From a virus (lineage: Duplodnaviria > Heunggongvirae > Uroviricota > Caudoviricetes): a stretch of 23,582 nucleotides of DNA. This document shows positions 1-23,582 of this stretch, piece after piece. Location of the stretch: IMG/VR virus record IMGVR_UViG_2925908680_000008. The stretch is one strand, 5' to 3'. Positions within the stretch are counted from its first letter, which is position 1, and every line of letters starts with the position of its first letter. Made by a program: the position numbers and the translations under genes. The notes beneath the pieces are model-generated. The model ran no database searches. It was not told the DNA's origin and saw nothing but the letters and a program-made list of their open reading frames with translations.

Positions 1-525
1 TTAATGGGATGATTTTTCCCACTCAGCCAGGGCGTTTAGTCCGGCTTCACTCCAGTTATCCAGCTCATCGGGACAATCACCTGCAACATAGCAGAGCTCA
101 CAACGCAGCATACGAATTGCCAGCCTGGCATTTTCCCGAAAATCATACTGCTCAAAGTAATATTGCCCAGCATAATCCTCAAGGCAGATAGCACCATCAT
201 CAAGAAATTGCACTTCACAGCATAGTTCCCCGGCTGCATCCTGCACACGCTGCTGTATGTCATCGTCCGTTACTGGTGCAGGGATTTTACCGTCTCTGGC
301 CTTAACTGCTTTCCAGAACTCGCCCCACGTCATTTCCAGCGTTCTCTCTGGCCACATTTCAGAAACGGTATCTTTTCCCTGTGCTGGTGGGCTGTTCCGC
401 TGCTCTGTCGCTTCCACATCGATTTTTTTACCGGACATGACCACTTCGCCTTTCTCGATCCAGTCGTAAACTGTCTGGCGGCTTACGCCTTTGTGTTTGG
501 CATATTCTGCCTTGCTCATAAACAT
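1..525 (-). CDS. HTH protein with small-terminase (Nu1/TerS-like) N-terminal domain; candidate packaging or packaging-redirection factor
   Basis: 174 aa; N-terminal MSKAEYAKHKGVSRQTVYDWIEKGEV resembles a TerS/Nu1-type winged HTH; GAGGGGAAG RBS upstream of ATG at 525; last gene of a minus-strand operon. Confidence 0.45.
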   Translation of the reverse strand: MFMSKAEYAKHKGVSRQTVYDWIEKGEVVMSGKKIDVEATEQRNSPPAQGKDTVSEMWPERTLEMTWGEFWKAVKARDGKIPAPVTDDDIQQRVQDAAGELCCEVQFLDDGAICLEDYAGQYYFEQYDFRENARLAIRMLRCELCYVAGDCPDELDNWSEAGLNALAEWEKSSH

Positions 526-695
526 GACACTTCCCCTCAGACTGTATTAATGCGCCGGAAAGCGCGTGTATTTAAATCATCCCAGGAACCGTTGAGCACC
601 AATTAGTTGCGCGAAGTAATCGGCACCAGCGTTCCGAACAATTTCCAACTTAACGTTCTGATCATTGTTTCCTGCTGCAGGGACAATCCCACGAT

Positions 696-1349
696 TCATA
701 GCCAGCGCCCGGATATTTCTTCCAGTTTTTCCAGAGCTGGCTTGCAGGCCGCATCAATAACTTCACGGACCATTCCGGCGAGCTGTTCTTCTTCTGTCGG
801 CGTTGTTACTTCCACACCTGATGGTTTCCCGCCCTTATCCCATACGCCCAACGGTACGAGCGCAACGTGATCGATAAGAAATGGCGTACCCTCAATGAAA
901 AAATTGTCCTCGCCCATTACATCAGGAACTTCTGCCCCACCGGACGCACCACAAAACACAACCGACGGGCTGGTGGATACCTCCCCCCGTGCTTTCTGGA
1001 TGTAATCGATGATTTCCTGCCCGTAAATCCGGCATACGCCCCACACCTCGTCACCGCGAATATACGGCAACATGACGGTGCCAATAATGCGCGACCGTTC
1101 GCCCACGTCTTCAAGGGTTTTGCTTTCGGGATGGTCGATAATGACGGGTACTCCGGCGCAACGTTCCAGGAACTGCGGATTGAGATAAGTTTGCGGTGAA
1201 CGCCAGACAAATTCTTTTTCTTCGGCGCGATAGGCCATTCCGGTTCCTGTGATACGCAGGTTAATCAGCCACATGTTGGAAAACTGATAAGGCGACGGTA
1301 GCTGACCGTCCCGAATCTGCTTTGCCGCCTCAATTTCTGTTAAAAGCAT
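696..1349 (-). CDS. hypothetical protein (217 aa), intact in this copy
   Basis: ATG at 1349 with GGGGGA RBS; protein-like C-terminus; family not recognised. Confidence 0.5.
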   Translation of the reverse strand: MLLTEIEAAKQIRDGQLPSPYQFSNMWLINLRITGTGMAYRAEEKEFVWRSPQTYLNPQFLERCAGVPVIIDHPESKTLEDVGERSRIIGTVMLPYIRGDEVWGVCRIYGQEIIDYIQKARGEVSTSPSVVFCGASGGAEVPDVMGEDNFFIEGTPFLIDHVALVPLGVWDKGGKPSGVEVTTPTEEEQLAGMVREVIDAACKPALEKLEEISGRWL

Positions 1350-1413
1350 AATGTCCCCCGGTTATAAGCAATAAGCCCCACCAAATCCGGCAGGGCTGAA
1401 ATCAGCACGTTTT

Positions 1414-1998
1414 TCATGCCCCCGCGAGGCTTGCAACGTTAATTTTAACCAGGCGACGGGGAGGGATTTTGAAAGCACTAAGCCAGTTATTCGGATCCCC
1501 CTGATATTCAGTAATCCGCCGTCCGGCTTCATCCATTCTTACGGTTTTACGCAAATAGCCCGGCGTATTTTCCACAGCCCACTGAACACTGTCTTTTGCA
1601 GCCTGGTAAATCTGATCTTCCAGCACCGCCAGCGTTGCAGAATCTGAAACGGAACGAATATCCACATCACTGAATTTTTTAGCCAGCTTCTGTGCACCAA
1701 TTAATGCACGCTTGCGGTAATCCATCGACTTTTCACCAGCAAACGGGGCTGGAGCGCGACGGCCCATATTGCTGTATGCGGAATCCGCTTTAGCCTGGGC
1801 TTCTGCCAGTGAGGATTCATCTTCGACTGACGCGACGATGTTTTTATTCGCGTCATCCTCGTCCGCTTTTGTGAAATCCTGTGCGGGGATCGCATTCAGA
1901 ATTTCGATAATCTCCTGCGGAGTGCTGCCCTGCGACTCTGACAGAGCGTTAACCACCTCCATCAGTTTTAATCGCAAATCTTCTTTGCTTGCTGGCAT
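1414..1998 (-). CDS. hypothetical acidic protein (194 aa)
   Basis: ATG at 1998 preceded by GAGGTGG RBS; ORF track start at 2007 is a GTG inside the RBS; family not recognised. Confidence 0.5.
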   Translation of the reverse strand: MPASKEDLRLKLMEVVNALSESQGSTPQEIIEILNAIPAQDFTKADEDDANKNIVASVEDESSLAEAQAKADSAYSNMGRRAPAPFAGEKSMDYRKRALIGAQKLAKKFSDVDIRSVSDSATLAVLEDQIYQAAKDSVQWAVENTPGYLRKTVRMDEAGRRITEYQGDPNNWLSAFKIPPRRLVKINVASLAGA

Positions 1999-2037
1999 TT
2001 TTACCACCTCTCTTTTTTCACCAAAAAATCACGACCA

Positions 2038-2217
2038 TCAGGCCGGACGTTCTACGGGATAAAGCGCCCGCTGCATTAAACGCCGGGCGACCTCATGAAT
2101 GCTCGGAGCAATCCCCAGCGGAGAATTGCGGCGTTCCTCGTCCTGGATGCGCTGTAATGCTTCAATCTGATCACGAGCGAGTAAAACGGGTTTCACGCTG
2201 GCTTTTCTCATAGTCAT
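2038..2217 (-). CDS. small hypothetical protein (59 aa), first gene of terminal operon
   Basis: ATG at 2217 (MTMRKASVK...) preceded by AGGAGA RBS; ORF track start further upstream lacks RBS. Confidence 0.4.
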   Translation of the reverse strand: MTMRKASVKPVLLARDQIEALQRIQDEERRNSPLGIAPSIHEVARRLMQRALYPVERPA

Positions 2218-2346
2218 ATCTCCTGAACAAAACAATGATTATGATTGCACAAACTGAAATAACGATCTACATCATTGCAATTTATGAAACAATAACGCAT
2301 GATGATCGCGTTCTTCCCATTGACTTCAATCACCTGAAAAACAAAG

Positions 2347-2375
2347 CCCGCAACACTTCTGGCTGCGGGTTTTTT
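2347..2375. terminator. hairpin (CCCGCA / TGCGGG, 11-nt loop) followed by T6; U-rich on both strands, possible bidirectional intrinsic terminator
   Basis: Stem-loop read directly from sequence; T-run 2370-2375 on plus, TTTGTTTTT on minus. Confidence 0.45.
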
Positions 2376-2379
2376 ACTG

Positions 2380-2407
2380 GCACAAAAAAGCCGGGAAAAA
2401 TCCCGGC
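2380..2407 (-). terminator. intrinsic terminator downstream of PerC-family gene
   Basis: Minus-strand hairpin GCCGGGA-UUUU-UCCCGGC followed by UUUUUUGUG, immediately after stop at 2413. Confidence 0.6.
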
Positions 2408-2412
2408 CTCCG

Positions 2413-2700
2413 TCACTGACTGCAATTTTTCGATCCAGGGTATTTCCTGAATGCCTTACCATTGGGCTGATGTAATCCCATCCCGGCATGTGCCCGGCTG
2501 ATGGTTTCGCGCATTTCCCCGAAATTATCCTGCCTTGCTGGTGGGCGTGCTGCCTTGCGGATACATTCCGCGCGACGTTTTGCCGCCTGTTCCCGTGCCT
2601 TGTCATCATTCGCCAGCATGATGACCTCAGCCCACCGCGCCGCCGCTCTCCGGTACAGACCACGCGCTTCCAGTGCTTCCGCTTTGCTGTCGTGAATCAT
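2413..2700 (-). CDS. PerC-family transcriptional regulator (PerC homolog, Pch-like)
   Basis: 95 aa; motif KAEALEARGLYRRAAARWAEV matches my recollection of the PerC family signature; start ATG overlaps upstream stop as ATGA. Confidence 0.65.
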   Translation of the reverse strand: MIHDSKAEALEARGLYRRAAARWAEVIMLANDDKAREQAAKRRAECIRKAARPPARQDNFGEMRETISRAHAGMGLHQPNGKAFRKYPGSKNCSQ

Positions 2701-3227
2701 GCGCCTGTTTTCTCCTTTGCTGCCCGGCGCTGACGTTTGCGCTTCTCATTCAGCGCCACCAGCCGCGTTTCTGCGTCCTGTTGTTCCTGTGGTGTCACCT
2801 CGCCGCACGGCTGGCCTTTCAGGTCGTAGCGTACCCCACCAGCCATTAAGGCGCGGTAATAGCGCGGACACTGCGCATAAGATGCCAGCGTCGCACGCAA
2901 TGCCCCTGGACCGAATGCCAGCCCCCTGACGGCGAGATCCTGCATCAGGTCGTCGAATATCCCCACCTTAAGCGGCTTCGGTGCTTCCCGGCTGAATAAT
3001 TCAGGCCACAACTCAGTGAGGCGGTTAACGCGCCTGCGGTTTTTGCGCTGGCGTTTGGTCATATGCCGCCACGGTGTCGCCCCTGTGGGCTTCTGCTGCG
3101 CTTTCTGGTTACCGGGCATCACTTTATGCGCCGATGTGGTTTTATCCTGCTCCTGCGCCGCCTGCGTCGTTTTCTGCGGCGTGCCGTAAATGCCTTTCGG
3201 TTTTCTGTTAATGGTCAGCTTAGTCAT
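2697..3227 (-). CDS. ProQ/FinO-domain RNA-binding protein with basic N-terminal extension
   Basis: PLKVGIFDDL ... LRATLASYAQCPRYYRALMAGGVRYDLKGQPCGEVTPQE closely parallels the ProQ N-terminal FinO-like domain; start taken at ATG 3227 (GGAG RBS), alternative ATG at 3239. Confidence 0.8.
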   Translation of the reverse strand: MTKLTINRKPKGIYGTPQKTTQAAQEQDKTTSAHKVMPGNQKAQQKPTGATPWRHMTKRQRKNRRRVNRLTELWPELFSREAPKPLKVGIFDDLMQDLAVRGLAFGPGALRATLASYAQCPRYYRALMAGGVRYDLKGQPCGEVTPQEQQDAETRLVALNEKRKRQRRAAKEKTGA

Positions 3228-3239
3228 GCTTTGCTCCAT

Positions 3240-3611
3240 CGTTACAACTGTCTACCAACTGTCCACCGATATAATTTATTGATTTATTTGATATTATTTA
3301 CACATAACTAAAAAATAACCTATCAATTGTCTACCAACTGTCTACCGCATTAATACATTGATAATTAATGATTTTTTCAAAATGGTAGACAGAGTAGACA
3401 GTTAAAAGAGAAATTTTAAAAATGAACCCTTAACTATCTGTTTTTTTATATACCCCCCGTGGTTTAGGAATATAGAAACAACTGTCCACTCTCTACCACA
3501 TTTAAAAATATCTATACAATTCAATGCATTAATTGGTAGATGGTTGGTAGAGGATTAAGTATTACTGTCTACCAACCGTCTACCTTTACGTTTCAGCTCA
3601 TAAATTTCGTA
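3240..3611. repeat. iteron-type replication origin with AT-rich unwinding region
   Basis: At least 10 copies of CAACTGTCTACC-like motif in both orientations (e.g. 3245-3267, 3323-3346, 3384-3403, 3479-3497, 3533-3553, 3563-3584) interspersed with AT-rich tracts, directly 3' of the replication gene. Confidence 0.7.
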
Positions 3612-5417
3612 TTATGTTCTGTCGTTAATCCCTGTTGCTGCTGGCAACCAGCTATCAGCATCATCATCTAACAGAACATTTGTTATCACTCGCCCTTTAT
3701 CCTGGCCTTTAGTGCATTTAGCCCGCTTATACTCCTTTCCGTATTCCGCCATAGCACCAGGCATATCAGTGCCAAAGCGTTTCAGTGATACTGGTTTTCC
3801 CAGACCATGCGCTGACATATAGGCTAAATAAGCATGATACAGATATCGCCTCGGGCTAAATGGCACTATTCCCGCATTGCCCACCATCATTCCTTCACAT
3901 TTAACCAACGACATCAGATAGCCGCAAAAGTCCACCAGTGAATCACCCTCACGTTTTATCATCAGAGCCTCTTCTGATTTCTGCTGCTCATATAACAGAC
4001 GTCTGGCTTCATCCTGGTCAGAAAAACGAGTAAGCAGGTGGCGAATAACTACCGCCAGTTCGCCTTCTATTTTTTCCACCAGCATGGGATCGCGTTCGTT
4101 CTCCGGTACGACCTCAGAGAAATTAAATATCACCCTACGACGCGAGATCCCCCCGCTTCGGTCACTGAATGACATGGCGTTATTGTTTACTGCCAGCACT
4201 ACCGCCGGAATACGAGTGGAGTATGGGGCTTTATGTTTCGGGTCGATCGCCACCTTGTCACCACCAGTAATTGCCTTAATTCCTGCACCATCTCCAGCGT
4301 AGCGGGCCATATCCGGCATGATAATCAGCGAAAAGCCAACGACTAACGCGCGTTCCCTTGCGTCTTCCAGCGCCTTCATGCTTGCCGATACTGTATTGAC
4401 CTTACCCGCCAGCATGGTACAAATCTCCGCCATCACACTTTTACCGCTTCCGCCCGGCCCCGTTACCTCAAGGAATAACTGCCAGTCGTACCGGTTCGCC
4501 AGTACCATGAATAATGCCGCCAGTACGCGATCTGCTTTACGATCGTTATTTGCCACCGAACGACGCAGCCACTTCCAGAAATTCGGCGCATGTGTTGCCA
4601 GCGTTTCCCCCTCTGCTGGTGGGCTGAACGGTAATTCACTGGCATTTAACAACCAGTCATTTTTGTTATGCTCCCGAAAATTTCCTGTCCGGGTATCAAA
4701 TACCCCGTTACTGAATCCAATAAGATTCCTGTCTGCCCCGCCCATAACAGGCAGGCTCAATTTCATTGTGTCTACGGCAAATTTAATGGCGTTTTGCGAA
4801 TAACTGATTCCAGCATCAATAAAAATCTTCGCCATAGATCGCTGGAGTTCCTTATCAGATACAGGCTCCCAGACAATTCCGTTGTAATGGTGAACTACAT
4901 CAGAATCGTCATTTATAGCCAGTGCCCTTCCATAATATTCAAGCAATACTTCCCCTCTCTGGCTGGCTCCCATCTGATTTAGTGCTGGCCTGGGTAGGTC
5001 ACTATTTTTTGTGACTAATTTCATCGCTGAAACTTCCCCGCGCTCTGCCTGTTCGCGGATCCGTTGCAGGTAATCGCGCCAGTTCTCCGGCTCCCGGTCG
5101 GTGATGCCTTTGTATAATTTCGCCTCCTGTACGCCAGCCAGTGCCAGTTTTTCAGCGATAGTATTGATCTGGATTGGCTCTATCTCCCCCGCGAGATAGA
5201 CACGCGCAAAGCGGCGTTCATCGTCGACAATGCGGATATTCGCCAGGTCTGCCAGTTGCTTTGGCCCCAGATAAACAGGTGGCACGTTATCGCCGTGTTT
5301 TCGTCCTTCGCTTTCAATCCAGTGTTGAGCATGGGAGTAAGCGTCCGTCCCGGCAAAAATGATTACCTCAGTGAATTTATCCTTCGGCTGATATTTCAAA
5401 TTCGGTGCGTTTTTCAC
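3612..5417 (-). CDS. replication initiation primase/helicase-like protein (P4-family primase C-terminal-type P-loop NTPase)
   Basis: 601 aa; Walker A GPGGSGKS; GTG start at 5417 with GGGAGGT RBS, overlapping upstream stop (GTGA); adjacent iteron origin. Confidence 0.75.
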   Translation of the reverse strand: MKNAPNLKYQPKDKFTEVIIFAGTDAYSHAQHWIESEGRKHGDNVPPVYLGPKQLADLANIRIVDDERRFARVYLAGEIEPIQINTIAEKLALAGVQEAKLYKGITDREPENWRDYLQRIREQAERGEVSAMKLVTKNSDLPRPALNQMGASQRGEVLLEYYGRALAINDDSDVVHHYNGIVWEPVSDKELQRSMAKIFIDAGISYSQNAIKFAVDTMKLSLPVMGGADRNLIGFSNGVFDTRTGNFREHNKNDWLLNASELPFSPPAEGETLATHAPNFWKWLRRSVANNDRKADRVLAALFMVLANRYDWQLFLEVTGPGGSGKSVMAEICTMLAGKVNTVSASMKALEDARERALVVGFSLIIMPDMARYAGDGAGIKAITGGDKVAIDPKHKAPYSTRIPAVVLAVNNNAMSFSDRSGGISRRRVIFNFSEVVPENERDPMLVEKIEGELAVVIRHLLTRFSDQDEARRLLYEQQKSEEALMIKREGDSLVDFCGYLMSLVKCEGMMVGNAGIVPFSPRRYLYHAYLAYMSAHGLGKPVSLKRFGTDMPGAMAEYGKEYKRAKCTKGQDKGRVITNVLLDDDADSWLPAATGINDRT

Positions 5418-5704
5418 TTCTTACCTCCCGCAACCAACATTGCTCGGATTTTTTTAATATTCGTGGCTGCACGTCTCGCCACCGCCTGTTGTTTGTTTTC
5501 CATCAGAATAAAATCACGATCAAACTGACGGCGCGGCATTACGCAGTCATATTCGTAAGCCTCACGGCGGTAGGTGATATTGCCTGGCGTAACGTGACGA
5601 ATAACCACTCGTCCCCCGCGTCTGGTGTCGCGGTAAATATCGCCGTGTCTGATTTCAGGCCGAGCGGGGCCGCTGGCAGTAAAGCCAGAATTTTTCTGTT
5701 TCAT
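5414..5704 (-). CDS. hypothetical basic protein (96 aa), coupled to replication gene
   Basis: ATG at 5704 with AGGAAAA RBS; stop overlaps start of downstream gene. Confidence 0.5.
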   Translation of the reverse strand: MKQKNSGFTASGPARPEIRHGDIYRDTRRGGRVVIRHVTPGNITYRREAYEYDCVMPRRQFDRDFILMENKQQAVARRAATNIKKIRAMLVAGGKK

Positions 5705-5708
5705 GGTT

Positions 5709-5909
5709 TTATTTTCCTGTCAGCAGTTCCGGTTTTATTTCCGCACGAATACAGAGTTCAGAAAAAAATTCAGGAGAACCAACAATCTCATTACTTTTCA
5801 GTCGGCATTGTGATTTCACTTTTCCTTTATCCAGGTAAACCAGTATGCGTCCGGTGAAATCATCTGGCGCACTCAGGGTAATTGTCATTGTTGCTTGCTG
5901 ATTATCCAT
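5709..5909 (-). CDS. hypothetical protein (66 aa)
   Basis: ATG overlaps upstream stop (ATGGATAA); tight operon arrangement. Confidence 0.45.
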   Translation of the reverse strand: MDNQQATMTITLSAPDDFTGRILVYLDKGKVKSQCRLKSNEIVGSPEFFSELCIRAEIKPELLTGK

Positions 5910-6267
5910 AATTCACCCCCTGAATAACCTGATAACCGCAACTGGTCAGCAATTCGATAAATTCCGGCAGTGTTCCGAAACAGCAATCATCTCGCAGCCG
6001 TTCTCGGGATACTTCAACGCCGTTTTCGTAGTGACTCACCATGCGTCCGGTAAAATGCAAATCATCATCGTGATGGCACGTTGACGGTTTAATCAGTCGC
6101 GCACGCTCTGCCAGTTCCAGCAATGCTTCAACACTTCCGGCAATTGCACCATCCGGCAGGTGGTAATTACGCACTATGCGCCCGTTCTCCACATGGACCA
6201 GTAGCTGCCCGGTAAATATCTCGTCAAACTGAATGCTGTTAAGGTCAGAAATTGACAGGTTATGCAT
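5902..6267 (-). CDS. hypothetical protein (121 aa)
   Basis: ATG at 6267 overlaps upstream stop (ATGCATAA). Confidence 0.5.
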   Translation of the reverse strand: MHNLSISDLNSIQFDEIFTGQLLVHVENGRIVRNYHLPDGAIAGSVEALLELAERARLIKPSTCHHDDDLHFTGRMVSHYENGVEVSRERLRDDCCFGTLPEFIELLTSCGYQVIQGVNYG

Positions 6268-6625
6268 GGTGCACCTCCTGGCGAATACGGGCAGCGAATA
6301 CCATCACGCAGCCATCAGGAGATTGCTGGCGTGCTTCCTGTTCGCTGGTGGCCTCGATGTGAATTACACGCGGTTGTGCCGTACTCAGGGCGATAAAACG
6401 CCAGATAAAATTGTTCTCGCATTTCTGAATAAACAGCGTGTTTTCTTCGCGCCCTTTCCATGTTGCCGAGATATAGCCCATGTCATTGAGCATCTCGCAG
6501 GCATCAACCAGCGTATCGGCGGCTACGTGTACAGTGTTTTTACCGTCAGCTATGCAATCACGGTGCACCGCCAGGAAGGTGTATATAAATTTAGGGTGAG
6601 TTTGGGTATGCTGTGTTCCAGCCAT
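6260..6625 (-). CDS. hypothetical protein (121 aa), first gene of replication operon
   Basis: ATG at 6625 (MAGTQHT...) with GAGGT RBS; E. coli-like codon usage, unlike the antisense read-through upstream. Confidence 0.5.
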   Translation of the reverse strand: MAGTQHTQTHPKFIYTFLAVHRDCIADGKNTVHVAADTLVDACEMLNDMGYISATWKGREENTLFIQKCENNFIWRFIALSTAQPRVIHIEATSEQEARQQSPDGCVMVFAARIRQEVHHA

Positions 6626-6812
6626 AATCGTTACCTCGTTTAACGGTTTGGTTAGACGCCCCGCTACTGCCGCAAACAGTTCGGGGCGTTGTCGTTTACA
6701 TCCTCTTACTGAGGTGTGATTTAAATTAAATTCAACTGAATCACAGGTCAAGTATTTTTTGTGATTCTTTTTTGTGTATACTGAATCACATCTTTTGTTT
6801 AGGAGAATGCAC
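6626..6812. promoter_or_regulatory. divergent promoter/operator region between replication operon and small regulator gene
   Basis: CTGAATCACA direct repeats at 6737-6746 and 6781-6790 with inverted TGTGATTC between; TATACT -10-like hexamer at 6777-6782; AGGAGA RBS at 6801-6806; 8-bp stem hairpin around 6650-6690. Confidence 0.5.
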
Positions 6813-7118
6813 ATGGCAAAAAACACTATCAACGACAAATCAAAACAGATTTCAATTCGTATCCCACATGATGCTTTTGATGGCATGGAATCCGTAAAAC
6901 TGGACGGCGAAAGCAACGCCGGATTCATAGTAACCGCCATGCGCGGTGAGATCGCCCGCCGCCAGGCAGAAGGAAGAGGAGAAAACCCCCTGGTTTCTTC
7001 GCTCGATGCACTGGCGCAGGTGGAAAAAATCGGTGTCAAAGCTGCCGAGGAGATCGGGCAACTCGTCACCGTCGCGCGTGAAGAACTCCAGCGACGCAAG
7101 GTCAAAGAGCAGGAATAG
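6813..7118 (+). CDS. putative ribbon-helix-helix DNA-binding regulator (candidate island repressor)
   Basis: 101 aa from ATG 6813 with AGGAGA RBS; ISIRIPHDAFDGMESVKL...NAGFIVTAMRGEIARR has a strand-helix-helix pattern; family assignment is by eye only. Confidence 0.45.
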   Translation: MAKNTINDKSKQISIRIPHDAFDGMESVKLDGESNAGFIVTAMRGEIARRQAEGRGENPLVSSLDALAQVEKIGVKAAEEIGQLVTVAREELQRRKVKEQE

Positions 7119-7175
7119 CCACTATCAGCGCCATAGTTTGAGGAACGCAGGCGCATTGCTTTACAGGACAGCACC

Positions 7176-7355
7176 ATGAGCGACACAGAATCAACCAAAA
7201 CACCATCACCAACTCGTAAGAGACGACGCAAAAATATAGCGCATGAACATGAATCAGAAAGATTCGCACCTTGTTCGTTTGCTCTTGAGAAATTCCTTAA
7301 AGAGCACAGGAAAAAGCTCTCGTTGCAAACCTTGGAACGAACCAAATCTGACTGA
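7176..7355 (+). CDS. small basic hypothetical protein (59 aa)
   Basis: ATG 7176, stop TGA 7353-7355; below ORF-track cutoff; RKRRRK basic patch. Confidence 0.3.
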   Translation: MSDTESTKTPSPTRKRRRKNIAHEHESERFAPCSFALEKFLKEHRKKLSLQTLERTKSD

Positions 7356-7756
7356 TCACATTGCCCACCAGCCGCAAATGTGGCATTGTTGGTGATGCGT
7401 TCAAGTTTGATTTGCCGTAATACCCACTGGCGACCCTCTGCGGTCGCCTTTGTTTTATCCAGAACGAAATCAGACATCAGATTGATCAGCACCTGGCGAC
7501 CTGACAAAATCGTATCGGTCGCGCCACCAGCAAAATTTTTTGCTTTCCGGACGATGTGGCCAACGGTATTTTGCAGCAAAATATTCTGCATTTCTGGCGT
7601 GCTGTGGCGACGGTGATCAGCGCCTTCACATTGAACGAACTTGTCGCTAAAATTCACCCACATAGCAAACATCGCGGTGCTGTAGGTAATTCGTTCACAA
7701 AGGCGCTCCGGCAACGGGGCGCTTTCTCTTTTTGTAACGGTCAGAGCGTTACACAT
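7355..7756 (-). CDS. hypothetical protein coupled to ant; 3' end undefined (no in-frame stop)
   Basis: ATG 7756 overlaps ant stop (ATGTGTAA) with GGAGGAAAA RBS; good codon usage for ~134 codons, then frame continues stop-free to 6260. Confidence 0.4.
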
Positions 7757-8549
7757 GGCTGTTTTCCTCCATGCGACGGGCTAACCAACGCTGCGAAAGA
7801 CGAATTAATTCAGCTTTCCGCTGGTGGTAGTCCTGGCCTAACTCAATCAGCGTGATATTGCTCCGCTCAAGGTAAGAAAGGTGCTCAAGCTGCAACGTGC
7901 TCATGTGGTCGCGTGGTTCACCTGTGATGCCGTTCGCCTGCGCCCACTGTTTTGCAGTCATGCCACCCAGCACGATACGCGCCAGCATATTGGCTTCCGT
8001 GGTGTAGTGGTGCTGTAGAGTGTTTTTACCCAGTTCAGTCCGGTACGCCTCCAGCGCGGCGCACATCGGCTTAAAGTAGCTGGCAACGGTGATACGGGCT
8101 TTCAGTTCCCTGCGTAACGCTGCGGAACGCACTGGCGCTACCTTGTGTAGCTCCTCCTCGCATTTGATGAAGTACTGACGAACGGCACGGCCCTGTTCGG
8201 TGCGTTCGACCATCGCCAGTTCTTTTGCCATGTTCACGGTGATGATGTACTCAAGAGCGGTTTGCTGGCGAGATTTTGCGCTCACCGGATCGGGTCGGCT
8301 CAAATATTCAACAACTTCATAATCCACGCCTTCCGTGAAGCCGTATTCTTCAATGCGCCCCTTGATCCACGAACGGAAAACGCGCCCTACACCTAACGCC
8401 TTATGCAACGCTCTGGCGCTAACAATATTGGTTTCACGCCCGCCAATAACGCCGGAAATAACCGGGATAATTTCGCCAAAATTTTGCAGATTCTGGTTTT
8501 CAGGCCGAACGAAGCCCTGCCCCTGTACGGGCGTTTTTCGCAGTTTCAT
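7749..8549 (-). CDS. phage antirepressor-like protein (AntA/Rha-like domain)
   Basis: 266 aa; TNIVSARALHKALGVGRVFRSWIKGRIEEYGFTEGVDYEV resembles the AntA/Rha antirepressor domain; AGGAG RBS. Confidence 0.6.
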   Translation of the reverse strand: MKLRKTPVQGQGFVRPENQNLQNFGEIIPVISGVIGGRETNIVSARALHKALGVGRVFRSWIKGRIEEYGFTEGVDYEVVEYLSRPDPVSAKSRQQTALEYIITVNMAKELAMVERTEQGRAVRQYFIKCEEELHKVAPVRSAALRRELKARITVASYFKPMCAALEAYRTELGKNTLQHHYTTEANMLARIVLGGMTAKQWAQANGITGEPRDHMSTLQLEHLSYLERSNITLIELGQDYHQRKAELIRLSQRWLARRMEENSHV

Positions 8550-8627
8550 AAAAACTCCTGCTATCGAATTAAGTTACTTTTATTTGCTGGTGGATAGCTG
8601 GGGGCTTCTGGCCCCGTAGCCATTTAA

Positions 8628-8825
8628 TCAGGTAGCTGTTCCGCGTGATTCAGCAATACGCTGATTAATCCACTCGTCAATTTCACTCTCAACGAAAGCA
8701 ATAGCTCGCGAGCCAATTTTAACTGATGCAGGAAATTTACCTTGCCCCATAAGGCGATAAATCCATGCCTTGCTATATCCAGTTCTACGCTGAACTTCTG
8801 TTAAACGAATAAGCGTATTTGACAT
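8628..8825 (-). CDS. alpA: AlpA-family (Phage_AlpA/Vis-like) transcriptional regulator/excisionase-type HTH protein
   Basis: 65 aa; IRLTEVQRRTGYSKAWIYRLMGQGKFP...ESEIDEWINQR aligns with the AlpA pattern. Confidence 0.85.
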   Translation of the reverse strand: MSNTLIRLTEVQRRTGYSKAWIYRLMGQGKFPASVKIGSRAIAFVESEIDEWINQRIAESRGTAT

Positions 8826-8893
8826 ATATTTACCTCATAACGTCTACTCAATTTGACGAGGTAATCCTGGCACAGAAATAACGAATATTTTCA

Positions 8894-9070
8894 TACCCTC
8901 AGGCCTAATGGTTACCGGAAGGAAATTAACCCTAAGGGTGATGGTAATCGGAAGGAAATTAACCCTAAGGGTGATGGTAATCGGGAGGAAATCTACCCTA
9001 AGGGTGATGGTAAAATTGACGGGGAAGATAAAAAAATACCCTCAGGGTAACAGTAAATCACCCTCAGGGT
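8894..9070. promoter_or_regulatory. operator-like repeat array upstream of alpA: three tandem 33-bp repeats plus two extra palindromic sites
   Basis: 33-bp units at 8908-8940, 8941-8973, 8974-9006; motif ACCCT-N-AGGGT at 8929-8939, 8962-8972, 8995-9005, 9038-9048, 9060-9070. Confidence 0.55.
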
Positions 9071-9085
9071 ATGCGGTATGGTGCG

Positions 9086-9883
9086 TTAATCCGGCTTTGC
9101 GTTCTTTTGGCTGTTGTCTCGGTTAATAGGGCAGGCAGTCCTCTCTATGAGCGTTGCAAGTGCATTACTTGCCCCCCACTGCTTAAGCTCCCTGGTTATC
9201 GCTTCTTGATTTCCCCTGGTGGCAAAATCATTTTCTGGATCGTAATTGGCCCACTCTCTGTTTCTAATCTCAATAGCCTTAGCTAATGGGTCTTTATCCC
9301 AGTATTTATATAAGTGTATCGGGCGCTCTTGCTCTAACTGCTCTATCCTTGCCCTTAACTCTGCGTTTTCTTTTTCCAGCATTGCGATTTGGGATAATAA
9401 ATCATCCTCTGTACGCAACTCTTTCTTTTCAATATCGCGTCCTTGTGCCTCGTCATTTTCAGAAGAGTTAGCGCCTTCCAGCTTCGTTAACGCGTCAAGG
9501 ACATCGGGAAAAATTGCGAAAATTTCACCCCTTATAAATCCAATGTTCTCAAATTCGGGATCTTCCCAATAACCGGACACCAGAAAACCATTTTCATCCC
9601 TCTCACCAGGTAAACAACCACGTTTCCGAACCGCATTCAGATTTCTATAAAGAACATCATAATCAAATTCATCCCGATACGGGTTACAAAAAGATTCCAA
9701 CAGCTTAAATTCATTTACTGTGTACAGGCGGATATGTTCTCCGCTTATTCTCCTGAGTATCCAAGTTATGACATCTGAAACATCATAATCATCACCAGCG
9801 ACCTTAAGCACGACCTCAAGAAATTCACGTAAAGAAATAAAATCTTTTTTGTATTCGTTTAATTCGGCATGAATATCAATCAT
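9086..9883 (-). CDS. uncharacterised cargo protein (265 aa) with central coiled-coil segment
   Basis: ATG 9883 with GAGGTG RBS (ORF track start at 9889 is GTG); appears AT-richer than neighbours by eye; LEKENAELRARIEQLEQER heptad-like stretch; no recognised catalytic motif. Confidence 0.55.
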   Translation of the reverse strand: MIDIHAELNEYKKDFISLREFLEVVLKVAGDDYDVSDVITWILRRISGEHIRLYTVNEFKLLESFCNPYRDEFDYDVLYRNLNAVRKRGCLPGERDENGFLVSGYWEDPEFENIGFIRGEIFAIFPDVLDALTKLEGANSSENDEAQGRDIEKKELRTEDDLLSQIAMLEKENAELRARIEQLEQERPIHLYKYWDKDPLAKAIEIRNREWANYDPENDFATRGNQEAITRELKQWGASNALATLIERTACPINRDNSQKNAKPD

Positions 9884-10011
9884 ACGCACACCTCAGCGTC
9901 CTCTACTGTAGTGGCTGTACCAGTCCGTCGAGGTGTACGGATTTTCGGGAGCGACCCTAGACACAGCCTTTTCTTTCGTCGCTCAAAGTCTACTACTGTA
10001 TACGCAACCAG

Positions 10012-11226
10012 TCATCCACATTTTCCGAACTTGCCATGCACCACGTTACCGCCATGCTCGAGCGAATCCATATAGTCGGCATACCACTGGAGCATCTCCC
10101 GGCGACCATCCAGATATTGCGCATGGTTGTATGTGCCACGAATTGAGTTTTTATCGACGTGTGCGAGCTGCGTCTCTATCCACGCGGTGTTATAGCCCTG
10201 CTCATGCAAAATGGTGCTCATGGTGTGCCGGAATCCATGACCAGTAACGCGCCCGGCATAGCCGATACGACGAATGAGCACATTCATCGCCATTTCACTC
10301 ATTGGCTTACTGTGGTGAATACGACCGGGGAAAATAAACTGATACTGGCCTGTCATGTTTTTTAACTGCTCCAGTATTTTTATTGCCTGTTCTGGTAATG
10401 GCACGCAATGCGGACGGCGCATCTTCATTCGTTCTTTAGGCACTTCCCACAAACGATTATCAAAATCGATCTCCTGCCATTCTGCCTGCCGTAATTCCCC
10501 GGGTCTGACACCTGTCAGAATTAATAGCCGCATTGCCAGTTTGACGATCTGGCTTCCGGTGTACGTATTAAAAACGCGGAAAAATTCCGGCAGTTCGTCG
10601 GCCTTCAAATAGGCGTAATGCTCTTTTTTATGTGGAGCAAATGCGCTCACCAGATCAGGGGCTGGATTATATTCGGCGCGTCCGGTGATGATTGCGTACC
10701 GGAACACCTCGCCGCATCGCTGGCGAACCTTACGCAATTTTTCAGTCGCACCACGGTCATTAAGACGGGAAAGAACCGCCAGCAATTCCATCGGCTTAAT
10801 TTCTGCGATCGGCCTACCGCCAATGTACGGAAAAACATCTTTTTCAAACGTCTCGATCATTTCCTCGGCGTATGACGATGACCACCTGTCGATCCGCTTT
10901 TCGTACCATTCGCGAGCAATACCCTCAAAAGTATTGCCAAATTTGCTCGCCTGTTCTCGCTTTTGGGCTTTTCTGGCCTCACTTGGATTTATACCACCAG
11001 CAAGAAGCCTTTTAGCCTCATCCCTTGCCGCCCTGGCATCAGACAGGGACACATCAGGGTACACACCCAACGACAACATTTTGGGCTTTCCTGCAAACCT
11101 GTAGCGCAGTCGCCACCCTTTCGAACCGTTCGGCTCAATGAGCAACGAAAGCCCGTTACCGTCATTGAGTGTATAAGCCTTTTCTTTCGGCTTCGCGCGC
11201 CTGATGGCAAGGTCTGAAAGCAGCAT
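10012..11226 (-). CDS. int: P4-type tyrosine integrase (site-specific recombinase)
   Basis: 404 aa from ATG 11226 with GGAG RBS; N-terminal LSDLAIRRAKPKEKAYTLNDGNGLSLLI... typical of P4-family integrases; C-terminal HGFRHT and Y-containing catalytic region. Confidence 0.9.
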   Translation of the reverse strand: MLLSDLAIRRAKPKEKAYTLNDGNGLSLLIEPNGSKGWRLRYRFAGKPKMLSLGVYPDVSLSDARAARDEAKRLLAGGINPSEARKAQKREQASKFGNTFEGIAREWYEKRIDRWSSSYAEEMIETFEKDVFPYIGGRPIAEIKPMELLAVLSRLNDRGATEKLRKVRQRCGEVFRYAIITGRAEYNPAPDLVSAFAPHKKEHYAYLKADELPEFFRVFNTYTGSQIVKLAMRLLILTGVRPGELRQAEWQEIDFDNRLWEVPKERMKMRRPHCVPLPEQAIKILEQLKNMTGQYQFIFPGRIHHSKPMSEMAMNVLIRRIGYAGRVTGHGFRHTMSTILHEQGYNTAWIETQLAHVDKNSIRGTYNHAQYLDGRREMLQWYADYMDSLEHGGNVVHGKFGKCG

Positions 11227-11873
11227 GTGTATAGCTCCAAAAAATAAATTTTGTCCTATACGCATTACTATACACTTCTGTGTGTAGATTCTGGTAGTTG
11301 TGAGTAGACGTTAATGAACTATGAAAATGGCTGGAAGACTTGATATTCGTGGGTTTGATGGACTTTAGTAGACGTTGAGAAATGTTTGTTTGGAGCGGGC
11401 GAAGGGAACAATACAACAAGCCACAAGACCAGTAGTAAAGGCACATTCGCGAGTTCTAAAATAGATTCTATACACATTTCTATACACATTTATCACTCGC
11501 TTGGGAATTACACATCCCCTGTTATCCGTGATCAAGCTGGTGGATGATCACGGATAACCGATATGGGAATCCCCATATCGGCATCGCGTAGTTAATCGTA
11601 GTGGCTACCGTAGTAGTTGAGTAGCAGGATGTAACCTGCCAGGAAGGAAATGATCGGTCGTAACTCGCCACCACCAGCCACAGAACGCAAATTTGCGTCG
11701 TCGGATATATCAACAACTTAGCACAAAAATAAGTCAGGCAGATACAAACCTCAAATTTGAGGTTTGCTTGTTTATCAACGGGTAAGGATAATCATCTCCC
11801 CTTTAAAGTCCCTTCGAAGGGTTACCCGTAGGCTTAATGTAAGGCTTGGCTGTAGCCTTACCGAACGCTCCGC
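11227..11873. other. int-upstream / att-proximal region with direct repeats and perfect palindromes (att core not identified)
   Basis: CTATAC(A/G)C repeats at 11266-11290 and 11466-11492; AGTAGACGTT twice; 14-bp-arm inverted repeat 11521-11558; 10-bp-arm palindrome 11558-11581; 22-bp perfect palindrome 11745-11766. Confidence 0.4.
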
Positions 11874-12053
11874 TCACCGTCGCGGCCTGTCCGGTTTCTT
11901 CCACTGATACGGCCTCACATCATCCTGCTGGTGGCGTTCCTGTTGCAGCACAACGGAAACAGGCGCTGAACACCTGTTAATTTTGCTTGCAGGTTGTTTG
12001 ATTCCGGCAATGCTGCGGATCATCTCCAGCATATCGGCTTCGGTGATGGTCAT
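11874..12053 (-). CDS. small hypothetical protein (59 aa) in junction
   Basis: Hand-translated: ATG 12053 with AAGGTG RBS, stop TGA 11874-11876; MTITEADMLEMIRSIAGIKQ...; not in ORF track (under 60 aa). Confidence 0.35.
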   Translation of the reverse strand: MTITEADMLEMIRSIAGIKQPASKINRCSAPVSVVLQQERHQQDDVRPYQWKKPDRPRR

Positions 12054-12079
12054 GATTTACACCTTAGGAAATCTTAGGG

Positions 12080-12345
12080 GCTGGTTGACACTTTCCGGCT
12101 TAAGACCTTAACAAATCTTAACATCGCAGGTTGACACACTTGACACTTTTTCGCGAAAAACCTTATCAAACCTTAGCATTTCTAAGCATGGCAACTTGAC
12201 ACTTTTCGCGATTTTTTCGGCTTTTTGACGTGGTAAATCTGGCGCAAAGCCAGTAACGGCGGGGTTTACAGCGAGGTTGACACTTTTTCGCGTTCAGAGT
12301 GTAAAGTGTCAACCCGGCAGACGGCCTGACTTGACACTTTTCGCG
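12080..12345. repeat. array of TTGACAC(TTTTCGCG) repeats between small junction ORF and TerS-like gene 3' end
   Basis: TTGACAC at 12085, 12131, 12140, 12196, 12277, 12331 plus inverted GTGTCAA at 12306; four copies share TTGACACTTTT(T)CGCG. Confidence 0.6.
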
Positions 12346-12358
12346 AATTTTACGGTCA

Positions 12359-12883
12359 TTAATGGGATGATTTTTCCCACTCAGCCAGGGCGTTTAGTCC
12401 GGCTTCACTCCAGTTATCCAGCTCATCGGGACAATCACCTGCAACATAGCAGAGCTCACAACGCAGCATACGAATTGCCAGCCTGGCATTTTCCCGAAAA
12501 TCATACTGCTCAAAGTAATATTGCCCAGCATAATCCTCAAGGCAGATAGCACCATCATCAAGAAATTGCACTTCACAGCATAGTTCCCCGGCTGCATCCT
12601 GCACACGCTGCTGTATGTCATCGTCCGTTACTGGTGCAGGGATTTTACCGTCTCTGGCCTTAACTGCTTTCCAGAACTCGCCCCACGTCATTTCCAGCGT
12701 TCTCTCTGGCCACATTTCAGAAACGGTATCTTTTCCCTGTGCTGGTGGGCTGTTCCGCTGCTCTGTCGCTTCCACATCGATTTTTTTACCGGACATGACC
12801 ACTTCGCCTTTCTCGATCCAGTCGTAAACTGTCTGGCGGCTTACGCCTTTGTGTTTGGCATATTCTGCCTTGCTCATAAACAT
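12359..12883 (-). CDS. TerS-like HTH protein (copy 2)
   Basis: Identical 174-aa translation to 1-525. Confidence 0.45.
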   Translation of the reverse strand: MFMSKAEYAKHKGVSRQTVYDWIEKGEVVMSGKKIDVEATEQRNSPPAQGKDTVSEMWPERTLEMTWGEFWKAVKARDGKIPAPVTDDDIQQRVQDAAGELCCEVQFLDDGAICLEDYAGQYYFEQYDFRENARLAIRMLRCELCYVAGDCPDELDNWSEAGLNALAEWEKSSH

Positions 12884-13053
12884 GACACTTCCCCTCAGAC
12901 TGTATTAATGCGCCGGAAAGCGCGTGTATTTAAATCATCCCAGGAACCGTTGAGCACCAATTAGTTGCGCGAAGTAATCGGCACCAGCGTTCCGAACAAT
13001 TTCCAACTTAACGTTCTGATCATTGTTTCCTGCTGCAGGGACAATCCCACGAT

Positions 13054-13706
13054 TCATAGCCAGCGCCCGGATATTTCTTCCAGTTTTTCCAGAGCTGGCT
13101 TGCAGGCCGCATCAATAACTTCACGGACCATTCCGGCGAGCTGTTCTTCTTCTGTCGGCGTTGTTACTTCCACACCTGATGGTTTCCCGCCCTTATCCCA
13201 TACGCCCAACGGTACGAGCGCAACGTGATCGATAAGAAATGGCGTACCCTCAATGAAAAATTGTCCTCGCCCATTACATCAGGAACTTCTGCCCCACCGG
13301 ACGCACCACAAAACACAACCGACGGGCTGGTGGATACCTCCCCCCGTGCTTTCTGGATGTAATCGATGATTTCCTGCCCGTAAATCCGGCATACGCCCCA
13401 CACCTCGTCACCGCGAATATACGGCAACATGACGGTGCCAATAATGCGCGACCGTTCGCCCACGTCTTCAAGGGTTTTGCTTTCGGGATGGTCGATAATG
13501 ACGGGTACTCCGGCGCAACGTTCCAGGAACTGCGGATTGAGATAAGTTTGCGGTGAACGCCAGACAAATTCTTTTTCTTCGGCGCGATAGGCCATTCCGG
13601 TTCCTGTGATACGCAGGTTAATCAGCCACATGTTGGAAAACTGATAAGGCGACGGTAGCTGACCGTCCCGAATCTGCTTTGCCGCCTCAATTTCTGTTAA
13701 AAGCAT
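13054..13706 (-). pseudogene. frameshifted copy of the 217-aa hypothetical gene (A5 instead of A6 at 13256-13260)
   Basis: ORF track gives 180 aa (13164-13706) with divergent C-terminus after MGEDNF; copy 1 has A6 at 898-903. Confidence 0.5.
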
Positions 13707-13770
13707 AATGTCCCCCGGTTATAAGCAATAAGCCCCACCAAATCCGGCAGGGCTGAAATCAGCACGTTTT

Positions 13771-14355
13771 TCATGCCCCCGCGAGGCTTGCAACGTTAAT
13801 TTTAACCAGGCGACGGGGAGGGATTTTGAAAGCACTAAGCCAGTTATTCGGATCCCCCTGATATTCAGTAATCCGCCGTCCGGCTTCATCCATTCTTACG
13901 GTTTTACGCAAATAGCCCGGCGTATTTTCCACAGCCCACTGAACACTGTCTTTTGCAGCCTGGTAAATCTGATCTTCCAGCACCGCCAGCGTTGCAGAAT
14001 CTGAAACGGAACGAATATCCACATCACTGAATTTTTTAGCCAGCTTCTGTGCACCAATTAATGCACGCTTGCGGTAATCCATCGACTTTTCACCAGCAAA
14101 CGGGGCTGGAGCGCGACGGCCCATATTGCTGTATGCGGAATCCGCTTTAGCCTGGGCTTCTGCCAGTGAGGATTCATCTTCGACTGACGCGACGATGTTT
14201 TTATTCGCGTCATCCTCGTCCGCTTTTGTGAAATCCTGTGCGGGGATCGCATTCAGAATTTCGATAATCTCCTGCGGAGTGCTGCCCTGCGACTCTGACA
14301 GAGCGTTAACCACCTCCATCAGTTTTAATCGCAAATCTTCTTTGCTTGCTGGCAT
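13771..14355 (-). CDS. hypothetical acidic protein (194 aa), copy 2
   Basis: Identical to 1414-1998; upstream A-run difference is outside the CDS. Confidence 0.5.
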   Translation of the reverse strand: MPASKEDLRLKLMEVVNALSESQGSTPQEIIEILNAIPAQDFTKADEDDANKNIVASVEDESSLAEAQAKADSAYSNMGRRAPAPFAGEKSMDYRKRALIGAQKLAKKFSDVDIRSVSDSATLAVLEDQIYQAAKDSVQWAVENTPGYLRKTVRMDEAGRRITEYQGDPNNWLSAFKIPPRRLVKINVASLAGA

Positions 14356-14393
14356 TTTTACCACCTCTCTTTTTTCACCAAAAATCACGACCA

Positions 14394-14573
14394 TCAGGCC
14401 GGACGTTCTACGGGATAAAGCGCCCGCTGCATTAAACGCCGGGCGACCTCATGAATGCTCGGAGCAATCCCCAGCGGAGAATTGCGGCGTTCCTCGTCCT
14501 GGATGCGCTGTAATGCTTCAATCTGATCACGAGCGAGTAAAACGGGTTTCACGCTGGCTTTTCTCATAGTCAT
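14394..14573 (-). CDS. small hypothetical protein (59 aa), copy 2
   Basis: Duplicate of 2038-2217. Confidence 0.4.
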   Translation of the reverse strand: MTMRKASVKPVLLARDQIEALQRIQDEERRNSPLGIAPSIHEVARRLMQRALYPVERPA

Positions 14574-14735
14574 ATCTCCTGAACAAAACAATGATTATGA
14601 TTGCACAAACTGAAATAACGATCTACATCATTGCAATTTATGAAACAATAACGCATGATGATCGCGTTCTTCCCATTGACTTCAATCACCTGAAAAACAA
14701 AGCCCGCAACACTTCTGGCTGCGGGTTTTTTACTG

Positions 14736-14763
14736 GCACAAAAAAGCCGGGAAAAATCCCGGC
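14736..14763 (-). terminator. intrinsic terminator after PerC-family gene, copy 2
   Basis: Duplicate of 2380-2407. Confidence 0.6.
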
Positions 14764-14768
14764 CTCCG

Positions 14769-15056
14769 TCACTGACTGCAATTTTTCGATCCAGGGTATT
14801 TCCTGAATGCCTTACCATTGGGCTGATGTAATCCCATCCCGGCATGTGCCCGGCTGATGGTTTCGCGCATTTCCCCGAAATTATCCTGCCTTGCTGGTGG
14901 GCGTGCTGCCTTGCGGATACATTCCGCGCGACGTTTTGCCGCCTGTTCCCGTGCCTTGTCATCATTCGCCAGCATGATGACCTCAGCCCACCGCGCCGCC
15001 GCTCTCCGGTACAGACCACGCGCTTCCAGTGCTTCCGCTTTGCTGTCGTGAATCAT
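14769..15056 (-). CDS. PerC-family transcriptional regulator, copy 2
   Basis: Duplicate of 2413-2700. Confidence 0.65.
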   Translation of the reverse strand: MIHDSKAEALEARGLYRRAAARWAEVIMLANDDKAREQAAKRRAECIRKAARPPARQDNFGEMRETISRAHAGMGLHQPNGKAFRKYPGSKNCSQ

Positions 15057-15583
15057 GCGCCTGTTTTCTCCTTTGCTGCCCGGCGCTGACGTTTGCGCTT
15101 CTCATTCAGCGCCACCAGCCGCGTTTCTGCGTCCTGTTGTTCCTGTGGTGTCACCTCGCCGCACGGCTGGCCTTTCAGGTCGTAGCGTACCCCACCAGCC
15201 ATTAAGGCGCGGTAATAGCGCGGACACTGCGCATAAGATGCCAGCGTCGCACGCAATGCCCCTGGACCGAATGCCAGCCCCCTGACGGCGAGATCCTGCA
15301 TCAGGTCGTCGAATATCCCCACCTTAAGCGGCTTCGGTGCTTCCCGGCTGAATAATTCAGGCCACAACTCAGTGAGGCGGTTAACGCGCCTGCGGTTTTT
15401 GCGCTGGCGTTTGGTCATATGCCGCCACGGTGTCGCCCCTGTGGGCTTCTGCTGCGCTTTCTGGTTACCGGGCATCACTTTATGCGCCGATGTGGTTTTA
15501 TCCTGCTCCTGCGCCGCCTGCGTCGTTTTCTGCGGCGTGCCGTAAATGCCTTTCGGTTTTCTGTTAATGGTCAGCTTAGTCAT
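15053..15583 (-). CDS. ProQ/FinO-domain RNA-binding protein, copy 2
   Basis: Duplicate of 2697-3227. Confidence 0.8.
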   Translation of the reverse strand: MTKLTINRKPKGIYGTPQKTTQAAQEQDKTTSAHKVMPGNQKAQQKPTGATPWRHMTKRQRKNRRRVNRLTELWPELFSREAPKPLKVGIFDDLMQDLAVRGLAFGPGALRATLASYAQCPRYYRALMAGGVRYDLKGQPCGEVTPQEQQDAETRLVALNEKRKRQRRAAKEKTGA

Positions 15584-15595
15584 GCTTTGCTCCAT

Positions 15596-15967
15596 CGTTA
15601 CAACTGTCTACCAACTGTCCACCGATATAATTTATTGATTTATTTGATATTATTTACACATAACTAAAAAATAACCTATCAATTGTCTACCAACTGTCTA
15701 CCGCATTAATACATTGATAATTAATGATTTTTTCAAAATGGTAGACAGAGTAGACAGTTAAAAGAGAAATTTTAAAAATGAACCCTTAACTATCTGTTTT
15801 TTTATATACCCCCCGTGGTTTAGGAATATAGAAACAACTGTCCACTCTCTACCACATTTAAAAATATCTATACAATTCAATGCATTAATTGGTAGATGGT
15901 TGGTAGAGGATTAAGTATTACTGTCTACCAACCGTCTACCTTTACGTTTCAGCTCATAAATTTCGTA
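15596..15967. repeat. iteron-type replication origin, copy 2
   Basis: Duplicate of 3240-3611. Confidence 0.7.
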
Positions 15968-17773
15968 TTATGTTCTGTCGTTAATCCCTGTTGCTGCTGG
16001 CAACCAGCTATCAGCATCATCATCTAACAGAACATTTGTTATCACTCGCCCTTTATCCTGGCCTTTAGTGCATTTAGCCCGCTTATACTCCTTTCCGTAT
16101 TCCGCCATAGCACCAGGCATATCAGTGCCAAAGCGTTTCAGTGATACTGGTTTTCCCAGACCATGCGCTGACATATAGGCTAAATAAGCATGATACAGAT
16201 ATCGCCTCGGGCTAAATGGCACTATTCCCGCATTGCCCACCATCATTCCTTCACATTTAACCAACGACATCAGATAGCCGCAAAAGTCCACCAGTGAATC
16301 ACCCTCACGTTTTATCATCAGAGCCTCTTCTGATTTCTGCTGCTCATATAACAGACGTCTGGCTTCATCCTGGTCAGAAAAACGAGTAAGCAGGTGGCGA
16401 ATAACTACCGCCAGTTCGCCTTCTATTTTTTCCACCAGCATGGGATCGCGTTCGTTCTCCGGTACGACCTCAGAGAAATTAAATATCACCCTACGACGCG
16501 AGATCCCCCCGCTTCGGTCACTGAATGACATGGCGTTATTGTTTACTGCCAGCACTACCGCCGGAATACGAGTGGAGTATGGGGCTTTATGTTTCGGGTC
16601 GATCGCCACCTTGTCACCACCAGTAATTGCCTTAATTCCTGCACCATCTCCAGCGTAGCGGGCCATATCCGGCATGATAATCAGCGAAAAGCCAACGACT
16701 AACGCGCGTTCCCTTGCGTCTTCCAGCGCCTTCATGCTTGCCGATACTGTATTGACCTTACCCGCCAGCATGGTACAAATCTCCGCCATCACACTTTTAC
16801 CGCTTCCGCCCGGCCCCGTTACCTCAAGGAATAACTGCCAGTCGTACCGGTTCGCCAGTACCATGAATAATGCCGCCAGTACGCGATCTGCTTTACGATC
16901 GTTATTTGCCACCGAACGACGCAGCCACTTCCAGAAATTCGGCGCATGTGTTGCCAGCGTTTCCCCCTCTGCTGGTGGGCTGAACGGTAATTCACTGGCA
17001 TTTAACAACCAGTCATTTTTGTTATGCTCCCGAAAATTTCCTGTCCGGGTATCAAATACCCCGTTACTGAATCCAATAAGATTCCTGTCTGCCCCGCCCA
17101 TAACAGGCAGGCTCAATTTCATTGTGTCTACGGCAAATTTAATGGCGTTTTGCGAATAACTGATTCCAGCATCAATAAAAATCTTCGCCATAGATCGCTG
17201 GAGTTCCTTATCAGATACAGGCTCCCAGACAATTCCGTTGTAATGGTGAACTACATCAGAATCGTCATTTATAGCCAGTGCCCTTCCATAATATTCAAGC
17301 AATACTTCCCCTCTCTGGCTGGCTCCCATCTGATTTAGTGCTGGCCTGGGTAGGTCACTATTTTTTGTGACTAATTTCATCGCTGAAACTTCCCCGCGCT
17401 CTGCCTGTTCGCGGATCCGTTGCAGGTAATCGCGCCAGTTCTCCGGCTCCCGGTCGGTGATGCCTTTGTATAATTTCGCCTCCTGTACGCCAGCCAGTGC
17501 CAGTTTTTCAGCGATAGTATTGATCTGGATTGGCTCTATCTCCCCCGCGAGATAGACACGCGCAAAGCGGCGTTCATCGTCGACAATGCGGATATTCGCC
17601 AGGTCTGCCAGTTGCTTTGGCCCCAGATAAACAGGTGGCACGTTATCGCCGTGTTTTCGTCCTTCGCTTTCAATCCAGTGTTGAGCATGGGAGTAAGCGT
17701 CCGTCCCGGCAAAAATGATTACCTCAGTGAATTTATCCTTCGGCTGATATTTCAAATTCGGTGCGTTTTTCAC
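15968..17773 (-). CDS. replication initiation primase/helicase-like protein, copy 2
   Basis: Duplicate of 3612-5417. Confidence 0.75.
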   Translation of the reverse strand: MKNAPNLKYQPKDKFTEVIIFAGTDAYSHAQHWIESEGRKHGDNVPPVYLGPKQLADLANIRIVDDERRFARVYLAGEIEPIQINTIAEKLALAGVQEAKLYKGITDREPENWRDYLQRIREQAERGEVSAMKLVTKNSDLPRPALNQMGASQRGEVLLEYYGRALAINDDSDVVHHYNGIVWEPVSDKELQRSMAKIFIDAGISYSQNAIKFAVDTMKLSLPVMGGADRNLIGFSNGVFDTRTGNFREHNKNDWLLNASELPFSPPAEGETLATHAPNFWKWLRRSVANNDRKADRVLAALFMVLANRYDWQLFLEVTGPGGSGKSVMAEICTMLAGKVNTVSASMKALEDARERALVVGFSLIIMPDMARYAGDGAGIKAITGGDKVAIDPKHKAPYSTRIPAVVLAVNNNAMSFSDRSGGISRRRVIFNFSEVVPENERDPMLVEKIEGELAVVIRHLLTRFSDQDEARRLLYEQQKSEEALMIKREGDSLVDFCGYLMSLVKCEGMMVGNAGIVPFSPRRYLYHAYLAYMSAHGLGKPVSLKRFGTDMPGAMAEYGKEYKRAKCTKGQDKGRVITNVLLDDDADSWLPAATGINDRT

Positions 17774-18060
17774 TTCTTACCTCCCGCAACCAACATTGCT
17801 CGGATTTTTTTAATATTCGTGGCTGCACGTCTCGCCACCGCCTGTTGTTTGTTTTCCATCAGAATAAAATCACGATCAAACTGACGGCGCGGCATTACGC
17901 AGTCATATTCGTAAGCCTCACGGCGGTAGGTGATATTGCCTGGCGTAACGTGACGAATAACCACTCGTCCCCCGCGTCTGGTGTCGCGGTAAATATCGCC
18001 GTGTCTGATTTCAGGCCGAGCGGGGCCGCTGGCAGTAAAGCCAGAATTTTTCTGTTTCAT
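17770..18060 (-). CDS. hypothetical basic protein (96 aa), copy 2
   Basis: Duplicate of 5414-5704. Confidence 0.5.
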   Translation of the reverse strand: MKQKNSGFTASGPARPEIRHGDIYRDTRRGGRVVIRHVTPGNITYRREAYEYDCVMPRRQFDRDFILMENKQQAVARRAATNIKKIRAMLVAGGKK

Positions 18061-18064
18061 GGTT

Positions 18065-18265
18065 TTATTTTCCTGTCAGCAGTTCCGGTTTTATTTCCGC
18101 ACGAATACAGAGTTCAGAAAAAAATTCAGGAGAACCAACAATCTCATTACTTTTCAGTCGGCATTGTGATTTCACTTTTCCTTTATCCAGGTAAACCAGT
18201 ATGCGTCCGGTGAAATCATCTGGCGCACTCAGGGTAATTGTCATTGTTGCTTGCTGATTATCCAT
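18065..18265 (-). CDS. hypothetical protein (66 aa), copy 2
   Basis: Duplicate of 5709-5909. Confidence 0.45.
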   Translation of the reverse strand: MDNQQATMTITLSAPDDFTGRILVYLDKGKVKSQCRLKSNEIVGSPEFFSELCIRAEIKPELLTGK

Positions 18266-18623
18266 AATTCACCCCCTGAATAACCTGATAACCGCAACTG
18301 GTCAGCAATTCGATAAATTCCGGCAGTGTTCCGAAACAGCAATCATCTCGCAGCCGTTCTCGGGATACTTCAACGCCGTTTTCGTAGTGACTCACCATGC
18401 GTCCGGTAAAATGCAAATCATCATCGTGATGGCACGTTGACGGTTTAATCAGTCGCGCACGCTCTGCCAGTTCCAGCAATGCTTCAACACTTCCGGCAAT
18501 TGCACCATCCGGCAGGTGGTAATTACGCACTATGCGCCCGTTCTCCACATGGACCAGTAGCTGCCCGGTAAATATCTCGTCAAACTGAATGCTGTTAAGG
18601 TCAGAAATTGACAGGTTATGCAT
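18258..18623 (-). CDS. hypothetical protein (121 aa), copy 2
   Basis: Duplicate of 5902-6267. Confidence 0.5.
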   Translation of the reverse strand: MHNLSISDLNSIQFDEIFTGQLLVHVENGRIVRNYHLPDGAIAGSVEALLELAERARLIKPSTCHHDDDLHFTGRMVSHYENGVEVSRERLRDDCCFGTLPEFIELLTSCGYQVIQGVNYG

Positions 18624-18981
18624 GGTGCACCTCCTGGCGAATACGGGCAGCGAATACCATCACGCAGCCATCAGGAGATTGCTGGCGTGCTTCCTGTTCG
18701 CTGGTGGCCTCGATGTGAATTACACGCGGTTGTGCCGTACTCAGGGCGATAAAACGCCAGATAAAATTGTTCTCGCATTTCTGAATAAACAGCGTGTTTT
18801 CTTCGCGCCCTTTCCATGTTGCCGAGATATAGCCCATGTCATTGAGCATCTCGCAGGCATCAACCAGCGTATCGGCGGCTACGTGTACAGTGTTTTTACC
18901 GTCAGCTATGCAATCACGGTGCACCGCCAGGAAGGTGTATATAAATTTAGGGTGAGTTTGGGTATGCTGTGTTCCAGCCAT
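18616..18981 (-). CDS. hypothetical protein (121 aa), copy 2
   Basis: Duplicate of 6260-6625. Confidence 0.5.
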   Translation of the reverse strand: MAGTQHTQTHPKFIYTFLAVHRDCIADGKNTVHVAADTLVDACEMLNDMGYISATWKGREENTLFIQKCENNFIWRFIALSTAQPRVIHIEATSEQEARQQSPDGCVMVFAARIRQEVHHA

Positions 18982-19168
18982 AATCGTTACCTCGTTTAAC
19001 GGTTTGGTTAGACGCCCCGCTACTGCCGCAAACAGTTCGGGGCGTTGTCGTTTACATCCTCTTACTGAGGTGTGATTTAAATTAAATTCAACTGAATCAC
19101 AGGTCAAGTATTTTTTGTGATTCTTTTTTGTGTATACTGAATCACATCTTTTGTTTAGGAGAATGCAC

Positions 19169-19474
19169 ATGGCAAAAAACACTATCAACGACAAATCAAA
19201 ACAGATTTCAATTCGTATCCCACATGATGCTTTTGATGGCATGGAATCCGTAAAACTGGACGGCGAAAGCAACGCCGGATTCATAGTAACCGCCATGCGC
19301 GGTGAGATCGCCCGCCGCCAGGCAGAAGGAAGAGGAGAAAACCCCCTGGTTTCTTCGCTCGATGCACTGGCGCAGGTGGAAAAAATCGGTGTCAAAGCTG
19401 CCGAGGAGATCGGGCAACTCGTCACCGTCGCGCGTGAAGAACTCCAGCGACGCAAGGTCAAAGAGCAGGAATAG
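19169..19474 (+). CDS. putative ribbon-helix-helix regulator, copy 2
   Basis: Duplicate of 6813-7118. Confidence 0.45.
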   Translation: MAKNTINDKSKQISIRIPHDAFDGMESVKLDGESNAGFIVTAMRGEIARRQAEGRGENPLVSSLDALAQVEKIGVKAAEEIGQLVTVAREELQRRKVKEQE

Positions 19475-19531
19475 CCACTATCAGCGCCATAGTTTGAGGA
19501 ACGCAGGCGCATTGCTTTACAGGACAGCACC

Positions 19532-19711
19532 ATGAGCGACACAGAATCAACCAAAACACCATCACCAACTCGTAAGAGACGACGCAAAAATATAGCGCAT
19601 GAACATGAATCAGAAAGATTCGCACCTTGTTCGTTTGCTCTTGAGAAATTCCTTAAAGAGCACAGGAAAAAGCTCTCGTTGCAAACCTTGGAACGAACCA
19701 AATCTGACTGA
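19532..19711 (+). CDS. small basic hypothetical protein, copy 2
   Basis: Duplicate of 7176-7355. Confidence 0.3.
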   Translation: MSDTESTKTPSPTRKRRRKNIAHEHESERFAPCSFALEKFLKEHRKKLSLQTLERTKSD

Positions 19712-20112
19712 TCACATTGCCCACCAGCCGCAAATGTGGCATTGTTGGTGATGCGTTCAAGTTTGATTTGCCGTAATACCCACTGGCGACCCTCTGCGGT
19801 CGCCTTTGTTTTATCCAGAACGAAATCAGACATCAGATTGATCAGCACCTGGCGACCTGACAAAATCGTATCGGTCGCGCCACCAGCAAAATTTTTTGCT
19901 TTCCGGACGATGTGGCCAACGGTATTTTGCAGCAAAATATTCTGCATTTCTGGCGTGCTGTGGCGACGGTGATCAGCGCCTTCACATTGAACGAACTTGT
20001 CGCTAAAATTCACCCACATAGCAAACATCGCGGTGCTGTAGGTAATTCGTTCACAAAGGCGCTCCGGCAACGGGGCGCTTTCTCTTTTTGTAACGGTCAG
20101 AGCGTTACACAT
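19711..20112 (-). CDS. hypothetical protein coupled to ant, 3' end undefined, copy 2
   Basis: Duplicate of 7355-7756. Confidence 0.4.
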
Positions 20113-20905
20113 GGCTGTTTTCCTCCATGCGACGGGCTAACCAACGCTGCGAAAGACGAATTAATTCAGCTTTCCGCTGGTGGTAGTCCTGGCCTAACTC
20201 AATCAGCGTGATATTGCTCCGCTCAAGGTAAGAAAGGTGCTCAAGCTGCAACGTGCTCATGTGGTCGCGTGGTTCACCTGTGATGCCGTTCGCCTGCGCC
20301 CACTGTTTTGCAGTCATGCCACCCAGCACGATACGCGCCAGCATATTGGCTTCCGTGGTGTAGTGGTGCTGTAGAGTGTTTTTACCCAGTTCAGTCCGGT
20401 ACGCCTCCAGCGCGGCGCACATCGGCTTAAAGTAGCTGGCAACGGTGATACGGGCTTTCAGTTCCCTGCGTAACGCTGCGGAACGCACTGGCGCTACCTT
20501 GTGTAGCTCCTCCTCGCATTTGATGAAGTACTGACGAACGGCACGGCCCTGTTCGGTGCGTTCGACCATCGCCAGTTCTTTTGCCATGTTCACGGTGATG
20601 ATGTACTCAAGAGCGGTTTGCTGGCGAGATTTTGCGCTCACCGGATCGGGTCGGCTCAAATATTCAACAACTTCATAATCCACGCCTTCCGTGAAGCCGT
20701 ATTCTTCAATGCGCCCCTTGATCCACGAACGGAAAACGCGCCCTACACCTAACGCCTTATGCAACGCTCTGGCGCTAACAATATTGGTTTCACGCCCGCC
20801 AATAACGCCGGAAATAACCGGGATAATTTCGCCAAAATTTTGCAGATTCTGGTTTTCAGGCCGAACGAAGCCCTGCCCCTGTACGGGCGTTTTTCGCAGT
20901 TTCAT
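20105..20905 (-). CDS. phage antirepressor-like protein, copy 2
   Basis: Duplicate of 7749-8549. Confidence 0.6.
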   Translation of the reverse strand: MKLRKTPVQGQGFVRPENQNLQNFGEIIPVISGVIGGRETNIVSARALHKALGVGRVFRSWIKGRIEEYGFTEGVDYEVVEYLSRPDPVSAKSRQQTALEYIITVNMAKELAMVERTEQGRAVRQYFIKCEEELHKVAPVRSAALRRELKARITVASYFKPMCAALEAYRTELGKNTLQHHYTTEANMLARIVLGGMTAKQWAQANGITGEPRDHMSTLQLEHLSYLERSNITLIELGQDYHQRKAELIRLSQRWLARRMEENSHV

Positions 20906-20983
20906 AAAAACTCCTGCTATCGAATTAAGTTACTTTTATTTGCTGGTGGATAGCTGGGGGCTTCTGGCCCCGTAGCCATTTAA

Positions 20984-21181
20984 TCAGGTAGCTGTTCCGC
21001 GTGATTCAGCAATACGCTGATTAATCCACTCGTCAATTTCACTCTCAACGAAAGCAATAGCTCGCGAGCCAATTTTAACTGATGCAGGAAATTTACCTTG
21101 CCCCATAAGGCGATAAATCCATGCCTTGCTATATCCAGTTCTACGCTGAACTTCTGTTAAACGAATAAGCGTATTTGACAT
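20984..21181 (-). CDS. alpA: AlpA-family regulator, copy 2
   Basis: Duplicate of 8628-8825. Confidence 0.85.
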   Translation of the reverse strand: MSNTLIRLTEVQRRTGYSKAWIYRLMGQGKFPASVKIGSRAIAFVESEIDEWINQRIAESRGTAT

Positions 21182-21249
21182 ATATTTACCTCATAACGTC
21201 TACTCAATTTGACGAGGTAATCCTGGCACAGAAATAACGAATATTTTCA

Positions 21250-21426
21250 TACCCTCAGGCCTAATGGTTACCGGAAGGAAATTAACCCTAAGGGTGATGG
21301 TAATCGGAAGGAAATTAACCCTAAGGGTGATGGTAATCGGGAGGAAATCTACCCTAAGGGTGATGGTAAAATTGACGGGGAAGATAAAAAAATACCCTCA
21401 GGGTAACAGTAAATCACCCTCAGGGT
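21250..21426. promoter_or_regulatory. palindromic 33-bp repeat array upstream of alpA, copy 2
   Basis: Duplicate of 8894-9070. Confidence 0.55.
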
Positions 21427-21441
21427 ATGCGGTATGGTGCG

Positions 21442-22239
21442 TTAATCCGGCTTTGCGTTCTTTTGGCTGTTGTCTCGGTTAATAGGGCAGGCAGTCCTCT
21501 CTATGAGCGTTGCAAGTGCATTACTTGCCCCCCACTGCTTAAGCTCCCTGGTTATCGCTTCTTGATTTCCCCTGGTGGCAAAATCATTTTCTGGATCGTA
21601 ATTGGCCCACTCTCTGTTTCTAATCTCAATAGCCTTAGCTAATGGGTCTTTATCCCAGTATTTATATAAGTGTATCGGGCGCTCTTGCTCTAACTGCTCT
21701 ATCCTTGCCCTTAACTCTGCGTTTTCTTTTTCCAGCATTGCGATTTGGGATAATAAATCATCCTCTGTACGCAACTCTTTCTTTTCAATATCGCGTCCTT
21801 GTGCCTCGTCATTTTCAGAAGAGTTAGCGCCTTCCAGCTTCGTTAACGCGTCAAGGACATCGGGAAAAATTGCGAAAATTTCACCCCTTATAAATCCAAT
21901 GTTCTCAAATTCGGGATCTTCCCAATAACCGGACACCAGAAAACCATTTTCATCCCTCTCACCAGGTAAACAACCACGTTTCCGAACCGCATTCAGATTT
22001 CTATAAAGAACATCATAATCAAATTCATCCCGATACGGGTTACAAAAAGATTCCAACAGCTTAAATTCATTTACTGTGTACAGGCGGATATGTTCTCCGC
22101 TTATTCTCCTGAGTATCCAAGTTATGACATCTGAAACATCATAATCATCACCAGCGACCTTAAGCACGACCTCAAGAAATTCACGTAAAGAAATAAAATC
22201 TTTTTTGTATTCGTTTAATTCGGCATGAATATCAATCAT
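21442..22239 (-). CDS. uncharacterised cargo protein (265 aa), copy 2
   Basis: Duplicate of 9086-9883. Confidence 0.55.
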   Translation of the reverse strand: MIDIHAELNEYKKDFISLREFLEVVLKVAGDDYDVSDVITWILRRISGEHIRLYTVNEFKLLESFCNPYRDEFDYDVLYRNLNAVRKRGCLPGERDENGFLVSGYWEDPEFENIGFIRGEIFAIFPDVLDALTKLEGANSSENDEAQGRDIEKKELRTEDDLLSQIAMLEKENAELRARIEQLEQERPIHLYKYWDKDPLAKAIEIRNREWANYDPENDFATRGNQEAITRELKQWGASNALATLIERTACPINRDNSQKNAKPD

Positions 22240-22367
22240 ACGCACACCTCAGCGTCCTCTACTGTAGTGGCTGTACCAGTCCGTCGAGGTGTACGGATTT
22301 TCGGGAGCGACCCTAGACACAGCCTTTTCTTTCGTCGCTCAAAGTCTACTACTGTATACGCAACCAG

Positions 22368-23582
22368 TCATCCACATTTTCCGAACTTGCCATGCACCAC
22401 GTTACCGCCATGCTCGAGCGAATCCATATAGTCGGCATACCACTGGAGCATCTCCCGGCGACCATCCAGATATTGCGCATGGTTGTATGTGCCACGAATT
22501 GAGTTTTTATCGACGTGTGCGAGCTGCGTCTCTATCCACGCGGTGTTATAGCCCTGCTCATGCAAAATGGTGCTCATGGTGTGCCGGAATCCATGACCAG
22601 TAACGCGCCCGGCATAGCCGATACGACGAATGAGCACATTCATCGCCATTTCACTCATTGGCTTACTGTGGTGAATACGACCGGGGAAAATAAACTGATA
22701 CTGGCCTGTCATGTTTTTTAACTGCTCCAGTATTTTTATTGCCTGTTCTGGTAATGGCACGCAATGCGGACGGCGCATCTTCATTCGTTCTTTAGGCACT
22801 TCCCACAAACGATTATCAAAATCGATCTCCTGCCATTCTGCCTGCCGTAATTCCCCGGGTCTGACACCTGTCAGAATTAATAGCCGCATTGCCAGTTTGA
22901 CGATCTGGCTTCCGGTGTACGTATTAAAAACGCGGAAAAATTCCGGCAGTTCGTCGGCCTTCAAATAGGCGTAATGCTCTTTTTTATGTGGAGCAAATGC
23001 GCTCACCAGATCAGGGGCTGGATTATATTCGGCGCGTCCGGTGATGATTGCGTACCGGAACACCTCGCCGCATCGCTGGCGAACCTTACGCAATTTTTCA
23101 GTCGCACCACGGTCATTAAGACGGGAAAGAACCGCCAGCAATTCCATCGGCTTAATTTCTGCGATCGGCCTACCGCCAATGTACGGAAAAACATCTTTTT
23201 CAAACGTCTCGATCATTTCCTCGGCGTATGACGATGACCACCTGTCGATCCGCTTTTCGTACCATTCGCGAGCAATACCCTCAAAAGTATTGCCAAATTT
23301 GCTCGCCTGTTCTCGCTTTTGGGCTTTTCTGGCCTCACTTGGATTTATACCACCAGCAAGAAGCCTTTTAGCCTCATCCCTTGCCGCCCTGGCATCAGAC
23401 AGGGACACATCAGGGTACACACCCAACGACAACATTTTGGGCTTTCCTGCAAACCTGTAGCGCAGTCGCCACCCTTTCGAACCGTTCGGCTCAATGAGCA
23501 ACGAAAGCCCGTTACCGTCATTGAGTGTATAAGCCTTTTCTTTCGGCTTCGCGCGCCTGATGGCAAGGTCTGAAAGCAGCAT
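22368..23582 (-). CDS. int: P4-type tyrosine integrase, copy 2 (window ends at its start codon)
   Basis: Identical 404-aa translation to 10012-11226. Confidence 0.9.
   Translation of the reverse strand: MLLSDLAIRRAKPKEKAYTLNDGNGLSLLIEPNGSKGWRLRYRFAGKPKMLSLGVYPDVSLSDARAARDEAKRLLAGGINPSEARKAQKREQASKFGNTFEGIAREWYEKRIDRWSSSYAEEMIETFEKDVFPYIGGRPIAEIKPMELLAVLSRLNDRGATEKLRKVRQRCGEVFRYAIITGRAEYNPAPDLVSAFAPHKKEHYAYLKADELPEFFRVFNTYTGSQIVKLAMRLLILTGVRPGELRQAEWQEIDFDNRLWEVPKERMKMRRPHCVPLPEQAIKILEQLKNMTGQYQFIFPGRIHHSKPMSEMAMNVLIRRIGYAGRVTGHGFRHTMSTILHEQGYNTAWIETQLAHVDKNSIRGTYNHAQYLDGRREMLQWYADYMDSLEHGGNVVHGKFGKCG

What the first reader, a model, noticed from the sequence alone, without database searches (positions are those of the whole stretch)
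1..23582. Head-to-tail tandem duplication of a ~12.36 kb integrase-bearing satellite element
Positions 1-11226 recur at 12359-23582 with identical ORF translations at a constant offset (12358, then 12357, then 12356 nt). The single junction 11227-12358 links the int 5' end of copy 1 to the TerS-like end of copy 2. A tyrosine-integrase element normally sits as one copy between attL and attR, so a dimer implies tandem integration or amplification at one att site, a captured replicative concatemer, or an assembly artefact of a circular excised form.
Basis: seen in the sequence. Interest (0 to 1): 0.6.

Follow-up and report, generated by a model that had tools for sequence, protein, structure and literature searches.

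The report
Two tandem copies of a phage satellite
The window is a slice of an E. coli chromosome holding two head-to-tail copies of a known 12.4-kb phage satellite at a glycine tRNA gene; the copies are joined by an intact attachment site, an arrangement already known for integrating elements.

Summary
Window 1-11226 equals 12359-23582 with 0 mismatches and two 1-base deletions, both in A6 runs.

The window is not a whole contig. It is CP024997.2:3644615-3668196, an internal slice of a 5.17-Mb swine E. coli chromosome, cut at two gene boundaries.

In that record the array reads actS, tRNA-Gly(glyU)/attL, copy A, attP-type joint, copy B, attR, ygeQ. Host DNA therefore flanks a complete dimer. 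This rules out a circularisation overlap or a free concatemer.

The unit is a PICI-type satellite syntenic with the tested EcCICFT073: P4-type integrase, AlpA, primase plus iteron origin, PerC, and a different packaging module. The joint at 11391-11408 is the 18-bp 3' end of tRNA-Gly, with arm-type repeats on both sides. It is the product of integrase recombination, not of a random duplication.

Clone-mates U90, cq9 and CP100062.1 have identical flanks and one identical copy. A second record, CP025036.2, has at least 3 copies. None of 5,426 RefSeq complete genomes has the joint.

The differences between copies look like long-read consensus errors. Without reads, an assembler copy-number error remains possible (about 25%).

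Tandem multimers are well documented for SGI1 and expected by SatelliteFinder. The finding is ordinary and of modest interest.

The parts
1..11390 (-). Copy B, the unit farther from the tRNA. It runs from the stop of the 174-aa gene to the int-side arm. Its own 950-bp distal arm and attR lie just left of the window.
   Evidence: 100% identical to the single copies in cq9 and U90. Position in CP024997.2.
11391..11408 (.). attP-type core TGGAGCGGGCGAAGGGAA, the last 18 nt of tRNA-Gly(glyU), joining the two units.
   Evidence: The same core lies at attL inside the tRNA gene. At attR it carries a 1-bp deletion.
11227..11390 (.). Int-side arm (P') of the att site, with CTATACAC-type and AGTAGACGTT repeats.
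   Evidence: the repeat finder D3 and D10. Identical to the sequence next to the tRNA in single-copy strains.
11409..12358 (.). Distal arm (P) of the unit. It holds TTCTATACACAT x2.2 (11466-11491), a 14-nt perfect inverted repeat (arms 11521-11534 and 11545-11558), the 59-aa gene and the TTGACAC repeat array.
   Evidence: Identical to the attR-side end of the element in U90.
11409..23582 (-). Copy A, the unit next to the tRNA. It runs from its distal arm to the int ATG. The remaining 182 bp up to attL lie right of the window.
   Evidence: It carries the two 1-base A-run deletions.
10012..11226 (-). Tyrosine integrase, 404 aa, P4 type. Second copy at 22368-23582.
   Evidence: Pfam Arm-DNA-bind_3, Phage_int_M and Phage_integrase. 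NCBIfam PRK09692 at 1e-96, below that model's curated cutoff of 434 bits.
9900..9967 (-). int-alpA RNA motif (RF02996). Second copy at 22256-22323.
   Evidence: Rfam, 45.5 bits against a gathering score of 35.8.
9086..9883 (-). 265-aa protein of unknown function between int and alpA. Second copy at 21442-22239.
   Evidence: No hit in Pfam, PHROGs, PADLOC or NCBIfam. Annotated as hypothetical in U90.
8908..9013 (.). 33-bp tandem repeat x3.2 upstream of alpA, with further ACCCTnAGGGT palindromes across 8893-9071. A candidate operator. Second copy at 21264-21369.
   Evidence: TRF score 177 and the repeat finder. The operator function is inferred.
8628..8825 (-). AlpA regulator, 65 aa. Second copy at 20984-21181.
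   Evidence: Pfam Phage_AlpA 2.4e-19. 36% identical to EcCICFT073 AlpA.
7749..8549 (-). AntA/AntB anti-repressor-like protein, 266 aa. Second copy at 20105-20905.
   Evidence: Pfam AntA 2.4e-23. PHROG anti-repressor.
6260..7118 (.). Icd-like division inhibitor (6260-6928, minus strand) and YlcI/YnfO (6813-7118, plus strand). The 498-aa ORF at 6260-7756 is probably an over-long reading.
   Evidence: RefSeq annotation of the identical copy in U90. Homologues in EcCICFT073.
3612..5704 (-). Replication genes: DUF4222 protein (5414-5704) and primase/helicase of 601 aa (3612-5417). Second copies at 17770-18060 and 15968-17773.
   Evidence: Pfam D5_N, DUF5906 and Pox_D5. PHROG DNA primase 4e-155. 44% identical to the EcCICFT073 primase, E 1e-173.
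3244..3600 (.). Candidate replication origin: at least 7 direct and several inverted 11-bp iterons (CCAACTGTCTAC) around an AT-rich core. Second copy at 15600-15956.
   Evidence: the repeat finder. GC 30.6% against about 49% for the window as a whole. The origin function is inferred from its position after pri, as in PICIs (PMC6092414).
2413..3227 (-). ProQ/FinO-family protein (2697-3227) and PerC-family activator (2413-2700). Second copies at 15053-15583 and 14769-15056.
   Evidence: Pfam ProQ 8e-24 and PerC 2e-32.
696..2211 (-). Candidate capsid-morphogenesis module: 57 aa (2038-2211), 194 aa (1414-1998) and 217-aa DUF2213 (696-1349). In copy 2 the DUF2213 gene (13054-13706) is frameshifted.
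   Evidence: The 217-aa and 194-aa proteins match successive parts of one PHROG (phrog_6216, 2e-79 and 8e-47). The 217-aa protein also weakly matches a head maturation protease and Pfam DUF2213.
1..525 (-). 174-aa protein with an N-terminal winged helix, in the position that Rpp holds in EcCICFT073. Second copy at 12359-12883.
   Evidence: phrog_57 terS on residues 1-42 only. [quoted passage not shown] No PDB sequence hit.
12085..12345 (.). Six direct copies and one inverted copy of TTGACAC(T)TTTTCGCG, just downstream of the 174-aa gene. Candidate packaging-recognition or regulator-binding sites.
   Evidence: The function is inferred.
11874..12053 (-). Conserved 59-aa terminal gene of the family.
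   Evidence: Found in 749 blocks of the assembly collection, always last before attR. 27% identical to the last gene of EcCICFT073.
903..903 (.). A6 run that reads A5 at 13261 in copy 2. The loss frameshifts DUF2213 there.
2028..2028 (.). A6 run that reads A5 at 14385 in copy 2. It is intergenic, between the 57-aa and 194-aa genes.

Best explanation
The window is an internal slice of the chromosome of a swine Stx2e E. coli (CP024997.2:3644615-3668196). It carries two complete head-to-tail copies of a 12.36-kb PICI-type phage satellite integrated at the 3' end of tRNA-Gly (glyU).

Shown: the array is attL, unit, attP, unit, attR with host DNA on both sides. The joint between units is an intact attP, consisting of the 18-bp tRNA-derived core plus both arms with their repeated motifs. 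The unit is identical to single copies in clone-mates.

Inferred: the dimer was made by the element's own integrase. Three routes are possible. A circular multimer, produced by concatemeric replication or delivered in a full-size helper capsid, may have integrated in one step. A second circle may have integrated into the attL or attR of a resident copy. Or attL may have recombined with attR between sister chromosomes. The array would then shrink or grow by homologous recombination.

The two 1-base differences between the copies are best read as residual long-read consensus errors, not mutations.
For: Source and flanks. The frameshifted 180-aa variant occurs on one contig only, CP024997.2. The reverse complement of the window is found exactly once in the merged loci. 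The gene order there is xdhA, actS, int...174aa, 59aa, int...174aa, 59aa, GH15, GhoT.

att sites. The three att sites have the expected hybrid flanks. The arms carry repeats on both sides of the core.

Clone-mates. The 9.4 kb of host flanks are 100% identical to U90, cq9 and CP100062.1. Each of these carries one copy, and copy B is 100% identical to the cq9 copy.

Support from other records.
- CP025036.2 has at least 3 units and two perfect attP joints.
- UDGT01000003.1 has an attL, remnant, attP, full element arrangement at the same site.
- A metagenome contig of a related element runs through attP without host DNA.
- A relative is deposited as a separate 10.8-kb circular 'plasmid'. Excised forms can therefore assemble as their own replicon rather than being added to the chromosome.

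Satellite identity. The unit is syntenic and homologous with EcCICFT073. It has an iteron origin and no phage structural or lysis genes.

Literature. EcCICFT073 replicates as concatemers and is packaged in phage-sized capsids, that is, as multimers (PMC6092414). SGI1 forms chromosomal head-to-tail multimers with an attP-equivalent joint in about 10-47% of transconjugants across experiments (PMC12217951, PMC3285670).
Against: No reads were available, so the copy number rests on the deposited assembly alone.

The joint is absent from all 5,426 RefSeq complete E. coli genomes, including 255 that carry one or both arms. It is also absent from the GTDB representatives and from IMG/VR.

Arrays appear only in two GenBank records with neighbouring accession numbers, and neither record is in the RefSeq set searched. 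The three closest clone-mates have one copy.

Indel errors sit inside the arrays. The flanks and copy B have none, copy A has 2, and copy 3 of CP025036.2 has 8 indel events (9 bases) in 2.3 kb. This shows weak unique read support there. The route of formation (multimer, second integration or sister exchange) is not resolved by the sequence.
Confidence: 0.7

Rival explanations
1. Assembler copy-number artefact. The strain carries one integrated copy, and long reads from excised, replicating circles or concatemers (or a mis-resolved repeat graph) led the assembler to place an extra unit in the chromosome path.
For: Arrays are seen only in CP024997.2 and CP025036.2. Clone-mates have one copy, and no RefSeq complete genome has the joint. 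Indel-type consensus errors cluster inside the arrays, with 8 indel events (9 bases) in 2.3 kb after a joint in CP025036.2. A concatemer gives exactly the same attP joint. The family does excise.
Against: Placing two units between unique flanks needs reads that link a flank, a full unit and the joint. Excised forms of a relative were assembled as a separate circle, not added to the chromosome. PICI induction normally needs a helper phage (PMC6092414), so abundant concatemers in an ordinary culture are not expected. A remnant tandem at the same site in an unrelated assembly shows that such arrays do arise.
Confidence: 0.25
2. Free replicative concatemer, or a circular excised form written out more than once because of a contig overlap.
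For: The window itself has no host DNA, and the repeat reaches both of its ends.
Against: The window is an exact internal slice of a 5,167,254-bp chromosome, with attL/tRNA-Gly 182 bp to the right and attR/ygeQ 950 bp to the left. Its ends coincide with gene boundaries, so they are cuts made when the window was extracted.
Confidence: 0.02
3. Ordinary segmental duplication by homologous or illegitimate recombination, unrelated to the element's att sites. A variant is amplification selected for gene dosage.
For: Tandem duplications are common in bacteria, and the copy number differs between the two records (2 against at least 3).
Against: The joint falls exactly on the 18-bp att core with both arms intact. 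The only direct repeats flanking a single copy are the 17-18-bp cores, which are too short for efficient RecA exchange. Nothing here tests for a dosage benefit.
Confidence: 0.03

Closest known systems
EcCICFT073, the experimentally characterised E. coli PICI (Fillol-Salom et al. 2018, PMC6092414; 2019, PMC6739421)
   Same: Unidirectional order of int, AlpA, YlcI/Icd-like, DUF4222, primase, then PerC, a packaging/capsid module, an HTH protein and a small terminal gene. Protein identities are primase 44%, DUF4222 51%, PerC 53%, Icd-like 74%, AlpA 36%, and terminal gene 27%. Both are about 11-12 kb and lack tail and lysis genes.
   Different: The integrase is only 26% identical and uses a different att site (glyU here, next to roxA in CFT073). 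EcCICFT073 carries capsid and decoration genes plus Rpp. This element instead carries a DUF2213 (protease-like) protein, a 194-aa protein and a 174-aa protein that shares only the N-terminal HTH with Rpp. No lambda-type cosN was found. EcCICFT073 is described as a single copy.
SGI1 chromosomal multimers (Doublet et al. 2008, cited in PMC3285670; Veress et al. 2025, PMC12217951)
   Same: An integrative mobilisable element with a tyrosine integrase that replicates when excised and is found as head-to-tail chromosomal arrays. The joint (DRL-DRR) is equivalent to attP. Arrays decay by homologous recombination.
   Different: SGI1 is a 42-kb conjugatively mobilised island at trmE, not a phage satellite. 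Its multimers were shown by PCR and qPCR in fresh transconjugants, not read from a deposited genome.
Tandem satellites in SatelliteFinder (de Sousa et al. 2023, PMC10085698)
   Same: The tool has a post-processing step for 'tandem occurrences of similar satellites'. It delimits an element from int to its farthest core gene, which matches the way this window is cut.
   Different: That paper treats tandems as an annotation problem. In the passages read it does not describe identical copies joined by attP.
Satellite P4 and P4-like elements
   Same: P4-type integrase at a tRNA gene, an AlpA/Vis-type regulator, and a primase with the P4-family C-terminal domain (TIGR01613, 2e-27, below the model's curated cutoff). 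From my own knowledge, P4 can be packaged as dimers or trimers in P2-size heads.
   Different: No Psu, Delta or Sid-type genes were detected in the Pfam and PHROG scans. No P2/P4-type cos was found, although that pattern was recalled from memory.

Membership tests
Gram-negative PICI (Fillol-Salom 2018; de Sousa 2023 core set) | Integrase at one end, integrated at a specific att site | tested here: met
   A 404-aa tyrosine integrase. attL, attP and attR carry an 18-bp core equal to the 3' end of tRNA-Gly glyU.
Gram-negative PICI (Fillol-Salom 2018; de Sousa 2023 core set) | AlpA-type regulator | tested here: met
   Pfam Phage_AlpA 2.4e-19. Rfam int-alpA RNA lies between int and the next gene.
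Gram-negative PICI (Fillol-Salom 2018; de Sousa 2023 core set) | Primase-replicase followed by an origin | tested here: met
   A 601-aa D5_N/DUF5906/Pox_D5 primase, 44% identical to the EcCICFT073 Pri. Iterons and an AT-rich core lie at 3244-3600, directly after it. Origin activity itself was not tested.
Gram-negative PICI (Fillol-Salom 2018; de Sousa 2023 core set) | Unidirectional transcription, about 10-15 kb, no tail, lysis or portal genes | tested here: met
   All assigned genes except YlcI are on one strand, and the unit is 12,358 bp. No structural or lysis family appears in Pfam or PHROGs beyond DUF2213.
Gram-negative PICI (Fillol-Salom 2018; de Sousa 2023 core set) | Capsid-morphogenesis gene | tested here: inconclusive
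   The 217-aa DUF2213 and the 194-aa proteins match one PHROG of unknown function. The 217-aa protein matches a head maturation protease only weakly, at 5.7e-05.
Gram-negative PICI (Fillol-Salom 2018; de Sousa 2023 core set) | Small-terminase-like or Rpp packaging factor | tested here: inconclusive
   The 174-aa protein matches phrog_57 terS on residues 1-42 only. [quoted passage not shown]
Gram-negative PICI (Fillol-Salom 2018; de Sousa 2023 core set) | Helper-phage-induced excision, replication, packaging and interference | not testable with these tools
   Indirect evidence only: a metagenome contig crossing attP and a relative deposited as a 10.8-kb circle.
Rpp family (RppA/RppC, PDB 6HLK and 6HN7) | Sequence or whole-fold homology to Rpp | tested here: not met
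   Neither phmmer nor a 34-sequence profile finds 6HLK at E up to 1 and 10 respectively. Foldseek gives no PDB match at E up to 0.001. Pairwise similarity to CFT073 Rpp covers 25 N-terminal residues only. As a positive control, CFT073 Rpp finds 6HLK at 5e-31.
P4-like satellite | psu-delta-sid capsid-hijack operon and epsilon | tested here: not met
   No such families appear among the Pfam or PHROG hits for any ORF of the unit. Dedicated Sid and Delta profiles were not available.
cfPICI | Own capsid, portal, head-tail connectors and TerL | tested here: not met
   None was detected.
Site-specific tandem multimer of an integrative element | Identical units head to tail, joined by attP (distal arm, core, int-side arm) | tested here: met
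Site-specific tandem multimer of an integrative element | Array bounded by attL and attR with host DNA | tested here: met
   Seen in the source record CP024997.2. The flanks are identical to single-copy clone-mates.
Site-specific tandem multimer of an integrative element | Physical support: spanning reads, two-fold depth, or a joint detected in clonal culture | not testable with these tools
   No read data could be reached.

The most novel reading that the evidence does not exclude
Tandem PICI arrays may be the chromosomal footprint of multimer transduction. A satellite concatemer cut to helper-capsid length (three or four 12.36-kb units would fill a lambda- or Stx-phage-size head) would circularise in the recipient and integrate in one step. 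Array copy number would then record the helper's capsid capacity. A weaker add-on concerns the lesions that distinguish the extra copies: 3 of 5 fall in the 654-bp DUF2213 gene. They could be real, which would mean extra doses of that gene are counter-selected.
Probability: 0.15. Interest if true: 0.5.

Novelty: new member of a known kind. Interest (0 to 1): 0.25.

Why it matters
The significance is modest.

- The finding gives a sequence-level example of a phage satellite present as an attP-joined array rather than as the textbook single copy.
- This matters for satellite annotation. Tools that delimit an element from int to its farthest core gene will merge or mis-size such arrays.
- It matters for copy-number-sensitive analyses of satellite cargo, here the PerC-like, ProQ/FinO-like and AntA-like regulators.
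- It is a lead on whether multimeric packaging, reported for EcCICFT073, leaves arrays in recipients.
- It is also a quality-control caution. The differences between copies are consensus errors concentrated inside the repeat, and one of them creates a false pseudogene.

Tried and rejected
- Circular contig or free concatemer: rejected once the source chromosome was found.
- Phage or plasmid origin: no megablast hit in 50,697 phage records. Plasmid records gave only partial hits, at most 16% of the unit, the best being a misfiled circular relative.
- attP 37-mer scans: none in IMG/VR or the GTDB representatives, and one metagenome contig.
- Tandem copies among relatives: self-BLAST of 80 IMG/VR loci found none, but only about 10 of them are long enough to show one. 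Among the assembly loci only CP024997.2, CP025036.2 and the UDGT01 remnant show repeats.
- Ends of the CP025036.2 array: not reached. The two look-ups together yielded only 24.9 kb of it.
- Strain and sequencing-platform information: two literature searches gave nothing usable.
- cos sites: no lambda cosN with up to 2 mismatches, and no P2/P4 cos (pattern recalled from memory) with fewer than 5 mismatches.
- Defence cargo: no PADLOC hit except a weak PDC-S22 match in AntA.
- The attR 1-bp deletion as a clue to how the dimer formed: it is clone-specific, but it is compatible with every integrase-mediated route, so it does not discriminate.
- The copy differences as real mutations: rejected. Almost all are indels with no accompanying substitutions, they sit at different positions in each copy, and they are confined to the array interior.

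Full report
**1. Observation**

A self-comparison of the window shows that 1-11226 and 12359-23582 are the same sequence. The alignment spans 11226 columns with 0 mismatches and 2 gaps. The two gaps are single-base losses at 13261 and 14385. Each shortens an A6 run to A5.

The repeat runs to both ends of the window. Position 1 is the last base of the stop codon of a 174-aa gene, and position 23582 is the A of the int start codon. The ends are therefore cuts at gene calls, not contig ends.

**2. Where the window comes from**

The frameshifted 180-aa reading of the DUF2213 gene in copy 2 is a unique marker. An exact-protein look-up finds it on one contig only, CP024997.2 (GCA_002804345.3), a 5,167,254-bp E. 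coli chromosome. Merging two overlapping loci from that record and searching for the reverse complement of the window gives one exact match, at CP024997.2:3644615-3668196. The record is cited elsewhere only as the source of an Stx2e gene.

The gene order in the record is: xdhA, actS, [tRNA-Gly], int ... 174 aa, 59 aa, int ... 174 aa, 59 aa, GH15 (ygeQ), GhoT, IS4.

Three att sites are present:
- attL: tRNA body + TTCCCTTCGCCCGCTCCA + int-side arm.
- Internal joint: distal arm + the same perfect core + int-side arm. This is an attP.
- attR: distal arm + the core with one C missing + host DNA.

The units are 12,356 and 12,358 bp. The window lacks only 182 bp on the right and 950 bp on the left to reach attL and attR. 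A complete dimer therefore sits between host flanks. A circularisation overlap and a free concatemer are both excluded.

**3. What the unit is**

All assigned genes but one lie on the minus strand. In transcription order they are:
- a P4-type tyrosine integrase;
- the Rfam int-alpA RNA motif;
- a 265-aa protein of unknown function;
- AlpA;
- an AntA-like protein;
- Icd-like and YlcI/YnfO genes (RefSeq annotation of the identical copy in U90);
- two phrog_340 proteins;
- DUF4222;
- a 601-aa D5_N/DUF5906/Pox_D5 primase;
- an AT-rich (30.6% GC) region with at least 7 direct and several inverted 11-bp iterons, which I read as the origin;
- ProQ/FinO-like and PerC-like proteins;
- a 57-aa protein, then 194-aa and 217-aa (DUF2213) proteins that match successive parts of one PHROG, the 217-aa one also matching a head-maturation protease weakly;
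- a 174-aa protein with an N-terminal winged helix;
- an array of TTGACAC(T)TTTTCGCG repeats;
- a conserved 59-aa gene.

There are no portal, tail, lysis or large-terminase genes.

The experimentally studied PICI EcCICFT073 (NC_004431.1:1377930-1388654) has the same order and recognisable homologues. Identities are primase 44% (E 1e-173), DUF4222 51%, PerC 53%, Icd-like 74%, AlpA 36%, and terminal small gene 27%.

Its penultimate gene is Rpp, which matches PDB 6HLK at 5e-31. The 174-aa protein here occupies that position but is not an Rpp:
- Single-sequence and profile searches of the PDB miss 6HLK.
- Foldseek on a confident model (pLDDT 88.7) finds nothing significant.

'TerS-like' is thus true of one domain only.

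The element meets the PICI criteria that can be tested here: int, AlpA, pri plus ori, one transcription direction, size, and absence of virion genes. It lacks the P4 and cfPICI hallmarks. The same unit, 100% identical, is annotated in RefSeq genomes U90 and cq9 as a single copy at glyU.

**4. The joint**

The core at 11391-11408 is the last 18 nt of tRNA-Gly. Both arms carry short repeated motifs of the kind used as arm-type integrase sites. These are CTATACAC-type repeats at 11245-11275 and 11457-11491, and AGTAGACGTT at 11303 and 11367.

The joint is therefore exactly what attL x attR recombination, or the integration of a circle or a multimer, would produce. The 1-bp deletion in attR is specific to this clone. 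Other lineages have a perfect attR, and every attP seen has the perfect core: here, twice in CP025036.2, and in a metagenome contig. This is compatible with each integrase-mediated route and does not choose among them.

**5. Is the dimer real?**

Evidence for:
- The 4.0-kb and 5.4-kb host flanks are 100% identical to U90, cq9 and CP100062.1, so the assembly is accurate outside the array and belongs to the same clone.
- A second record, CP025036.2, has at least three consecutive units with two perfect joints.
- An unrelated assembly, UDGT01000003.1, has tRNA/attL, 449 bp of the int side, an N, about 460 bp of the distal side, an attP-type core and then a full related element. This is either a decayed or a collapsed tandem at the same site.
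- A related element in a metagenome contig runs through attP with no host DNA.
- A relative is deposited as a 10.8-kb circular 'plasmid'. The family therefore excises, and excised forms can assemble as separate circles.

Evidence against:
- The joint is in none of 5,426 RefSeq complete genomes, 255 of which carry an arm.
- The three closest clone-mates have one copy.
- The two array-bearing records have neighbouring accession numbers and are not in the RefSeq set.
- The differences between copies are confined to the array interior and are almost all indels at a different position in each copy. Copy A has 2. CP025036.2 has 2 in copy 1, 1 complex lesion in copy 2, and 8 indel events (9 bases) in the first 2.3 kb of copy 3.

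I read these differences as long-read consensus errors left where reads cannot be placed uniquely, not as mutations. Real divergence would include substitutions. The errors show that unique read support inside the arrays was thin.

I put the probability of a physical dimer at about 0.7, and of an assembler copy-number error at about 0.25.

**6. Mechanism**

Shown: an attP-joined dimer at glyU.

Inferred: it was formed by the element's integrase. The published biology of the nearest tested relative makes a one-step route plausible. EcCICFT073 replicates as concatemers, and all of its packaged DNA is phage-sized, so the terminase must skip sites and virions carry multimers (PMC6092414). A multimer that circularises in the recipient has several attP sites and would integrate as an array. 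Re-integration of a circle into attL or attR, or attL x attR exchange between sister chromosomes, would give the same product.

The same arrangement is experimentally documented for SGI1, another self-replicating element with a tyrosine integrase. About 10-47% of transconjugants across experiments carry head-to-tail arrays whose joint equals attP. These decay by homologous recombination (PMC12217951, PMC3285670). A copy number that differs between the two records (2 against at least 3) fits such instability.

No lambda- or P2-type cos site was found in the unit, so the helper phage and the packaging mode are unknown. The TTGACAC repeat array next to the 174-aa gene is a candidate recognition site by position only.

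**7. Comparison and novelty**

The element is a member of a known family, and identical copies are already annotated. Tandem multimers of integrative elements are known. SatelliteFinder has a step for tandem satellites and delimits elements from int to the farthest core gene (PMC10085698). That probably explains how this window came to span int of one copy to the 174-aa gene of the other.

What may be new is only the concrete case of identical PICI copies joined by attP. I rate it a new member of a known kind, with interest 0.25.

**8. Unexplained**

Three of the five lesions in the three near-complete extra copies fall in the 654-bp DUF2213 gene, which is 5% of the unit (my own binomial estimate, not run with a tool, gives p of about 0.001). 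Each is at a different position. Proximity to the joints and chance are the likely causes. Selection against a second functional copy is a low-probability alternative.

Noticed in passing
L010 + L038 (CP025036.2:4912752-4937689): A second GenBank chromosome carries at least 3 consecutive copies of the same unit with two perfect attP joints. Copy 3 has 8 indel events (9 bases) in its first 2.3 kb, 6 of them in int. The ends of the array were not reached.
   Followed up: partly
L028:8911-10266 (GCA_900482035.1 UDGT01000003.1): At the same glyU site the order is tRNA/attL, 449 bp identical to the start of the following element, an 'N', about 460 bp of a distal arm, an attP-type core, then a full related satellite. 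This is either a decayed tandem or a collapsed one.
   Followed up: partly
L030:9700-10010 (GCA_036681765.1 JAQMVI010000001.1): A related satellite with the identical 404-aa integrase is inserted at the 5' end of the type I-E cas5 gene, using only 14 of the 18 core bases (CTTCGCCCGCTCCA). This is a secondary att site in a CRISPR-Cas operon. The same genome has another family member at glyU.
   Followed up: partly
L126 (NZ_CP148328.1, 'plasmid pZ1323HEC0475-3', 10,790 bp): This record, deposited as a non-mobilisable plasmid, holds a satellite-like gene set: int, AlpA, YlcI, Icd-like, DUF4222, primase and a protease-capsid fusion. It is probably an excised circular satellite assembled as its own replicon.
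   Followed up: partly
L013 (metagenome contig Ga0209547_100127, 14,517 bp): A related satellite, 88-99% identical in its shared parts, whose contig crosses attP and has no host DNA at either end. It represents a circular, concatemeric or tandem form in an environmental sample.
   Followed up: partly
window 8893-9071 (and 21249-21427): A 33-bp tandem repeat x3.2, plus further ACCCTnAGGGT palindromes, lies in the region upstream of alpA. It may be the operator for AlpA auto-activation.
   Followed up: no
window 3244-3600 (and 15600-15956): At least 7 direct and several inverted 11-bp iterons (CCAACTGTCTAC) flank an AT-rich core (30.6% GC) directly after the primase gene. This is a likely origin of replication.
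   Followed up: partly
window 12085-12345: Six direct copies and one inverted copy of TTGACAC(T)TTTTCGCG lie between the 174-aa HTH gene and the 59-aa gene. The motif begins with the sigma-70 -35 hexamer. Its function is unknown.
   Followed up: no
window 696-1349 against 13054-13706; CP025036.2 copies 1 and 2: In every extra copy the DUF2213 gene is broken, each time by a different indel. That is 3 of 5 lesions in 5% of the unit. They are probably consensus errors near the joints, but the clustering is not explained.
   Followed up: partly
window 6260-7756: The 498-aa ORF here has no family hit. It overlaps the annotated Icd-like gene (6260-6928) and, on the other strand, YlcI/YnfO (6813-7118). 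Gene callers disagree on it from one assembly to another (498, 222, 171 or 121 aa).
   Followed up: no
attR in CP024997.2, U90, cq9 and CP100062.1 (e.g. L001:18003-18019 on the locus + strand): The attR core lacks one C (TTCCCTTCGCC-GCTCCA) in this swine clone and in one further draft assembly (L040). It is perfect in other lineages with the same element. It is a clone marker that survives in the dimer.
   Followed up: yes
window 2413-3227: The satellite carries a PerC-family activator and a ProQ/FinO-family RNA-binding protein. A dimer would double their dose. No link to virulence regulation was tested.
   Followed up: no

What the first reader, a model, noticed from the sequence alone, without database searches (positions are those of the whole stretch)
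1..12358. Very high density of Chi octamers (GCTGGTGG) across the element
Counted by eye per unit: plus-strand GCTGGTGG at 383, 2537, 4615, 6344, 7820, 8586, 11536, 11927, and minus-strand (CCACCAGC on plus) at 2756, 2836, 7365, 7524, 10994, 11671. That is 14 in about 12.4 kb, against roughly 0.4 expected for a random octamer and roughly one per 4-5 kb as the E. coli average. Chi attenuates RecBCD degradation of linear DNA, so enrichment on both strands would protect a satellite entering cells as linear DNA. It may be partly codon-driven (CTG-GTG).
Basis: partly seen in the sequence, partly recalled or inferred. Interest (0 to 1): 0.55.

Follow-up and report, generated by a model that had tools for sequence, protein, structure and literature searches.

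The report
Chi-saturated phage satellite of E. coli
A small E. coli phage satellite carries the RecBCD "stop-degrading, start-recombining" signal Chi about six times more densely than its host chromosome, on both strands and not because of codon usage. Related satellites share this, which suggests they rely on the host's own repair enzyme instead of encoding an inhibitor or a recombinase.

Summary
Each 12.36-kb unit has 16 Chi octamers (9 plus, 7 minus), not 14, and the whole window has 29. The window is 1.9 head-to-tail copies of an excised PICI-type satellite that sits at a tRNA-Gly gene in E. coli U90.

[quoted passage not shown] The 100 kb of flanking chromosome has 0.13 per kb, E. coli K-12 about 0.22, and the Chi-rich phages LLS and P1 about 0.54.

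Codon-preserving shuffles give 0.4-1.8 Chi in the coding DNA against 10 observed (0 of 3000 shuffles reach it). Chi occupies 59% of the positions where the proteins allow it, against 8% in host genes. Five sites are in unannotated DNA.

Eighteen close relatives and six other E. coli PICI/cf-PICI islands are also Chi-dense on both strands. P4 and two P4-like satellites have none.

No recombinase or RecBCD inhibitor was detected. The best reading is that this is a satellite version of the known "no Rec module, high Chi" strategy, but denser and bidirectional, as in P1. The stage at which Chi acts (DNA entry or concatemer formation) is inferred, not shown. I rate it a new variant of a known kind, with moderate to high interest.

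The parts
1..12358 (.). One complete unit of the satellite: the excised, circularly permuted form of the island at NZ_CP068035.1 4120649-4133024.
   Evidence: It is 100% identical to the E. coli U90 island. The repeat period is 12,356-12,358 bp.
12359..23582 (.). Second, partial copy of the unit. It holds 13 Chi at the same relative positions: plus strand 12741, 13326, 14893, 16971, 18700, 20176, 20942; minus strand 15112, 15192, 16432, 19721, 19880, 23350.
383..390 (+). Chi, antisense to the HTH/TerS-like gene, phase 0.
969..976 (+). Chi, antisense to the DUF2213 gene.
2537..2544 (+). Chi, antisense to the PerC gene.
2756..2763 (-). Chi, sense strand of the ProQ/FinO gene, phase 2.
2836..2843 (-). 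Chi, sense strand of the ProQ/FinO gene, phase 0.
4076..4083 (-). Chi, sense strand of the primase gene.
4615..4622 (+). Chi, antisense to the primase gene. Conserved in distant PICIs L102-L103.
6344..6351 (+). Chi, antisense to the Icd-like gene. Conserved in most relatives.
7365..7372 (-). Chi in DNA without an annotated gene (inside the long ORF 6260-7756).
7524..7531 (-). Chi in DNA without an annotated gene (inside the long ORF 6260-7756).
7820..7827 (+). Chi, antisense to the AntA gene.
8586..8593 (+). Chi in the intergenic spacer between the AntA and AlpA-like genes.
10994..11001 (-). Chi, sense strand of the integrase gene.
11536..11543 (+). Chi in non-coding DNA, in the loop of a perfect 14-bp-stem hairpin (11521-11558).
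11671..11678 (-). Chi in non-coding DNA.
11927..11934 (+). Chi, antisense to the 59-aa ORF 11874-12053.
11390..11408 (.). attP core: the 19-bp overlap where the two ends of the integrated island join. It shows that the window is an excised circle or concatemer.
   Evidence: In 79 complete genomes the two halves of the junction always lie apart.
10012..11226 (-). Tyrosine integrase.
8628..8825 (-). AlpA-like HTH excisionase/regulator.
3612..5417 (-). Primase (replicase). It is the only DNA-metabolism protein detected. No recombinase or RecBCD inhibitor was found anywhere in the unit.
696..1998 (-). DUF2213 protein and a 194-aa protein. Together they are a split homologue of a single head protein of Rac-like phages.

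Best explanation
The element is a PICI-type phage satellite with no recombination module and no RecBCD inhibitor. It has accumulated Chi sites under selection, all around its genome and in both orientations. As a result, RecBCD loading at any double-strand end, moving in either direction, meets a correctly oriented Chi after about 0.9-1.5 kb on average.

At Chi, RecBCD stops destroying DNA and loads RecA. This step is established biochemistry. Satellite DNA with free ends is therefore preserved and fed into host homologous recombination rather than digested.

Free ends arise in two situations. One is the concatemers or rolling-circle tails that lambdoid or HK97-type terminases need as packaging substrate. 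The other is the linear molecule injected into a new cell, which must re-circularise or recombine. Which of these dominates is inferred, not shown.

Density is higher than in Chi-rich phages because the genome is small. With roughly 30% recognition per Chi (my knowledge of the RecBCD literature), 9 and 7 sites leave only 4-8% of enzymes crossing a whole unit unconverted. At host density about 62% would cross.
For: Shown here:
1. There are 16 Chi per 12.36 kb, and Chi is the top octamer.
2. It is not a codon effect. Three codon-preserving nulls give 0.4-1.8 against 10 observed, with 0 of 3000 shuffles reaching 10. Of the 17 positions where the proteins allow a synonymous Chi, 10 (59%) carry one, against 6 of 74 (8%) in host flank ORFs. 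The sites fall in all phases and on both strands, and 5 are outside any annotated gene.
3. It is a family trait.
- 18 close relatives have 0.58-1.24 per kb on both strands.
- Six other E. coli PICI/cf-PICI islands with different replication and capsid modules have 0.75-1.19 per kb, and Chi is the top octamer in each.
- In three of those islands most Chi lie in DNA with no similarity to this unit.
4. Retention exceeds background. 176 of 209 aligned Chi are conserved, against about 144 expected from all octamers. In the most diverged relatives it is 22 of 35 against about 13 (derived).
5. No recombinase, Gam or Abc-type hit appears in any encoded protein.
6. P4 and two P4-like satellites have zero Chi.
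7. The window itself is a concatemer.

From the literature:
- Rec-less lambdoid phages and P1 are Chi-rich and benefit from or require RecBCD. In them too Chi is the top octamer and TGCTGGTG is second (PMC12315714).
- P1, which needs host recombination of its terminal repeats to circularise (PMC12315714; that it is packaged by headfuls is my recollection), also has Chi on both strands, 30 plus and 18 minus.
Against: - No experiment exists. Dependence on RecBCD is inferred by analogy.
- The packaging mode is unknown. No lambda cosN is present, the TerS-like assignment rests only on an N-terminal HTH, and no sequence is shared with the candidate helper's packaging region.
- Capsid-forming PICIs with HNH/P27-type terminases (taken here, from general knowledge, to package by cos) are equally Chi-dense and bidirectional. 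Terminal redundancy therefore cannot be the whole story.
- Six small or unknown ORFs could hide an unrecognised RecBCD inhibitor.
- Variable modules in relatives are less enriched (0.46 per kb).
- Citrobacter and Pantoea relatives of the capsid module have only 0.41 and 0.16 per kb.
- The islands sampled were found through similarity to this element and are not an independent sample.
Confidence: 0.65

Rival explanations
1. The excess is a by-product of codon usage or base composition (CTG-GTG and similar), with no selection on Chi itself.
For: Chi contains the commonest Leu codon. Order-5 and order-6 Markov models predict 5 and 12.9, but those models already contain the Chi heptamers, so they are circular.
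Against: - Codon-preserving shuffles give at most 1.8 on average against 10 observed, with 0 of 3000 reaching 10.
- 59% of the synonymous opportunities are used, against 8% in the host.
- The sites are in all three phases, and 6 of the 10 in the tested coding genes (7 of 11 counting the 59-aa ORF) are antisense to the genes.
- Five sites are outside annotated genes.
- P4, a satellite of the same host, has none.
Confidence: 0.02
2. The satellite has passively drifted towards host chromosome composition through long residence, or carries host-derived DNA.
For: It is a chromosomal resident. Bobay et al. found that Rec-less prophages have about host density, 0.2 per kb (PMC3784561).
Against: - Density is 6-10 times that of the host.
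- Host Chi in the flanks is almost all on one strand (12 of 13), whereas the satellite has 9 and 7.
- There is no replichore-like polarity around the likely origin (checked by hand against the positions).
Confidence: 0.03
3. Chi spreads by biased gene conversion. A broken Chi-minus copy is degraded past the site and repaired from a Chi-plus homologue, while a Chi-plus copy is preserved. Chi would then drive itself to high frequency in multicopy, often-broken, often-recombining satellites without necessarily benefiting them.
For: - This is an inference from the known RecBCD mechanism.
- The relatives are mosaic and several related islands coexist in one genome, up to 7 places in U90.
- The backbone is more enriched than recently swapped modules.
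Against: - It does not explain why P4-like satellites, which are also widespread in E. coli genomes, have none.
- It still needs RecBCD to act on satellite ends, so it overlaps the main explanation rather than replacing it.
Confidence: 0.1
4. The main benefit is avoiding CRISPR spacer acquisition, or otherwise marking the DNA as self. Chi limits the RecBCD degradation products that feed adaptation.
For: A review states that RecBCD products feed CRISPR adaptation (PMC8791490, citing Levy 2015). Dense bidirectional Chi would minimise such products.
Against: - E. coli CRISPR adaptation is usually silent (my knowledge).
- It does not explain the difference between PICI and P4.
- It is a side effect of the same biochemical event.
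Confidence: 0.07
5. Chi sites serve mainly as recombination hotspots that promote module exchange between satellites, increasing evolvability or allowing rescue by resident islands when attB is occupied.
For: The relatives are strongly mosaic, with 37-90% of the unit aligned. Many genomes carry several related islands.
Against: - It is a second-order benefit.
- Chi spacing is indistinguishable from random, with no clustering. Whether Chi sit at module borders was not tested.
- It gives no explanation for the density needed.
Confidence: 0.08

Closest known systems
[quoted passage not shown] 2013, PMC3784561)
   Same: - No recombinase or RecBCD inhibitor was detected.
- Chi far exceeds expectation and host density.
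[quoted passage not shown]
- The excess is not explained by codon usage.
   Different: - This is a 12-kb satellite, not a lambdoid phage.
- Density is 2.4 times higher (1 per 0.77 kb against 1 per 1.86 kb).
- The sites are on both strands (9 and 7) and spread around the genome. LLS has 20 of 23 in one orientation, clustered at the right end.
- Growth dependence on RecBCD is untested.
Phage P1
   Same: It is Chi-rich on both strands, 30 plus and 18 minus in OP279344. It depends on host RecA/RecBCD to recombine its terminal repeats and circularise (PMC12315714).
   Different: - P1 is an 88-95 kb phage-plasmid with 0.54 Chi per kb, half of them within 17 kb of lox. It also has Cre-lox.
- The satellite is 2.4 times denser with dispersed sites.
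- Its packaging mode is unknown.
[quoted passage not shown]
   Same: In both cases Chi rescues a replicon that lacks a RecBCD inhibitor. It does so by stopping degradation and allowing concatemers to form.
   Different: Those are laboratory constructs with one or a few Chi. Here a natural element has 16.
Satellite P4 and P4-like islands
   Same: They are E. coli phage satellites of similar size with an integrase, an Icd-like gene and a primase.
   Different: They have zero Chi. P2/P4 packaging uses monomeric circles (my knowledge), so neither concatemers nor recombination are needed.
E. coli chromosome Chi distribution
   Same: Same octamer and same enzyme.
   Different: The chromosome has about 0.2 per kb, strongly skewed to one strand per replichore. 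In the flanks 12 of 13 are on one strand. The satellite is 6-10 times denser with no polarity.

Membership tests
PICI-type phage satellite (Gram-negative phage-inducible chromosomal island) | Tyrosine integrase at one end and site-specific insertion with a short att repeat. | tested here: met
   The integrase is at 10012-11226. The 19-bp att core is at 11390-11408, next to tRNA-Gly in U90.
PICI-type phage satellite (Gram-negative phage-inducible chromosomal island) | AlpA-like regulator/excisionase next to int. | tested here: met
   The HTH protein at 8628-8825 hits the excisionase/regulator PHROGs. The Rfam int-alpA RNA lies at 9900-9967.
PICI-type phage satellite (Gram-negative phage-inducible chromosomal island) | Own primase/replicase module. 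| tested here: met
   The primase at 3612-5417 hits phrog_864 with E = 4e-155. The origin was not located; the iteron cluster at 12085-12339 is a candidate.
PICI-type phage satellite (Gram-negative phage-inducible chromosomal island) | About 10-15 kb, with no complete set of virion or lysis genes. | tested here: met
   The unit is 12.36 kb, with no capsid, tail, terminase large subunit or lysis hits.
PICI-type phage satellite (Gram-negative phage-inducible chromosomal island) | Genes that redirect helper packaging or capsid size. | tested here: inconclusive
   DUF2213 plus the 194-aa protein form a split homologue of a Rac-like phage head protein. The TerS-like call rests on an HTH only.
PICI-type phage satellite (Gram-negative phage-inducible chromosomal island) | Induction by, and high-frequency transfer with, a helper phage. 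| not testable with these tools
   The only indirect evidence is that the window is an excised concatemer.
[quoted passage not shown] 2025) | No recombination module and no RecBCD inhibitor. | tested here: met
   There are no such hits in Pfam, PHROGs or the RefSeq annotation. Caveat: six small or unknown ORFs cannot be excluded.
[quoted passage not shown] 2025) | Chi far above chance and host density, and the most frequent octamer. | tested here: met
[quoted passage not shown] 2025) | Chi overwhelmingly in one orientation relative to cos and concentrated near one end. | tested here: not met
   There are 9 plus and 7 minus sites, interleaved (+++---++--++-+-+). Spacing is indistinguishable from random.
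[quoted passage not shown] 2025) | Lambdoid phage genome. | tested here: not met
   It is a satellite, not a phage.
[quoted passage not shown] 2025) | Growth or propagation enhanced by RecBCD. | not testable with these tools
   This needs transfer assays in rec mutants.
P1-like strategy (terminally redundant linear DNA circularised by host RecA/RecBCD, Chi on both strands) | Chi abundant on both strands. | tested here: met
   The satellite has 9 and 7. P1 has 30 and 18.
P1-like strategy (terminally redundant linear DNA circularised by host RecA/RecBCD, Chi on both strands) | Headful packaging with terminal redundancy. | tested here: inconclusive
   No cosN was found, but there is no firm TerS or pac site either. 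Virion DNA ends are unknown.

The most novel reading that the evidence does not exclude
PICI and capsid-forming PICI satellites of E. coli, as a class, have evolved the densest and only fully bidirectional Chi load yet described for an E. coli replicon. It would be an inhibitor-free way of turning RecBCD from a destroyer into a helper at every free DNA end. This lets them do without a Rec module and avoids setting off host systems that guard RecBCD against inhibitors. P4-like satellites, which never need concatemers, stay Chi-free. If so, Chi content would predict a satellite's replication and packaging lifestyle. The same logic should hold for the host-specific Chi of satellites in other bacteria.
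Probability: 0.4. Interest if true: 0.75.

Novelty: new variant of a known kind. Interest (0 to 1): 0.6.

Why it matters
RecBCD is the main destroyer of linear foreign DNA in E. coli. Mobile elements are thought either to inhibit it or, as shown for some lambdoid phages in 2025, to load themselves with Chi.

This finding extends the second strategy to phage satellites, in a more extreme and differently organised form. Density is 2.4 times that of LLS and P1, both orientations are used, and the sites are dispersed. It also reveals a clean split between PICI-type satellites (Chi-dense) and P4-type satellites (Chi-free).

This gives a directly testable handle on how satellites survive transfer and make packageable DNA without their own recombination genes. 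It offers a simple sequence signature for classifying satellites. It also has a practical side: PICI-based DNA delivery vehicles may depend on these sites. I found no paper reporting this in the searchable library, and the 2025 paper does not mention satellites.

Tried and rejected
- Lambda cosN (GGGCGGCGACCT, up to 2 mismatches): absent.
- TerS identity of the 174-aa HTH protein: only the first 42 residues match a TerS PHROG. It has no similarity to the Rac-SA53 TerS and no PDB relative. I therefore dropped a purely headful-circularisation explanation. The equal Chi density of cf-PICIs with HNH/P27-type terminases, taken to be cos packagers, also argues against it.
- Shared pac or cos DNA with the candidate helper: none. 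The only similarity is in the DUF2213/scaffold genes.
- Replichore-like polarity of Chi around the likely origin next to the primase gene: none, by inspection of the positions.
- Even spacing or clustering of Chi: indistinguishable from random.
- Source of the window: the exact attP junction is absent from IMG/VR and JGI metagenome contigs. It is never contiguous in complete E. coli genomes.
- No match of the unit in the phage collection, and only module-sized matches in plasmids.
- The P1 genome paper (PMC523184) is not held, so I counted P1 Chi directly.
- The hairpin that holds Chi 11536 in its loop was noted but not pursued. RecBCD reads Chi as unwound single strand, so a structural role is unlikely.
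Full report
WHAT THE WINDOW IS

The window is 1.9 head-to-tail copies of a unit of 12,356-12,358 bp. The copies differ only by two one-base indels. One unit is 100% identical to an island in the chromosome of E. coli strain U90 (NZ_CP068035.1 4120649-4133024), inserted next to a tRNA-Gly gene.

The window is circularly permuted relative to that island. The two island ends meet at a 19-bp overlap, window 11390-11408, which is the att core. In 79 complete E. coli genomes that hold either half of this junction, the halves are never contiguous. The window therefore represents an excised circle or concatemer, not the integrated form.

Gene content is almost all on the minus strand:
- integrase and an AlpA-like HTH, with the Rfam int-alpA RNA between them;
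- an AntA-family protein and an Icd-like protein;
- DUF4222 and a primase;
- ProQ/FinO and PerC;
- a DUF2213 protein and an HTH protein with weak TerS-like similarity;
- several small unknown ORFs.

This is the organisation of a PICI-type phage satellite. No capsid, tail, large terminase or lysis gene is present. No recombinase, exonuclease or RecBCD inhibitor was detected.

CHECKING THE OBSERVATION

Two were missed, 969 (+) and 4076 (-). One unit therefore has 16 Chi, 9 on the plus strand and 7 on the minus, and the window has 29.

- Dinucleotide-preserving shuffles of the window give a mean of 0.76 and at most 4.
- Markov models of order 0-4 predict 0.2-2.4 per unit.
- Chi is the most frequent of all octamers in the unit. 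The second, TGCTGGTG (9 copies), overlaps Chi.
- Density is 1.29 per kb.
- The 100 kb flanking the island in U90 holds 13 Chi (0.13 per kb), 12 of them on one strand.
- E. coli K-12 has 1008 Chi in 4.6 Mb (PMC12315714).
- At host density the Poisson probability of 16 or more in one unit is 2.8e-8.

IS IT CODON-DRIVEN?

No. Fifteen annotated genes (9.1 kb) hold 10 of the 16 sites. I ran three nulls that keep the proteins or the codons:
- Synonymous shuffle within each gene: mean 1.80.
- Codon permutation within each gene: mean 0.40.
- Synonymous resampling from pooled codon usage: mean 0.99.
None of the 3000 replicates of any null reached 10.

The sites lie in all three codon phases. Four are on the sense strand and six on the antisense strand. 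One further site is antisense to a 59-aa ORF, and five are in DNA with no annotated gene.

A more direct measure is the number of positions where the amino-acid sequence would allow Chi by synonymous choice. The satellite's genes have 17 such positions, and 10 (59%) carry Chi. In long ORFs of the host flanks the figure is 6 of 74 (8%). The enrichment therefore sits largely at synonymous and non-coding positions, which is the signature of selection on the DNA motif itself.

IS IT A PROPERTY OF THE FAMILY?

Close relatives. Eighteen IMG/VR contigs of 10-15 kb encode the same DUF2213 protein (91-100% identity). They carry 0.58-1.24 Chi per kb, split about evenly between strands.

Other island types. 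Six further E. coli islands share only parts of the primase/Icd backbone and have different replication and capsid modules.
- They comprise one island with a ClpP-protease/capsid fusion, three capsid-forming PICIs with their own terminase, portal, protease and capsid genes, one island with large unknown proteins, and one degraded remnant.
- They have 0.75-1.19 Chi per kb on both strands, and Chi is the top octamer in every one.
- In the three analysed in detail, only 4-5 of the 12-14 Chi lie in DNA alignable to this unit, so most were acquired independently.

Retention. Where relatives align, Chi is retained more often than an average octamer. Across relatives 176 of 209 are retained, against about 144 expected. 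In the most diverged relatives it is 22 of 35, against about 13 expected (derived). These sequences are related, so I attach no p-value.

Caveats:
- Internal modules without homology to this unit are less enriched (0.46 per kb against 1.24 for the shared backbone).
- Satellites of Citrobacter and Pantoea that share only the capsid module have 0.41 and 0.16 per kb.
- All the islands were found by similarity to this one.

CONTRASTS

P4 has no Chi at all. Neither do two P4-like islands, one of which is only 81% identical to P4. Being a satellite is therefore not sufficient.

The DUF2213 protein and its 194-aa neighbour are a split homologue of one head protein of Rac-like lambdoid phages (phrog_6216; Rac-SA53 "TolA/nudix"). 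This points to that phage type as helper. Those phages have Chi at about host density: Rac-SA53 has 8 in about 49 kb, and 62 IMG/VR loci have 0.14-0.65 per kb. In them Chi lies almost exclusively on one strand. The satellite is several times denser than its likely helper and differs in using both strands.

COMPARISON WITH WHAT IS KNOWN

Bobay et al. (2013, PMC3784561) and especially Zheng et al. (2025, PMC12315714) showed that lambdoid phages fall into two groups. One group encodes a Rec module plus a RecBCD inhibitor and lacks Chi. The other lacks a Rec module and is Chi-rich.

The type phage LLS has these properties:
- 23 Chi, one per 1.86 kb;
- 20 of the 23 in the orientation active for RecBCD entering the free right end after cos cleavage;
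- better growth with RecBCD.

P1 has one Chi per 1.9 kb and needs RecA/RecBCD to recombine its terminal repeats. In both LLS and P1 Chi is the top octamer and TGCTGGTG the second, exactly as here.

Neither paper mentions satellites. Five full-text searches found nothing on Chi in PICIs or satellites.

I counted Chi in a P1 genome (OP279344). It has 48 sites, 30 plus and 18 minus, at 0.54 per kb. P1, like the satellite and unlike LLS, uses both orientations.

HOW IT MOST LIKELY WORKS

Established: RecBCD loads on double-strand ends, degrades DNA until it meets Chi from the 3' side, and then loads RecA.

Shown here: the satellite has no detectable Rec module or inhibitor. It has Chi in both orientations all round the circle. 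Spacing is indistinguishable from random, and the strand order is +++---++--++-+-+. The mean distance from a random break to the next active Chi is 0.9 kb in one direction and 1.5 kb in the other.

Inferred: any free end of satellite DNA is quickly converted from a degradation substrate into a recombination substrate. If recognition is about 30% per site (my knowledge), only 4-8% of RecBCD molecules would cross one whole unit unconverted. At host density about 62% would. This explains why a 12-kb genome needs a higher density than a 45-kb phage to reach a similar number of active sites per genome.

Two stages could supply the selection.
- In the induced cell, lambdoid and HK97-type terminases need concatemers. 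Concatemers arise either by rolling-circle replication, whose tail RecBCD attacks, or by RecA/RecBCD recombination of circles.
- In the recipient cell, the injected linear DNA has two free ends.

P2/P4 packaging starts from monomeric circles (my knowledge), which would explain why P4-like satellites are Chi-free. The resemblance to P1 and the use of both strands favour a situation with ends in either orientation, such as permuted ends, either-direction rolling circles or random breaks. I could not determine the packaging mode. cf-PICIs with HNH/P27-type terminases, which I take to be cos packagers, show the same pattern. I therefore commit to the general mechanism (confidence about 0.65) and not to one stage.

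RIVALS

- Codon or composition artefact: refuted.
- Passive drift to host composition: contradicted by the 6-10-fold excess and the lack of strand polarity.
- Chi-biased gene conversion, avoidance of CRISPR adaptation, and promotion of module exchange are all possible contributors. Each depends on the same RecBCD-Chi event, and none explains the PICI/P4 split better.

VERDICT

The codon caveat is refuted. The RecBCD interpretation is the best supported, though untested experimentally. The element is an ordinary PICI-type satellite in its gene content.

What is new is the Chi load. It is a satellite version of a recently recognised phage strategy, about 2.4 times denser than LLS or P1, bidirectional, shared by PICI and cf-PICI islands of E. 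coli, and absent from P4-like satellites. I rate it a new variant of a known kind, with interest 0.6.

Noticed in passing
window 11390-11408 and the whole window: The window is a head-to-tail concatemer joined at the attP core. The joined junction is absent from all complete E. coli genomes searched and from the IMG/VR and JGI contigs. The two copies differ only by two one-base indels, as a long-read assembly of a replicating or packaged concatemer would.
   Followed up: partly
window 12085-12339: Six exact copies of TTGACACTT, one inverted, lie in 255 bp just 3' of the HTH/TerS-like gene. This iteron cluster could be the replication origin or the packaging site. In two other PICI islands (L102, L103) the P4 ori repeat GGTGAACA plays the analogous role of second most common octamer.
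   Followed up: partly
window 11521-11581: Chi 11536 sits in the 10-nt loop of a perfect 14-bp-stem hairpin (GTTATCCGTGATCA...TGATCACGGATAAC). A second 10-bp-stem hairpin follows directly. Its function is unknown, and the region is variable among relatives.
   Followed up: no
window 696-1998 (minus strand); L106 29273-30565: The DUF2213 protein and the adjacent 194-aa protein match the N- and C-terminal parts of one head protein of Rac-like lambdoid phages (phrog_6216, 54% identity). This is the only DNA similarity between the satellite and such phages. It is a likely capsid-remodelling module and a pointer to the helper phage type.
   Followed up: partly
L106 (Rac-SA53) and L040-L101: Rac-like phages carry Chi almost only on the strand of their late genes: 8 of 8 in the phage part of Rac-SA53, and typically 4-10 against 0-1 in 62 IMG/VR loci. 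Rac-SA53 nevertheless encodes RecE/RecT. This is a Rec-plus phage with oriented Chi.
   Followed up: no
window 6260-7756 (minus strand): An uninterrupted 498-codon ORF extends 276 codons upstream of the annotated start of the Icd-like gene. The extension has no family hit, carries two Chi, and overlaps the YlcI gene on the other strand.
   Followed up: partly
window 9900-9967 (minus strand): This is a match to the Rfam int-alpA RNA (RF02996, 45.5 bits, above the gathering score), located between the integrase gene and the 265-aa ORF.
   Followed up: no
window 8893-9013: An imperfect direct repeat offset by about 35 bp (89.5% over 86 bp) lies between the AlpA-like gene and the 265-aa ORF.
   Followed up: no
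L102 10299-10332, L103 10926-10959, L104 9881-9914: Other PICI islands share a conserved back-to-back Chi pair, GCTGGTGG-N18-CCACCAGC, at the 5' end of their ssb genes.
   Followed up: no
window 8594-10993: This is the longest Chi-free stretch of the unit (2.4 kb). It coincides with the low-GC region (0.43-0.45) around the 265-aa unknown ORF, which may be recently acquired cargo.
   Followed up: no
L105 (P4), L107, L108: P4 and two P4-like islands contain no Chi at all. The whole 17-kb and 22-kb loci fetched around the two islands also have none.
   Followed up: yes
L004, L005: Satellites of Citrobacter sp. NCU1 and Pantoea stewartii share the capsid module (hyp57, hyp194, DUF2213), but their other modules differ. 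They have only 0.41 and 0.16 Chi per kb.
   Followed up: partly

What the first reader, a model, noticed from the sequence alone, without database searches (positions are those of the whole stretch)
1..2217. Terminal operon ends in a TerS-like HTH protein but has no large terminase or capsid genes
The last operon (59-, 194-, 217- and 174-aa products) contains a protein with a small-terminase-type N-terminal HTH and no recognisable large terminase, portal or capsid gene. This fits a satellite that hijacks helper packaging, for example by redirecting helper terminase. The 194- and 217-aa proteins are unassigned.
Basis: inference. Interest (0 to 1): 0.45.

Follow-up and report, generated by a model that had tools for sequence, protein, structure and literature searches.

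The report
Phage-satellite module for hijacking helper packaging
This is the last operon of a 12.4-kb E. coli phage satellite: it carries a new DNA-binding protein sitting next to its own repeat array, which also holds copies of the helper phage's likely packaging signal, plus a split copy of the helper's capsid-maturation protease, so it probably steals the packaging and head assembly of an intact Rac-type prophage.

Summary
The four ORFs are real: 57/59, 194, 217 and 174 aa on the minus strand, identical to RefSeq proteins. The window is 1.9 tandem copies of a 12,358-bp PICI-type satellite joined through an attP junction. It has int, AlpA, a primase with ori iterons, ProQ and PerC, and no terminase, portal or capsid gene.

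The 174-aa protein has a TerS/Rpp/Xis-type winged HTH. Its C-terminal domain is an orphan fold, unlike Rpp or TerS. It sits where rppA sits in EcCICFT073 and is the conserved last gene of related satellites across Enterobacterales.

It is always followed by an AAGTGTMAA repeat array: 48 of 62 motif copies lie in 2.4% of 225 kb. Three further units in the array match four alleles of a direct-repeat motif inside the terS gene of Rac-SA53-type prophages, which I take as the candidate helper pac site.

The 217- and 194-aa proteins are the N-terminal protease domain (T4 gp21/assemblin fold, His/Ser kept) and the C-terminal domain of that phage's 430-aa head protein, split and permuted. At least 17 of the 34 genomes with this cassette also carry that prophage (background 90 of 5,426).

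This is a new variant of Rpp-like packaging redirection. All functions are inferred.

The parts
2038..2217 (-). p57 (57 aa from the ATG at 2211, 59 aa from the ATG at 2217). First gene of the module. Small protein whose pattern suggests ribbon-helix-helix (inference only). Second copy at 14394-14573.
   Evidence: ORF. RefSeq WP_001224090. Homologues open the same module in other satellites, including EcCIMP1. No hit in Pfam, PHROG or NCBIfam.
1414..1998 (-). 194-aa protein. Residues 60-187 correspond to the C-terminal domain (residues 295-422) of the helper-type phage's 430-aa head protein. The N-terminal ~55 residues are specific to the satellite. Second copy at 13771-14355.
   Evidence: 65% identity, E 2e-56, to Rac-SA53 ALP46870. 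37% identity to Pantoea phage PdC23 gp04. phrog_6216 positions 405-544. Widely mis-named 'NUDIX hydrolase'.
696..1349 (-). 217-aa DUF2213 protein. It is a homologue of the N-terminal prohead-protease domain (residues 1-220) of the same helper head protein. The second copy (13054-13706) is frameshifted by a 1-nt homopolymer difference at window 898.
1..525 (-). p174. wHTH at residues 1-43, disordered linker at 44-60, orphan alpha/beta domain at 61-170. Last gene of the module and positional analogue of rppA. Second copy at 12359-12883.
12085..12340 (-). Repeat array directly downstream of p174; the first repeat begins 18 nt after the stop codon. It holds six copies of AAAGTGTCAA, five direct and one inverted. 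The last three are spaced 55-56 bp apart. Proposed p174 binding sites, forming the satellite's packaging-recognition site.
   Evidence: Six matches against 0.05 expected. Layout. The same array follows p174 homologues in islands with other replication modules and in other genera.
12152..12189 (-). Helper-pac-like unit 1: ATGCTTAGAAATGCTAAGGTTTGATAAGGTTTTTCG. It matches helper terS allele d (EC11) and allele b (Rac-SA53, STEC719).
12105..12122 (-). Helper-pac-like unit 2: GTTAAGATTTGTTAAGGT. It matches helper terS allele a (the cq9 prophage: GTTAAGAAATGTTAAGGT).
   Evidence: Best match in the whole unit, 2 mismatches, 0 of 300 shuffles reach it.
12061..12078 (-). Helper-pac-like unit 3: CCTAAGATTTCCTAAGGT. 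It matches helper terS allele c (E. coli W and M8: CCTAAGAAATCCTAAGGT).
   Evidence: Best match in the whole unit, 2 mismatches, 0 of 300 shuffles reach it.
11874..12053 (-). Conserved 59-aa ORF between the array and attP (RefSeq WP_016262941). Function unknown.
   Evidence: phrog_1561 and phrog_7271. The same PHROGs label the equivalent gene in the satellite transferred in the mouse gut.
11391..11408 (.). attP core TGGAGCGGGCGAAGGGAA, the 3' end of tRNA-Gly. It joins the int end of the element to the p174 end. TGTGTATAG-type repeats, read as integrase arm sites, flank it at about 11232-11280 and 11470-11510.
   Evidence: Comparison with attL and attR of E. coli cq9. Sequence.
2347..2405 (-). 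Two terminator-like hairpins after perC. They separate the ProQ-PerC unit from the p57-p174 unit.
3240..3611 (.). AT-rich ori region downstream of the primase gene, with at least 12 ACTGTCTACCA-type iterons. These differ from the p174 array, which shows the array is not the replication origin.

Best explanation
Bases 1-2217, together with the 950 bp that follow them in the circular or tandem element, are the helper-exploitation module of a Gram-negative PICI-type satellite. The probable helper is an intact Rac-type prophage (Rac-SA53-like), which I infer packages by headful. The module has a fixed frame and a swappable middle.

Frame. p57 comes first and p174 last, followed by a repeat array. 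p174 binds the AAAGTGTCAA repeats through its invariant winged HTH. In the array these sites alternate, at about 55-bp spacing, with short direct-repeat units (xyTAAG-N4-xyTAAGG). Those units copy four allelic forms of a motif inside the helper's terS gene, which I take to be the helper's pac site. I propose that p174 and helper TerS co-assemble on this composite site, so that helper terminase packages satellite concatemers in preference to phage DNA. This is the logic of Rpp acting on the EcCICFT073 cosB site, achieved with an unrelated C-terminal domain and a different terminase type.

Middle cassette. The 194- and 217-aa proteins are a split and permuted copy of the helper's prohead protease plus C-terminal (capsid- or scaffold-binding) domain protein, without its coiled-coil linker. 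The protease keeps its catalytic-type residues. The detached C-terminal domain could compete for the protease's docking sites in the procapsid, or the pair could rebuild a shorter scaffold-protease. Either way the cassette would disturb or resize helper heads.

Shown here: gene content, homologies, folds, motif distributions and co-occurrence. Inferred: DNA binding by p174, the pac identity of the motif, any contact with TerS, and any effect on capsids.
For: Satellite identity:
- int, AlpA (69.4 bits), AntA/B, primase, ProQ and PerC are present and structural genes are absent.
- An attP junction is present.
- The same junction occurs in an independent metagenome contig.

p174 as positional analogue of Rpp:
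- EcCICFT073 runs PerC, small ORF, MCP-like, decoration-like, 137 aa, RppA, small ORF.
- cosN lies about 90 bp upstream and about 200 bp downstream of rppA (PMC6739421).

p174 and its array:
- The HTH is nearly invariant.
- AAGTGTMAA is clustered downstream of the gene in 18 species-level loci: 48 of 62 copies lie in 2.4% of 225 kb.
- The array travels with p174 whether the island has a primase, a RepA helicase or neither.
- The ori has its own iterons.
- The array lies 680-930 bp from the att core, which has other arm repeats.

Helper pac mimicry:
- TAAG-N6-TAAG occurs three times in the 12.36-kb unit, all in the array. The only other copy in 49 kb of cq9 DNA is inside the Rac-type terS gene.
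- Four helper terS alleles were found. In three the two half-sites co-vary (GT/GT, GA/GA, CC/CC) even though this changes the encoded residue to V, D or P.
- For each allele the best match in the satellite lies in the array, with 0-1 of 300 shuffles reaching it.
- The island in strain ARS-C101 (L010) has a 19/19 match to allele d.

Helper assignment:
- 217 aa and 194 aa are 54% and 65% identical to the two ends of Rac-SA53's 430-aa head protein. That gene lies between the portal/rac42 genes and the putative MCP.
- A longer variant of the cassette adds a lytic-transglycosylase protein 52% identical to the Rac-SA53 one.
- The cassette is in 34 of 5,426 genomes and the phage head module in 90 of 5,426. 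At least 17 genomes have both, against 0.56 expected, P = 2e-22.
- Strains cq9 and U90, which carry this exact island, both carry the prophage (hits H53 and H61).

Protease fold and catalytic-type residues.
Against: - No experiment bears on any step.
- The C-terminal domain of p174 matches nothing known, and no interaction with TerS or TerL could be modelled.
- The helper motif lies in coding sequence for a conserved TerS segment (LLRNxKVY), so part of its conservation reflects the protein. That it is the helper pac site is my inference.
- The mimic units differ from the helper alleles in the 4-nt spacer (ATTT against AAAT).
- p174 homologues also occur in islands without the 194/217 cassette (Pantoea islands with a tail-like cassette, Enterobacter islands). 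For those no Rac-type helper is known, so p174 cannot be specific to Rac-type TerS unless its variable C-terminal domain adapts.
- In EcCICFT073 the helper-like capsid genes gave no interference phenotype (PMC6739421), so the 194/217 pair may also have a subtle role or none.
- The co-occurrence test is not corrected for phylogeny; many strains are pig ETEC. Only 60 of the 90 prophage-positive genomes could be listed.
- Headful packaging by the helper is inferred from Pfam families alone (Terminase_2 and Terminase_6N).
Confidence: 0.55

Rival explanations
1. p174 is the satellite's own small terminase, as in pac-type SaPIs. It oligomerises on the array and recruits the helper large terminase directly, without helper TerS.
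Against: No TerS family covers more than residues 1-42. The C-terminal domain is an alpha/beta fold with no match to TerS oligomerisation or beta-barrel domains. There is no homologue in 50,697 phage records. The helper-terS-like units in the array are unexplained if helper TerS plays no part.
Confidence: 0.15
2. p174 is a transcriptional regulator or a recombination-directionality-type DNA-binding protein. The array would then be a regulatory or architectural site, for example controlling the downstream 59-aa ORF, or immunity, and would have nothing to do with packaging.
Against: The island already has a bona fide AlpA next to int. The array is 680-930 bp from the att core, and the core is flanked by different arm repeats. 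p174 is 174 aa with an added conserved domain, unlike RDFs of 50-100 aa. It has the position and architecture of rppA, whose role in packaging was shown experimentally (PMC6739421). The array carries helper terS-like units.
Confidence: 0.15
3. The operon is chiefly an anti-phage interference or defence cassette. A mis-targeted prohead protease and a decoy C-terminal domain abort head assembly of Rac-type phages. The island itself spreads by other means, and the similarity between the array and terS is incidental.
For: The satellite carries helper-derived head-protein fragments with catalytic-type residues retained. PICIs are known to interfere with helpers (PMC6092414, PMC6739421).
Against: There are no PADLOC hits. 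The p57/p174/array frame is conserved even where the 194/217 cassette is absent or replaced. Four separate allele matches all fall within the array. Satellite and prophage co-reside stably in at least 17 genomes.
Confidence: 0.1
4. The genes are decaying remnants of a Rac-type prophage head region captured by an integrative island, with no current function.
For: The phage gene is split and permuted. One of the two copies in the window carries a frameshift.
Against: Both ORFs are intact and 95-100% conserved in 34 genomes and 50 places. The family extends to Salmonella, Citrobacter, Enterobacter and Pantoea with the same two-gene layout. Catalytic-type residues are invariant. The frameshift lies in a homopolymer, and RefSeq copies match the intact version, so it may be a sequencing error.
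Confidence: 0.05

Closest known systems
Rpp (RppA/B/C), the 'redirecting phage packaging' proteins of E. coli cos PICIs such as EcCICFT073 (Fillol-Salom et al. 2019, PMC6739421; PDB 6HN7)
   Different: There is no sequence or fold similarity beyond the HTH: an alpha/beta orphan domain replaces the three-helix coiled-coil dimeriser. The element has no lambda cosN. The candidate helper has a Terminase_2 TerS and a Terminase_6N TerL, not Nu1/gpA. The DNA target is a six-copy repeat array interleaved with mimics of a helper terS motif.
SaPI-encoded small terminase (TerS-SP) and SaPI or PICI carriage of helper pac or cos sites
   Same: The satellite supplies its own packaging-specificity element and a site that competes with the helper's site. 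Copying the helper's pac or cos is a known strategy (PMC6092414).
   Different: p174 is not a TerS homologue beyond the HTH. The mimic is a panel of several helper alleles, each paired with a site for a satellite protein.
SaPI1 CpmB/CpmA, SaPIbov5 Ccm and P4 Sid: satellite proteins that redirect capsid assembly (review PMC6893505)
   Same: The satellite encodes proteins derived from, or aimed at, the helper's head-assembly machinery. CpmB shares its C-terminus with the helper scaffold, as the 194-aa protein shares the C-terminal domain of the helper head protein.
   Different: Here the source is a prohead protease / C-terminal-domain fusion, split into two genes in reversed order, with a protease domain that may be active. 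No effect on capsid size is known.
EcCIMP1, an E. coli PICI mobilised by phage Kapi1 (PMC11773190)
   Same: It has the same backbone (int, AlpA, antirepressor, primase, PerC) and a p57 homologue. Downstream of the primase it carries a cassette of genes homologous to its own helper's virion proteins.
   Different: Its cassette encodes P22-like ejection proteins. It has no p174 homologue and no AAGTGTMAA array.
Prohead (capsid maturation) serine proteases: T4 gp21, HK97-family proteases, herpesvirus assemblin; the protease-scaffold fusion P2 gpO
   Different: The satellite copy lacks the linker and C-terminal domain, which is encoded by the preceding gene, and it sits in an element with no capsid gene.

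Membership tests
Rpp (redirecting phage packaging) proteins | N-terminal winged-HTH DNA-binding domain resembling that of lambda TerS | tested here: met
Rpp (redirecting phage packaging) proteins | C-terminal three-helix domain with a coiled-coil dimer interface; detectable sequence homology to RppA/B/C | tested here: not met
Rpp (redirecting phage packaging) proteins | Last gene of the post-ori operon of an AlpA/primase PICI, adjacent to the island's packaging site | tested here: met
   The EcCICFT073 layout and the cosN copies flanking rppA compare with p174 plus the array 18 nt downstream.
Rpp (redirecting phage packaging) proteins | Forms a heterocomplex with helper TerS, blocks phage packaging and promotes island packaging | not testable with these tools
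   This needs two-hybrid or pull-down assays and transfer assays.
Small terminase (TerS) | HTH domain plus a central oligomerisation domain and a TerL-binding C-terminus; a hit to a TerS family over most of its length | tested here: not met
   Only residues 1-42 match phrog_57. There are no hits to the Pfam families Terminase_2, Terminase_3, Terminase_5 or Phage_Nu1. No TerS fold matches beyond the HTH. tblastn finds nothing in phages.
Excisionase / recombination directionality factor (Xis, AlpA, Cox type) | Small (about 50-100 aa) wHTH protein whose binding sites lie beside the att core | tested here: not met
Prohead serine protease (T4 gp21 / HK97 / assemblin fold), for the 217-aa protein | Assemblin-like fold with conserved catalytic His and Ser | tested here: met
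Gram-negative PICI (EcCICFT073 type) | Tyrosine integrase at a specific att site, AlpA, a primase or rep gene followed by an iteron ori, size about 10-15 kb, no structural or lysis genes | tested here: met
   The unit is 12,358 bp.
Gram-negative PICI (EcCICFT073 type) | Induced, packaged and transferred by a helper phage | not testable with these tools
   The evidence is indirect. An attP junction is present in the window and in one metagenome contig. The island co-resides with a Rac-type prophage. A related, non-identical island was transferred in the mouse gut in strains carrying the KingRac prophage (PMC12251178).

The most novel reading that the evidence does not exclude
The helper's pac site is a direct repeat lying in the codons of its own TerS DNA-binding segment, so pac sequence and TerS specificity change together: the alleles GT/GT, GA/GA and CC/CC give V, D or P at the same residue. 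The satellite keeps pace by carrying, in a single array, one mimic of each helper allele. Each mimic is paired with a site for p174, an adaptor with a previously undescribed domain that captures helper TerS. This would be a multi-allelic packaging-signal decoy, and a second, independently evolved Rpp-like mechanism, this time for headful phages. The split protease and C-terminal-domain pair would be a new kind of capsid-assembly hijack.
Probability: 0.3. Interest if true: 0.8.

Novelty: new variant of a known kind. Interest (0 to 1): 0.6.

Why it matters
Rpp-mediated redirection is so far the only packaging-hijack mechanism worked out for Gram-negative PICIs, and it applies to lambda-type cos helpers. 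Many E. coli PICIs, including the so-called 'type C' islands and EcCIMP1, lack any recognisable packaging gene (PMC11773190).

This locus offers:
- a concrete candidate for the missing function (p174 plus its array);
- a named and common helper type, the intact Rac-like prophages, with natural helper-satellite strains (cq9, U90, pig ETEC) in which to test it;
- a candidate pac site for those phages;
- a satellite-borne prohead-protease homologue without a capsid gene, which I could not find described.

It also corrects a widespread mis-annotation: the 194-aa family is labelled 'NUDIX hydrolase' and the 217-aa family 'TolA'.

Tried and rejected
- Lambda cosN (GGGCGGCGACCT, up to 2 mismatches) is absent from the window, although it is present twice around rppA in CFT073. 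The island is therefore not a lambda-type cos PICI.
- PDB sequence searches with all three larger proteins found nothing meaningful.
- NCBIfam and PADLOC gave no family and no defence system.
- A Foldseek search of p174 against viral models (BFVD) gave no hit at E <= 0.001.
- tblastn of p174 against 50,697 phage records found nothing. BLASTP of p174 against the Rac-type TerS found nothing.
- The idea that the AAAGTGTCAA array is the replication origin was rejected. The ori has different iterons, and the array persists in islands with RepA or other replication genes.
- The idea that p174 is the excisionase was rejected on distance from att and on the presence of AlpA.
- The 205-aa gene in the longer cassette of strain ETEC1748 is not a homologue of the equal-length rac44.
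- The attP junction is not in IMG/VR.
- A search of papers for the six RefSeq accessions returned nothing. Searches for DUF2213 in satellites, or for Rac-type helpers of PICIs, found no study of this module.
- A P2/P4-type cos site was not searched for.
- The origin of the 1.9-copy tandem (virion concatemer, tandem integration or assembly artefact) could not be settled.
Full report
**What the window is**

The 23,582-base window is not one island with a free end. It holds 1.9 tandem copies of a 12,358-bp unit. Bases 1-11226 and 12359-23582 are identical except for two 1-nt homopolymer length differences, at 898 and 2023. Copy 1 is 100% identical to islands inserted in tRNA-Gly next to actS/xdhA in the pig E. 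coli strains cq9 and U90.

The joint between the copies carries an attP site. The 18-nt core TGGAGCGGGCGAAGGGAA (11391-11408) is the 3' end of tRNA-Gly. In the window it links the int arm to the arm that lies at the far end of the integrated island. The sequence therefore comes from an excised circle or concatemer, or from a tandem insertion. The window edges coincide with gene-call boundaries: the stop codon of the 174-aa gene and the RefSeq start of int.

The same attP junction occurs in one JGI metagenome contig carrying a variant island. It is absent from IMG/VR.

**The observation**

The four minus-strand ORFs exist as described and equal RefSeq proteins WP_001224090 (57 aa), WP_063102544 (194 aa), WP_063102543 (217 aa) and WP_000481010 (174 aa). 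Two terminator-like hairpins follow perC at about 2347-2405, which fits a separate transcription unit.

The rest of the unit encodes:
- a tyrosine integrase;
- AlpA (PF05930, 69.4 bits);
- an AntA/B antirepressor;
- an Icd-like peptide;
- DUF4222;
- a 601-aa D5-type primase followed by an AT-rich region with at least 12 ACTGTCTACCA iterons;
- ProQ/FinO and PerC.

No terminase, portal, capsid, tail or lysis family is hit. This is the gene set of a Gram-negative PICI (PMC6092414).

**The 174-aa protein (p174)**

AlphaFold2 on a 31-sequence alignment gives a confident model, pLDDT 88.9. It shows a winged HTH at residues 1-43, a disordered linker at 44-60 and an alpha/beta domain at 61-170.

It fails for the parts that define Rpp or TerS.

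**Context argues for a packaging role**

In CFT073 the EcCICFT073 island ends with PerC, a 68-aa ORF, a major-capsid homologue, a decoration-protein homologue, a 137-aa ORF, RppA (144 aa) and a 93-aa ORF. Lambda cosN copies lie about 90 bp upstream and about 200 bp downstream of rppA. The present island has the same layout with different parts, and p174 sits in the rppA slot.

Relatives of p174 (34-88% identical) are the last gene of AlpA/primase islands in Escherichia, Pantoea, Rouxiella, Raoultella, Serratia, Buttiauxella, Enterobacter, Lelliottia, Mangrovibacter and others. A p57 homologue usually opens the module. What lies between p57 and p174 varies:
- nothing, in L011 and L016;
- 194 + 217, in this window, L010 and L020;
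- 194 + 227 + 205 aa plus a 679-aa lytic-transglycosylase protein, in ETEC1748 and the metagenome contig;
- tail-like proteins (Dit-like, baseplate-hub-like and spike-like), in Pantoea stewartii.

p57 and p174 are thus the fixed frame, and the middle is a swappable cassette.

**The repeat array**

Six copies of AAAGTGTCAA, five direct and one inverted, lie at 12085-12340, starting 18 nt after the p174 stop codon. Only 0.05 copies are expected by chance.

Residues 1-41 of p174 are nearly invariant across the family, and so is the motif. In 18 loci from different species, totalling 225 kb, 48 of 62 AAGTGTMAA copies lie in the 300 bp downstream of the gene. That stretch is 2.4% of the sequence. 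In three further loci the cluster is displaced by 1.6-4 kb.

The array follows p174 whether the island replicates with a primase, a RepA helicase or something else. It is distinct from the ori iterons. It lies 680-930 bp from the att core, which is flanked by TGTGTATAG repeats that I read as integrase arm sites. I infer that p174 binds this array. No binding experiment exists.

**The 194- and 217-aa proteins**

The 217-aa protein is DUF2213, 28.2 bits against a cutoff of 22. tblastn finds homologues in a small set of phages. In Escherichia phage Rac-SA53 and Pantoea phage PdC23 the homologue is one long gene sitting between the portal and head-morphogenesis genes and the (putative) major capsid gene.
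- The 217-aa protein equals residues 1-220 of the 430-aa Rac-SA53 protein: 54% identity, E 1e-83.
- Residues 60-187 of the 194-aa protein equal residues 295-422 of the same protein: 65% identity, E 2e-56.

The satellite therefore encodes the two ends of one phage protein as separate genes in reversed order. It lacks the Lys/Glu/Ala-rich linker, and the 194-aa protein has a new ~55-residue N-terminus.

The names attached to these families in databases ('NUDIX hydrolase', 'TolA') come from fused or low-complexity parts of the phage proteins and are wrong for these genes.

**Which helper**

Rac-SA53-type head genes belong to intact Rac-family prophages, with intR, xisR, ralR and recET at the ttcA locus. 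Their terminase is of the Terminase_2 (TerS) and Terminase_6N (TerL) types. From this I infer headful packaging.
- The head module is present in 90 of 5,426 complete E. coli genomes.
- The 194/217 cassette is present in 34.
- At least 17 of those 34 are among the 60 prophage-positive genomes that could be listed. The expectation is 0.56, and the hypergeometric P is 2e-22.

The test is not corrected for phylogeny. cq9 and U90 both carry the prophage. cq9 also has a second island with an identical ProQ-PerC-p57-194-217-p174 module, 7.5 kb from the prophage. The lytic-transglycosylase gene of the longer cassette is 52% identical to the Rac-SA53 one.

A related, non-identical AlpA/PerC/ProQ island with TerS-like HTH genes was seen to move between E. 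coli strains in the mouse gut. The strains carried the KingRac and Nef prophages (PMC12251178). I did not establish that KingRac has this head module.

**Helper-like units inside the array**

Between the last three AAAGTGTCAA copies lie three direct-repeat units of the form xyTAAG-N4-xyTAAGG. TAAG-N6-TAAG occurs only three times in the 12.36-kb unit, and all three are here. In 49 kb of cq9 DNA its only other copy lies inside the Rac-type terS gene.

Four terS alleles were read at the same codons:

| Allele | Source | Sequence | Encoded segment |
|---|---|---|---|
| a | cq9 | TGTTAAGAAATGTTAAGGTTTATCG | LLRNVKVY |
| b | Rac-SA53, STEC719 | TGATAAGAAATGATAAGGTTTTTCG | LIRNDKVF |
| c | E. coli W, M8 | TCCTAAGAAATCCTAAGGTTTATCG | LLRNPKVY |
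| d | EC11 | ATGCTTAGAAATGCCAGGGTTTATCG | MLRNARVY |

In alleles a, b and c the two half-sites change together, even though this puts V, D or P at one residue. That points to a constraint on the DNA as a direct repeat. Because pac sites of headful phages commonly lie within terS (established knowledge for P22, SPP1 and Sf6), I take this motif as the candidate pac site of the helper.

The satellite units correspond as follows:
- GTTAAGATTTGTTAAGGT corresponds to allele a.
- CCTAAGATTTCCTAAGGT corresponds to allele c.
- ATGCTTAGAAATGCTAAGGTTTGATAAGGTTTTTCG corresponds to alleles d and b.

For each allele's 18-mer the best match anywhere in the unit, on either strand, falls in the array. The matches have 2-3 mismatches, and 0-1 of 300 shuffles reach them. 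Another island (L010) has a 19/19 match to allele d. The motif was noticed after the fact, and part of its conservation is protein-coding, so this remains a lead rather than a proof.

**Proposed mechanism**

p174 bound to its repeats and helper TerS bound to the adjacent pac-like units would form the packaging-initiation complex on satellite concatemers, diverting terminase from phage DNA. This is what Rpp does at the EcCICFT073 cosB site (PMC6739421). Here it would be done with an unrelated C-terminal domain and a different class of terminase.

The 194/217 pair would act on head assembly. It could compete with the helper protease for procapsid docking, act as an untethered protease, or rebuild a linker-less protease-scaffold that changes head size. 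The element is about a quarter of the helper's 47-52 kb.

In EcCICFT073 the helper-like capsid genes gave no interference phenotype, so a subtle role is possible here too.

Confidence in each claim:

| Claim | Confidence |
|---|---|
| Satellite identity and the homologies | high |
| p174 binds the array | about 0.7 |
| The array is the packaging site | about 0.5 |
| p174 contacts helper TerS | about 0.3 |
| Effect on capsids | undetermined |

**Novelty**

The kind of system is known: a PICI with a packaging-redirection gene and helper-derived morphogenesis genes. Three things appear to be undescribed. I found no paper on any of them:
- the p174 family with its orphan domain and conserved array;
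- the multi-allele mimicry of a helper terS motif;
- a split prohead-protease homologue in a satellite that has no capsid gene.

I rate this a new variant of a known kind and a good experimental lead, because natural helper-satellite strains are identified.

Noticed in passing
window 1-23582 (copy boundary at 12358/12359; differences at 898 and 2023): The window is 1.9 tandem copies of a 12,358-bp unit joined through attP. The copies differ only by two 1-nt homopolymer indels, one of which frameshifts the DUF2213 gene in copy 2. This looks like long-read error in a concatemer or circle, but a real tandem insertion cannot be excluded.
   Followed up: partly
window 8875-9013 and 21231-21369: Three to four tandem 33-bp repeats (ATGGTTACCGGAAGGAAATTAACCCTAAGGGTG) lie in the intergenic region between the 267-aa gene next to int and alpA. 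They may be a regulatory operator array.
   Followed up: no
window 6260-7756 (minus strand): A 498-aa ORF that RefSeq does not annotate. Only its last ~50 residues hit a family (Icd-like or repressor PHROGs). The rest is probably a chance open frame overlapping a YlcI/YnfO gene on the plus strand.
   Followed up: partly
L048 (E. coli cq9, NZ_CP031546 2326219-2337501): cq9 carries a second island with a different integrase and primase but an identical ProQ-PerC-p57-194-217-p174-59aa module. It lies only 7.5 kb from the intact Rac-type prophage at ttcA. The module evidently moves between island backbones.
   Followed up: partly
L006 6170-8982 (Pantoea stewartii CP017581): In this satellite the cassette upstream of the p174 homologue encodes tail-like proteins: PF21821 Dit_like with phrog_817 'tail fiber', phrog_196 'baseplate hub', and a spike or baseplate-assembly-like protein. 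A satellite carrying tail-tip genes could alter host range.
   Followed up: partly
L048 40780-40797; L009 2803-2820; L049, L050 and L051 about 951-968; L052 same position: In Rac-type terS alleles the two half-sites of a direct repeat co-vary (GT/GT, GA/GA, CC/CC). This changes one residue of the TerS N-terminal segment to V, D or P. The DNA signal and the protein that may read it are encoded by the same nucleotides.
   Followed up: partly
L046 3045-5766 (ETEC1748) and L044 901-3660: A longer variant of the operon inserts a 205-aa gene and a 679-aa lytic-transglycosylase gene between the DUF2213 gene and p174. The 679-aa protein is 52% identical to the Rac-SA53 one and 87% identical to a gene in 'Actinobacillus phage vB_Apl-pPE4'. 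The window version has only a 170-bp gap there.
   Followed up: partly
window 11530-11600 (minus strand): Two adjacent palindromes (CCGATATGGGGATTCCCATATCGG and TTATCCGTGATCA...TGATCACGGATAA) lie between the 59-aa ORF and attP. A similar palindrome is present at the same place in the Pantoea island (L006, about 10150-10210).
   Followed up: no
L030 2386-2514, 4192-4320 and 6001-6129 (Lelliottia wanjuensis): Three matches to only the 43-residue HTH of p174, spaced 1.8 kb apart on one contig.
   Followed up: no
(protein families of window 696-1349 and 1414-1998): There is systematic mis-annotation in public databases. The 194-aa family is named 'NUDIX hydrolase' and the 217-aa family 'TolA' or 'cell envelope biogenesis protein', although neither contains those domains. 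The 194-aa family also occurs in Salmonella Typhi CT18.
   Followed up: partly

What the first reader, a model, noticed from the sequence alone, without database searches (positions are those of the whole stretch)
2413..3227. Translationally coupled ProQ/FinO-domain protein and PerC-family regulator
The ProQ-like gene stop overlaps the PerC-family start (ATGA at 2697-2700), and a strong intrinsic terminator follows. PerC homologues (Pch) are known as prophage-borne activators of host virulence regulons, and ProQ/FinO proteins are RNA chaperones. A mobile satellite coupling both could rewire host post-transcriptional and virulence regulation.
Basis: partly seen in the sequence, partly recalled or inferred. 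Interest (0 to 1): 0.45.

Follow-up and report, generated by a model that had tools for sequence, protein, structure and literature searches.

The report
FinO-like and PerC-like gene pair in satellite
A small phage-parasitic island of E. coli carries, just after its replication origin, two overlapping genes for a FinO-type RNA-binding protein and a PchE-type PerC regulator; both gene types are already annotated and known in such islands, so the find is real but mostly ordinary.

Summary
On the minus strand, a 176-aa ProQ/FinO-domain gene (3227->2697) overlaps a 95-aa PerC-family gene (2700->2413) by ATGA. Two conserved hairpin terminators follow.

The host element is a 12.36-kb phage-inducible chromosomal island (PICI) with integrase, AlpA, primase and an iteron origin. 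The window shows it head-to-tail, joined at an attP-like site.

RefSeq already annotates the identical pair in E. coli cq9. PerC genes are published PICI cargo, and ProQ/FinO in a PICI has been mentioned once.

What I add:
- The pair is the end of a conserved operon placed just after the origin, of the form (small ORF)-(SSB)-(FinO-like)-PerC-terminator.
- The ATGA junction and its Shine-Dalgarno site are kept in 55 loci.
- Either gene can occur without the other: SSB-PerC in O157 Sp7, FinO-like without PerC in other islands, and reversed order in one clade.
- The FinO-like protein has FinO architecture and belongs to a clade found only in such islands in E. coli.
- The PerC protein is 51% identical to PchE. 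Its N-terminus is a TPR-like three-helix unit remotely related to ANR anti-activators.

PchE-type proteins do not activate LEE. Host "virulence rewiring" is therefore only partly supported, and no RNA target is known.

The parts
2697..3227 (-). FinO-type (ProQ/FinO-domain) protein gene, 176 aa. Residues 1-50 are a disordered basic N-terminus with a conserved LTINRKP motif, followed by a long helix, the FinO domain (residues ~68-172) and a basic C-terminal helix.
   Evidence: Pfam ProQ E=8e-24. The PDB profile hits ProQ-NTD 5nb9 at 5e-19, FinO 1dvo at 5e-17 and RocC. The AF2 model (pLDDT ~90 over residues 60-170) is closest to 1dvo, then RocC and NMB1681. RefSeq calls it 'ProQ/FINO family protein'. 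dN/dS is 0.17-0.32.
2413..2700 (-). PerC-family (PchE-type, 'group 3') small regulator gene, 95 aa.
2697..2700 (-). ATGA stop/start overlap. The Shine-Dalgarno GGAG for PerC lies at 2712-2715, inside the end of the FinO-like gene.
   Evidence: Sequence. The junction is conserved in 55 related loci.
3234..3237 (-). Shine-Dalgarno GGAG, 6 nt upstream of the FinO-like start codon at 3227.
   Evidence: Sequence.
2384..2408 (-). Terminator hairpin 1 (GGCCGGGA-UUUU-UCCCGGC plus U6), starting 5 nt after the PerC stop.
   Evidence: Fold. It is invariant in alignment A3. It is retained even where the DNA downstream is replaced by other cargo.
2337..2369 (-). Terminator hairpin 2, with T-runs on both strands (bidirectional).
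3248..3584 (.). Replication origin: 11 copies of iteron GGTAGACAG (at most 2 mismatches) in pairs on both sides of an AT-rich core. The last pair ends 21 nt before the FinO-like start, and the region probably holds the operon promoter.
   Evidence: Iteron count of 79 window-wide against an expected 40, with all 0-1 mismatch copies clustered here. GC is 32%. The organisation matches published PICI origins (PMC6092414). The promoter is inferred from the RACE-mapped start of the Sp7 ECs1586-SSB-pchE transcript (PMC7369912).
2212..2336 (-). Conserved control region of the next (packaging-side) operon. It holds an ATTGCAAT palindrome, a second TGCAATCAT repeat and a CATAAT -10 box without a -35 box, upstream of a 57-aa ribbon-helix-helix-like gene (2038-2211). 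It is not part of the pair but bounds it.
   Evidence: Alignment A3; ORFs.
14769..15583 (-). Second copy of the same gene pair, in the second head-to-tail copy of the island.

Best explanation
The pair is the distal part of a conserved accessory operon of an enterobacterial phage-inducible chromosomal island (PICI). The operon sits between the iteron origin and the packaging-side genes. Across relatives its general form is (small ORF)-(SSB)-(FinO-like)-PerC-terminator.

Shown here:
- Both genes are intact, under purifying selection, co-oriented and joined by ATGA with an internal Shine-Dalgarno site, so PerC translation is coupled to the FinO-like gene.
- The transcript must end at the tandem hairpins. 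These are the first strong minus-strand terminators downstream of alpA.

Inferred:
- The operon is transcribed at a basal level in the resident island from a promoter overlapping the last iterons, as mapped by RACE for the homologous ECs1586-SSB-pchE operon of O157. After AlpA induction it is also transcribed by read-through from the primase gene.
- The FinO-like protein has full FinO architecture: a basic N-terminal tail with the VLTLKRK-like motif and Trp, a long helix and the FinO domain, with the K35/R58/Y70/R80-equivalent residues kept. It most likely binds a terminator hairpin plus 3' U-tail, protecting an RNA or annealing it to a partner. The ligand is probably island-encoded, possibly its own mRNA 3' end.
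- The PerC-like protein has no recognisable DNA-binding fold. It has a TPR-like/ANR-like helical unit, so it most likely acts by protein-protein contact with a nucleoid or AraC-type regulator. As with PchE, this would shift host programmes (curli down, flagella up, LEE unaffected or down), and possibly island expression too.
- The two proteins are linked by co-expression. They are not shown to be a complex, and neither needs the other to be present.
For: - Domains and fold.
- Residue mapping: the alignment to 5nb9 puts window K87, R111, Y123 and R133 opposite ProQ K35, R58, Y70 and R80. K87 and R133 are invariant and Y123 nearly invariant in A1. R111 is not: one search lists it in neither class, and two of the 19 members (P0092, P0108) have Cys there.
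- FinO-type N-terminus.
- PICI context: integrase, int-alpA RNA, AlpA, AntA, DUF4222/RgdR-type protein, D5-type primase and iterons.
- Conserved junction.
- Conserved terminators. There is no other strong minus-strand terminator between alpA and 2408.
- Operon pattern in 79 + 80 IMG/VR loci and 4 other species, including Rosenbergiella at 41-45% identity.
- Highest GC of the island (59-61% against ~49%).
- Homologous operon transcript and PchE phenotypes: PMC7369912 and PMC6265319.
- A PICI PerC that represses LEE1, with an ANR relationship suggested: PMC11773190.
- All 379 places matched in E. coli are chromosomal. Plasmid FinO proteins are at most ~41% identical, and the type is almost absent from phage genomes.
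Against: - No promoter passing the consensus scan was found on the minus strand upstream of the FinO-like gene. The promoter is inferred from a different island with different iterons.
- No RNA partner was identified. The candidates I examined are weak.
- PchE phenotypes come mostly from over-expression, and PchE is only 51% identical.
- Conservation at this position in many islands and its linkage to SSB fit a role in the island's own cycle at least as well as host modulation.
Confidence: 0.6

Rival explanations
1. Island life-cycle module. The pair, together with SSB in relatives, serves the satellite itself. PerC, the last gene of the early AlpA/replication transcription unit, switches on the next operon (ribbon-helix-helix gene plus packaging genes), whose promoter has a good -10 box but no -35 box. 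The FinO-like protein works with an island-encoded antisense RNA to set replication or packaging timing, as FinO-FinP does for traJ and FopA-Inc does for repZ.
For: - The position between origin and packaging genes is fixed in classical PICIs and capsid-forming PICIs across genera.
- The operon includes the replication protein SSB in relatives.
- A tandem terminator is followed by a conserved control region with CATAAT and TGCAAT repeats.
- Plasmid FinO-family proteins regulate their own element (PMC9977716).
- The carriers listed include pig ETEC, poultry, cattle-dung, wastewater, seawater and human isolates. Whether they carry LEE was not examined.
Against: - Islands exist with the FinO-like gene but no PerC, in which the ribbon-helix-helix or capsid genes follow directly or after an unrelated 82-aa gene. 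PerC therefore cannot be a universal late activator.
- The downstream ribbon-helix-helix protein is a more obvious regulator of those repeats.
- The O157 homologous operon is expressed in uninduced cells, and expression falls after SOS induction.
- No antisense RNA was found next to primase or the packaging leader.
Confidence: 0.25
2. Helper or competitor interference. The FinO-like protein and/or PerC act on the helper or other phages, for example by sequestering phage regulatory RNAs or counteracting phage or host silencers, either to favour the satellite or to protect the host.
For: - PICIs often carry interference and defence cargo.
- Variable cargo is inserted immediately after hairpin 1 in relatives such as L003.
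- ProQ-type proteins bind many phage-derived RNAs (PMC9977716).
Against: - No defence family was tested or matched.
- The genes are conserved rather than hypervariable (dN/dS ~0.2).
- Nothing in the sequence points to a phage target.
Confidence: 0.1
3. Decaying or non-functional remnant genes carried along by linkage.
For: Some relatives have a truncated PerC after an insertion (L073-L077).
Against: - Both ORFs are intact with dN/dS 0.13-0.38 out to 41-53% identity.
- The coupling signals and terminators are conserved.
- The pair matches 321 of 5,426 complete E. coli genomes, 123 of them over at least 80% of the query.
Confidence: 0.03

Closest known systems
PchE (ECs_1588) in the ECs1586-SSB-pchE operon of E. 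coli O157 prophage-like element Sp7 / CP-933C / O-island 51 (= PICI EcCIEDL933)
   Same: It is a PerC-family protein of the same length class and 51% identical. It occupies the same place in a PICI: after primase and the iteron origin, as last gene of a short operon, before a small ribbon-helix-helix-like gene and the packaging/capsid genes. The transcript is polycistronic (PMC7369912).
   Different: In Sp7 the gene directly upstream is an SSB, not a FinO-domain gene, and the two are separated by 10 nt rather than overlapping. The iterons and primase are of a different type.
EcCIMP1_025, the PerC-family gene of PICI EcCIMP1 (Pick et al. 2025, PMC11773190)
   Same: It is a PICI-borne PerC-family protein with a noted resemblance to ANR regulators.
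   Different: It was shown to repress LEE1-lux in C. rodentium. The paper states ~40% identity to the EDL933 and CFT073 PICI homologues. I did not compare its sequence with the window protein, and the paper reports no FinO-like neighbour (0 occurrences of ProQ or FinO).
FinO of F-like plasmids (PDB 1DVO)
   Same: It has the same architecture: a basic disordered N-terminus with a (P)VLTLKRK-type motif and a Trp, a long helix, the FinO domain and a C-terminal helix. It is the best structural match of the model.
   Different: Identity is only 28%. The NCBIfam FinO model scores 64.7 bits against a cut-off of 136. The gene is chromosomal and island-borne rather than in a tra operon, and no FinP-like partner is known.
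ProQ (E. coli chromosomal RNA chaperone; NTD PDB 5NB9)
   Same: It shares the FinO domain, and the K35/R58/Y70/R80-equivalent residues are present in the window protein.
   Different: The window protein has no linker or C-terminal Tudor-like domain. The ProQ equivalog model scores 57.8 bits against a cut-off of 127. It has an N-terminal extension instead.
FopA (FinO-domain protein of IncI plasmid pCol1B9) and RocC (Legionella)
   Same: Both are FinO-domain proteins with one dedicated antisense or sRNA ligand that is bound through its terminator hairpin (PMC9977716). RocC is a structural match.
   Different: The ligand here is unknown. FopA was not compared directly.
ANR family (Aar and relatives), small anti-activators that bind AraC-type regulators and H-NS
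   Same: The N-terminal three-helix unit of PerC-family proteins matches the whole 54-position ANR model in 33 of 36 members.
   Different: All scores are below the family cut-off (the window protein scores 14.4 bits against 32). PerC proteins are longer, with an extra C-terminal part. No interaction has been tested.

Membership tests
ProQ/FinO family (Pfam PF04352) | Sequence match to the FinO domain above the curated threshold | tested here: met
   84.1 bits against a cut-off of 27, E=8e-24, covering 104 of 109 profile positions.
ProQ/FinO family (Pfam PF04352) | FinO-domain fold | tested here: met
   The AF2 model has pLDDT ~90 over residues 60-170. Foldseek finds 1dvo, 7rgt, 7rgu, 3mw6 and 6s10 at E about 1e-6 to 3e-5, probability 1.0.
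ProQ/FinO family (Pfam PF04352) | Conserved basic and aromatic residues of the RNA-binding face (ProQ K35, R58, Y70, R80) | tested here: met
   They align with window K87, R111, Y123 and R133. K87 and R133 are invariant and Y123 nearly invariant in the 19-member alignment. R111 is replaced by Cys in two members. The identity of the functional residues rests on my knowledge of the ProQ literature.
ProQ/FinO family (Pfam PF04352) | Binds structured RNA (terminator hairpin plus 3' tail) | not testable with these tools
   Needs EMSA or CLIP.
FinO proper (NCBIfam PRK13754) | Score above the subfamily cut-off; partner FinP/traJ in a tra region | tested here: not met
   64.7 bits against a cut-off of 136. 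All 379 places matched in E. coli are chromosomal and none is on a plasmid.
ProQ proper (NCBIfam PRK04950) | Score above the equivalog cut-off; C-terminal Tudor-like domain | tested here: not met
   57.8 bits against a cut-off of 127. The protein ends 4 residues after the FinO-domain match, and Pfam finds no second domain.
PerC family (Pfam PF06069) | Full-length match above the curated threshold | tested here: met
   111.6 bits against a cut-off of 22.6, covering profile positions 1-89 of 90.
PerC/PchABC functional group (LEE1/ler activators) | Activates the LEE1 promoter | not testable with these tools
   The nearest studied homologue, PchE (51% identity), is reported not to activate LEE1, and a PICI PerC represses it. 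Membership of the activator group is therefore doubtful.
ANR family (NCBIfam NF033650) | Score above the subfamily cut-off | tested here: not met
   14.4 bits against a cut-off of 32. Weak hits in 33 of 36 homologues indicate remote relatedness only.
Gram-negative PICI (phage-inducible chromosomal island) | Integrase, AlpA, primase/rep followed by an iteron origin, one-directional gene order, size of 10-15 kb, no phage structural or lysis genes, tRNA-type att site | tested here: met
   Integrase, AlpA and D5-type primase. Iterons. The Pfam-assigned genes and the longer ORFs lie on the minus strand, apart from the opposite-strand YlcI/YnfO gene that RefSeq annotates. The unit is 12,357 bp. The att core equals the 3' end of tRNA-Gly. 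No capsid, tail or lysis family was found.
Gram-negative PICI (phage-inducible chromosomal island) | Induced, packaged and transferred by a helper phage | not testable with these tools
   Needs induction and transduction experiments.

The most novel reading that the evidence does not exclude
The FinO-like protein defines a satellite-specific branch of the FinO family with a dedicated, still unseen island RNA partner. Together with the co-translated PerC/ANR-like adaptor it would form a two-layer switch, RNA-level plus nucleoid or activator-level. The switch would be wired to the replication origin: the promoter sits inside the iterons, so occupancy by the primase/Rep would change its output. 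It would time the island's passage from quiescence or replication to packaging while also resetting host surface programmes (curli, flagella).
Probability: 0.15. Interest if true: 0.6.

Novelty: new member of a known kind. Interest (0 to 1): 0.3.

Why it matters
FinO-family RNA chaperones are known from plasmids and chromosomes, but none carried by a phage satellite has been studied. PerC-type proteins in such islands have host effects with no known mechanism.

Showing that the two genes belong to a conserved operon just after the origin, interchangeable with SSB, gives a concrete and easily tested unit. One CLIP-seq experiment and one deletion series would show whether satellites use RNA chaperones for their own control or to reprogramme the host.

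As it stands, this is a refinement of existing annotation, not a new kind of system.

Tried and rejected
- Antisense sRNA at 7625-7735 (+). The best promoter-like site and the strongest terminator in the island lie 47 nt apart. Only the hairpin half is conserved (48 loci), whereas the promoter half is kept in about 7. The hairpin can equally be the terminator of the opposite-strand YlcI/YnfO cassette that RefSeq annotates. I did not adopt it as the FinO ligand.
- int-alpA RNA (RF02996, 9900-9967) as ligand. The family consensus ends in a U-run, but the window copy does not. No support.
- A + strand RNA ending at bidirectional hairpin 2. Only an 8/12 promoter match by eye, below the scan threshold. 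Left as speculation.
- Phage genomes. The FinO-like protein has 6 weak hits and the PerC protein 2, so no phage context could be used.
- The genome-contig scan gave only 4 loci, because it holds one genome per species.
- The copy-to-copy junction was not found in any complete E. coli genome, phage or plasmid record.
- Porter et al. 2005 (PMC543544) is not held. Its results are cited second-hand.
- A complex of the two proteins could not be modelled with the tools available.

Full report
**1. What is in the sequence**

The finding's coordinates are exact, but the genes lie on the minus strand. ORF 2697..3239(-) and ORF 2413..2700(-) are listed. RefSeq and the family alignment place the first start at 3227 (MTKLTINRK...), 6 nt after a GGAG.

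The + strand reads tcat at 2697-2700, so on the coding strand the TGA of gene 1 and the ATG of gene 2 share ATGA. A GGAG lies at 2712-2715, 11 nt upstream of that ATG.

Pfam assigns gene 1 to ProQ/FinO (E=8e-24) and gene 2 to PerC (E=2e-32, full length). Both are far above the curated cut-offs.

Five nucleotides after the PerC stop there is a perfect GC-rich hairpin plus U6, followed by a second hairpin with T-runs on both strands. The 86-nt stretch folds at -33.7 kcal/mol, z = -3.3 against shuffles.

**2. What carries it**

The surrounding genes are a tyrosine integrase, an AlpA regulator, an AntA-type antirepressor, a DUF4222 protein and a D5-type primase-helicase. DUF4222 is the family of RgdR/ECs1581. 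An int-alpA RNA motif is also present.

The primase is followed by 11 copies of the iteron GGTAGACAG around a 32%-GC core. The last iteron pair ends 21 nt before the start of the FinO-like gene.

Downstream of the pair lie a 57-aa ribbon-helix-helix-like gene, two genes of unknown function (one a DUF2213 protein) and an HTH protein. This is the published anatomy of a Gram-negative PICI (PMC6092414).

The whole 12,357-bp unit occurs twice, head to tail, in the window. The joint at about 11391-11408 is the 3' end of tRNA-Gly flanked by the two island ends as they appear in E. coli cq9. It is therefore an attP-type junction. No complete E. coli genome, phage or plasmid record contains that joint. 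The window thus represents an excised circle or concatemer, or a tandem insertion.

**3. Already annotated, already partly published**

The 1.15-kb region is 100% identical in E. coli cq9 and U90 and matches 321 of 5,426 complete E. coli genomes. Every match is chromosomal. The hits listed are annotated 'ProQ/FINO family protein | PerC family transcriptional regulator'.

PerC genes are described as common PICI cargo (PMC6092414; PMC11773190). A ProQ/FinO gene in a PICI is mentioned once, in passing, in a different island from the PerC gene (PMC13612085). I found no paper describing the two as a unit.

**4. The FinO-like protein**

A profile of 19 family members hits ProQ-NTD (5e-19), FinO (5e-17), RocC and NMB1681 among solved structures.

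That alignment puts window K87, R111, Y123 and R133 opposite ProQ K35, R58, Y70 and R80. K87 and R133 are invariant in the family and Y123 nearly so; R111 is replaced by Cys in two of the 19 members.

The AF2 model is confident over residues 60-170 and is closest to FinO 1dvo. The first ~50 residues are disordered but carry a conserved LTINRKP motif. In the Rosenbergiella relative this reads KRPVLSLKRKP, almost the KRPVLTLKRK of plasmid FinO.

The architecture is therefore FinO-like, not ProQ-like, and there is no C-terminal Tudor-like domain. The protein fails both the FinO and the ProQ NCBIfam cut-offs. It is at most ~41% identical to plasmid homologues and is practically absent from phage genomes. 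It is a distinct, island-borne branch of the family.

**5. The PerC-like protein**

It is 51% identical to PchE of O157 Sakai and 46-58% identical to plasmid PerC-family genes.

33 of 36 family members match the whole ANR anti-activator model, with a best E of 8e-7. All are below the cut-off. This supports the ANR idea raised by Pick et al. and suggests action by protein-protein contact.

According to the papers read, PchE and the CFT073 homologue do not activate LEE1, and EcCIMP1_025 represses it. PchE over-expression represses csgD/curli and induces flagella, while deleting pchE slightly raises curli.

**6. Is the coupling real and general?**

- Among 79 IMG/VR loci with a FinO-like gene, 55 have PerC immediately downstream. 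The junction is ATGA (once GTGA) preceded by GGAG, despite substitutions around it.
- The trio SSB-FinO-like-PerC occurs in E. albertii and in Rosenbergiella at 45%/41% identity.
- One clade has the order SSB-PerC-FinO-like (L081-84).
- About 20 loci, mostly capsid-forming PICIs, have SSB-FinO-like followed by an unrelated 82-aa gene.
- Five loci have an insertion and a truncated PerC.
- A Serratia island has the FinO-like gene followed directly by the ribbon-helix-helix gene.

In the other direction, I looked at the 80 best PerC loci. 32 have the FinO-like gene upstream, always with the 4-nt overlap. 34 have SSB directly upstream, as in Sakai Sp7. 14 have another small gene or, in one prophage, lysis genes.

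The constant feature is therefore a short operon just after the origin that ends in PerC and a terminator. The FinO-like gene is a frequent but exchangeable member. Both genes are under purifying selection (dN/dS 0.13-0.38). The pair has the highest GC content of the island.

**7. How it is probably expressed**

For the homologous Sp7 operon, RNA-seq and RACE place the transcript start 10 nt before ECs1586, in the origin-proximal intergenic region. The transcript is polycistronic through SSB and pchE, is present in uninduced cells, and falls after an SOS inducer (PMC7369912, PMC6265319).

In the window the equivalent space is the AT-rich stretch and last iteron pair just upstream of 3227. No site there passes the consensus scan on the minus strand, so this promoter is an inference.

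The scan found no terminator-like site on the minus strand between the primase gene and the pair, and only weak ones between alpA and the hairpins at 2384-2408. AlpA-driven transcription should therefore also read into the pair and stop there.

Hairpin 1 is kept even where the DNA beyond it is replaced by other cargo. It therefore belongs to the module and marks an insertion hotspot.

**8. Mechanism, and how sure I am**

Best explanation (confidence about 0.6 overall; about 0.9 for identity and operon structure, about 0.4 for function): this is a co-translated accessory operon of a PICI.

The FinO-type protein binds a terminator-type RNA element. The ANR/TPR-like PerC protein modulates transcription through another protein. 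Host effects would be of the PchE kind rather than LEE activation.

The main rival (0.25) is a role in the island's own cycle. The fixed position, the SSB linkage and the activator-dependent-looking promoter just downstream (CATAAT without a -35 box, TGCAAT repeats) all fit that view. Islands lacking PerC and the uninduced expression in O157 argue against PerC being the general late activator. Helper or competitor interference (0.1) and decay (0.03) are less likely.

**9. Verdict**

The functional speculation is only partly supported, and the genes are already named in databases and in the PICI literature.

The new elements are the conserved operon logic just after the origin, the exchangeability of the FinO-like gene with SSB, the FinO-type N-terminus, and the support for a PerC-ANR relationship.

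Novelty: new member of a known kind. Interest: 0.3.

Noticed in passing
window 1-23582; joint at ~11391-11408: The whole 12,357-bp island is present twice, head to tail. The joint is the 3' end of tRNA-Gly (TGGAGCGGGCGAAGGGAA) flanked by the two island ends as they appear in E. coli cq9, so it is an attP-type junction. No complete E. coli genome, phage or plasmid record holds this joint. The window is therefore an excised circle or concatemer, or a tandem insertion.
   Followed up: yes
window 6260-7756 (-) and 6813-7118 (+): A 498-aa ORF (MCNALTVTKRES...) overlaps the antA stop. RefSeq instead annotates only its last 73 codons as 'Icd-like' plus an opposite-strand YlcI/YnfO gene. The long frame stays open (324-528 aa) in diverged, mosaic relatives. 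It has no Pfam match.
   Followed up: partly
window 7625-7735 (+): The best sigma-70-like site of the island (TTCACA-17-TAAAAT) lies 47 nt upstream of its strongest terminator (11-bp stem), antisense to the 5' end of the long ORF. This is a possible ~75-nt antisense RNA. However, only the hairpin half is widely conserved, and it may simply terminate the + strand cassette.
   Followed up: partly
window 9900-9967 (-) and 22256-22323 (-): The Rfam int-alpA RNA motif (RF02996, 45.5 bits) lies between the integrase stop and the next ORF. The window copy lacks the U-run of the family consensus.
   Followed up: partly
window 5414-5704 (-): The DUF4222 protein just upstream of the primase belongs to the same Pfam family as RgdR (ECs1581), the published O-island 51 regulator of type III secretion and motility.
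   Followed up: partly
window 2212-2336 (-): The conserved control region of the next operon holds the palindrome ATTGCAAT, a second TGCAATCAT about 30 nt downstream and a CATAAT -10 box without a -35 box. It sits upstream of a 57-aa ribbon-helix-helix-like gene, which in relatives follows PerC, or the FinO-like gene where PerC is absent.
   Followed up: partly
window 8908-9060 (+ strand reading): About three direct repeats of ~33 nt lie upstream of alpA (they translate as RKLTLRVMVIG three times), with small hairpins (TACCCTGAGGGTA). They may be regulator binding sites.
   Followed up: no
window 12083-12314: Five copies of GGTTGACAC/GGTTTACAG on both strands lie just upstream of the HTH (small-terminase-like) gene. 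They may be a packaging-site or regulator repeat.
   Followed up: no
L003 5816-7600; L073 6479-6895: In relatives, unrelated cargo is inserted right after terminator hairpin 1 (380-aa and 107-aa ORFs in L003) or between the FinO-like gene and PerC (a 138-aa ORF in L073). This marks a cargo hotspot at this boundary.
   Followed up: partly
plasmid record NZ_CP148430.1 (hit H66): A 12,152-bp 'plasmid' from a chicken E. coli carries a PerC-family gene with 58% identity. Its size suggests an excised island assembled as a circle.
   Followed up: no

What the first reader, a model, noticed from the sequence alone, without database searches (positions are those of the whole stretch)
3240..3611. Iteron origin directly downstream of the primase/helicase gene
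The 370-bp non-coding stretch has at least 10 copies of a CAACTGTCTACC-like motif in both orientations, separated by AT-rich tracts. Its placement immediately 3' of the replication gene matches the origin layout described for SaPI/PICI-type satellites and gives a concrete autonomous-replication module.
Basis: partly seen in the sequence, partly recalled or inferred. Interest (0 to 1): 0.4.

Follow-up and report, generated by a model that had tools for sequence, protein, structure and literature searches.

The report
Iteron replication origin of E. coli satellite
The repeat-filled, AT-rich gap after the helicase gene is very probably the replication origin of a 12.4-kb phage-satellite island (PICI) of Escherichia coli, a kind of origin already described and tested in a sister island, so the finding is correct but ordinary.

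Summary
Observation confirmed. Window 3240-3611 holds 12 copies of CAACTGTCTACC, 8 in one orientation and 4 in the other, arranged as six doublets. GC is 30-33%, and the region contains the least stable duplex of the whole 12.36-kb element. No comparable site lies elsewhere in the element.

Interpretation supported. The window is about 1.9 head-to-tail copies of an E. coli island. The island has an integrase, an AlpA-like regulator, a replication (Rep) gene and PerC, all on one strand. It is 100% identical to strain U90, where it sits next to tRNA-Gly.

The adjacent 601-aa protein has an SF3 helicase. Its C-terminal domain matches the solved origin-binding domain of phage P4 alpha (1ka8, E 1e-19). 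The experimentally tested origin of the sister island EcCICFT073 uses the same core, TGTCTACC, in a similar arrangement. The surrounding sequences otherwise look unrelated.

In 74 Enterobacterales homologues, the 500 bp 3' of the gene is AT-rich in all, and in nearly all the commonest 8-mer is an iteron. Iteron class tracks the putative wing of the origin-binding domain.

Two qualifications. The "primase" part looks like a degenerate TOPRIM remnant, so priming is probably by the host. Unlike P4, there is only one iteron cluster.

Verdict: a new member of a known kind, of low to moderate interest.

The parts
3240..3611 (-). Replication origin (iteron array plus AT-rich spacers), copy 1. It may extend to 3228 if the downstream gene starts at 3227.
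   Evidence: Homologous in design to the tested EcCICFT073 origin.
15596..15967 (-). The same origin in the second head-to-tail copy of the element (offset 12356).
3245..3267 (+). Iteron doublet A (CAACTGTCTACC, CAACTGTCCACC; 11-bp spacing). It abuts the ribosome-binding site of the ProQ/FinO gene.
3268..3323 (.). AT-rich spacer A-B (GC 0.14). It contains the least stable 30-, 50- and 100-bp duplex of the whole 12.36-kb unit and is a candidate unwinding element.
   Evidence: dG -48.8 against a mean of -70.3, sd 5.1, for 50-mers.
3324..3404 (.). Cassette 1: doublet B (+, 3324/3335), a 37-bp AT-rich spacer (3347-3383, GC 0.16) and doublet C (-, 3384/3393). The doublets face each other.
3405..3478 (.). 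Central 74 bp (GC 0.28) with T/A runs and a conserved box CCCCGTGGTTTAG. It is the centre of the dyad between the two cassettes and the second least stable 50-mer of the unit.
3479..3557 (.). Cassette 2: doublet D (+, 3479/3486), a 37-bp AT-rich spacer (3498-3534, GC 0.16) and doublet E (-, 3535/3546). It is an inverted copy of cassette 1.
   Evidence: alignment score 32 against -16 +/- 4.7 for shuffles. For the spacers alone, 3 of 1000 shuffles reach the observed score. Also I1-I3.
3562..3584 (+). Iteron doublet F (TTACTGTCTACC, CAACCGTCTACC), 28 bp after the stop codon of the replication gene. It forms a 17-bp inverted repeat with doublet E.
   Evidence: (I8).
3612..5417 (-). Rep gene, 601 aa. 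It has a degenerate TOPRIM-like N-domain (residues 1-130, 5028-5417), a D5_N plus SF3 helicase region (residues ~146-485, 3963-4982) and a winged-helix origin-binding domain (residues 491-592, 3642-3947).
3669..3722 (-). Putative wing (beta-hairpin, residues ~566-583, ...KCTKGQDKGRVITNV...) of the origin-binding domain. This segment co-varies with iteron class.
   Evidence: The hairpin position comes from the alignment to 1ka8 and from a low-confidence model.

Best explanation
The stretch is the vegetative replication origin of a 12.36-kb phage-inducible chromosomal island (PICI) of E. coli.

Proposed mechanism:
1. After induction, the 601-aa Rep protein is made from the gene just upstream.
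2. Its C-terminal winged-helix domain recognises the TGTCTACC core of the 12 iterons. Most doublets are spaced 11 bp apart, one helical turn, so two domains would sit on the same face of the DNA.
3. Doublets facing each other across two 37-bp AT-rich spacers, together with the outer doublets A and F, gather many Rep molecules around very unstable DNA.
4. The duplex melts in one of the AT-rich tracts and the SF3 helicase ring is loaded.
5. The N-terminal TOPRIM-like domain lacks the catalytic residues, so primers are probably made by host DnaG and synthesis by host polymerase III.

Shown here: the repeats, their non-random clustering, the AT-rich low-stability DNA, the protein domains, homology to a tested origin, and co-variation of iteron class with the wing.

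Inferred: binding, the site of melting, helicase loading and the source of primers.
For: - Twelve iterons lie only here in the unit.
- The four least stable 50-mers of the unit are all inside the region.
- Rep residues 491-592 match the crystal-structure sequence of the P4 alpha origin-binding domain, 1ka8, at E 1e-19. Rep is 50% identical to P4 alpha over the helicase plus origin-binding domain.
- In P4, ten type-1 repeats TGTTCACC (the crr) lie immediately 3' of alpha.
- Rep is 44% identical to EcCICFT073 Pri-Rep. A plasmid carrying that gene and its downstream region was maintained, and deleting either the gene or the region reduced maintenance (PMC6092414).
- That tested region carries 10 copies of T[GAC]TCTACC in both orientations. 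Doublet order and spacings are similar (57/60, 53/54 and 79/79 bp), but by eye the spacers look unrelated.
- In all 74 homologous loci from Enterobacterales, the 500 bp 3' of the gene has GC 0.29-0.46. In nearly all of them the commonest 8-mer is an iteron of the form T-N-T-NNN-CC.
- Iteron class follows the wing motif: 54 of 55 TCA, 8 of 8 CCA, 3 of 3 CCG and 8 of 8 CTA loci.
- At equal helicase identity (86-87%), relatives with the same iteron class keep residues 559-601 at 76% identity. Relatives with another class keep them at 36-52%.
Against: - Nothing has been tested for this particular sequence.
- In P4, the iteron cluster at the same position (crr) is an auxiliary cis element. The initiation site lies 4.5 kb away.
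- In the EcCICFT073 experiment, deleting the origin reduced colony numbers rather than abolishing them.
- The wing-iteron association is confounded by shared ancestry.
- The wing position rests on sequence alignment to 1ka8 and on a low-confidence model (pLDDT 38).
- Within E. coli the region is 87-100% identical. At that divergence, iterons are not visibly better conserved than spacers.
Confidence: 0.8

Rival explanations
1. The cluster is a P4 crr-like auxiliary cis element. Rep binds it and it enhances or regulates replication (looping, copy control by handcuffing), but DNA synthesis starts elsewhere.
For: It occupies the same position as the P4 crr, directly 3' of a 50%-identical alpha homologue. 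The crr is also a set of about 10 iterons in both orientations.
Against: No second iteron cluster exists in the 12.36-kb unit; the best outside site scores 10.3 bits against 12.1 or more inside. The least stable DNA of the element lies inside this region. In EcCICFT073, the replication gene plus the homologous downstream region supported plasmid maintenance. The two 120-bp direct repeats typical of the crr are absent; the cassettes here are inverted.
Confidence: 0.1
2. The repeats are operator sites of a transcription regulator. The regulator could be Rep acting as an autoregulator, or PerC or AlpA. The sites would control the downstream ProQ/FinO-PerC-packaging genes or terminate and stabilise the Rep mRNA, with no role in replication.
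For: Doublet A abuts the ribosome-binding site of the ProQ/FinO gene. Doublets E and F form a 17-bp hairpin 28 nt after the Rep stop codon (I8). The transcript strand folds far better than shuffles, z = -6.2.
Against: No promoter-like or terminator-like site was found on the coding strand. The hairpin has no U tract. The iteron type follows the Rep wing, not the downstream genes, and those genes differ in EcCICFT073 (hypothetical protein, SSB). In FDAARGOS_1300 the ProQ side of the region is replaced by an IS3 while the part next to Rep is retained.
Confidence: 0.05
3. The region is a packaging (cos/pac) or partition site rather than an origin.
For: Satellites need a packaging signal. Centromere-like sites are also arrays of short repeats.
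Against: No partition genes were seen among the ORFs that were scanned. A different repeat family lies next to the terminase-small-subunit-like gene at 12080-12350 and is a better packaging candidate. The repeats here match those of a tested origin.
Confidence: 0.03

Closest known systems
Origin of the E. coli PICI EcCICFT073 (Fillol-Salom et al. 2018, ISME J, PMC6092414)
   Same: - It lies immediately 3' of a 44%-identical Pri-Rep gene.
- It uses the same iteron core, T[GAC]TCTACC, in both orientations and as doublets.
- Read from the gene, the order of doublets is similar, with similar spacings (57/60, 53/54, 79/79 bp).
- It has AT-rich spacers.
- The island type is the same: integrase, AlpA, unidirectional genes and PerC.
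   Different: - By eye the sequences look unrelated outside the iterons. This was not tested by alignment.
- The window origin is longer (372 against about 250-290 bp).
- It has an extra gene-proximal doublet (F) and about 70 extra central bases.
- Its iteron spacing is 11 bp rather than 9-11 bp.
- Its two cassettes form an 80-bp inverted repeat.
- Its Rep is closer to P4 alpha (50%) than to the CFT073 protein over the helicase plus origin-binding domain (46% and 38%).
Phage P4 crr and ori with alpha protein (GenBank NC_001609 annotation; origin-binding domain structure 1ka8, Yeo et al. 2002)
   Same: - The homologous initiator has an SF3 helicase plus a winged-helix origin-binding domain (E 1e-19).
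- An octamer iteron of the same family is used (TGTTCACC against TGTCTACC).
- An iteron cluster lies directly 3' of the initiator gene.
   Different: - P4 is bipartite, with an ori 4.5 kb away plus the crr. Here there is one cluster.
- The crr is two 120-bp direct repeats. Here there are two inverted cassettes.
- P4 alpha has a zinc finger and an active-type TOPRIM primase. Here about 190 residues are missing and the catalytic motifs are lost.
- The island lacks sid, psu and delta.
SaPI origins of Staphylococcus aureus (Ubeda et al. 2007 PNAS; Ubeda et al. 2012 Plasmid; cited from my own knowledge and from PMC6092414)
   Same: The origin lies immediately 3' of the Rep helicase gene. Two sets of short iterons flank AT-rich DNA. 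Iterons are specific for the cognate Rep.
   Different: Per my own knowledge, the Rep family and iteron sequence are unrelated (hexanucleotides) and the host is Gram-positive. There the primase is a separate or fused active protein.
Origins of SF3-helicase initiators of eukaryotic DNA viruses (SV40 large T antigen, papillomavirus E1; textbook knowledge)
   Same: An SF3 helicase is fused to an origin-binding domain. Binding sites in inverted orientation surround easily melted DNA.
   Different: No sequence relationship of the origin-binding domains was shown here. Assembly of a double hexamer on this origin is only an inference.

Membership tests
Iteron-type replication origin | Several copies of a short motif clustered far beyond chance | tested here: met
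   Twelve copies lie in 340 bp. There are nine 8-mer hits against about 0.24 expected, and 0 of 100 shuffles reach the window total.
Iteron-type replication origin | Adjacent AT-rich, easily melted DNA | tested here: met
   GC is 0.14-0.28 in the spacers. The four least stable 50-mers of the 12.36-kb unit lie here.
Iteron-type replication origin | A cognate initiator with a sequence-specific DNA-binding domain is encoded next to it | tested here: met
   Rep residues 491-592 match the P4 origin-binding domain 1ka8 at E 1e-19. The wing motif co-varies with iteron class in 77 loci.
Iteron-type replication origin | The initiator binds the iterons, and the module replicates autonomously | not testable with these tools
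   Only the homologous EcCICFT073 module was tested, by others (PMC6092414).
Gram-negative PICI (Fillol-Salom 2018) | Integrase at one end and site-specific integration | tested here: met
   A 417-aa tyrosine recombinase lies at 10012-11265. In E. coli U90 the island sits next to tRNA-Gly, is 12376 bp long and so is 18 bp longer than the 12358-bp repeat unit of the window, which is compatible with a short duplicated att core.
Gram-negative PICI (Fillol-Salom 2018) | AlpA-type regulator and unidirectional transcription | tested here: met
   A 65-aa HTH protein at 8628-8825 hits excisionase/regulator PHROGs. There is an int-alpA RNA Rfam hit at 9900-9967, 45.5 bits against a gathering score of 35.8. 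All long ORFs are on the minus strand.
Gram-negative PICI (Fillol-Salom 2018) | Pri-Rep gene followed by an origin with iteron sets flanking AT-rich DNA | tested here: met
Gram-negative PICI (Fillol-Salom 2018) | Helper-phage induction, packaging and interference | not testable with these tools
   Indirect only. The window is a head-to-tail multimer of the excised form. A terminase-small-subunit-like gene and a DUF2213 gene are present.
Phage P4-like satellite replicon (ori + crr + alpha) | Alpha-type initiator with an active primase (zinc finger plus TOPRIM), helicase and origin-binding domain | tested here: not met
   The helicase and origin-binding domain are present at 50% identity. The first ~190 residues of alpha are absent, the Glu is replaced by Ala22 and the DxD motif is lost.
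Phage P4-like satellite replicon (ori + crr + alpha) | Two separate iteron clusters (ori and crr) about 4.5 kb apart | tested here: not met
   The island has a single cluster. P4 has both.
Phage P4-like satellite replicon (ori + crr + alpha) | The sid, psu, delta and epsilon genes | tested here: not met
   None of these appear among the Pfam, PHROG or RefSeq names of the island genes.

The most novel reading that the evidence does not exclude
The island's initiator may be a P4-alpha derivative that has lost primase chemistry and merged P4's two cis elements into one origin. That origin would be built as two inverted iteron cassettes around a central unstable tract. The geometry would suit head-to-head loading of two SF3 helicase rings, as in SV40 or papillomavirus origins.

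Across the family, the central trinucleotide of the iteron (CTA, TCA, CCA or CCG) would be read by the beta-hairpin wing of the origin-binding domain. This would give a simple, swappable specificity code that sets replicon compatibility among co-resident satellites.
Probability: 0.3. Interest if true: 0.45.

Novelty: new member of a known kind. Interest (0 to 1): 0.27.

Why it matters
It marks the replication module of a widespread E. coli satellite. The same origin is present, unannotated, in 105 of 5426 complete E. coli genomes. The result gives exact coordinates for a minimal replicon.

The comparative data add a testable rule linking the wing of the initiator to the iteron sequence. They also suggest that these "primase family" proteins are not primases.

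None of this changes the general picture of how PICI or P4-type satellites replicate.

Tried and rejected
- **Phage genome search.** The region gave no match in distant mode against phage genomes.
- **Rfam.** Nothing meaningful fell inside the region; one sub-threshold chance hit, Plastid-psbM, at 30.5 against 52.7 bits.
- **Promoter and terminator scan.** Nothing on the coding strand and nothing above the shuffle expectation.
- **Motif scans.** No DnaA boxes and no GATC sites. Two IHF-consensus matches (3272, 3351) are not distinguishable from chance in AT-rich DNA.
- **Conservation within E. coli.** The region is 87-100% identical. That is too close to separate iterons from spacers, so I moved to other species.
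- **Inverted-architecture reading.** I considered that the window origin is the common architecture turned round. The direct reading fits the spacings better.
- **Structure of the origin-binding domain.** The single-sequence AlphaFold model was unusable (pLDDT 38). Only its helix-helix-helix-hairpin pattern is mentioned.
- **Supplements of PMC6092414.** They hold no iteron sequences, so I could not tell whether this exact origin was drawn in Fig. 2a of that paper.
- **IMG/VR.** Twelve contigs contain the 21-mer of doublet E. I did not analyse them further.
- **CFT073 coordinates.** My first guess landed in a lambdoid prophage.

Full report
**What the window is.** The 23,582-base window is about 1.9 head-to-tail copies of one 12,356-12,358-bp unit. 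The two copies are 99.98% identical and differ only by two A6/A5 homopolymer indels, at 903 and 2028.

The unit is 100% identical to an island in the chromosome of E. coli strain U90. There it is present once, next to a tRNA-Gly gene, and is 18 bp longer, which is compatible with a short duplicated att core. The match splits at window position about 11408, so the window has the junction expected of the excised, circular or concatemeric form.

All genes read on the minus strand:
- integrase (10012-11265)
- an Rfam int-alpA RNA (9900-9967)
- an AlpA-like HTH protein (8628-8825)
- an AntA-domain protein
- an Icd-like protein
- a DUF4222 protein
- a 601-aa "DNA primase family protein" (3612-5417)
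- the gap under study
- a ProQ/FinO-domain protein, PerC, a DUF2213 protein and a protein with a terminase-small-subunit-like N-terminus

This is the gene content and one-direction layout described for Gram-negative phage-inducible chromosomal islands (PMC6092414).

**The observation.** It is correct. The gap 3240-3611 holds 12 copies of CAACTGTCTACC.
- Eight copies are on the + strand: 3245, 3256, 3324, 3335, 3479, 3486, 3562, 3573.
- Four copies are on the - strand: 3384, 3393, 3535, 3546.
- They form six doublets, A to F. Internal spacing is 11 bp in four of them, 9 bp in C and 7 bp in D.

The 8-mer core with at most 1 mismatch occurs 33 times in the window, against 10.8 +/- 3.2 in shuffles. 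Eighteen of those hits are in the two copies of this region. A weight matrix scores all 12 copies at 12.1 bits or more and nothing else in the unit above 10.3 bits.

GC falls to 0.30-0.33 and the spacers are 0.14-0.28. Only chance ORFs of 43 aa or less lie wholly or mainly inside the gap. RefSeq starts the downstream gene at 3227, so the gap may be 3228-3611.

**Anatomy.** The order on the + strand is as follows.
- Doublet A (3245-3267), pointing right.
- A 56-bp spacer of GC 0.14.
- Cassette 1: doublet B pointing right, a 37-bp spacer of GC 0.16, doublet C pointing left.
- A 74-bp centre (3405-3478).
- Cassette 2: doublet D pointing right, a 37-bp spacer of GC 0.16, doublet E pointing left.
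- Four bases.
- Doublet F (3562-3584), pointing right.
- Twenty-seven bases, then the stop codon of the replication gene at 3612-3614.

Cassette 2 is an inverted copy of cassette 1. The alignment score is 32 against -16 +/- 4.7 for shuffles. For the two spacers alone, only 3 of 1000 shuffles reach the observed score (I1-I3).

With nearest-neighbour energies, the least stable 30-, 50- and 100-bp stretches of the whole unit lie in the A-B spacer. For 3268-3318, dG is -48.8 against a mean of -70.3, sd 5.1. The four least stable 50-mers are all inside the gap.

**The neighbouring protein.** Pfam finds D5_N, DUF5906 (SF3 helicase core) and Pox_D5. Residues 491-592 match the sequence of the crystal structure of the phage P4 origin-binding domain, 1ka8, at E 1e-19. 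That domain is a winged helix (PMC2777425).

The protein is 50% identical to P4 alpha over alpha residues 327-769, which cover the helicase and the origin-binding domain. It is 44% identical over its full length to Pri-Rep of EcCICFT073.

MAFFT aligns the domain with the TOPRIM of P4 alpha. The motif WIAEGYATA of P4 is IIFAGTDAY here, so the Glu is an Ala that is nearly invariant in the family. LAADRDLSGDG of P4 is YLAGEIEPIQ here, so the DxD motif is lost. There is no zinc finger.

I therefore read the protein as an origin-binding SF3 helicase with a degenerate primase remnant. This is inference from a model and alignments, not an assay.

**Comparison with tested and annotated origins.** In P4, the GenBank record annotates the crr ("cis required region for replication"). 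It has ten type-1 repeats TGTTCACC and lies immediately 3' of alpha. The ori proper is 4.5 kb away.

For EcCICFT073, Fillol-Salom et al. cloned rep plus the downstream region into a temperature-sensitive plasmid. Maintenance at 44 degrees depended on both the gene and the region. I located that island. Its 288-bp gap carries 10 copies of T[GAC]TCTACC, the same core as here, in both orientations and mostly as doublets.

Read from the gene, the order and spacings of doublets agree with the window once doublet F and about 70 central bases are set aside:
- right-pointing pair, AT-rich spacer, left-pointing site: 57 against 60 bp
- right-pointing group to left-pointing pair: 53 against 54 bp
- left-pointing pair to the last left-pointing pair: 79 against 79 bp

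Outside the iterons the two gaps look unrelated by eye; I did not test this by alignment. Apparent conservation of the core and the geometry but not the rest is the strongest comparative argument for function.

**Wider comparison.** A scan of one genome per species returned 80 loci with homologues in Escherichia, Kluyvera, Klebsiella, Raoultella, Enterobacter, Serratia, Yersinia, Pectobacterium, Erwinia, Xenorhabdus, Photorhabdus and others.

In all 74 that could be analysed, the 500 bp after the stop codon has GC 0.29-0.46. In nearly all of them the commonest 8-mer is an iteron of the form T-N-T-NNN-CC. With the window, EcCICFT073 and P4 added, the set is 77 loci. Classes by the central three bases, with the matching wing motif, are:

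| Class | Example iteron | Loci | Wing motif | Loci with the motif |
|---|---|---|---|---|
| TCA | TGTTCACC (as in P4) | 55 | K-x-G-[ILM]-[RQC]-[ST]-N | 54 of 55 |
| CTA | TGTCTACC (as here and in CFT073) | 8 | K-G-[RV]-x-x-[TS]-N | 8 of 8 |
| CCA | TCTCCACC or TGTCCACC | 8 | [KR]-G-N-x-[RQ]-S-N | 8 of 8 |
| CCG | TGTCCGCC | 3 | R-G-R-I-Q-S-N | 3 of 3 |

Two further loci were unclear.

The segment of the origin-binding domain that aligns with the beta-hairpin of 1ka8 follows the class, as the table shows. The putative recognition helix FGTDMPGAMAEYG is identical in members of three classes.

Relatives with the same helicase identity to the window protein (86-87%) keep residues 559-601 at 76% identity when the iteron class is the same (L015, L020). 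They keep them at only 36-52% when the class is TCA (L012-L021).

Shared ancestry inflates such associations. The assignment of the wing rests on the 1ka8 alignment and on a low-confidence model. I therefore give this as a supported hypothesis, not a result.

**Mechanism proposed.**
- Rep binds the iterons through its winged-helix domain. Sites 11 bp apart lie on one face of the DNA.
- The convergent doublets bracket AT-rich spacers, and the two inverted cassettes bracket a central unstable tract.
- Binding and oligomerisation melt one of these tracts, and the SF3 ring is loaded.
- Host DnaG primes.

The repeats, the composition, the domains and the homology are shown. Binding, melting site, loading and priming are inferred.

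Which AT tract opens is not determined. The A-B spacer is the least stable. The spacer between the first convergent pair is the one shared with the other origins.

**Rivals.**
- A crr-like auxiliary element is the serious rival, because of the P4 precedent. However, there is no second cluster in the island. The unstable DNA is here. The homologous CFT073 fragment supported plasmid maintenance.
- A purely transcriptional role is unlikely. There are no promoter- or terminator-like sites on the coding strand. The iteron class follows the Rep wing rather than the downstream genes.
- A packaging or partition role has no support. A different repeat family near the terminase-like gene is a better packaging candidate.

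**Novelty and score.** The kind of element is published and was functionally tested in a sister island.

This particular origin differs from the tested one in several ways. The sequence outside the iterons looks unrelated, the spacing is 11 bp, there is an extra doublet, and the cassettes are inverted. It occurs, unannotated, in 105 of 5426 complete E. coli genomes and in E. ruysiae (L011).

I file it as a new member of a known kind, with interest 0.27. The added value lies in three things: the exact map, the wing-iteron association, and the indication that the "primase" domain is degenerate.

Noticed in passing
window 1-23582; junction about 11408/11409; indels at 903 and 2028: The window is about 1.9 head-to-tail copies of the excised island (period 12356-12358, 99.98% identity). 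The copies differ only by two A6/A5 homopolymer indels, which frameshift the DUF2213 gene and its neighbour in copy 2. This could be a concatemer, a circular molecule assembled twice, or long-read error. In strain U90 the island is single-copy beside tRNA-Gly.
   Followed up: partly
window 12080-12350 (unit coordinates; 3' of the 174-aa ORF 12359-12883, which equals 1-525): A second, unrelated repeat family: about 7 copies of TTGACAC(T)TTT(T)CGCG, six on one strand and one inverted. It lies next to a protein whose N-terminus hits terminase-small-subunit and Cox-like HTH PHROGs. It may be a packaging (cosB/pac-like) or operator site.
   Followed up: partly
[not shown]
   Followed up: yes
L004 (E. 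coli ETEC1734, NZ_CP122801) 2489-3567: This island carries two iteron clusters in tandem. One is a CFT073-like cluster directly after its own replication gene (3252-3567). The other is a window-type origin (2489-2870). Between them lie the 3' remnant of a window-type replication gene and a RepA-helicase pseudogene fragment. This is a recombination scar between replicon modules.
   Followed up: partly
L007 (E. coli FDAARGOS_1300) 2449-2755; 3 of the 40 listed hits: An IS3-family element replaces the ProQ/FinO side of the origin and removes doublets A and B. Some islands therefore carry a truncated origin.
   Followed up: no
window 3447-3464: The box CCCCGTGGTTTAG, within ACCCCCCGTGGTTTAGG, lies in the centre of the origin. 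It is invariant in all seven E. coli variants aligned and in E. ruysiae. It is absent from the CFT073-type origins. Its role is unknown.
   Followed up: no
window 3240-3611 (-): Folded as a single strand, the region is far more stable than shuffles (-102.9 kcal/mol, z = -6.2) because of the inverted iterons. A cruciform or hairpins in unwound DNA or in read-through RNA are possible.
   Followed up: no
window 9900-9967 (-): An Rfam int-alpA RNA (RF02996) hit at 45.5 bits, above the gathering score of 35.8, lies between the integrase and the next ORF.
   Followed up: no
window 6260-7756 (-): The mechanical 498-aa ORF is annotated in RefSeq only as a 223-aa Icd-like protein (6260-6928). A YlcI/YnfO gene is annotated on the opposite strand (6813-7118). 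The long ORF may be partly spurious.
   Followed up: no
window 11521-11558: A perfect 14-nt inverted repeat, GTTATCCGTGATCA / TGATCACGGATAAC, with a 10-nt gap, lies near the attachment junction.
   Followed up: no
window 3227-3256: Doublet A ends 6-18 bp from the two candidate start codons of the ProQ/FinO gene (3239 and 3227). The second start has a GGAG ribosome-binding site. Rep binding could therefore also affect expression of the downstream gene.
   Followed up: no

What the first reader, a model, noticed from the sequence alone, without database searches (positions are those of the whole stretch)
6260..7756. ORF downstream of ant has no stop codon for 498 codons and reads antisense through two genes and a promoter
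The minus-strand ORF starting at 7756 is translationally coupled to ant and has plausible codon usage for about 134 codons. It then continues stop-free, antisense to the plus-strand genes 6813-7118 and 7176-7355 and through the divergent promoter, with poor, S/C/R-rich usage, until 6260. A TGATCA palindrome at 7353-7358 supplies stop codons on both strands in another frame, which would end the gene at 7356 if one base were missing from a nearby short homopolymer. Given that the assembly shows A-run differences elsewhere, a shared indel error is plausible; a genuine long antisense overlap is the alternative.
Basis: partly seen in the sequence, partly recalled or inferred. Interest (0 to 1): 0.45.

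Follow-up and report, generated by a model that had tools for sequence, protein, structure and literature searches.

The report
Conserved read-through ORF, P4 eta/kil-like
The 498-codon stop-free frame is real, not a sequencing error: it is kept open in most relatives of this phage satellite, ends in a P4 Kil/Icd-type gene, and probably lets ribosomes escort upstream transcripts backwards through a small repressor operon and a promoter, as the eta/kil nested genes do in phage P4.

Summary
In detail: 6260..7756(-) is a 498-codon ORF, and a second copy lies at 18616..20112. Its ATG overlaps the ant stop codon. It runs antisense through two plus-strand genes and a divergent promoter.

The favoured interpretation, a shared indel error, is refuted.
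- The same sequence occurs in independent complete genomes.
- In a sample anchored only on a 20-nt Icd motif, 94 of the 102 loci that carry the conserved leader motif have a long ORF crossing promoter and leader. In 88 it is in frame with icd.
- Eleven unrelated promoter modules are all stop-free in that frame (summed log10 P about -21).
- No homologue ends at the proposed TGATCA stop.

The last 121 codons (6625->6260) are a genuine Icd/Kil-family gene with its own SD and ATG. P4 Kil hits the same model, NF033153. The first ~134 codons show no codon periodicity in their substitutions (dN/dS about 0.25-1.06).

Best reading: this is a P4 eta/kil-type nested ORF whose translation shields upstream read-through transcripts from Rho termination. 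That mechanism is inferred, not shown.

It differs from P4 in two ways. It has no CI/C4 RNA. Instead, a ribbon-helix-helix repressor operon lies antisense inside the ORF with wobble positions coinciding. I rate it a new variant of a known kind.

The parts
6260..7756 (-). Long 498-codon ORF, the analogue of P4 eta. A second copy lies at 18616..20112.
   Evidence: The open frame is conserved in 83/83 loci found with the protein. In the motif-anchored sample it is long in 94/102 loci that carry the leader motif.
7749..7756 (-). ATGTGTAA junction: the start codon of the long ORF overlaps the ant stop codon. A GGAGG Shine-Dalgarno lies at 7770-7766.
   Evidence: The same junction occurs in 33 unique relatives. 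In 88/128 unique long ORFs a start codon lies -20..+14 nt from the stop of an upstream same-strand ORF. One further ORF sits at -65.
7749..8549 (-). ant (AntA/AntB antirepressor family), the upstream cistron in the alpA-ant operon.
   Evidence: Pfam AntA, E = 2.4e-23. PGAP annotation.
6260..6625 (-). Icd/Kil-family gene (121 aa) nested in frame at the 3' end of the long ORF. It has its own SD (GAGG, 6637-6634) and ATG (6625-6623).
   Evidence: NF033153 hits at E = 2e-21 and 6e-23. P4 Kil hits the same model at E = 1.6e-21. Codon-position diversity is 0.043/0.043/0.106. SD and ATG are conserved in 55 unique leaders.
6813..7118 (+). YlcI/YnfO-family ribbon-helix-helix gene, a putative repressor, entirely antisense inside the long ORF. 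Its third codon positions coincide with those of the long ORF.
   Evidence: NF041551, E = 2.7e-18. Wobble positions coincide in all RHH-type divergent genes found. Tyr makes up 0.25% of RHH residues, and synonymous resampling gives P(open) of 0.002-0.16.
7176..7355 (+). 59-aa basic ORF downstream of the RHH gene, in the same frame and also antisense inside the long ORF.
   Evidence: tblastn homologues occur in most loci. The coding periodicity is weak: 0.135/0.158/0.218.
6723..6751 (-). Predicted internal promoter for icd, the analogue of P4 PLE: -35 TTGACC 6751-6746, 17-nt spacer, -10 TAATTT 6728-6723. An operator-like TGTGATTCAG (6745-6736) lies in the spacer. Further copies are at 6790-6781 and, inverted, at 6767-6760.
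   Evidence: Sequence. A -35 of TTGAC[G]/TTGAAG followed 17-18 nt later by a TAnnnT -10 is the top hit in the icd direction in 6 of 11 unrelated intergenic modules, at module index 59-61 in five of them and always about 100 nt before the icd ATG. The simple scanner did not call the window's own promoter.
6629..6689 (-). Conserved icd leader: hairpin 6689-6656, invariant CTAACCA 6655-6649, and a second hairpin 6645-6629 that holds the SD.
   Evidence: Eight of 11 predicted pairs keep pairing through double changes; for example, pair 74/86 is UA in 9 sequences and AU in 8.
7429..7458 (+). Intrinsic-terminator-like site after the 59-aa ORF, at the end of the plus-strand RHH operon. It is embedded in the long ORF and reads as 'KTKA' in that frame.
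   Evidence: The KTKA motif recurs in most variants, including Klebsiella. The stem is partly disrupted in L002-type alleles.
7625..7735 (+). Candidate cis-antisense small RNA opposite codons ~8-32 of the long ORF: promoter TTCACA-N17-TAAAAT at 7625-7653 and terminator hairpin plus U-run at 7700-7735.
   Evidence: Promoter hexamers, spacing and terminator are kept in 12/12 unique junctions from 46 loci, across two alleles whose transcribed 5' part differs.

Best explanation
The window holds two tandem copies of a PICI-type phage satellite. Its regulatory region is related to that of phage P4.

The 498-codon ORF is the counterpart of P4 eta. It is a long frame that starts at the end of the upstream operon (alpA-ant) and runs through an internal promoter and its leader. 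It contains, in the same frame at its 3' end, the first gene of the replication operon. That gene is of the Icd/Kil family, 121 aa, with its own SD and ATG.

Shown here:
- The frame is genuine.
- It is actively kept open across many diverged and mosaic relatives.
- Only the Icd part evolves like a protein.

Inferred, by analogy with P4 eta/kil and from the general sensitivity of untranslated and antisense RNA to Rho:
- When the upstream operon is transcribed, ribosomes that finish ant re-initiate on the long ORF.
- They follow RNA polymerase for 1.1 kb, antisense through the ribbon-helix-helix repressor operon, through the repressor-controlled promoter and leader, and into icd.
- This continuous translation prevents Rho-dependent termination, so the read-through transcript reaches icd and the primase genes independently of the repressible internal promoter.
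- Transcription running against the repressor operon would probably also interfere with it.

From the internal promoter alone only the short Icd product is made, as Kil is in P4. The amino-acid sequence of the first ~375 codons is largely a by-product.
For: Genuine and conserved:
- 100% identity in two complete genomes.
- More than 100 full-length protein clusters down to 54% identity.
- 83/83 related loci are open for 247-683 codons; the shortest are cut by contig ends.
- In a sample anchored only on a 20-nt Icd motif, 88/102 loci have a long in-frame ORF. Six more have a 300-400-codon ORF in another frame that stops 17 nt after the leader motif, just before the icd SD. Eight have only a short frame.

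Selection for openness:
- Eleven intergenic promoter modules that share few 8-mers each have 0 stops in the ORF frame and 2-11 in the other two same-strand frames. Shuffle P is 0.0015-0.087 each, and the summed log10 P is -21.
- Every RHH-type divergent gene found inside these ORFs, from two sequence types, sits in the frame where wobble positions coincide. Tyr is 0.25% of their residues. P(open) is 0.002-0.16 under synonymous resampling and 0.02-0.07 for a generic protein.
- L138 stays open through two tandem modules.

Not a protein over most of its length:
- No codon periodicity in 7356-7756 (25/28/24 minimum changes), while icd and the RHH overlap show it.
- dN/dS is 0.25-1.06 for the N-terminal part and 0-0.27 for icd.
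- No Pfam or NCBIfam domain lies outside the Icd part.

P4 parallel:
- P4 Kil and the Eta C-terminus hit the same NF033153 model.
- The P4 frame 8168..8812 starts next to the vis/ORF88 stop and contains PLE, seqA and CI.
- PMC10111431 (section 20) summarises Forti et al. [quoted passage not shown]

Coupling and transcription:
- Start codons lie within -20..+14 nt of an upstream stop in 88/128 unique ORFs, with several junction types and SDs.
- No convincing minus-strand intrinsic terminator lies between 7756 and 6260.
Against: - No transcript, ribosome or protein data exist for this element. Rho dependence and read-through are inferred only.
- No C4/CI, isrK or c4-a1b1 RNA is detectable in the window or in 20 related loci, so the P4 immunity circuit that gives eta its rationale is absent.
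- No clear C-rich, G-poor rut-like stretch was seen.
- 8 of 102 loci lack a long upstream frame, so the feature is dispensable in some elements.
- dN/dS of the N-terminal part is mostly below 1, so weak protein-level constraint cannot be excluded.
- Part of the antisense openness is cheap: given the RHH proteins as they are, P(open) is up to 0.26.
- The loci are related to each other and were drawn from E. coli-rich collections, so the counts are not independent events.
Confidence: 0.6

Rival explanations
1. Sequencing or assembly indel: a one-base error in a short homopolymer near 7355-7400 fuses a real ~134-codon gene, ending at the TGATCA stop, to downstream junk.
For: TGATCA at 7353-7358 does supply an out-of-frame TGA. 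The two tandem copies in the window differ by 1-2 bases in spacing.
Against: The sequence is identical in independent complete genomes. Dozens of diverged relatives with different lengths keep the frame. Short N-terminal homologues end at scattered positions and none at a shared stop near codon 134. The 3' end is a genuine in-frame Icd/Kil gene.
Confidence: 0.02
2. Chance or composition: a long antisense ORF is a by-product of the codon usage of the plus-strand genes and has no function.
For: The wobble-sharing antisense frame is the easiest to keep open. Given the actual RHH proteins, P(open) is 0.02-0.26 with the pooled codon usage.
Against: This cannot explain the AT-rich intergenic promoter modules or the 400-nt region after ant, which are also open (summed log10 P = -21). 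It also cannot explain the near-absence of Tyr in the RHH proteins, the constant relative frame, or the coupled start codons.
Confidence: 0.04
3. A functional 498-aa protein: the long isoform has a role of its own. For example, it could be a regulated, less toxic or differently targeted form of Icd/Kil, or an Ash/Bro-type regulator.
For: The frame is conserved and has a good SD and coupled start. P4 Eta is likewise a long isoform of Kil. dN/dS of the N-terminal part is mostly below 1. Databases annotate full-length versions as Icd-like proteins.
Against: The first 134 codons show no codon-position periodicity, and a hypervariable block carries an indel. The middle is dictated by antisense genes and by unrelated promoter modules that replace one another. 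No domain is found outside Icd. In six loci the long ORF is out of frame and stops before icd, so a fusion is not required.
Confidence: 0.14
4. The same open frame serves mainly to deliver ribosomes to, or unfold, the structured icd leader. This would couple Icd and primase translation to ant translation rather than block Rho.
For: The icd SD sits inside a conserved hairpin. In six loci the long ORF ends 17 nt after the leader motif, at a distance typical of termination-reinitiation.
Against: Coupling needs only a short upstream ORF. It does not explain why the frame is kept open for 1.1 kb back to the preceding gene.
Confidence: 0.15

Closest known systems
Phage P4 eta/kil nested genes in the left operon (Forti et al. 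1999, J Bacteriol 181:5225; summarised in PMC10111431, section 20)
   Same: A long ORF starts at the end of the upstream alpA-type cistron. It spans an internal promoter and its leader. It contains in frame a short Icd/Kil-family gene with its own start; both hit NF033153. Even the kil RBS region is similar: GAGGCAGCTAT..ATG. In P4, translation of the long frame prevents Rho-dependent termination, so late-promoter transcripts read through.
   Different: P4 eta is 197 codons and overlies the CI (C4) RNA and seqA/isrK. It matches Pfam Phage_ASH. No known gene lies antisense within it. Here the ORF is 498 codons, has no C4/isrK/Phage_ASH signal, follows ant rather than the alpA homologue directly, and runs antisense through a two-gene RHH operon and that operon's terminator.
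Phage P1/P7 immI operon (c4 RNA - icd - ant)
   Same: An Icd-family gene whose translation is needed for transcription to continue into downstream genes (own knowledge: Riedel, Heinrich, Schuster and co-workers, 1993). The family name of the 3' domain comes from here.
   Different: In P1, icd precedes ant and is controlled by the C4 antisense RNA. Here ant is upstream, no C4 is detected, and the long upstream frame has no P1 counterpart.
Gram-negative PICIs / HE-PICIs with Integration-Bro-Replication-Late zones (PMC10111431; PMC6092414)
   Same: The same overall layout is seen: int, alpA-type HTH, Bro-zone ant, Icd-like, primase, then late genes. An int-alpA RNA is present.
   Different: Those papers describe Bro-zone genes and note CI/seqA homologues in some elements. 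In the papers I could search I found no description of an eta-like frame maintained antisense across an RHH operon.

Membership tests
P4 eta/kil-type nested read-through ORF | The 3' end is an Icd/Kil-family gene with its own RBS and ATG, in frame within the long ORF. | tested here: met
   NF033153 at residues 450-493, E = 2.3e-21. P4 Kil hits at 1.6e-21 and P4 Eta at 1.2e-20. SD GAGG plus ATG 6625-6623 is conserved in 55 unique leaders.
P4 eta/kil-type nested read-through ORF | The long ORF starts upstream of an internal promoter and is translationally coupled to the preceding cistron. | tested here: met
   ATGTGTAA overlaps the ant stop and an SD is present. Coupling-type junctions occur in 88/128 unique ORFs. 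The internal promoter is predicted only: TTGACC-17-TAATTT, with a similarly placed -35 (about 100 nt before the icd ATG) in 6/11 unrelated modules. The generic scanner did not call it.
P4 eta/kil-type nested read-through ORF | A CI/C4-type immunity RNA and its seqA/seqC targets are encoded inside the long ORF. | tested here: not met
   P4 gives C4 at 74.9 bits, isrK at 60.8 and c4-a1b1 at 44.1. The window gives none, even at E <= 10. Twenty related loci give none at gathering score.
P4 eta/kil-type nested read-through ORF | Translation of the long frame suppresses a Rho-dependent terminator (timm), making upstream-promoter transcripts insensitive to immunity. | not testable with these tools
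   This needs transcript mapping with and without Rho inhibition, plus stop-codon mutants. The only support here is indirect: the frame is conserved open and no strong minus-strand intrinsic terminator is present.
Pfam Phage_ASH (PF10554) | Match to the Ash profile, as in P4 Eta residues 20-144. | tested here: not met
   P4 Eta gives E = 3.8e-23. The window ORF and three other long ORFs give no hit.
Icd-like host cell division inhibitor (NCBIfam NF033153) | Profile match above the curated cut-off of 25 bits. | tested here: met
   75.6 bits for the long ORF and 80.6 bits for the segment 6260-6631. Division inhibition itself was not tested.
YlcI/YnfO ribbon-helix-helix family (NF041551), for the antisense gene | Profile match above the curated cut-off of 30 bits. 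| tested here: met
   65.7 bits, E = 2.7e-18. The repressor function and the operator repeats are inferred.

The most novel reading that the evidence does not exclude
About 375 codons of this ORF would be a 'ribosome track' with no protein function. Selection would keep them open only so that late or induced transcription from the alpA-ant operon can run, shielded from Rho, antisense through the satellite's own RHH repressor operon. That would bypass the repressed promoter and also silence the repressor by transcriptional interference, giving a commitment switch. The RHH genes would have co-evolved with it (shared wobble frame, Tyr avoidance). A cis-antisense sRNA over codons ~8-32 (7625-7735, +) would gate translation of the track, taking the role that CI RNA plays in P4.
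Probability: 0.3. Interest if true: 0.75.

Novelty: new variant of a known kind. Interest (0 to 1): 0.55.

Why it matters
- It gives a widespread natural example of an ORF several hundred codons long that appears to be conserved for being translated rather than for what it encodes. The ORF overlaps a complete operon on the other strand. That bears on how antisense overlapping ORFs should be judged in genome annotation.
- PGAP currently gives this locus inconsistent calls: 222 aa, 190 aa, a pseudogene, or 498 aa.
- It extends the P4 eta/kil anti-termination logic to PICI-type satellites that use a protein repressor instead of CI RNA.
- It predicts a testable link between helper-induced alpA-operon transcription, Rho, repressor shut-off and satellite replication.

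Tried and rejected
- Rfam search for a CI/C4, isrK or c4-a1b1 RNA: the window at gathering score and at E <= 10, and 20 related loci at gathering score. Nothing but int-alpA RNA was found.
- BLASTP of P4 Kil against a Klebsiella Icd-like protein found no alignment. Homology rests on the shared NCBIfam profile.
That locus nevertheless shows the same architecture.
- The tblastn search of the phage collection with the Icd part gave one hit only.
- The C/G composition scan for rut-like regions was uninformative.
- The generic promoter scanner did not call the internal promoter.
- Forti et al. 1999 (PMC94026) is not held, so its content is cited through PMC10111431 and my own knowledge.
- A stand-alone ~134-aa gene was considered and rejected.
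- The first regex for RHH genes was too narrow and was replaced.
Full report
**1. What is there**

The window is two head-to-tail copies (period 12,356-12,358 nt) of a ~12.4-kb PICI-type phage satellite. The same element is integrated at a tRNA-Gly gene in E. coli strains U90 and cq9 (100% identity over 2 kb).

Read on the minus strand, the order is:
- int
- an Rfam int-alpA RNA
- a hypothetical gene
- an AlpA-type HTH gene
- ant (AntA domain)
- the ORF in question
- three small genes
- a primase gene, then ProQ/FinO-family, PerC-family and capsid-related genes

One search confirms the 498-codon ORF at 6260..7756(-). One search finds its twin at 18616..20112. The ATG overlaps the ant stop codon (ATGTGTAA), and GGAGG lies 9 nt upstream.

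The frame runs antisense through 7176-7355(+) and 6813-7118(+), and then through the 181-nt region between the latter gene and the next minus-strand start. TGATCA is at 7353-7358, as described.

**2.

The last 121 codons (ATG 6625-6623 to stop at 6260) are a genuine gene.
- They match NCBIfam NF033153, 'host cell division inhibitor Icd-like' (E = 2e-21).
- They have their own SD (GAGG, 6637-6634).
- Variation is concentrated at third positions: 0.043/0.043/0.106.
- dN/dS is 0-0.27.

The plus-strand gene 6813-7118 is a YlcI/YnfO-family ribbon-helix-helix protein (NF041551, E = 2.7e-18). It has a good SD.

**3. Not an error, not chance**

The protein search returned over 100 clusters of 400-536 aa that cover the whole query, down to 54% identity. 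All 83 loci recovered with the protein are open for 247-683 codons; the shortest of these are cut by contig ends.

Those samples favour long matches, so I re-sampled. I anchored only on a 20-nt motif inside the Icd domain. This gave 120 loci, of which 110 are not limited by a contig end. Of those 110, 94 have a stop-to-stop frame of at least 192 codons.

Among the 102 loci that carry the conserved leader motif CT[AT]ACCA:
- 88 have a long frame continuous with icd.
- 6 have a 300-400-codon frame in the +1 register that stops 17 nt after the motif, just before the icd SD.
- 8 have only a short frame.

The other two same-strand frames carry about one stop per 18 codons.

The region between the RHH start codon and the icd start codon exists in at least 11 versions that share few 8-mers. 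Each has zero stops in the ORF frame and 2-11 in the other two same-strand frames. Shuffling gives P = 0.0015-0.087 each, and the summed log10 P is -21.

One locus (L138) has two such modules in tandem and is open through both. A Klebsiella pneumoniae locus has the same layout. Its 324-codon frame is coupled by ATGA to the upstream gene, runs antisense through a 67-aa RHH gene, and ends in a 62-aa Icd-like gene.

**4. The indel hypothesis**

A search with the first 134 residues alone found mostly partial or rearranged versions. The few complete short ORFs (90-124 aa) end at scattered places. None ends at a shared stop near codon 134. One deletion variant joins the N-terminal part to the icd leader, still in frame. 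Together with the identical independent assemblies, this refutes the shared-error reading.

**5. Which parts behave like protein**

I aligned 23 distinct sequences of the ant-linked type. The segment 7356-7756 shows no codon periodicity: minimum changes are 25/28/24 at positions 1/2/3 once a hypervariable block is excluded. Icd (21/23/47) and the RHH overlap (45/50/111) do show it.

Pairwise dN/dS of the N-terminal segment is 0.25-1.06, with small counts. Constraint at the protein level is therefore weak or absent, though not strictly excluded.

Its first 75 nt are almost invariant at all three positions. A block at 7620-7680 exists as two very different alleles with a 3-nt indel. No Pfam or NCBIfam domain is found outside the Icd part.

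**6. The antisense overlap is accommodated**

In every locus where the divergent gene is an RHH gene, its third codon positions coincide with those of the long ORF. This holds for both sequence types: YlcI-like '...RIPH...' and '...GIEPKG'.

In that register an antisense stop requires a Tyr codon after a pyrimidine-ending codon, or a His/Gln codon after a T-ending codon. Tyr makes up 0.25% of 4,331 residues in the 71 unique RHH genes. I estimated the chance of an open antisense frame for seven dissimilar representatives:

| Model | P(open) |
|---|---|
| Actual protein, E. coli codon usage | 0.002-0.16 |
| Actual protein, pooled codon usage of these genes | 0.02-0.26 |
| Generic protein of the same length | 0.02-0.07 |

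The 59-aa ORF is in the same frame.

**7. Anatomy around the frame**

- **Upstream coupling.** In 88 of 128 unique long ORFs a start codon lies -20 to +14 nt from the stop of an upstream same-strand ORF of at least 50 aa; one further ORF sits at -65. Junction types include ATGTGTAA, ATGA, TGATG and TAA-N10-ATG after GGGGAG.
- **Internal promoter.** -35 TTGACC (6751-6746), 17-nt spacer, -10 TAATTT (6728-6723). A TGTGATTCAG repeat lies in the spacer, with two more copies nearby. A -35 TTGAC[G]/TTGAAG is the best icd-direction match in 6 of 11 unrelated modules, always about 100 nt before the icd ATG. The generic scanner did not call the window's own site.
- **Leader.** A hairpin (6689-6656) with compensatory changes, an invariant CTAACCA, and a second hairpin that carries the SD.
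- **Plus strand.** A terminator-like site after the 59-aa ORF (7429-7458). Further on, a promoter-like site (7625-7653) followed by a strong terminator (7700-7735).
- **Minus strand.** No convincing intrinsic terminator lies within the ORF on the minus strand.

**8. The known parallel**

In P4 (X51522) the frame 8168..8812(-) abuts the stop of ORF88/vis. It ends with the 65-aa Kil sequence. Kil and Eta hit the same NF033153 model as the window's ORF. The P4 frame overlies the CI RNA (Rfam C4, 74.9 bits) and seqA (isrK, c4-a1b1).

PMC10111431 (section 20) summarises Forti et al. 1999:
- A constitutive promoter lies inside eta.
- Its transcript is terminated early through CI/seqA.
- Kil is a truncated in-frame form of Eta.
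- Eta is translated only from the upstream late promoter and is coupled to the alpA homologue.

The architecture here matches on the nested Icd/Kil gene, the coupled upstream start and the internal promoter. It fails on the CI/C4 RNA and on Phage_ASH. It adds an RHH operon lying antisense inside the frame.

**9. Mechanism proposed**

- **Shown:** a genuine frame kept open by selection; a nested Icd/Kil gene; a coupled start; RHH genes adapted to the overlap.
- **Inferred:** translation of the frame protects alpA-ant read-through transcripts from Rho over 1.1 kb of otherwise untranslated, largely antisense RNA. This would deliver transcription to icd and the primase genes independently of the RHH-controlled promoter, and would probably interfere with the convergent repressor operon.
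- **Supporting detail:** in six loci the long frame is out of register and stops just before the icd SD. This argues that what is selected is translation up to the leader rather than a fusion protein.
- **Limits:** eight loci without a long frame show that the feature is not obligatory. I put 0.6 on this explanation as a whole. That the ORF is a real, selected, eta-like feature I hold at about 0.85.

**10. Novelty and literature**

Full-length versions are already in databases, labelled 'Icd-like protein'. PGAP's calls are inconsistent between genomes. The searches I could run found the P4 eta logic discussed for satellites in general terms. They found no description of an eta-like frame maintained antisense across a repressor operon, nor of the wobble-frame and Tyr-avoidance adaptation. 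I rate it a new variant of a known kind, with interest 0.55.

Noticed in passing
window 7625-7735 (+); second copy about 19981-20091: Candidate cis-antisense small RNA (~75 nt) opposite codons ~8-32 of the long ORF. It has a sigma70-like promoter (TTCACA-N17-TAAAAT) and a strong plus-strand terminator. In 12/12 unique junctions from 46 loci, two alleles keep the hexamers, the spacing and the terminator, while the transcribed 5' part is hypervariable. No Rfam family matches it beyond a weak ctRNA-like terminator hit.
   Followed up: partly
window 1-23582 (repeat spacing 12356-12358): The window is a tandem duplication of the whole ~12.36-kb satellite. The copies differ by 1-2 bases in length. 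I did not check whether the tandem is biological (tandem PICIs are reported in PMC10111431) or an assembly effect.
   Followed up: no
window 9900-9967 (-) and 22256-22323 (-): Rfam int-alpA RNA (RF02996, 45.5 bits) lies between int and the following gene in both copies.
   Followed up: no
window 6629-6689 (-): The conserved icd leader has a hairpin with compensatory changes, an invariant CTAACCA and a second hairpin that encloses the SD. It is unlike C4/CI. Its function is unknown; it could be a processing site or the target of an RNA-binding protein. The element encodes a ProQ/FinO-family protein.
   Followed up: partly
window 6736-6790: There are three copies of an operator-like motif: TGTGATTCAG at 6790-6781 and 6745-6736, and inverted GAATCACA at 6767-6760. 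One lies in the spacer of the predicted icd promoter. They are plausible binding sites for the RHH protein.
   Followed up: no
L138 (IMG/VR UViG_2737471855_000016) 3555-5517: A relative with two tandem RHH/promoter/leader modules. Its frame stays open through both (653 codons).
   Followed up: no
L095, L127, L154, L164, L189, L194: In these relatives the long upstream frame (300-400 codons) is in the +1 register and stops 17 nt after the CTAACCA motif, just before the icd SD. The geometry suggests termination-reinitiation rather than a nested fusion.
   Followed up: partly
L084 (P4, X51522) 8168-8761: The Pfam Phage_ASH match of P4 Eta (residues 20-144) lies over the DNA that encodes the CI RNA and seqA (Rfam C4, isrK). 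This 'protein family' may therefore largely reflect conserved RNA genes read in the eta frame.
   Followed up: no
window 6260-6268 and 7749-7756; L002 3478-3485: Similar cistron junctions recur: '...HV*' overlapping 'MCNA...' after ant, and again after icd in L002. This suggests module boundaries used in recombination between satellites.
   Followed up: no

What the first reader, a model, noticed from the sequence alone, without database searches (positions are those of the whole stretch)
6626..7118. Divergent promoter with CTGAATCACA operators and a putative RHH regulator facing the replication operon
The 187-bp interval between the replication operon start (6625, minus) and the small plus-strand gene (6813) carries two direct CTGAATCACA repeats and one inverted copy overlapping a TATACT -10-like hexamer. 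The plus-strand product has a strand-helix-helix pattern. This is the one point where transcription runs opposite to the rest of the island, as expected for a master-repressor/operator switch.
Basis: partly seen in the sequence, partly recalled or inferred. Interest (0 to 1): 0.4.

Follow-up and report, generated by a model that had tools for sequence, protein, structure and literature searches.

The report
Overlooked repressor switch in phage satellites
The small opposite-strand gene encodes a ribbon-helix-helix DNA-binding protein whose four binding boxes cover two back-to-back promoters in front of the replication genes of an E. coli phage satellite, and the same unstudied module sits in the model satellite EcCICFT073, where no repressor has been described.

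Summary

- **Context.** The window is about 1.9 tandem copies of a 12,358-bp Gram-negative PICI-type satellite.
- **The gene.** 6813-7118 (+) encodes a 101-aa YlcI/YnfO-family protein with a ribbon-helix-helix (RHH) fold and a long C-terminal helix.
- **The operators.** There are four 8-9-bp boxes, not three, spaced 22-23 bp apart. They bracket the -10 elements of two back-to-back promoters, one for the Icd-like/primase operon and one for the gene itself.
- **Key evidence.** In 25 distinct related loci from more than 12 genera, the box sequence changes together with beta-strand residues 12 and 14 (permutation p ≤ 1e-4). The rest of the protein and the promoter cores stay constant.
- **Missed layer 1.** A conserved two-hairpin element folds on the plus strand and ends in a terminator. 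It looks like an ~80-nt RNA antisense to the Icd-like ribosome-binding site.
- **Missed layer 2.** A minus-strand reading frame (7756→6260) stays open through the whole module in most loci, resembling phage P4's eta/kil nested genes.
- **Why it matters.** EcCICFT073 carries the module. No function is reported for this family in the literature searched. Nothing here is experimentally tested.

The parts
6813..7118 (+). YlcI/YnfO-family RHH gene (101 aa). Beta-strand is roughly residues 10-17 (KSKQISIRIP), helices at 19-28 and 35-54, C-terminal helix 59-100. The second copy is at 19169-19474.
6802..6805 (+). Shine-Dalgarno GGAG of the RHH gene.
   Evidence: Read from the sequence. Conserved in related loci.
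6714..6722 (.). Operator box 1, GTGTGATTT. It lies at the predicted start site of the leftward promoter.
   Evidence: The box position (-98 from the ATG) is conserved in 25 distinct loci.
6723..6728 (-). Leftward promoter P_L, -10 hexamer TAATTT.
   Evidence: It is the best sigma-70-like site at the same position in about 20 of 26 distinct loci.
6736..6745 (.). Operator box 2, CTGAATCACA, in the P_L spacer and abutting the -35.
6746..6751 (-). P_L -35 hexamer TTGACC (TTGAC conserved), with a 17-bp spacer.
6755..6760 (+). Weak -35-like TTTTTT of the rightward promoter P_R, back-to-back with the P_L -35.
   Evidence: This is a weak match and is an inference.
6760..6767 (.). Operator box 3, TGTGATTC, in the P_R spacer.
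6777..6782 (+). P_R -10 hexamer TATACT (TATAAT in other genera).
6781..6790 (.). Operator box 4, CTGAATCACA, over the predicted P_R start site.
6260..6625 (-). First gene of the leftward (replication) operon: an Icd-like protein of 121 aa. Its Shine-Dalgarno GAGG is at 6634-6637.
   Evidence: NCBIfam NF033153 at 6e-23. PGAP annotation in strain JNU. An Icd-like gene holds this position in most related loci.
6607..6612 (+). Candidate -10 hexamer (TATGCT) of a plus-strand antisense RNA. In loci with the other N-terminus it is the extended -10 TGnTATGAT.
   Evidence: Nearly every locus listed has a TAnnnT-type hexamer 16-17 nt upstream of stem-loop 1. EcCICFT073 has TGGTATGAT. Inference only.
6619..6698 (+). 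Putative antisense RNA of about 80 nt. Stem-loop 1 (6620-6653) carries the anti-Shine-Dalgarno sequence CCUC in its loop. Stem-loop 2 (6655-6690) is a terminator followed by a U-containing tail.
   Evidence: MFE -31.6 kcal/mol, z -4.18. RNAalifold on the plus strand gives 21 pairs, 13 with compensatory changes, against 5 pairs on the minus strand. The big stem pairs at 95.1% as plus-strand RNA with 31 G.U pairs, and 84.7% as minus with 1 G.U. Pair counts beat 0 of 500 shuffles.
7176..7355 (+). orf59, a small basic protein of unknown function that appears to be co-transcribed with the RHH gene.
   Evidence: phrog_21027. Annotated by PGAP in strains JNU and PD23. A homologue is present in EcCICFT073.
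7429..7458 (+). Terminator-like hairpin with a T-run that would end the rightward transcription unit.
   Evidence: It is not well conserved in strain JNU.
6260..7756 (-). 498-codon open frame. Its ATG (7756) overlaps the antA stop and is preceded by GGAGG. It runs antisense through orf59, the RHH gene and the operator region, in frame into the Icd-like gene. This resembles P4's eta/kil nested genes.
   Evidence: EcCICFT073 has a 433-codon equivalent.
7749..8549 (-). AntA/AntB-family gene, the last gene of the upstream alpA unit. It is translationally coupled to the long open frame.
   Evidence: Pfam AntA at 2.4e-23..

Best explanation
**What it is.** This is the immunity and regulatory switch of an AlpA-type Gram-negative phage-inducible chromosomal island (PICI).

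**Core mechanism (best supported, still inferred).**
- The 101-aa YlcI/YnfO-family protein is a ribbon-helix-helix (RHH) repressor.
- Dimers insert a beta-ribbon into four 8-9-bp boxes spaced about two helical turns apart. Residues 12, 14 and the invariant Arg16 would read the DNA.
- The C-terminal helix probably joins dimers into higher oligomers.
- Boxes 1 and 2 bracket the -10 of the leftward promoter P_L. P_L drives the Icd-like gene, small genes, DUF4222 and the P4-type primase.
- Boxes 3 and 4 bracket the -10 of the gene's own promoter P_R.
- Occupancy would therefore silence the replication operon and autoregulate the repressor.
- Different islands carry different strand/box pairs, which amounts to heteroimmune specificity classes.

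**Layer 2 (inferred, less certain).**
- An ~80-nt plus-strand RNA (6619-6698) has two stem-loops and a terminator.
- It is fully complementary to the P_L leader, the Shine-Dalgarno sequence and the start codon.
- It would block translation of the Icd-like gene.

**Layer 3 (inferred, less certain).**
- On helper induction, AlpA-driven transcription from upstream enters the module on the minus strand.
- That RNA is translated through the long open frame (7756→6260), which is coupled to antA and nested over the Icd-like gene.
- Translation would let the transcript escape Rho termination and the antisense RNA.
- The transcript would collide with the convergent repressor transcription and reach the replication genes, as P4's eta/kil arrangement does.
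For: **Shown by tools**
- Family and fold.
  - NCBIfam hit.
  - AlphaFold2 strand-helix-helix plus a long helix.
  - A GESN turn between the two helices.
- Four boxes sit at fixed positions (-98, -75, -53, -30 from the ATG) in 25 distinct loci.
- Box sequence tracks residues 12 and 14.
  - Operator similarity is 0.906 for the same residue pair and 0.706 for different pairs, permutation p ≤ 1e-4.
  - Correlation with identity in the rest of the protein is only 0.15.
- The window and an E. coli relative (L019) are 90-100% identical at the DNA level from codon ~22 onward. They are only 40-67% identical over most of the first ~21 codons and the upstream region (shared promoter core -56..-27: 90%), and they carry different boxes.
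- A T13F change, predicted to face the protein core, leaves the operator unchanged (L008).
- The P_L -35 (TTGAC) and -10 are conserved at one position.
- Boxes are absent elsewhere in the islands.
- Synteny is constant: int - alpA - (AntA/Bro) - [RHH, opposite strand] - Icd-like ... DUF4222 - primase.
- RNA element.
- Open frame.
  - It has zero stops in the 186 nt upstream of the RHH ATG in 18 of 26 loci, against 0.6 expected. The other two frames carry 1-8 stops.
  - It is open for 216-696 codons in 25 of 29 loci.
  - All indels between E. coli variants are multiples of 3.
  - Its start is coupled to the upstream gene, or follows a conserved TAATACAGAGATNTAACC-ATG context.
  - Its end is in frame with the first leftward gene, or 5-20 nt before it.

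**From the literature**
- The P4 eta/kil mechanism is summarised in PMC10111431, citing Forti 1999.
- The existence of a repressor in Gram-negative PICIs is called 'unclear' in PMC6092414.
Against: - No experiment supports any step. DNA binding, repression, both promoters, the antisense RNA and translation of the long frame are all predictions.
- Strand/box covariation could partly reflect physical linkage, because the strand codons lie only 30-50 bp from box 4. The concerted change of all four boxes, with conserved promoter cores between them, argues against pure linkage.
- Fold-level support is modest.
  - Foldseek found nothing.
  - hhalign against Mnt and omega was not significant.
- P_R has a poor -35, and in the window the P_L -10 matches only 3 of 6 positions.
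- The long frame shows no amino-acid-level constraint: synonymous to nonsynonymous changes are about 6:32, with no third-position excess.
- The long frame is closed in 4 of 29 loci (L003, L004, L017, L031).
- The antisense RNA promoter lies inside coding sequence and has no clear -35 in the window.
- The ProQ/FinO gene is not seen in most related loci within the flanks available.
Confidence: 0.7

Rival explanations
1. The RHH protein is the antitoxin of a type II toxin-antitoxin pair with orf59 as the toxin, and the boxes only autoregulate that pair. It would stabilise the island rather than control replication.
For: - There is a weak Pfam match to PSK_trans_fac, E 0.025.
- A small ORF follows 57 nt downstream and is also present in EcCICFT073.
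Against: - orf59 is missing from many loci that keep the RHH gene and all four boxes, for example L019, L025, L027 and L029.
- orf59 matches no toxin family.
- Two of the four boxes cover the divergent promoter of the replication operon.
- The position between alpA and the primase operon is fixed across genera.
Confidence: 0.06
2. The plus-strand ORF is not a functional gene. The real gene is the long minus-strand ORF, and the repeats are bound by another factor such as AlpA or a helper-phage or host protein, or they are replication iterons.
For: - The minus frame is kept open in most loci.
- Gene callers and PGAP sometimes extend the Icd-like gene into it.
- Third codon positions coincide in the two frames, so simple periodicity cannot separate them.
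Against: - The plus-strand product matches a curated family well above its cutoff and folds confidently as an RHH.
- It has a conserved Shine-Dalgarno sequence.
- The synonymous-to-nonsynonymous ratio is higher in the plus frame (0.94) than in the minus frame (0.69).
- Outside the overlap, the minus-frame amino-acid sequence is not conserved.
- The boxes covary with the plus-strand protein's strand residues.
Confidence: 0.05
3. The RHH protein binds the boxes but is not the quiescence repressor. It could instead be a Cro-like or late regulator, an activator of one promoter, or an omega/ParG-type centromere-binding protein.
For: - RHH proteins such as omega and ParG bind arrays of 7-8-bp repeats in direct or inverted orientation (established knowledge, from memory).
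- Box orientation differs between classes: alternating in most, two direct then two inverted in the Asn14 classes.
Against: - The boxes overlap core promoter elements (spacer and start site) of both promoters. That is the geometry of repression.
- No ParA-type partner appears in the island annotation.
- The gene is the only one oriented against the inducible operons, as expected for a function expressed in the quiescent state.
Confidence: 0.1

Closest known systems
Phage P22 immI region (Mnt and Arc RHH repressors, divergent Pmnt/Pant, sar antisense RNA). Established knowledge, from memory.
   Same: - A small RHH repressor, with an added C-terminal oligomerisation helix as in Mnt.
- The repressor gene is transcribed divergently from the operon it represses.
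- Its operators overlap both promoters.
- A short antisense RNA covers the ribosome-binding site of the first gene of the repressed operon.
   Different: - There is no significant sequence similarity to Mnt (hhalign E 0.05).
- There are four boxes 22-23 bp apart rather than one compact 17-21-bp operator.
- The repressed operon starts with an Icd-like gene and carries replication genes, not ant.
- The whole module lies inside an antisense open frame.
Satellite phage P4 immunity region (PLL/PLE promoters, nested genes eta and kil, CI RNA). Summarised in PMC10111431, citing Forti et al. 1999.
   Same: - The gene order matches: alpA-like gene, long ORF, then the primase operon.
[quoted passage not shown]
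- It contains an internal promoter and an in-frame nested short first gene.
- Translation of the long ORF is the proposed way for upstream transcripts to read through.
   Different: - P4's immunity factor is the CI RNA. No C4 or isrK match is found here.
- Here a protein repressor gene with its operators is embedded on the opposite strand of the eta-like frame.
- The Icd-like protein gave no tblastn match to P4, which is part of the phage collection searched.
Stl/Rpr master repressors of Gram-positive PICIs (SaPIs). PMC6092414.
   Same: - The repressor gene is divergent from the excision/replication operon of a phage satellite.
- Allelic diversity is expected to define induction or immunity classes.
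   Different: - Stl proteins are helix-turn-helix repressors that also control xis.
- Here the fold is RHH.
- int and alpA lie outside the controlled operon.
- AlpA activation is the documented trigger.
- Derepression by a helper-phage protein is untested.
Omega (pSM19035) and CopG-type RHH repressors. Established knowledge, from memory.
   Same: - RHH dimers read short 7-8-bp repeats that can be direct or inverted.
- The window's box AATCACA happens to fit omega's WATCACW heptad.
   Different: - Omega heptads are contiguous, whereas these boxes are two helical turns apart.
- There is no sequence homology.
- The genetic context is a plasmid, not a satellite.
FinP/FinO of F-like plasmids and c4-icd-ant of phage P1. 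Established knowledge, from memory.
   Same: - An antisense RNA of about 80 nt with two stem-loops is complementary to the ribosome-binding site of a leader gene.
- In P1 that leader gene is icd.
- This island encodes a ProQ/FinO-family protein.
   Different: - There is no Rfam match.
- The RNA itself is unverified.
- A ProQ/FinO homologue was found in only 2 other related loci within the flanks held.

Membership tests
Ribbon-helix-helix (MetJ/Arc/CopG) DNA-binding proteins | An N-terminal beta-strand followed by two helices, with a G-x-S/T/N turn before helix B. | tested here: met
Ribbon-helix-helix (MetJ/Arc/CopG) DNA-binding proteins | A homodimer that forms an antiparallel beta-ribbon inserted in the major groove. 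| not testable with these tools
   Only monomer prediction is available, so the strand is not paired in the model.
Ribbon-helix-helix (MetJ/Arc/CopG) DNA-binding proteins | Sequence-specific binding to repeated operator sites. | tested here: inconclusive
   There is no binding assay. Indirect support comes from four boxes that covary with strand residues 12 and 14 across 25 distinct loci, p ≤ 1e-4.
NCBIfam NF041551 YlcI/YnfO family | A score above the curated cutoff for the N-terminal 42-residue model. | tested here: met
   65.7 bits against a cutoff of 30, over residues 9-50. PGAP gives the same name.
Gram-negative PICI (AlpA type) | int, alpA and a primase/replication gene co-oriented in an island of about 10-20 kb at a specific attachment site. 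| tested here: met
   int, AlpA and a P4-type primase. The unit is 12,358 bp. It sits next to tRNA-Gly in U90. The layout matches EcCICFT073.
Gram-negative PICI (AlpA type) | Induction and packaging by a helper phage. | not testable with these tools
   The tandem 1.9-copy form of the window is compatible with a replicated or concatemeric state but does not prove it.
P4-type eta/kil nested-gene read-through device | [quoted passage not shown] | tested here: met
   ATG 7756 overlaps the antA stop by 8 nt and follows GGAGG. The same holds in L027, L028, L032 and L034. A conserved start context is seen where alpA is the upstream neighbour.
P4-type eta/kil nested-gene read-through device | An internal promoter and a short first gene nested in the same frame. 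| tested here: met
   The predicted P_L lies inside the frame. The Icd-like gene is in frame in 8 of the 13 loci examined in detail. In four of the other five the frame stops 5-20 nt before the gene start, and in L031 the frame is closed. The promoter is predicted, not mapped.
P4-type eta/kil nested-gene read-through device | Translation of the long ORF prevents Rho-dependent termination. | not testable with these tools
   Only indirect evidence exists: the frame is kept open (18 of 26 loci against 0.6 expected) without amino-acid conservation.
P4/P1-type RNA immunity (CI / c4, Rfam C4 and isrK) | A match to the C4 or isrK covariance models. | tested here: not met
   There is no hit at E ≤ 1 in the unit or at E ≤ 10 in 6540-6830.
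P22 Mnt family | Sequence homology to Mnt. | tested here: not met
   hhalign probability 1%, E 0.05. The resemblance is in architecture only.
FinP-like cis-antisense RNA | Two stem-loops plus a U-tail on the strand opposite the target ribosome-binding site, with covariation. | tested here: met
   Whether the RNA is expressed and where its 5' end lies are unknown.

The most novel reading that the evidence does not exclude
Many AlpA-type Gram-negative PICIs, including the model EcCICFT073, have a so-far unrecognised three-layer immunity switch.

1. A YlcI/YnfO-family RHH repressor that exists in at least eight operator-specificity classes, making islands heteroimmune.
2. A FinP/sar-like antisense RNA over the ribosome-binding site of the Icd-like leader gene.
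3. A sequence-unconstrained 'bridge' ORF that completely overlaps the repressor gene and its operators on the opposite strand. It exists only to keep AlpA-driven read-through transcripts translated.

On this reading the repressor gene is a functional gene embedded antisense inside a translated frame. The 'missing' repressor of Gram-negative PICIs was hidden because early annotation called the long frame instead.
Probability: 0.4. Interest if true: 0.78.

Novelty: new variant of a known kind. Interest (0 to 1): 0.6.

Why it matters
**An open question becomes testable.**
- The PICI literature says Gram-positive islands have a master repressor.
- This module is a concrete candidate for that repressor.
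- It is present in the model island EcCICFT073.
- About 18% of complete E. coli genomes (958 of 5,426) have a DNA match to the region.

**It gives a simple experiment.** The strand/box pairs form a small natural 'recognition code' for an RHH family: QS, LT, MT, xN, MN, QN, ST and AK each pair with a distinct box. Swapping residues and boxes would test it directly.

**It would be a rare, clear case of a maintained antisense frame.** If translation of the bridge ORF is confirmed, this is a reading frame kept open for the act of translation rather than for its product, fully overlapping a functional gene on the other strand.

**It matters for engineering.** PICIs are being developed as delivery vehicles, and this switch would control their replication.

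Tried and rejected
- **Chance repeats.** Rejected.
- **Known RNA family at 6626-6812.** None was found. There is no C4, isrK or FinP match. The only hit is a sub-threshold match to the R1162 antisense RNA (18.6 bits against a gathering score of 55), treated as chance.
- **Foldseek against the PDB.** No significant hit.
- **Profile search of PDB sequences.** It gave only a weak helix-hairpin-helix match to Hef (E 0.009) over the C-terminal region. The AlphaFold2 model shows one continuous helix there, so I did not pursue it.
- **hhalign against P22 Mnt and omega.** Not significant.
- **tblastn against 50,697 phage records.**
  - The RHH protein gave no match.
  - The Icd-like protein matched one PICI-sized record.
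  - The family therefore appears to belong to satellites and prophages, not to sequenced free phages.
- **Extra boxes elsewhere in the island (alpA, int).** None beyond chance.
- **Toxin-antitoxin reading with orf59.** Disfavoured because orf59 is often absent.
- **ProQ/FinO as an obligatory partner of the antisense RNA.** Inconclusive. Outside the identical U90 island, homologues were seen only in L009 and L014 within the flanks held.
- **Codon-position test on the long frame.**
  - Outside the RHH gene there is no amino-acid constraint, so I do not call it a conventional protein gene.
  - Inside the RHH gene, third positions of the two frames coincide, so periodicity cannot discriminate. The synonymous/nonsynonymous ratio favours the plus frame only modestly.
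- **Forti 1999 (PMC94026).** It could not be read, so the P4 mechanism is cited through PMC10111431.
Full report
**Context**

The window holds about 1.9 head-to-tail copies of a 12,358-bp unit. Positions 1-11226 equal 12359-23582 at 99.98% identity with two 1-nt gaps. Everything in the finding therefore recurs 12,356 bp downstream, for example the boxes at 19092 and 19137.

The region is 100% identical to the chromosomes of E. coli cq9 and U90. In U90 a single copy lies next to tRNA-Gly. The gene order there is: int, a 267-aa gene, alpA, antA/antB, then a YlcI/YnfO gene on the opposite strand, then Icd-like, two small genes, DUF4222, a P4-type primase, ProQ/FinO and PerC. This is the layout of a Gram-negative AlpA-type PICI.

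**Check of the observation**

- The two exact CTGAATCACA copies (6736-6745 and 6781-6790) and the inverted core TGTGATTC (6760-6767) are present.
- A fourth copy, (G)TGTGATTT at 6714-6722, was missed.
- The real layout is TGTGATT-N17-AATCACA twice, with box centres 23, 22 and 23 bp apart.
- The 8-mer occurs three times in 130 bp and nowhere else in the unit, where 0.38 matches are expected.
- TATACT (6777-6782) abuts the second direct copy, not the inverted one.

**The protein**

- The 101-aa product matches NCBIfam YlcI_YnfO_N at 65.7 bits against a cutoff of 30. It matches the unannotated phrog_6522 over its full length.
- Pfam gives only a weak RHH-type hit, PSK_trans_fac at E 0.025.
- AlphaFold2 on a 26-sequence alignment gives mean pLDDT 80. 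The model has an extended segment at 10-18, helices at 19-28 and 35-54, and a long helix at 59-100.
- Foldseek and hhalign against Mnt and omega were not significant.
- The RHH assignment therefore rests on fold and family membership, not on homology to a characterised repressor.
- Short forms of 59-63 aa that lack the C-terminal helix also exist (L016, L017, L035 and EcCICFT073).

**Comparative test of the operator hypothesis**

The homologues are about 60-98% identical, but their differences are concentrated in the N-terminal strand. I collected 29 loci with 25 distinct upstream regions. They come from Escherichia, Salmonella, Klebsiella, Enterobacter, Serratia, Edwardsiella, Yersinia, Erwinia, Pantoea, Photorhabdus, Xenorhabdus and others.

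In nearly every locus, the most-repeated 8-mer upstream of the gene lies at the same four positions: -98, -75, -53 and -30 from the ATG. Its sequence depends on residues 12 and 14, which are the positions predicted to face DNA next to the invariant Arg16:

| Residues 12/14 | Box sequence |
|---|---|
| QS | TGTGATTC |
| LT | GTGTGTTTC |
| MT | GTGTATTTCA |
| [ILV]N | GTGTGTATT |
| MN | GTGTGCA / GTGTACA |
| QN | TGG(G/T)ATTCA |
| ST | GTGTAAG |

- Operator similarity is 0.906 for pairs with the same two residues and 0.706 for pairs with different residues (permutation p ≤ 1e-4). Its correlation with identity in the rest of the protein is only 0.15.
- The same class is found in distant genera. 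QS occurs in E. coli, Klebsiella, Serratia and Edwardsiella.
- Different classes occur within E. coli on otherwise near-identical genes.
  - The window and L019 are 90-100% identical at the DNA level from codon ~22 onward.
  - They are 40-67% identical over most of the first ~21 codons and the upstream region. The exception is the shared promoter core at -56 to -27, which is 90% identical.
- A change at the core-facing position 13 (T to F in L008) leaves the operator unchanged.
- Linkage could contribute to the association. However, four dispersed boxes change in concert while the promoter cores between them stay fixed. That is what a protein/operator pair predicts.
- Among the 120 closest homologues the class counts are QS 34, LT 27, MT 25, MN 10, ST 9, QN 7 and xN 3.

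**Promoters**

- On the minus strand, about 20 of 26 distinct loci have their best sigma-70-like site at one position. It is TTGAC(N), then 17-18 bp, then TAnnnT.
- In the window this site is TTGACC at 6751-6746 and TAATTT at 6728-6723.
- Box 2 fills the spacer next to the -35, and box 1 covers the predicted start near 6716.
- On the plus strand, TATACT (TATAAT elsewhere) at 6777-6782 has only a T-rich -35 at 6755-6760.
- Box 3 lies in that spacer and box 4 lies over the predicted start.
- The two -35 regions are back-to-back, 3 bp apart.
- This geometry predicts repression of both promoters, so the protein would silence the leftward operon and regulate itself.
- The generic promoter scan did not flag either promoter in the window. 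These are conservation-based predictions.

**A plus-strand RNA element inside the 'intergenic' interval**

- The segment 6620-6690 is conserved as two hairpins. With a manually drawn structure, 86.7% of cells pair and 9 of 16 pairs show compensatory changes. No shuffle out of 500 reaches these values, and slid controls give 26-43% pairing.
- The large stem pairs at 95.1% when read as plus-strand RNA, with 31 G.U pairs. Read as minus-strand RNA it pairs at 84.7% with 1 G.U pair.
- A U-containing tail follows the large stem only on the plus strand.
- RNAalifold predicts both stem-loops de novo on the plus strand: 21 pairs, 13 compensatory, -22.0 kcal/mol. On the minus strand it finds only 5 pairs at -6.6 kcal/mol.
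- The 82-nt plus-strand segment folds with z = -4.18.
- The loop of stem-loop 1 is CCUCGUU, the complement of the Icd-like Shine-Dalgarno sequence.
- A TAnnnT-type hexamer lies 16-17 nt upstream of stem-loop 1 in nearly every locus listed.
  - In the window it is TATGCT at 6607-6612.
  - In loci whose first gene has an unrelated N-terminus, including EcCICFT073, it is the extended -10 TGnTATGAT.
- I infer an RNA of about 80 nt that is antisense to the leader, ribosome-binding site and start codon of the leftward operon.
- In shape it resembles FinP or sar. It matches no Rfam family. Its expression is untested.

**A reading frame kept open on the opposite strand**

- The minus strand is open from ATG 7756 to the Icd-like stop at 6260, a total of 498 codons. 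This frame covers orf59, the RHH gene and the whole promoter/operator region.
- The same frame is open for 216-696 codons in 25 of 29 loci, while the other two minus frames close within 3-45 codons.
- In the AT-rich 186 nt upstream of the RHH ATG, the frame has no stop in 18 of 26 distinct loci.
  - Dinucleotide shuffles predict 0.6 such loci.
  - The other two frames carry 1-8 stops each.
  - Four more loci have a single stop there; where the frame end was mapped (L019, L027, L029, L036) it lies just upstream of the leftward gene's start.
- Between E. coli variants, every indel in 7119-7756 is a multiple of 3.
- The amino-acid sequence is nevertheless not constrained. Variable sites by codon position number 23, 21 and 14, and synonymous to nonsynonymous changes are about 6:32.
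- The frame starts overlapping the antA stop, behind GGAGG. Where alpA is the upstream neighbour, it starts after a conserved TAATACAGAGATNTAACC-ATG context.
- The frame ends in frame with the first leftward gene, or 5-20 nt before that gene's start.
- This matches what is described for satellite P4.
  - eta contains an internal constitutive promoter and the in-frame gene kil.
  - Its translation prevents termination, so the upstream late promoter reads through (PMC10111431, citing Forti 1999).
  - The P4 gene order is consistent with this.
- Here the immunity element inside the eta-like frame is not an RNA. It is a protein gene on the other strand.
- Third codon positions of the two frames coincide. 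The synonymous-to-nonsynonymous ratio favours the plus frame (0.94 against 0.69).

**Model**

- Quiescent state (inferred):
  - The RHH repressor is made from P_R and occupies the four boxes.
  - P_L is off.
  - Residual leader transcripts are blocked by the antisense RNA.
- Induction (inferred):
  - The helper phage raises AlpA (PMC6092414, PMC11773190).
  - Transcription from the alpA side runs through antA into the bridge frame and is translated.
  - The transcript therefore resists Rho and the antisense RNA.
  - It opposes the convergent repressor transcript and expresses the Icd-like and primase genes.
  - AntA/Bro proteins could act as anti-repressors, but they are absent from several loci.
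- The boxes occur only here, so int and alpA are not under this repressor.

**What is known, and novelty**

- In the library searched, YlcI/YnfO (DUF3950) has no described function.
- In PICI papers the protein appears only as a label on maps (PMC13612085).
- No paper links an RHH protein to Gram-negative PICI control.
- The founding paper states that a global repressor in Gram-negative PICIs is 'unclear'.
- The model island EcCICFT073 carries the module:
  - a 59-aa YlcI/YnfO gene (C_RS30120, strand KSQALKARVP);
  - an orf59 homologue;
  - boxes of sequence GGTGTGGCCCAC;
  - a divergent Icd-like gene;
  - a 433-codon bridge frame.
- The high-numbered RefSeq locus tags on these small genes suggest they were added late. 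I infer that they were absent from the original annotation.
- An RHH repressor with operators at divergent promoters is a classical device. The combination found here is a new variant of it.
- The second and third layers remain hypotheses.

Noticed in passing
window 1-23582: The window is about 1.9 tandem copies of a 12,358-bp island, whereas E. coli U90 and cq9 carry one integrated copy. It probably comes from an excised concatemer or an over-assembled circle. Two 1-nt indels between the copies shift the frames of 696-1349 against 13054-13706, and of 1414-2007 against 13771-14394.
   Followed up: partly
window 9900-9967 (-): Rfam int-alpA RNA (RF02996) at 45.5 bits, above its gathering score of 35.8. 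It lies between int and the 267-aa gene.
   Followed up: no
window 8908-9013: A 33-bp tandem repeat of 3.2 copies at 93% identity, immediately upstream of alpA (which starts at 8825 on the minus strand). It could be the binding array of the alpA promoter.
   Followed up: no
window 12080-12350: Five to six copies of a TTGACACTTTT(T)CGCG-like motif between the int-side junction and the last gene of the island. They may be promoters, iterons or a packaging site.
   Followed up: partly
L038 (NC_004431.1 1377930-1388654), EcCICFT073: The model Gram-negative PICI contains a short (59-aa) YlcI/YnfO gene, an orf59 homologue, its own box type (GGTGTGGCCCAC) and a 433-codon antisense open frame. The N-terminus of that frame is a remnant of AntA fused in frame.
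   Followed up: yes
window 7176-7355 (+): orf59 is a very basic small protein (RKRRRK motif, phrog_21027). It follows the RHH gene in many E. coli islands and is absent from others. Its function is unknown.
   Followed up: partly
window 2697-3239 (-) and 2413-2700 (-): ProQ/FinO-family and PerC-family genes lie downstream of the primase. The ProQ/FinO protein is a conceivable partner for the putative antisense RNA, but homologues were found only in L009 and L014 within the flanks held.
   Followed up: partly
window 6618-6691 (-): A sub-threshold Rfam match to the R1162-like plasmid antisense RNA (18.6 bits, E 0.55). The matched segment includes the CUAACCA motif, the Shine-Dalgarno sequence and the AUG. 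It is probably chance.
   Followed up: no
window 6813-7115 (+), residues 45-86: A weak profile match of the C-terminal region (LDALAQVEKIGVKAAEEI) to the helix-hairpin-helix domain of Hef (PDB 1x2i, E 0.009). AlphaFold2 models this stretch as one continuous helix.
   Followed up: partly

What the first reader, a model, noticed from the sequence alone, without database searches (positions are those of the whole stretch)
8894..9070. Three tandem 33-bp repeats carrying a palindromic ACCCT-N-AGGGT site upstream of alpA
Units at 8908-8940, 8941-8973 and 8974-9006 each contain ACCCTAAGGGT; two further ACCCTCAGGGT sites follow at 9038-9048 and 9060-9070, and a half-site-like TACCCTCAGG lies at 8894-8903. 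Five phased palindromes (33-bp spacing, about three helical turns) immediately 5' of alpA suggest cooperative binding of a dimeric regulator to an operator array controlling the island activation switch. The binding protein is unknown.
Basis: seen in the sequence. Interest (0 to 1): 0.5.

Follow-up and report, generated by a model that had tools for sequence, protein, structure and literature searches.

The report
Operator-like palindrome array gating satellite alpA
The repeats are real, conserved protein-binding-type sites in front of the master activator gene of an E. coli phage satellite. Comparative evidence suggests they are read by an uncharacterised protein encoded just upstream, not by AlpA, which gives a testable candidate for how such satellites are kept silent until a helper phage arrives.

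Summary
There are 3.2 tandem 33-bp units at 8908-9013. Five exact ACCCTNAGGGT palindromes occur per island copy, against 0.31 expected in the whole window, plus one imperfect site at 8895-8905. All lie between orf267 (9086-9889, minus strand) and alpA (8628-8825, minus strand) of a 12.36-kb PICI-type satellite. The window holds about 1.9 head-to-tail copies of this island.

Across divergent islands the flanks diverge, but the arms stay invariant and the central base is free. Site positions relative to the alpA ATG are kept. Spacings are almost always 2, 3, 4 or 5 helical turns. The 33-bp unit varies from 1 to 3 copies among E. coli strains.

The array does not follow the AlpA allele: islands with identical AlpA lack it. 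It follows the C-terminal domain of the gene just upstream (40/40 type A; 0/12 type B; 0/27 other). That protein family has swapped N-terminal domains, a coiled coil and a conserved C-domain. Relatives with diverged C-domains carry different repeat arrays.

Best reading: this is an operator array for that protein, gating alpA. The two distal sites also form an intrinsic terminator. Binding, the direction of regulation and the alpA transcription start are all untested.

The parts
8908..9013 (.). Tandem array of 3.2 units of 33 bp. Each unit carries one ACCCTAAGGGT palindrome. Copy number is 1-3 among E. coli strains.
   Evidence: TRF; intergenic lengths of 194, 227 and 260 bp.
8929..8939 (.). 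Palindromic site ACCCTAAGGGT. Its centre is -109 from the alpA ATG, a position conserved in divergent islands.
8962..8972 (.). Palindromic site ACCCTAAGGGT, centre -142. It was added by duplication of the 33-bp unit.
8995..9005 (.). Palindromic site ACCCTAAGGGT, centre -175.
9038..9048 (.). Palindromic site ACCCTCAGGGT, centre -218. It also forms the 3' arm of the terminator hairpin on the minus-strand RNA.
9060..9070 (.). Palindromic site ACCCTCAGGGT, centre -240, 16 bp after the orf267 stop codon. It also forms the 5' arm of the terminator hairpin.
8895..8905 (.). Promoter-proximal imperfect site ACCCTCAGGCC (2 mismatches), centre -75. It is part of the element CCATTAGGCCTGAGGG (8896-8911, minus-strand reading). 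It abuts TATGAA (8890-8895, minus strand), a candidate -10 hexamer.
   Evidence: The promoter assignment is an inference; the consensus scan found no sigma-70 promoter.
9030..9072 (-). Predicted intrinsic terminator of the int-orf267 transcript. The two distal palindromes pair with each other (dG -23.9 kcal/mol) and are followed by U7 (9036-9030).
   Evidence: The U-tract is also present in L160 but not in more divergent islands.
9086..9889 (-). orf267 (RefSeq WP_000565286.1, 'hypothetical protein'), the candidate binder. It has an N-terminal domain (aa 5-140), a coiled coil (about aa 161-188) and a conserved C-terminal domain (about aa 189-257, ending ...IERTACPINR).
   Evidence: No Pfam, NCBIfam, PADLOC or PDB match.
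8628..8825 (-). alpA, the 65-aa master activator of Gram-negative PICIs and the gene downstream of the array.
   Evidence: PMC6092414.
8826..8865 (-). alpA leader and ribosome-binding region. It is conserved among islands regardless of which cassette lies upstream.
21250..21428 (.). Second copy of the whole array in the concatemer, with sites at 21285, 21318, 21351, 21394 and 21416.
21442..22245 (-). Second copy of orf267.

Best explanation
The window is an excised or concatemeric E. coli PICI-type phage satellite with the gene order int - orf267 - [array] - alpA - antA ... primase. The ACCCTNAGGGT sites form an operator array. It has a weak promoter-proximal site and 3-5 perfect sites, spaced 2-4 helical turns apart on one face of the DNA. 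The array is most likely bound cooperatively by dimers of the protein encoded immediately upstream. That protein (orf267) has a variable N-terminal domain, a coiled coil and a conserved C-terminal domain. Bound protein would control whether RNA polymerase reaches or starts at alpA, the island's master activator. I favour a negative role: occlusion of a weak promoter whose candidate -10 (TATGAA) abuts the proximal site, and/or a roadblock reinforcing the terminator formed by the two distal sites. This would keep alpA off in the quiescent island. The swapped N-terminal domains would be the input that a helper phage acts on. Status of each step: SHOWN - the sites are non-random, under selection, phased, and tied to the C-domain type of the upstream gene. 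INFERRED - orf267 binds them; the sign of regulation; helper sensing through the N-domain. Duplication of the 33-bp unit (1, 2 or 3 copies among strains) adds in-phase sites and would tune occupancy. Rough sub-confidences: functional protein-binding sites about 0.8; orf267-family protein is the binder about 0.55; negative regulation of alpA about 0.4.
For: (1) Non-random: 5 exact sites per island copy against 0.31 expected in the window. (2) Selection on the sites: in 32 distinct intergenic regions from E. coli, other enterics and a Symbiopectobacterium MAG, the flanks cannot be aligned, yet positions -4..-1 and +1..+4 carry 1.8-2.0 bits and the central base 0.13 bits. An unbiased dyad search finds CCCT-N1-AGGG in at least 2 copies in 26/28 distinct type-A regions. 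(3) Architecture: site centres lie at about -75, -108, -151, -174 and -206 from the alpA ATG in divergent islands. Nearly all spacings fall at 21-24, 31-34, 42-44 or 55 bp, which are 2, 3, 4 or 5 turns. (4) Not AlpA: L183-187 have 97%-identical AlpA with the same HTH and no sites. L224 (no sites) has the same AlpA as L225/L226 (sites), and L232/L235 (no sites) the same as L237 (sites). (5) Tracks the upstream gene: all 40 array-positive loci have an orf267 homologue and none of 40 array-negative loci does. By C-domain type the counts are A 40/40, B 0/12 and other 0/27. (6) Natural domain swaps: N-domains are shuffled between type A and type B (L211 against L189/L220/L226), and the DNA element follows the C-domain. 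Type B regions instead carry AATGGTGG/CCACC elements: 7/9 regions, against 0/28 type A and 0/26 other. (7) Remote homologues again sit directly upstream of alpA and carry other repeats: ACCCT-N8-AGGGT (P0063), TAACCCGACAGG x4 (P0072) and CCCCGATAT (P0045). (8) L255 has a type-A-like C-terminus followed by TACCCTCAGGGTA twice, 34 bp apart, with no alpA downstream. (9) The coiled coil, with leucine-zipper-like PDB matches, fits a dimer reading a palindrome. (10) No other ACCCTNAGGGT occurs anywhere in the island. (11) Published work shows that alpA promoters are helper-inducible and AlpA-autoactivated, and that no repressor is known for Gram-negative PICIs (PMC6092414, PMC11773190).
Confidence: 0.5

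Rival explanations
1. The palindromes are AlpA's own binding sites and mediate the known positive autoregulation of alpA (or excisionase-type binding).
For: AlpA activates its own promoter in EcCICFT073 and EcCIMP1. The sites lie upstream of alpA. AlpA is 100% identical in all closely related array-bearing E. coli islands.
Against: Islands with the same or 97%-identical AlpA have no such site within 330 bp upstream: L183-187, L224, L232 and L235. AlpA variants of only 71-79% identity do have the sites. Excisionase-family wHTH proteins are known to bind direct repeats as monomers (general knowledge), not 5-N-5 palindromes. The array is about 2.3 kb from the attP junction.
Confidence: 0.07
2. 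The sites are bound by a helper-phage or host protein that switches alpA on. This would resemble P2 Cox binding phased cox-boxes at the P4 P_LL promoter. orf267 would then be an unrelated accessory gene that is merely linked to the sites.
For: Helper phages induce alpA transcription through an unidentified factor. Phased multi-site arrays upstream of a weak promoter suit an activator. The slot between int and alpA is known to hold accessory genes.
Against: Two IMG/VR scans for paired sites found the PICI cassette almost exclusively. The few other hits were unrelated contigs, and no recognisable coliphage was among them. This reading would need each upstream gene type to be linked by chance to its own repeat type, including after N-domain swaps and in remote homologues. 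L255 keeps the gene-plus-sites pair without alpA.
Confidence: 0.15
3. The elements act only at the RNA level, as terminators or alternative hairpins (attenuation) in the int-orf267 read-through transcript, with no protein reading the DNA sequence.
For: The intergenic RNA folds better than shuffled controls (z = -4.0). The two distal sites pair into a -23.9 kcal/mol hairpin followed by U7, and all sites are mutually complementary. No terminator lies between int and orf267.
Against: The arms are invariant in sequence, not merely complementary. There are no compensatory or wobble substitutions in 114 sites. The central bases of paired sites are often non-complementary, for example G/G in this window. 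The U-tract is missing in most divergent islands. A single site is an unstable hairpin (-3.5 kcal/mol). Helical phasing of the DNA is not explained. There is no Rfam match.
Confidence: 0.12
4. The array is a replication origin (iterons) or a packaging (pac/cosB-like) site of the satellite.
For: The array consists of tandem direct repeats carrying phased binding sites. The window is a concatemer, the replicating or packaging substrate.
Against: A better origin candidate lies directly 3' of the primase gene, with iteron-like repeats flanking an AT-rich stretch at 3245-3346. This is where PICI origins are reported. No lambda-type cosN is present. A TerS-like HTH ORF lies at the other end of the island. 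The array's position is fixed relative to the alpA start in many islands whose primases and late genes differ.
Confidence: 0.04

Closest known systems
Stl master repressor and its operators in SaPIs (Gram-positive PICIs)
   Same: Both are satellite-encoded regulators placed next to int. Both gate the switch that starts the satellite cycle. Both are highly variable and modular among islands, which fits sensing of different helper proteins. Both would act through multiple operator sites.
   Different: Stl is divergently transcribed and has an N-terminal HTH (general knowledge; PMC6092414). Here the gene runs in the same direction as alpA, and the conserved putative DNA-binding part is C-terminal with no recognisable fold. 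The sites lie 3' of the regulator gene. The controlled gene is an activator (alpA). Repression and inducer binding have not been shown.
Known alpA promoter regulation in Gram-negative PICIs (EcCICFT073, EcCIMP1)
   Same: The island type and the position of alpA are the same. In those islands the promoter region is helper-inducible and AlpA-autoactivated.
   Different: No operator, repressor or inducer has been defined in those papers. EcCICFT073 appears to lack a gene between int and alpA. The gene in that slot in EcCIMP1 (EcCIMP1_002) was treated as an accessory gene of unknown function.
P2 Cox / cox-box array at the P4 P_LL promoter (from memory; not tested here)
   Same: Both have multiple phased binding sites upstream of a satellite promoter that triggers the satellite's lytic programme.
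   Different: Cox-boxes are direct repeats read by a helper-encoded protein. Here the sites are palindromes that co-vary with an island-encoded protein.
Centromere-like arrays downstream of their binding-protein gene (F sopB-sopC, P1 parB-parS; from memory)
   Same: Both have tandem repeats, each holding a short palindrome, placed immediately 3' of the gene for the protein that binds them.
   Different: There is no ParA/SopA NTPase here and no ParB fold. The array position is fixed relative to the alpA start.

Membership tests
Gram-negative PICI (AlpA-type phage satellite) | Tyrosine integrase, alpA and primase/replicase genes, co-oriented | tested here: met
   Int at 10012-11265, AlpA at 8628-8825 and a D5-type primase at 3612-5417, all on the minus strand.
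Gram-negative PICI (AlpA-type phage satellite) | Size of about 10-15 kb, site-specific integration, no full set of virion genes | tested here: met
   The unit is 12,357 bp. The identical island sits at tRNA-Gly in E. coli cq9. Only DUF2213, TerS-like, PerC and ProQ genes lie in the late region.
Gram-negative PICI (AlpA-type phage satellite) | Induction and packaging by a helper phage | not testable with these tools
   The only indirect support is the concatemeric form and the presence of an identical segment in IMG/VR (L027).
Transcription-factor operator array | Repeated sequence-specific motif conserved beyond its flanks | tested here: met
Transcription-factor operator array | Sites in helical phase, consistent with cooperative binding | tested here: met
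   Spacings are 21-24, 31-34, 42-44 or 55 bp in 32 distinct regions, with only a few outliers.
Transcription-factor operator array | Defined position relative to the promoter or transcription start | tested here: inconclusive
   No sigma-70 consensus promoter was found. A candidate -10 (TATGAW) abuts the proximal site in most but not all type-A islands.
Transcription-factor operator array | Demonstrated binding by a cognate protein | not testable with these tools
   Only co-variation with the C-domain of the upstream gene is available.
SaPI Stl-type master repressor module | Recognisable HTH DNA-binding domain | tested here: not met
SaPI Stl-type master repressor module | Divergent transcription from the regulated operon | tested here: not met
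   orf267 and alpA are on the same strand.
SaPI Stl-type master repressor module | Relief of repression by binding a helper-phage protein | not testable with these tools
   Only the shuffled N-terminal domains are suggestive.
AlpA/Xis recombination-directionality sites at attP | Sites adjacent to the att core that track the RDF allele | tested here: not met
   The array is about 2.3 kb from the attP junction and is absent from islands with identical AlpA.
Intrinsic (Rho-independent) terminator | Stable GC-rich hairpin followed by a U-tract | tested here: met
   This holds for the distal pair only: -23.9 kcal/mol followed by U7. The U-tract is not conserved in divergent islands.
Iteron-type replication origin | Iterons next to the initiator gene together with an AT-rich unwinding region | tested here: not met
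   A separate candidate lies at 3245-3346, next to the primase. The array flanks are not AT-rich unwinding elements.

The most novel reading that the evidence does not exclude
Many Gram-negative PICIs may carry, in the slot between int and alpA, a previously unrecognised family of modular sensor-regulators. Each would have an exchangeable N-terminal domain, a coiled coil and a novel C-terminal DNA-binding domain, together with its own operator array. This module would be the missing 'Stl-equivalent' that holds alpA off and couples island induction to specific helper phages. Expansion and contraction of the 33-bp unit would then be a fast way to tune the switch.
Probability: 0.3. Interest if true: 0.8.

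Novelty: new variant of a known kind. Interest (0 to 1): 0.6.

Why it matters
How helper phages switch on Gram-negative PICIs is unresolved. AlpA is known to be required and helper-induced, but no repressor, operator or inducer has been defined (PMC6092414, PMC11773190). This locus offers a concrete, cheap-to-test cis element and a named candidate protein, WP_000565286.1. It also offers a comparative rule: the repeat type follows the C-domain type of the upstream gene. That rule could be used to annotate the regulatory modules of hundreds of satellites. If the protein binds the sites, its C-domain is a new DNA-binding module. Its shuffled N-domains would then be candidate phage sensors, of interest for satellite-helper specificity and for engineering PICI-based tools.

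Tried and rejected
- The genome-contig scan for paired sites was swamped by dispersed repeats in Chloroflexota, Gemmatimonadota and other MAGs.
- The search for homologous proteins with the C-domain alignment returned only short fragments.
- The sigma-70 consensus scan found no promoter in 8500-9400 or 9700-11700. I could not place the transcription start by alignment either.
- A regular expression for the type-B element was not specific. It was replaced by k-mer counts.
- P. aeruginosa AlpA antiterminator as an analogue: rejected. It is a larger protein, with contact residues numbered up to 142, and one molecule reads a GGGACG element inside the promoter.
- Lambda-type cos site: none found.
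- Literature search for the motif itself found nothing relevant.

Full report
**1. What is in the window**

The window holds about 1.9 head-to-tail copies of a 12,357-bp unit. Positions 1-11226 match 12359-23582 at 99.98% identity with two single-base indels. No tRNA gene is present.

All major genes of the unit are on the minus strand:
- a tyrosine integrase with an arm-binding domain (10012-11265)
- a 267-aa ORF with no family match (9086-9889, 'orf267')
- alpA (8628-8825, Pfam Phage_AlpA E=2.4e-19)
- an AntA-family gene (7749-8549)
- a DUF4222 gene
- a D5-type primase (3612-5417)
- ProQ/FinO, PerC and DUF2213 genes

The same island, 100% identical across the queried 571-bp segment (8560-9130), is integrated next to tRNA-Gly in E. 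coli cq9. Gene content and order match the Gram-negative PICI satellites (PMC6092414, PMC10111431). The window is therefore an excised or replicating concatemeric form of such a satellite.

**2. The observation**

Tandem Repeats Finder reports 8908-9013 with period 33, 3.2 copies and 93% matches. Exact ACCCTNAGGGT sites lie at 8929, 8962, 8995, 9038 and 9060, and at the same offsets in the second copy. That is 10 matches against 0.31 expected, and none of 100 shuffles reached 10.

An imperfect sixth site, ACCCTCAGGCC, lies at 8895-8905. There is no other match anywhere in the island, even when one mismatch is allowed.

The whole array fills the 260-bp gap between the orf267 stop codon (9086) and the alpA start codon (8825).

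**3. Are the sites functional?**

In 5,426 complete E. coli genomes, 165 carry this region. The intergenic length takes values of 194, 227 or 260 bp, corresponding to 1, 2 or 3 copies of the 33-bp unit.

More divergent islands were also examined: L007, L008, L017, L020, the Symbiopectobacterium locus L089, and many IMG/VR loci. Their flanks have diverged beyond alignment, but the palindromes are kept. Across 114 sites from 32 distinct intergenic regions, the four inner positions of each arm carry 1.8-2.0 bits and the central base carries 0.13 bits.

An unbiased dyad search recovers CCCT-N1-AGGG in at least two copies in 26 of 28 distinct regions of this type.

Site centres fall at about -75, -108, -151, -174 and -206 from the alpA ATG in divergent islands. 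Centre-to-centre spacings are almost only 21-24, 31-34, 42-44 or 55 bp. These are 2, 3, 4 or 5 turns of about 10.8-11 bp.

Invariant arms, a free centre, fixed positions and helical phasing are the signature of sequence-specific, cooperative protein binding on one face of the DNA. The 33-bp duplications add sites that stay in phase.

**4. Who reads them?**

I collected 80 IMG/VR loci encoding AlpA relatives of 77-100% identity. For each I scored the 330 bp upstream of alpA.

The array does not follow AlpA:
- L183-187 have AlpA differing only at residues 2-4 and carry no site.
- L224 (no sites) has exactly the AlpA of L225 and L226 (sites).
- L232 and L235 (no sites) have exactly the AlpA of L237 (sites).

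AntA, YlcI/YnfO and Int identities do not track the array either.

The array coincides perfectly with an orf267 homologue in the slot between int and alpA: 40 of 40 array-positive loci have one, and 0 of 40 array-negative loci do.

Only the C-terminal part of these proteins is conserved. It comprises a coiled coil followed by ERPILLxxYRDDDPLxLAIEIRNxEWxNYDxxNDRATRGNQxAIxxELExRGFxxRQAxxIELVACPIKR. The N-terminal domains are exchanged among family members, and the proteins range from 70 to 335 aa.

Typing the slot gene by its C-terminus gives the following counts for at least two ACCCTNAGGGT sites:

| C-domain type of the slot gene | Loci with the array |
|---|---|
| Type A | 40/40 |
| Type B (a distant homologue, ...WSTYD...LRP...GRR) | 0/12 |
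| Unrelated families | 0/27 |

Type-B regions instead carry repeated AATGGTGG/CCACC elements. CCACC occurs at least twice in 7/9 distinct type-B regions, against 0/28 type A and 0/26 other.

N-domains are shared across the two types. L211 (type B) has the N-domain of L189, L220 and L226 (type A), so the DNA element follows the C-domain.

Remote homologues were found by an exhaustive phmmer search. Only 48 cluster representatives among 1.84 billion proteins matched, and the domain was always at the extreme C-terminus. Those whose genomic context could be recovered again sit directly upstream of alpA (one contig ended before the next gene). They carry other repeats: ACCCT-N8-AGGGT, TAACCCGACAGG x4, and CCCCGATAT.

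In L255 a protein with a type-A-like C-terminus is followed by two TACCCTCAGGGTA sites 34 bp apart, although no alpA lies downstream.

Together this points to orf267 as the reader of the sites. The coiled coil provides the dimer expected for a palindrome.

Caveats:
- The 3' end of the gene and the array are adjacent, so linkage contributes to the association.
- Many of the counted loci are close relatives.

**5. How it may work**

No consensus promoter is predicted in the array or between int and orf267, and no terminator separates int from orf267. The two genes are therefore probably co-transcribed.

On that transcript the two distal palindromes pair with each other into a hairpin of -23.9 kcal/mol followed by U7. 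This is a predicted intrinsic terminator that would insulate alpA from read-through.

The proximal imperfect site abuts TATGAA. This hexamer is TATGAT or TATGAA in most type-A islands and is a candidate -10 element. The last 35 bp or so before the ATG are conserved whatever cassette lies upstream.

I therefore favour a negative role. Cooperative occupancy of the array would occlude a weak promoter and/or block read-through into alpA, and would be relieved when a helper-phage product acts on the variable N-domain.

This would fit the biology. alpA is autoactivated and helper-induced, its over-expression triggers uncontrolled island replication, and no repressor is known.

The sign of regulation is an inference. 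If the true promoter lies in the conserved leader, the sites would sit at positions typical of an activator.

EcCICFT073 seems to lack a gene in this slot and is still inducible. The module is therefore an additional or alternative layer of control, not a universal one.

**6. Rivals**

- **AlpA autoregulatory or RDF sites.** Contradicted by islands with identical AlpA that lack the array.
- **A helper or host factor.** Not excluded, but it would require chance linkage of each slot-gene type to its own repeat type. Paired sites were found in IMG/VR almost only in this cassette.
- **A purely RNA-level role.** Supported for the distal pair only. Invariant rather than covarying arms, non-complementary central bases, loss of the U-tract in other islands and the DNA phasing all argue against it as the whole explanation.
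- **Origin or packaging site.** Unlikely. A better origin candidate lies next to the primase at 3245-3346, and there is no cosN.

**7. Comparison and novelty**

Functionally, the closest known system is the Stl repressor-operator module of Gram-positive SaPIs. It is not a member of that family: no HTH is detected, the orientation is co-directional, and the conserved domain is C-terminal.

Neither the motif nor the protein family appears in the searchable literature. Pfam, NCBIfam and PADLOC give no family match, and PHROGs gives only marginal coiled-coil hits.

I rate it a new variant of a known kind: a regulator-operator switch in a phage satellite.

**Verdict**

The binder is probably the unannotated upstream gene rather than AlpA, the RHH-like protein or the integrase. 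Interest is moderate to high because the hypothesis bears directly on the open question of how Gram-negative PICIs are induced, and it can be tested with simple experiments.

Noticed in passing
window 1-23582 (junction about 11266-12358): The window is a head-to-tail concatemer of about 1.9 copies of a 12,357-bp unit. The copies are 99.98% identical and differ by two single-base indels. No tRNA is present. This is the excised or replicating form of the island rather than the integrated form. The attP junction must lie between the int start and about 12358.
   Followed up: partly
window 3245-3346 (and 15601-15702): Iteron-like short repeats (CAACTGTCCAC x2 and CTACCAACTGT x2.5) flank an AT-rich repeat directly 3' of the primase gene. 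This is a likely origin of replication for the satellite.
   Followed up: no
window 8826-8865; loci L224, L225, L232, L235, L207, L194: A leader of about 35 bp before the alpA ATG (consensus TCGTAAACCGCAATAGACGTTACGAGGTAAATATG) is conserved across islands whose upstream cassettes are unrelated. It is a candidate core promoter, AlpA autoregulatory target or translational element.
   Followed up: partly
L212, L217, L222 (IMG/VR), just upstream of alpA: A different gene occupies the slot between int and alpA (a 251-aa protein of an unrelated family). It is followed by two perfect ACCGCAATTGCGGT palindromes 23 bp apart. The pattern 'slot gene plus its own palindromes' may therefore extend beyond the orf267 family.
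   Followed up: no
L255 5476-6350 (IMGVR_UViG_2919046199_000002): A 258-aa protein with a type-A-like C-terminus (...AVERVACPINRGR) lies in a Cro/CI-like immunity region. It is followed by TACCCTCAGGGTA twice plus two degenerate sites. The downstream gene is a convergent XRE-type gene, not alpA.
   Followed up: partly
L197, L007: In some islands the orf267-type protein is split into two ORFs: an N-domain protein and a protein of about 150 aa holding the coiled coil and C-domain. In L203 only a 70-aa C-domain ORF remains. These are either natural two-component versions or decayed genes.
   Followed up: no
window 1-525 (minus strand): The 174-aa ORF has weak N-terminal HTH_17/HTH_23 hits and lies at the late end of the island. 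It may be a small-terminase-like or redirecting protein.
   Followed up: no
window 9890-10011: The int-orf267 spacer is conserved at the nucleotide level in islands whose orf267 homologues differ. It reads through as 'VSRVAPENPYTSAGWH...' in L160, L166 and L220. It may be a conserved 5' element rather than coding sequence.
   Followed up: no
L040-L159 (genome-contig scan): Pairs of ACCCTNAGGGT 9-13 bp apart are abundant as dispersed repeats in several Chloroflexota, Gemmatimonadota and 'Spyradenecus' MAGs. These are unrelated to PICIs.
   Followed up: no
L006 (E. coli 52F4): A decayed island retains int, orf267 and the array but has lost alpA through the primase. The array abuts a truncated helicase gene.
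   Followed up: no
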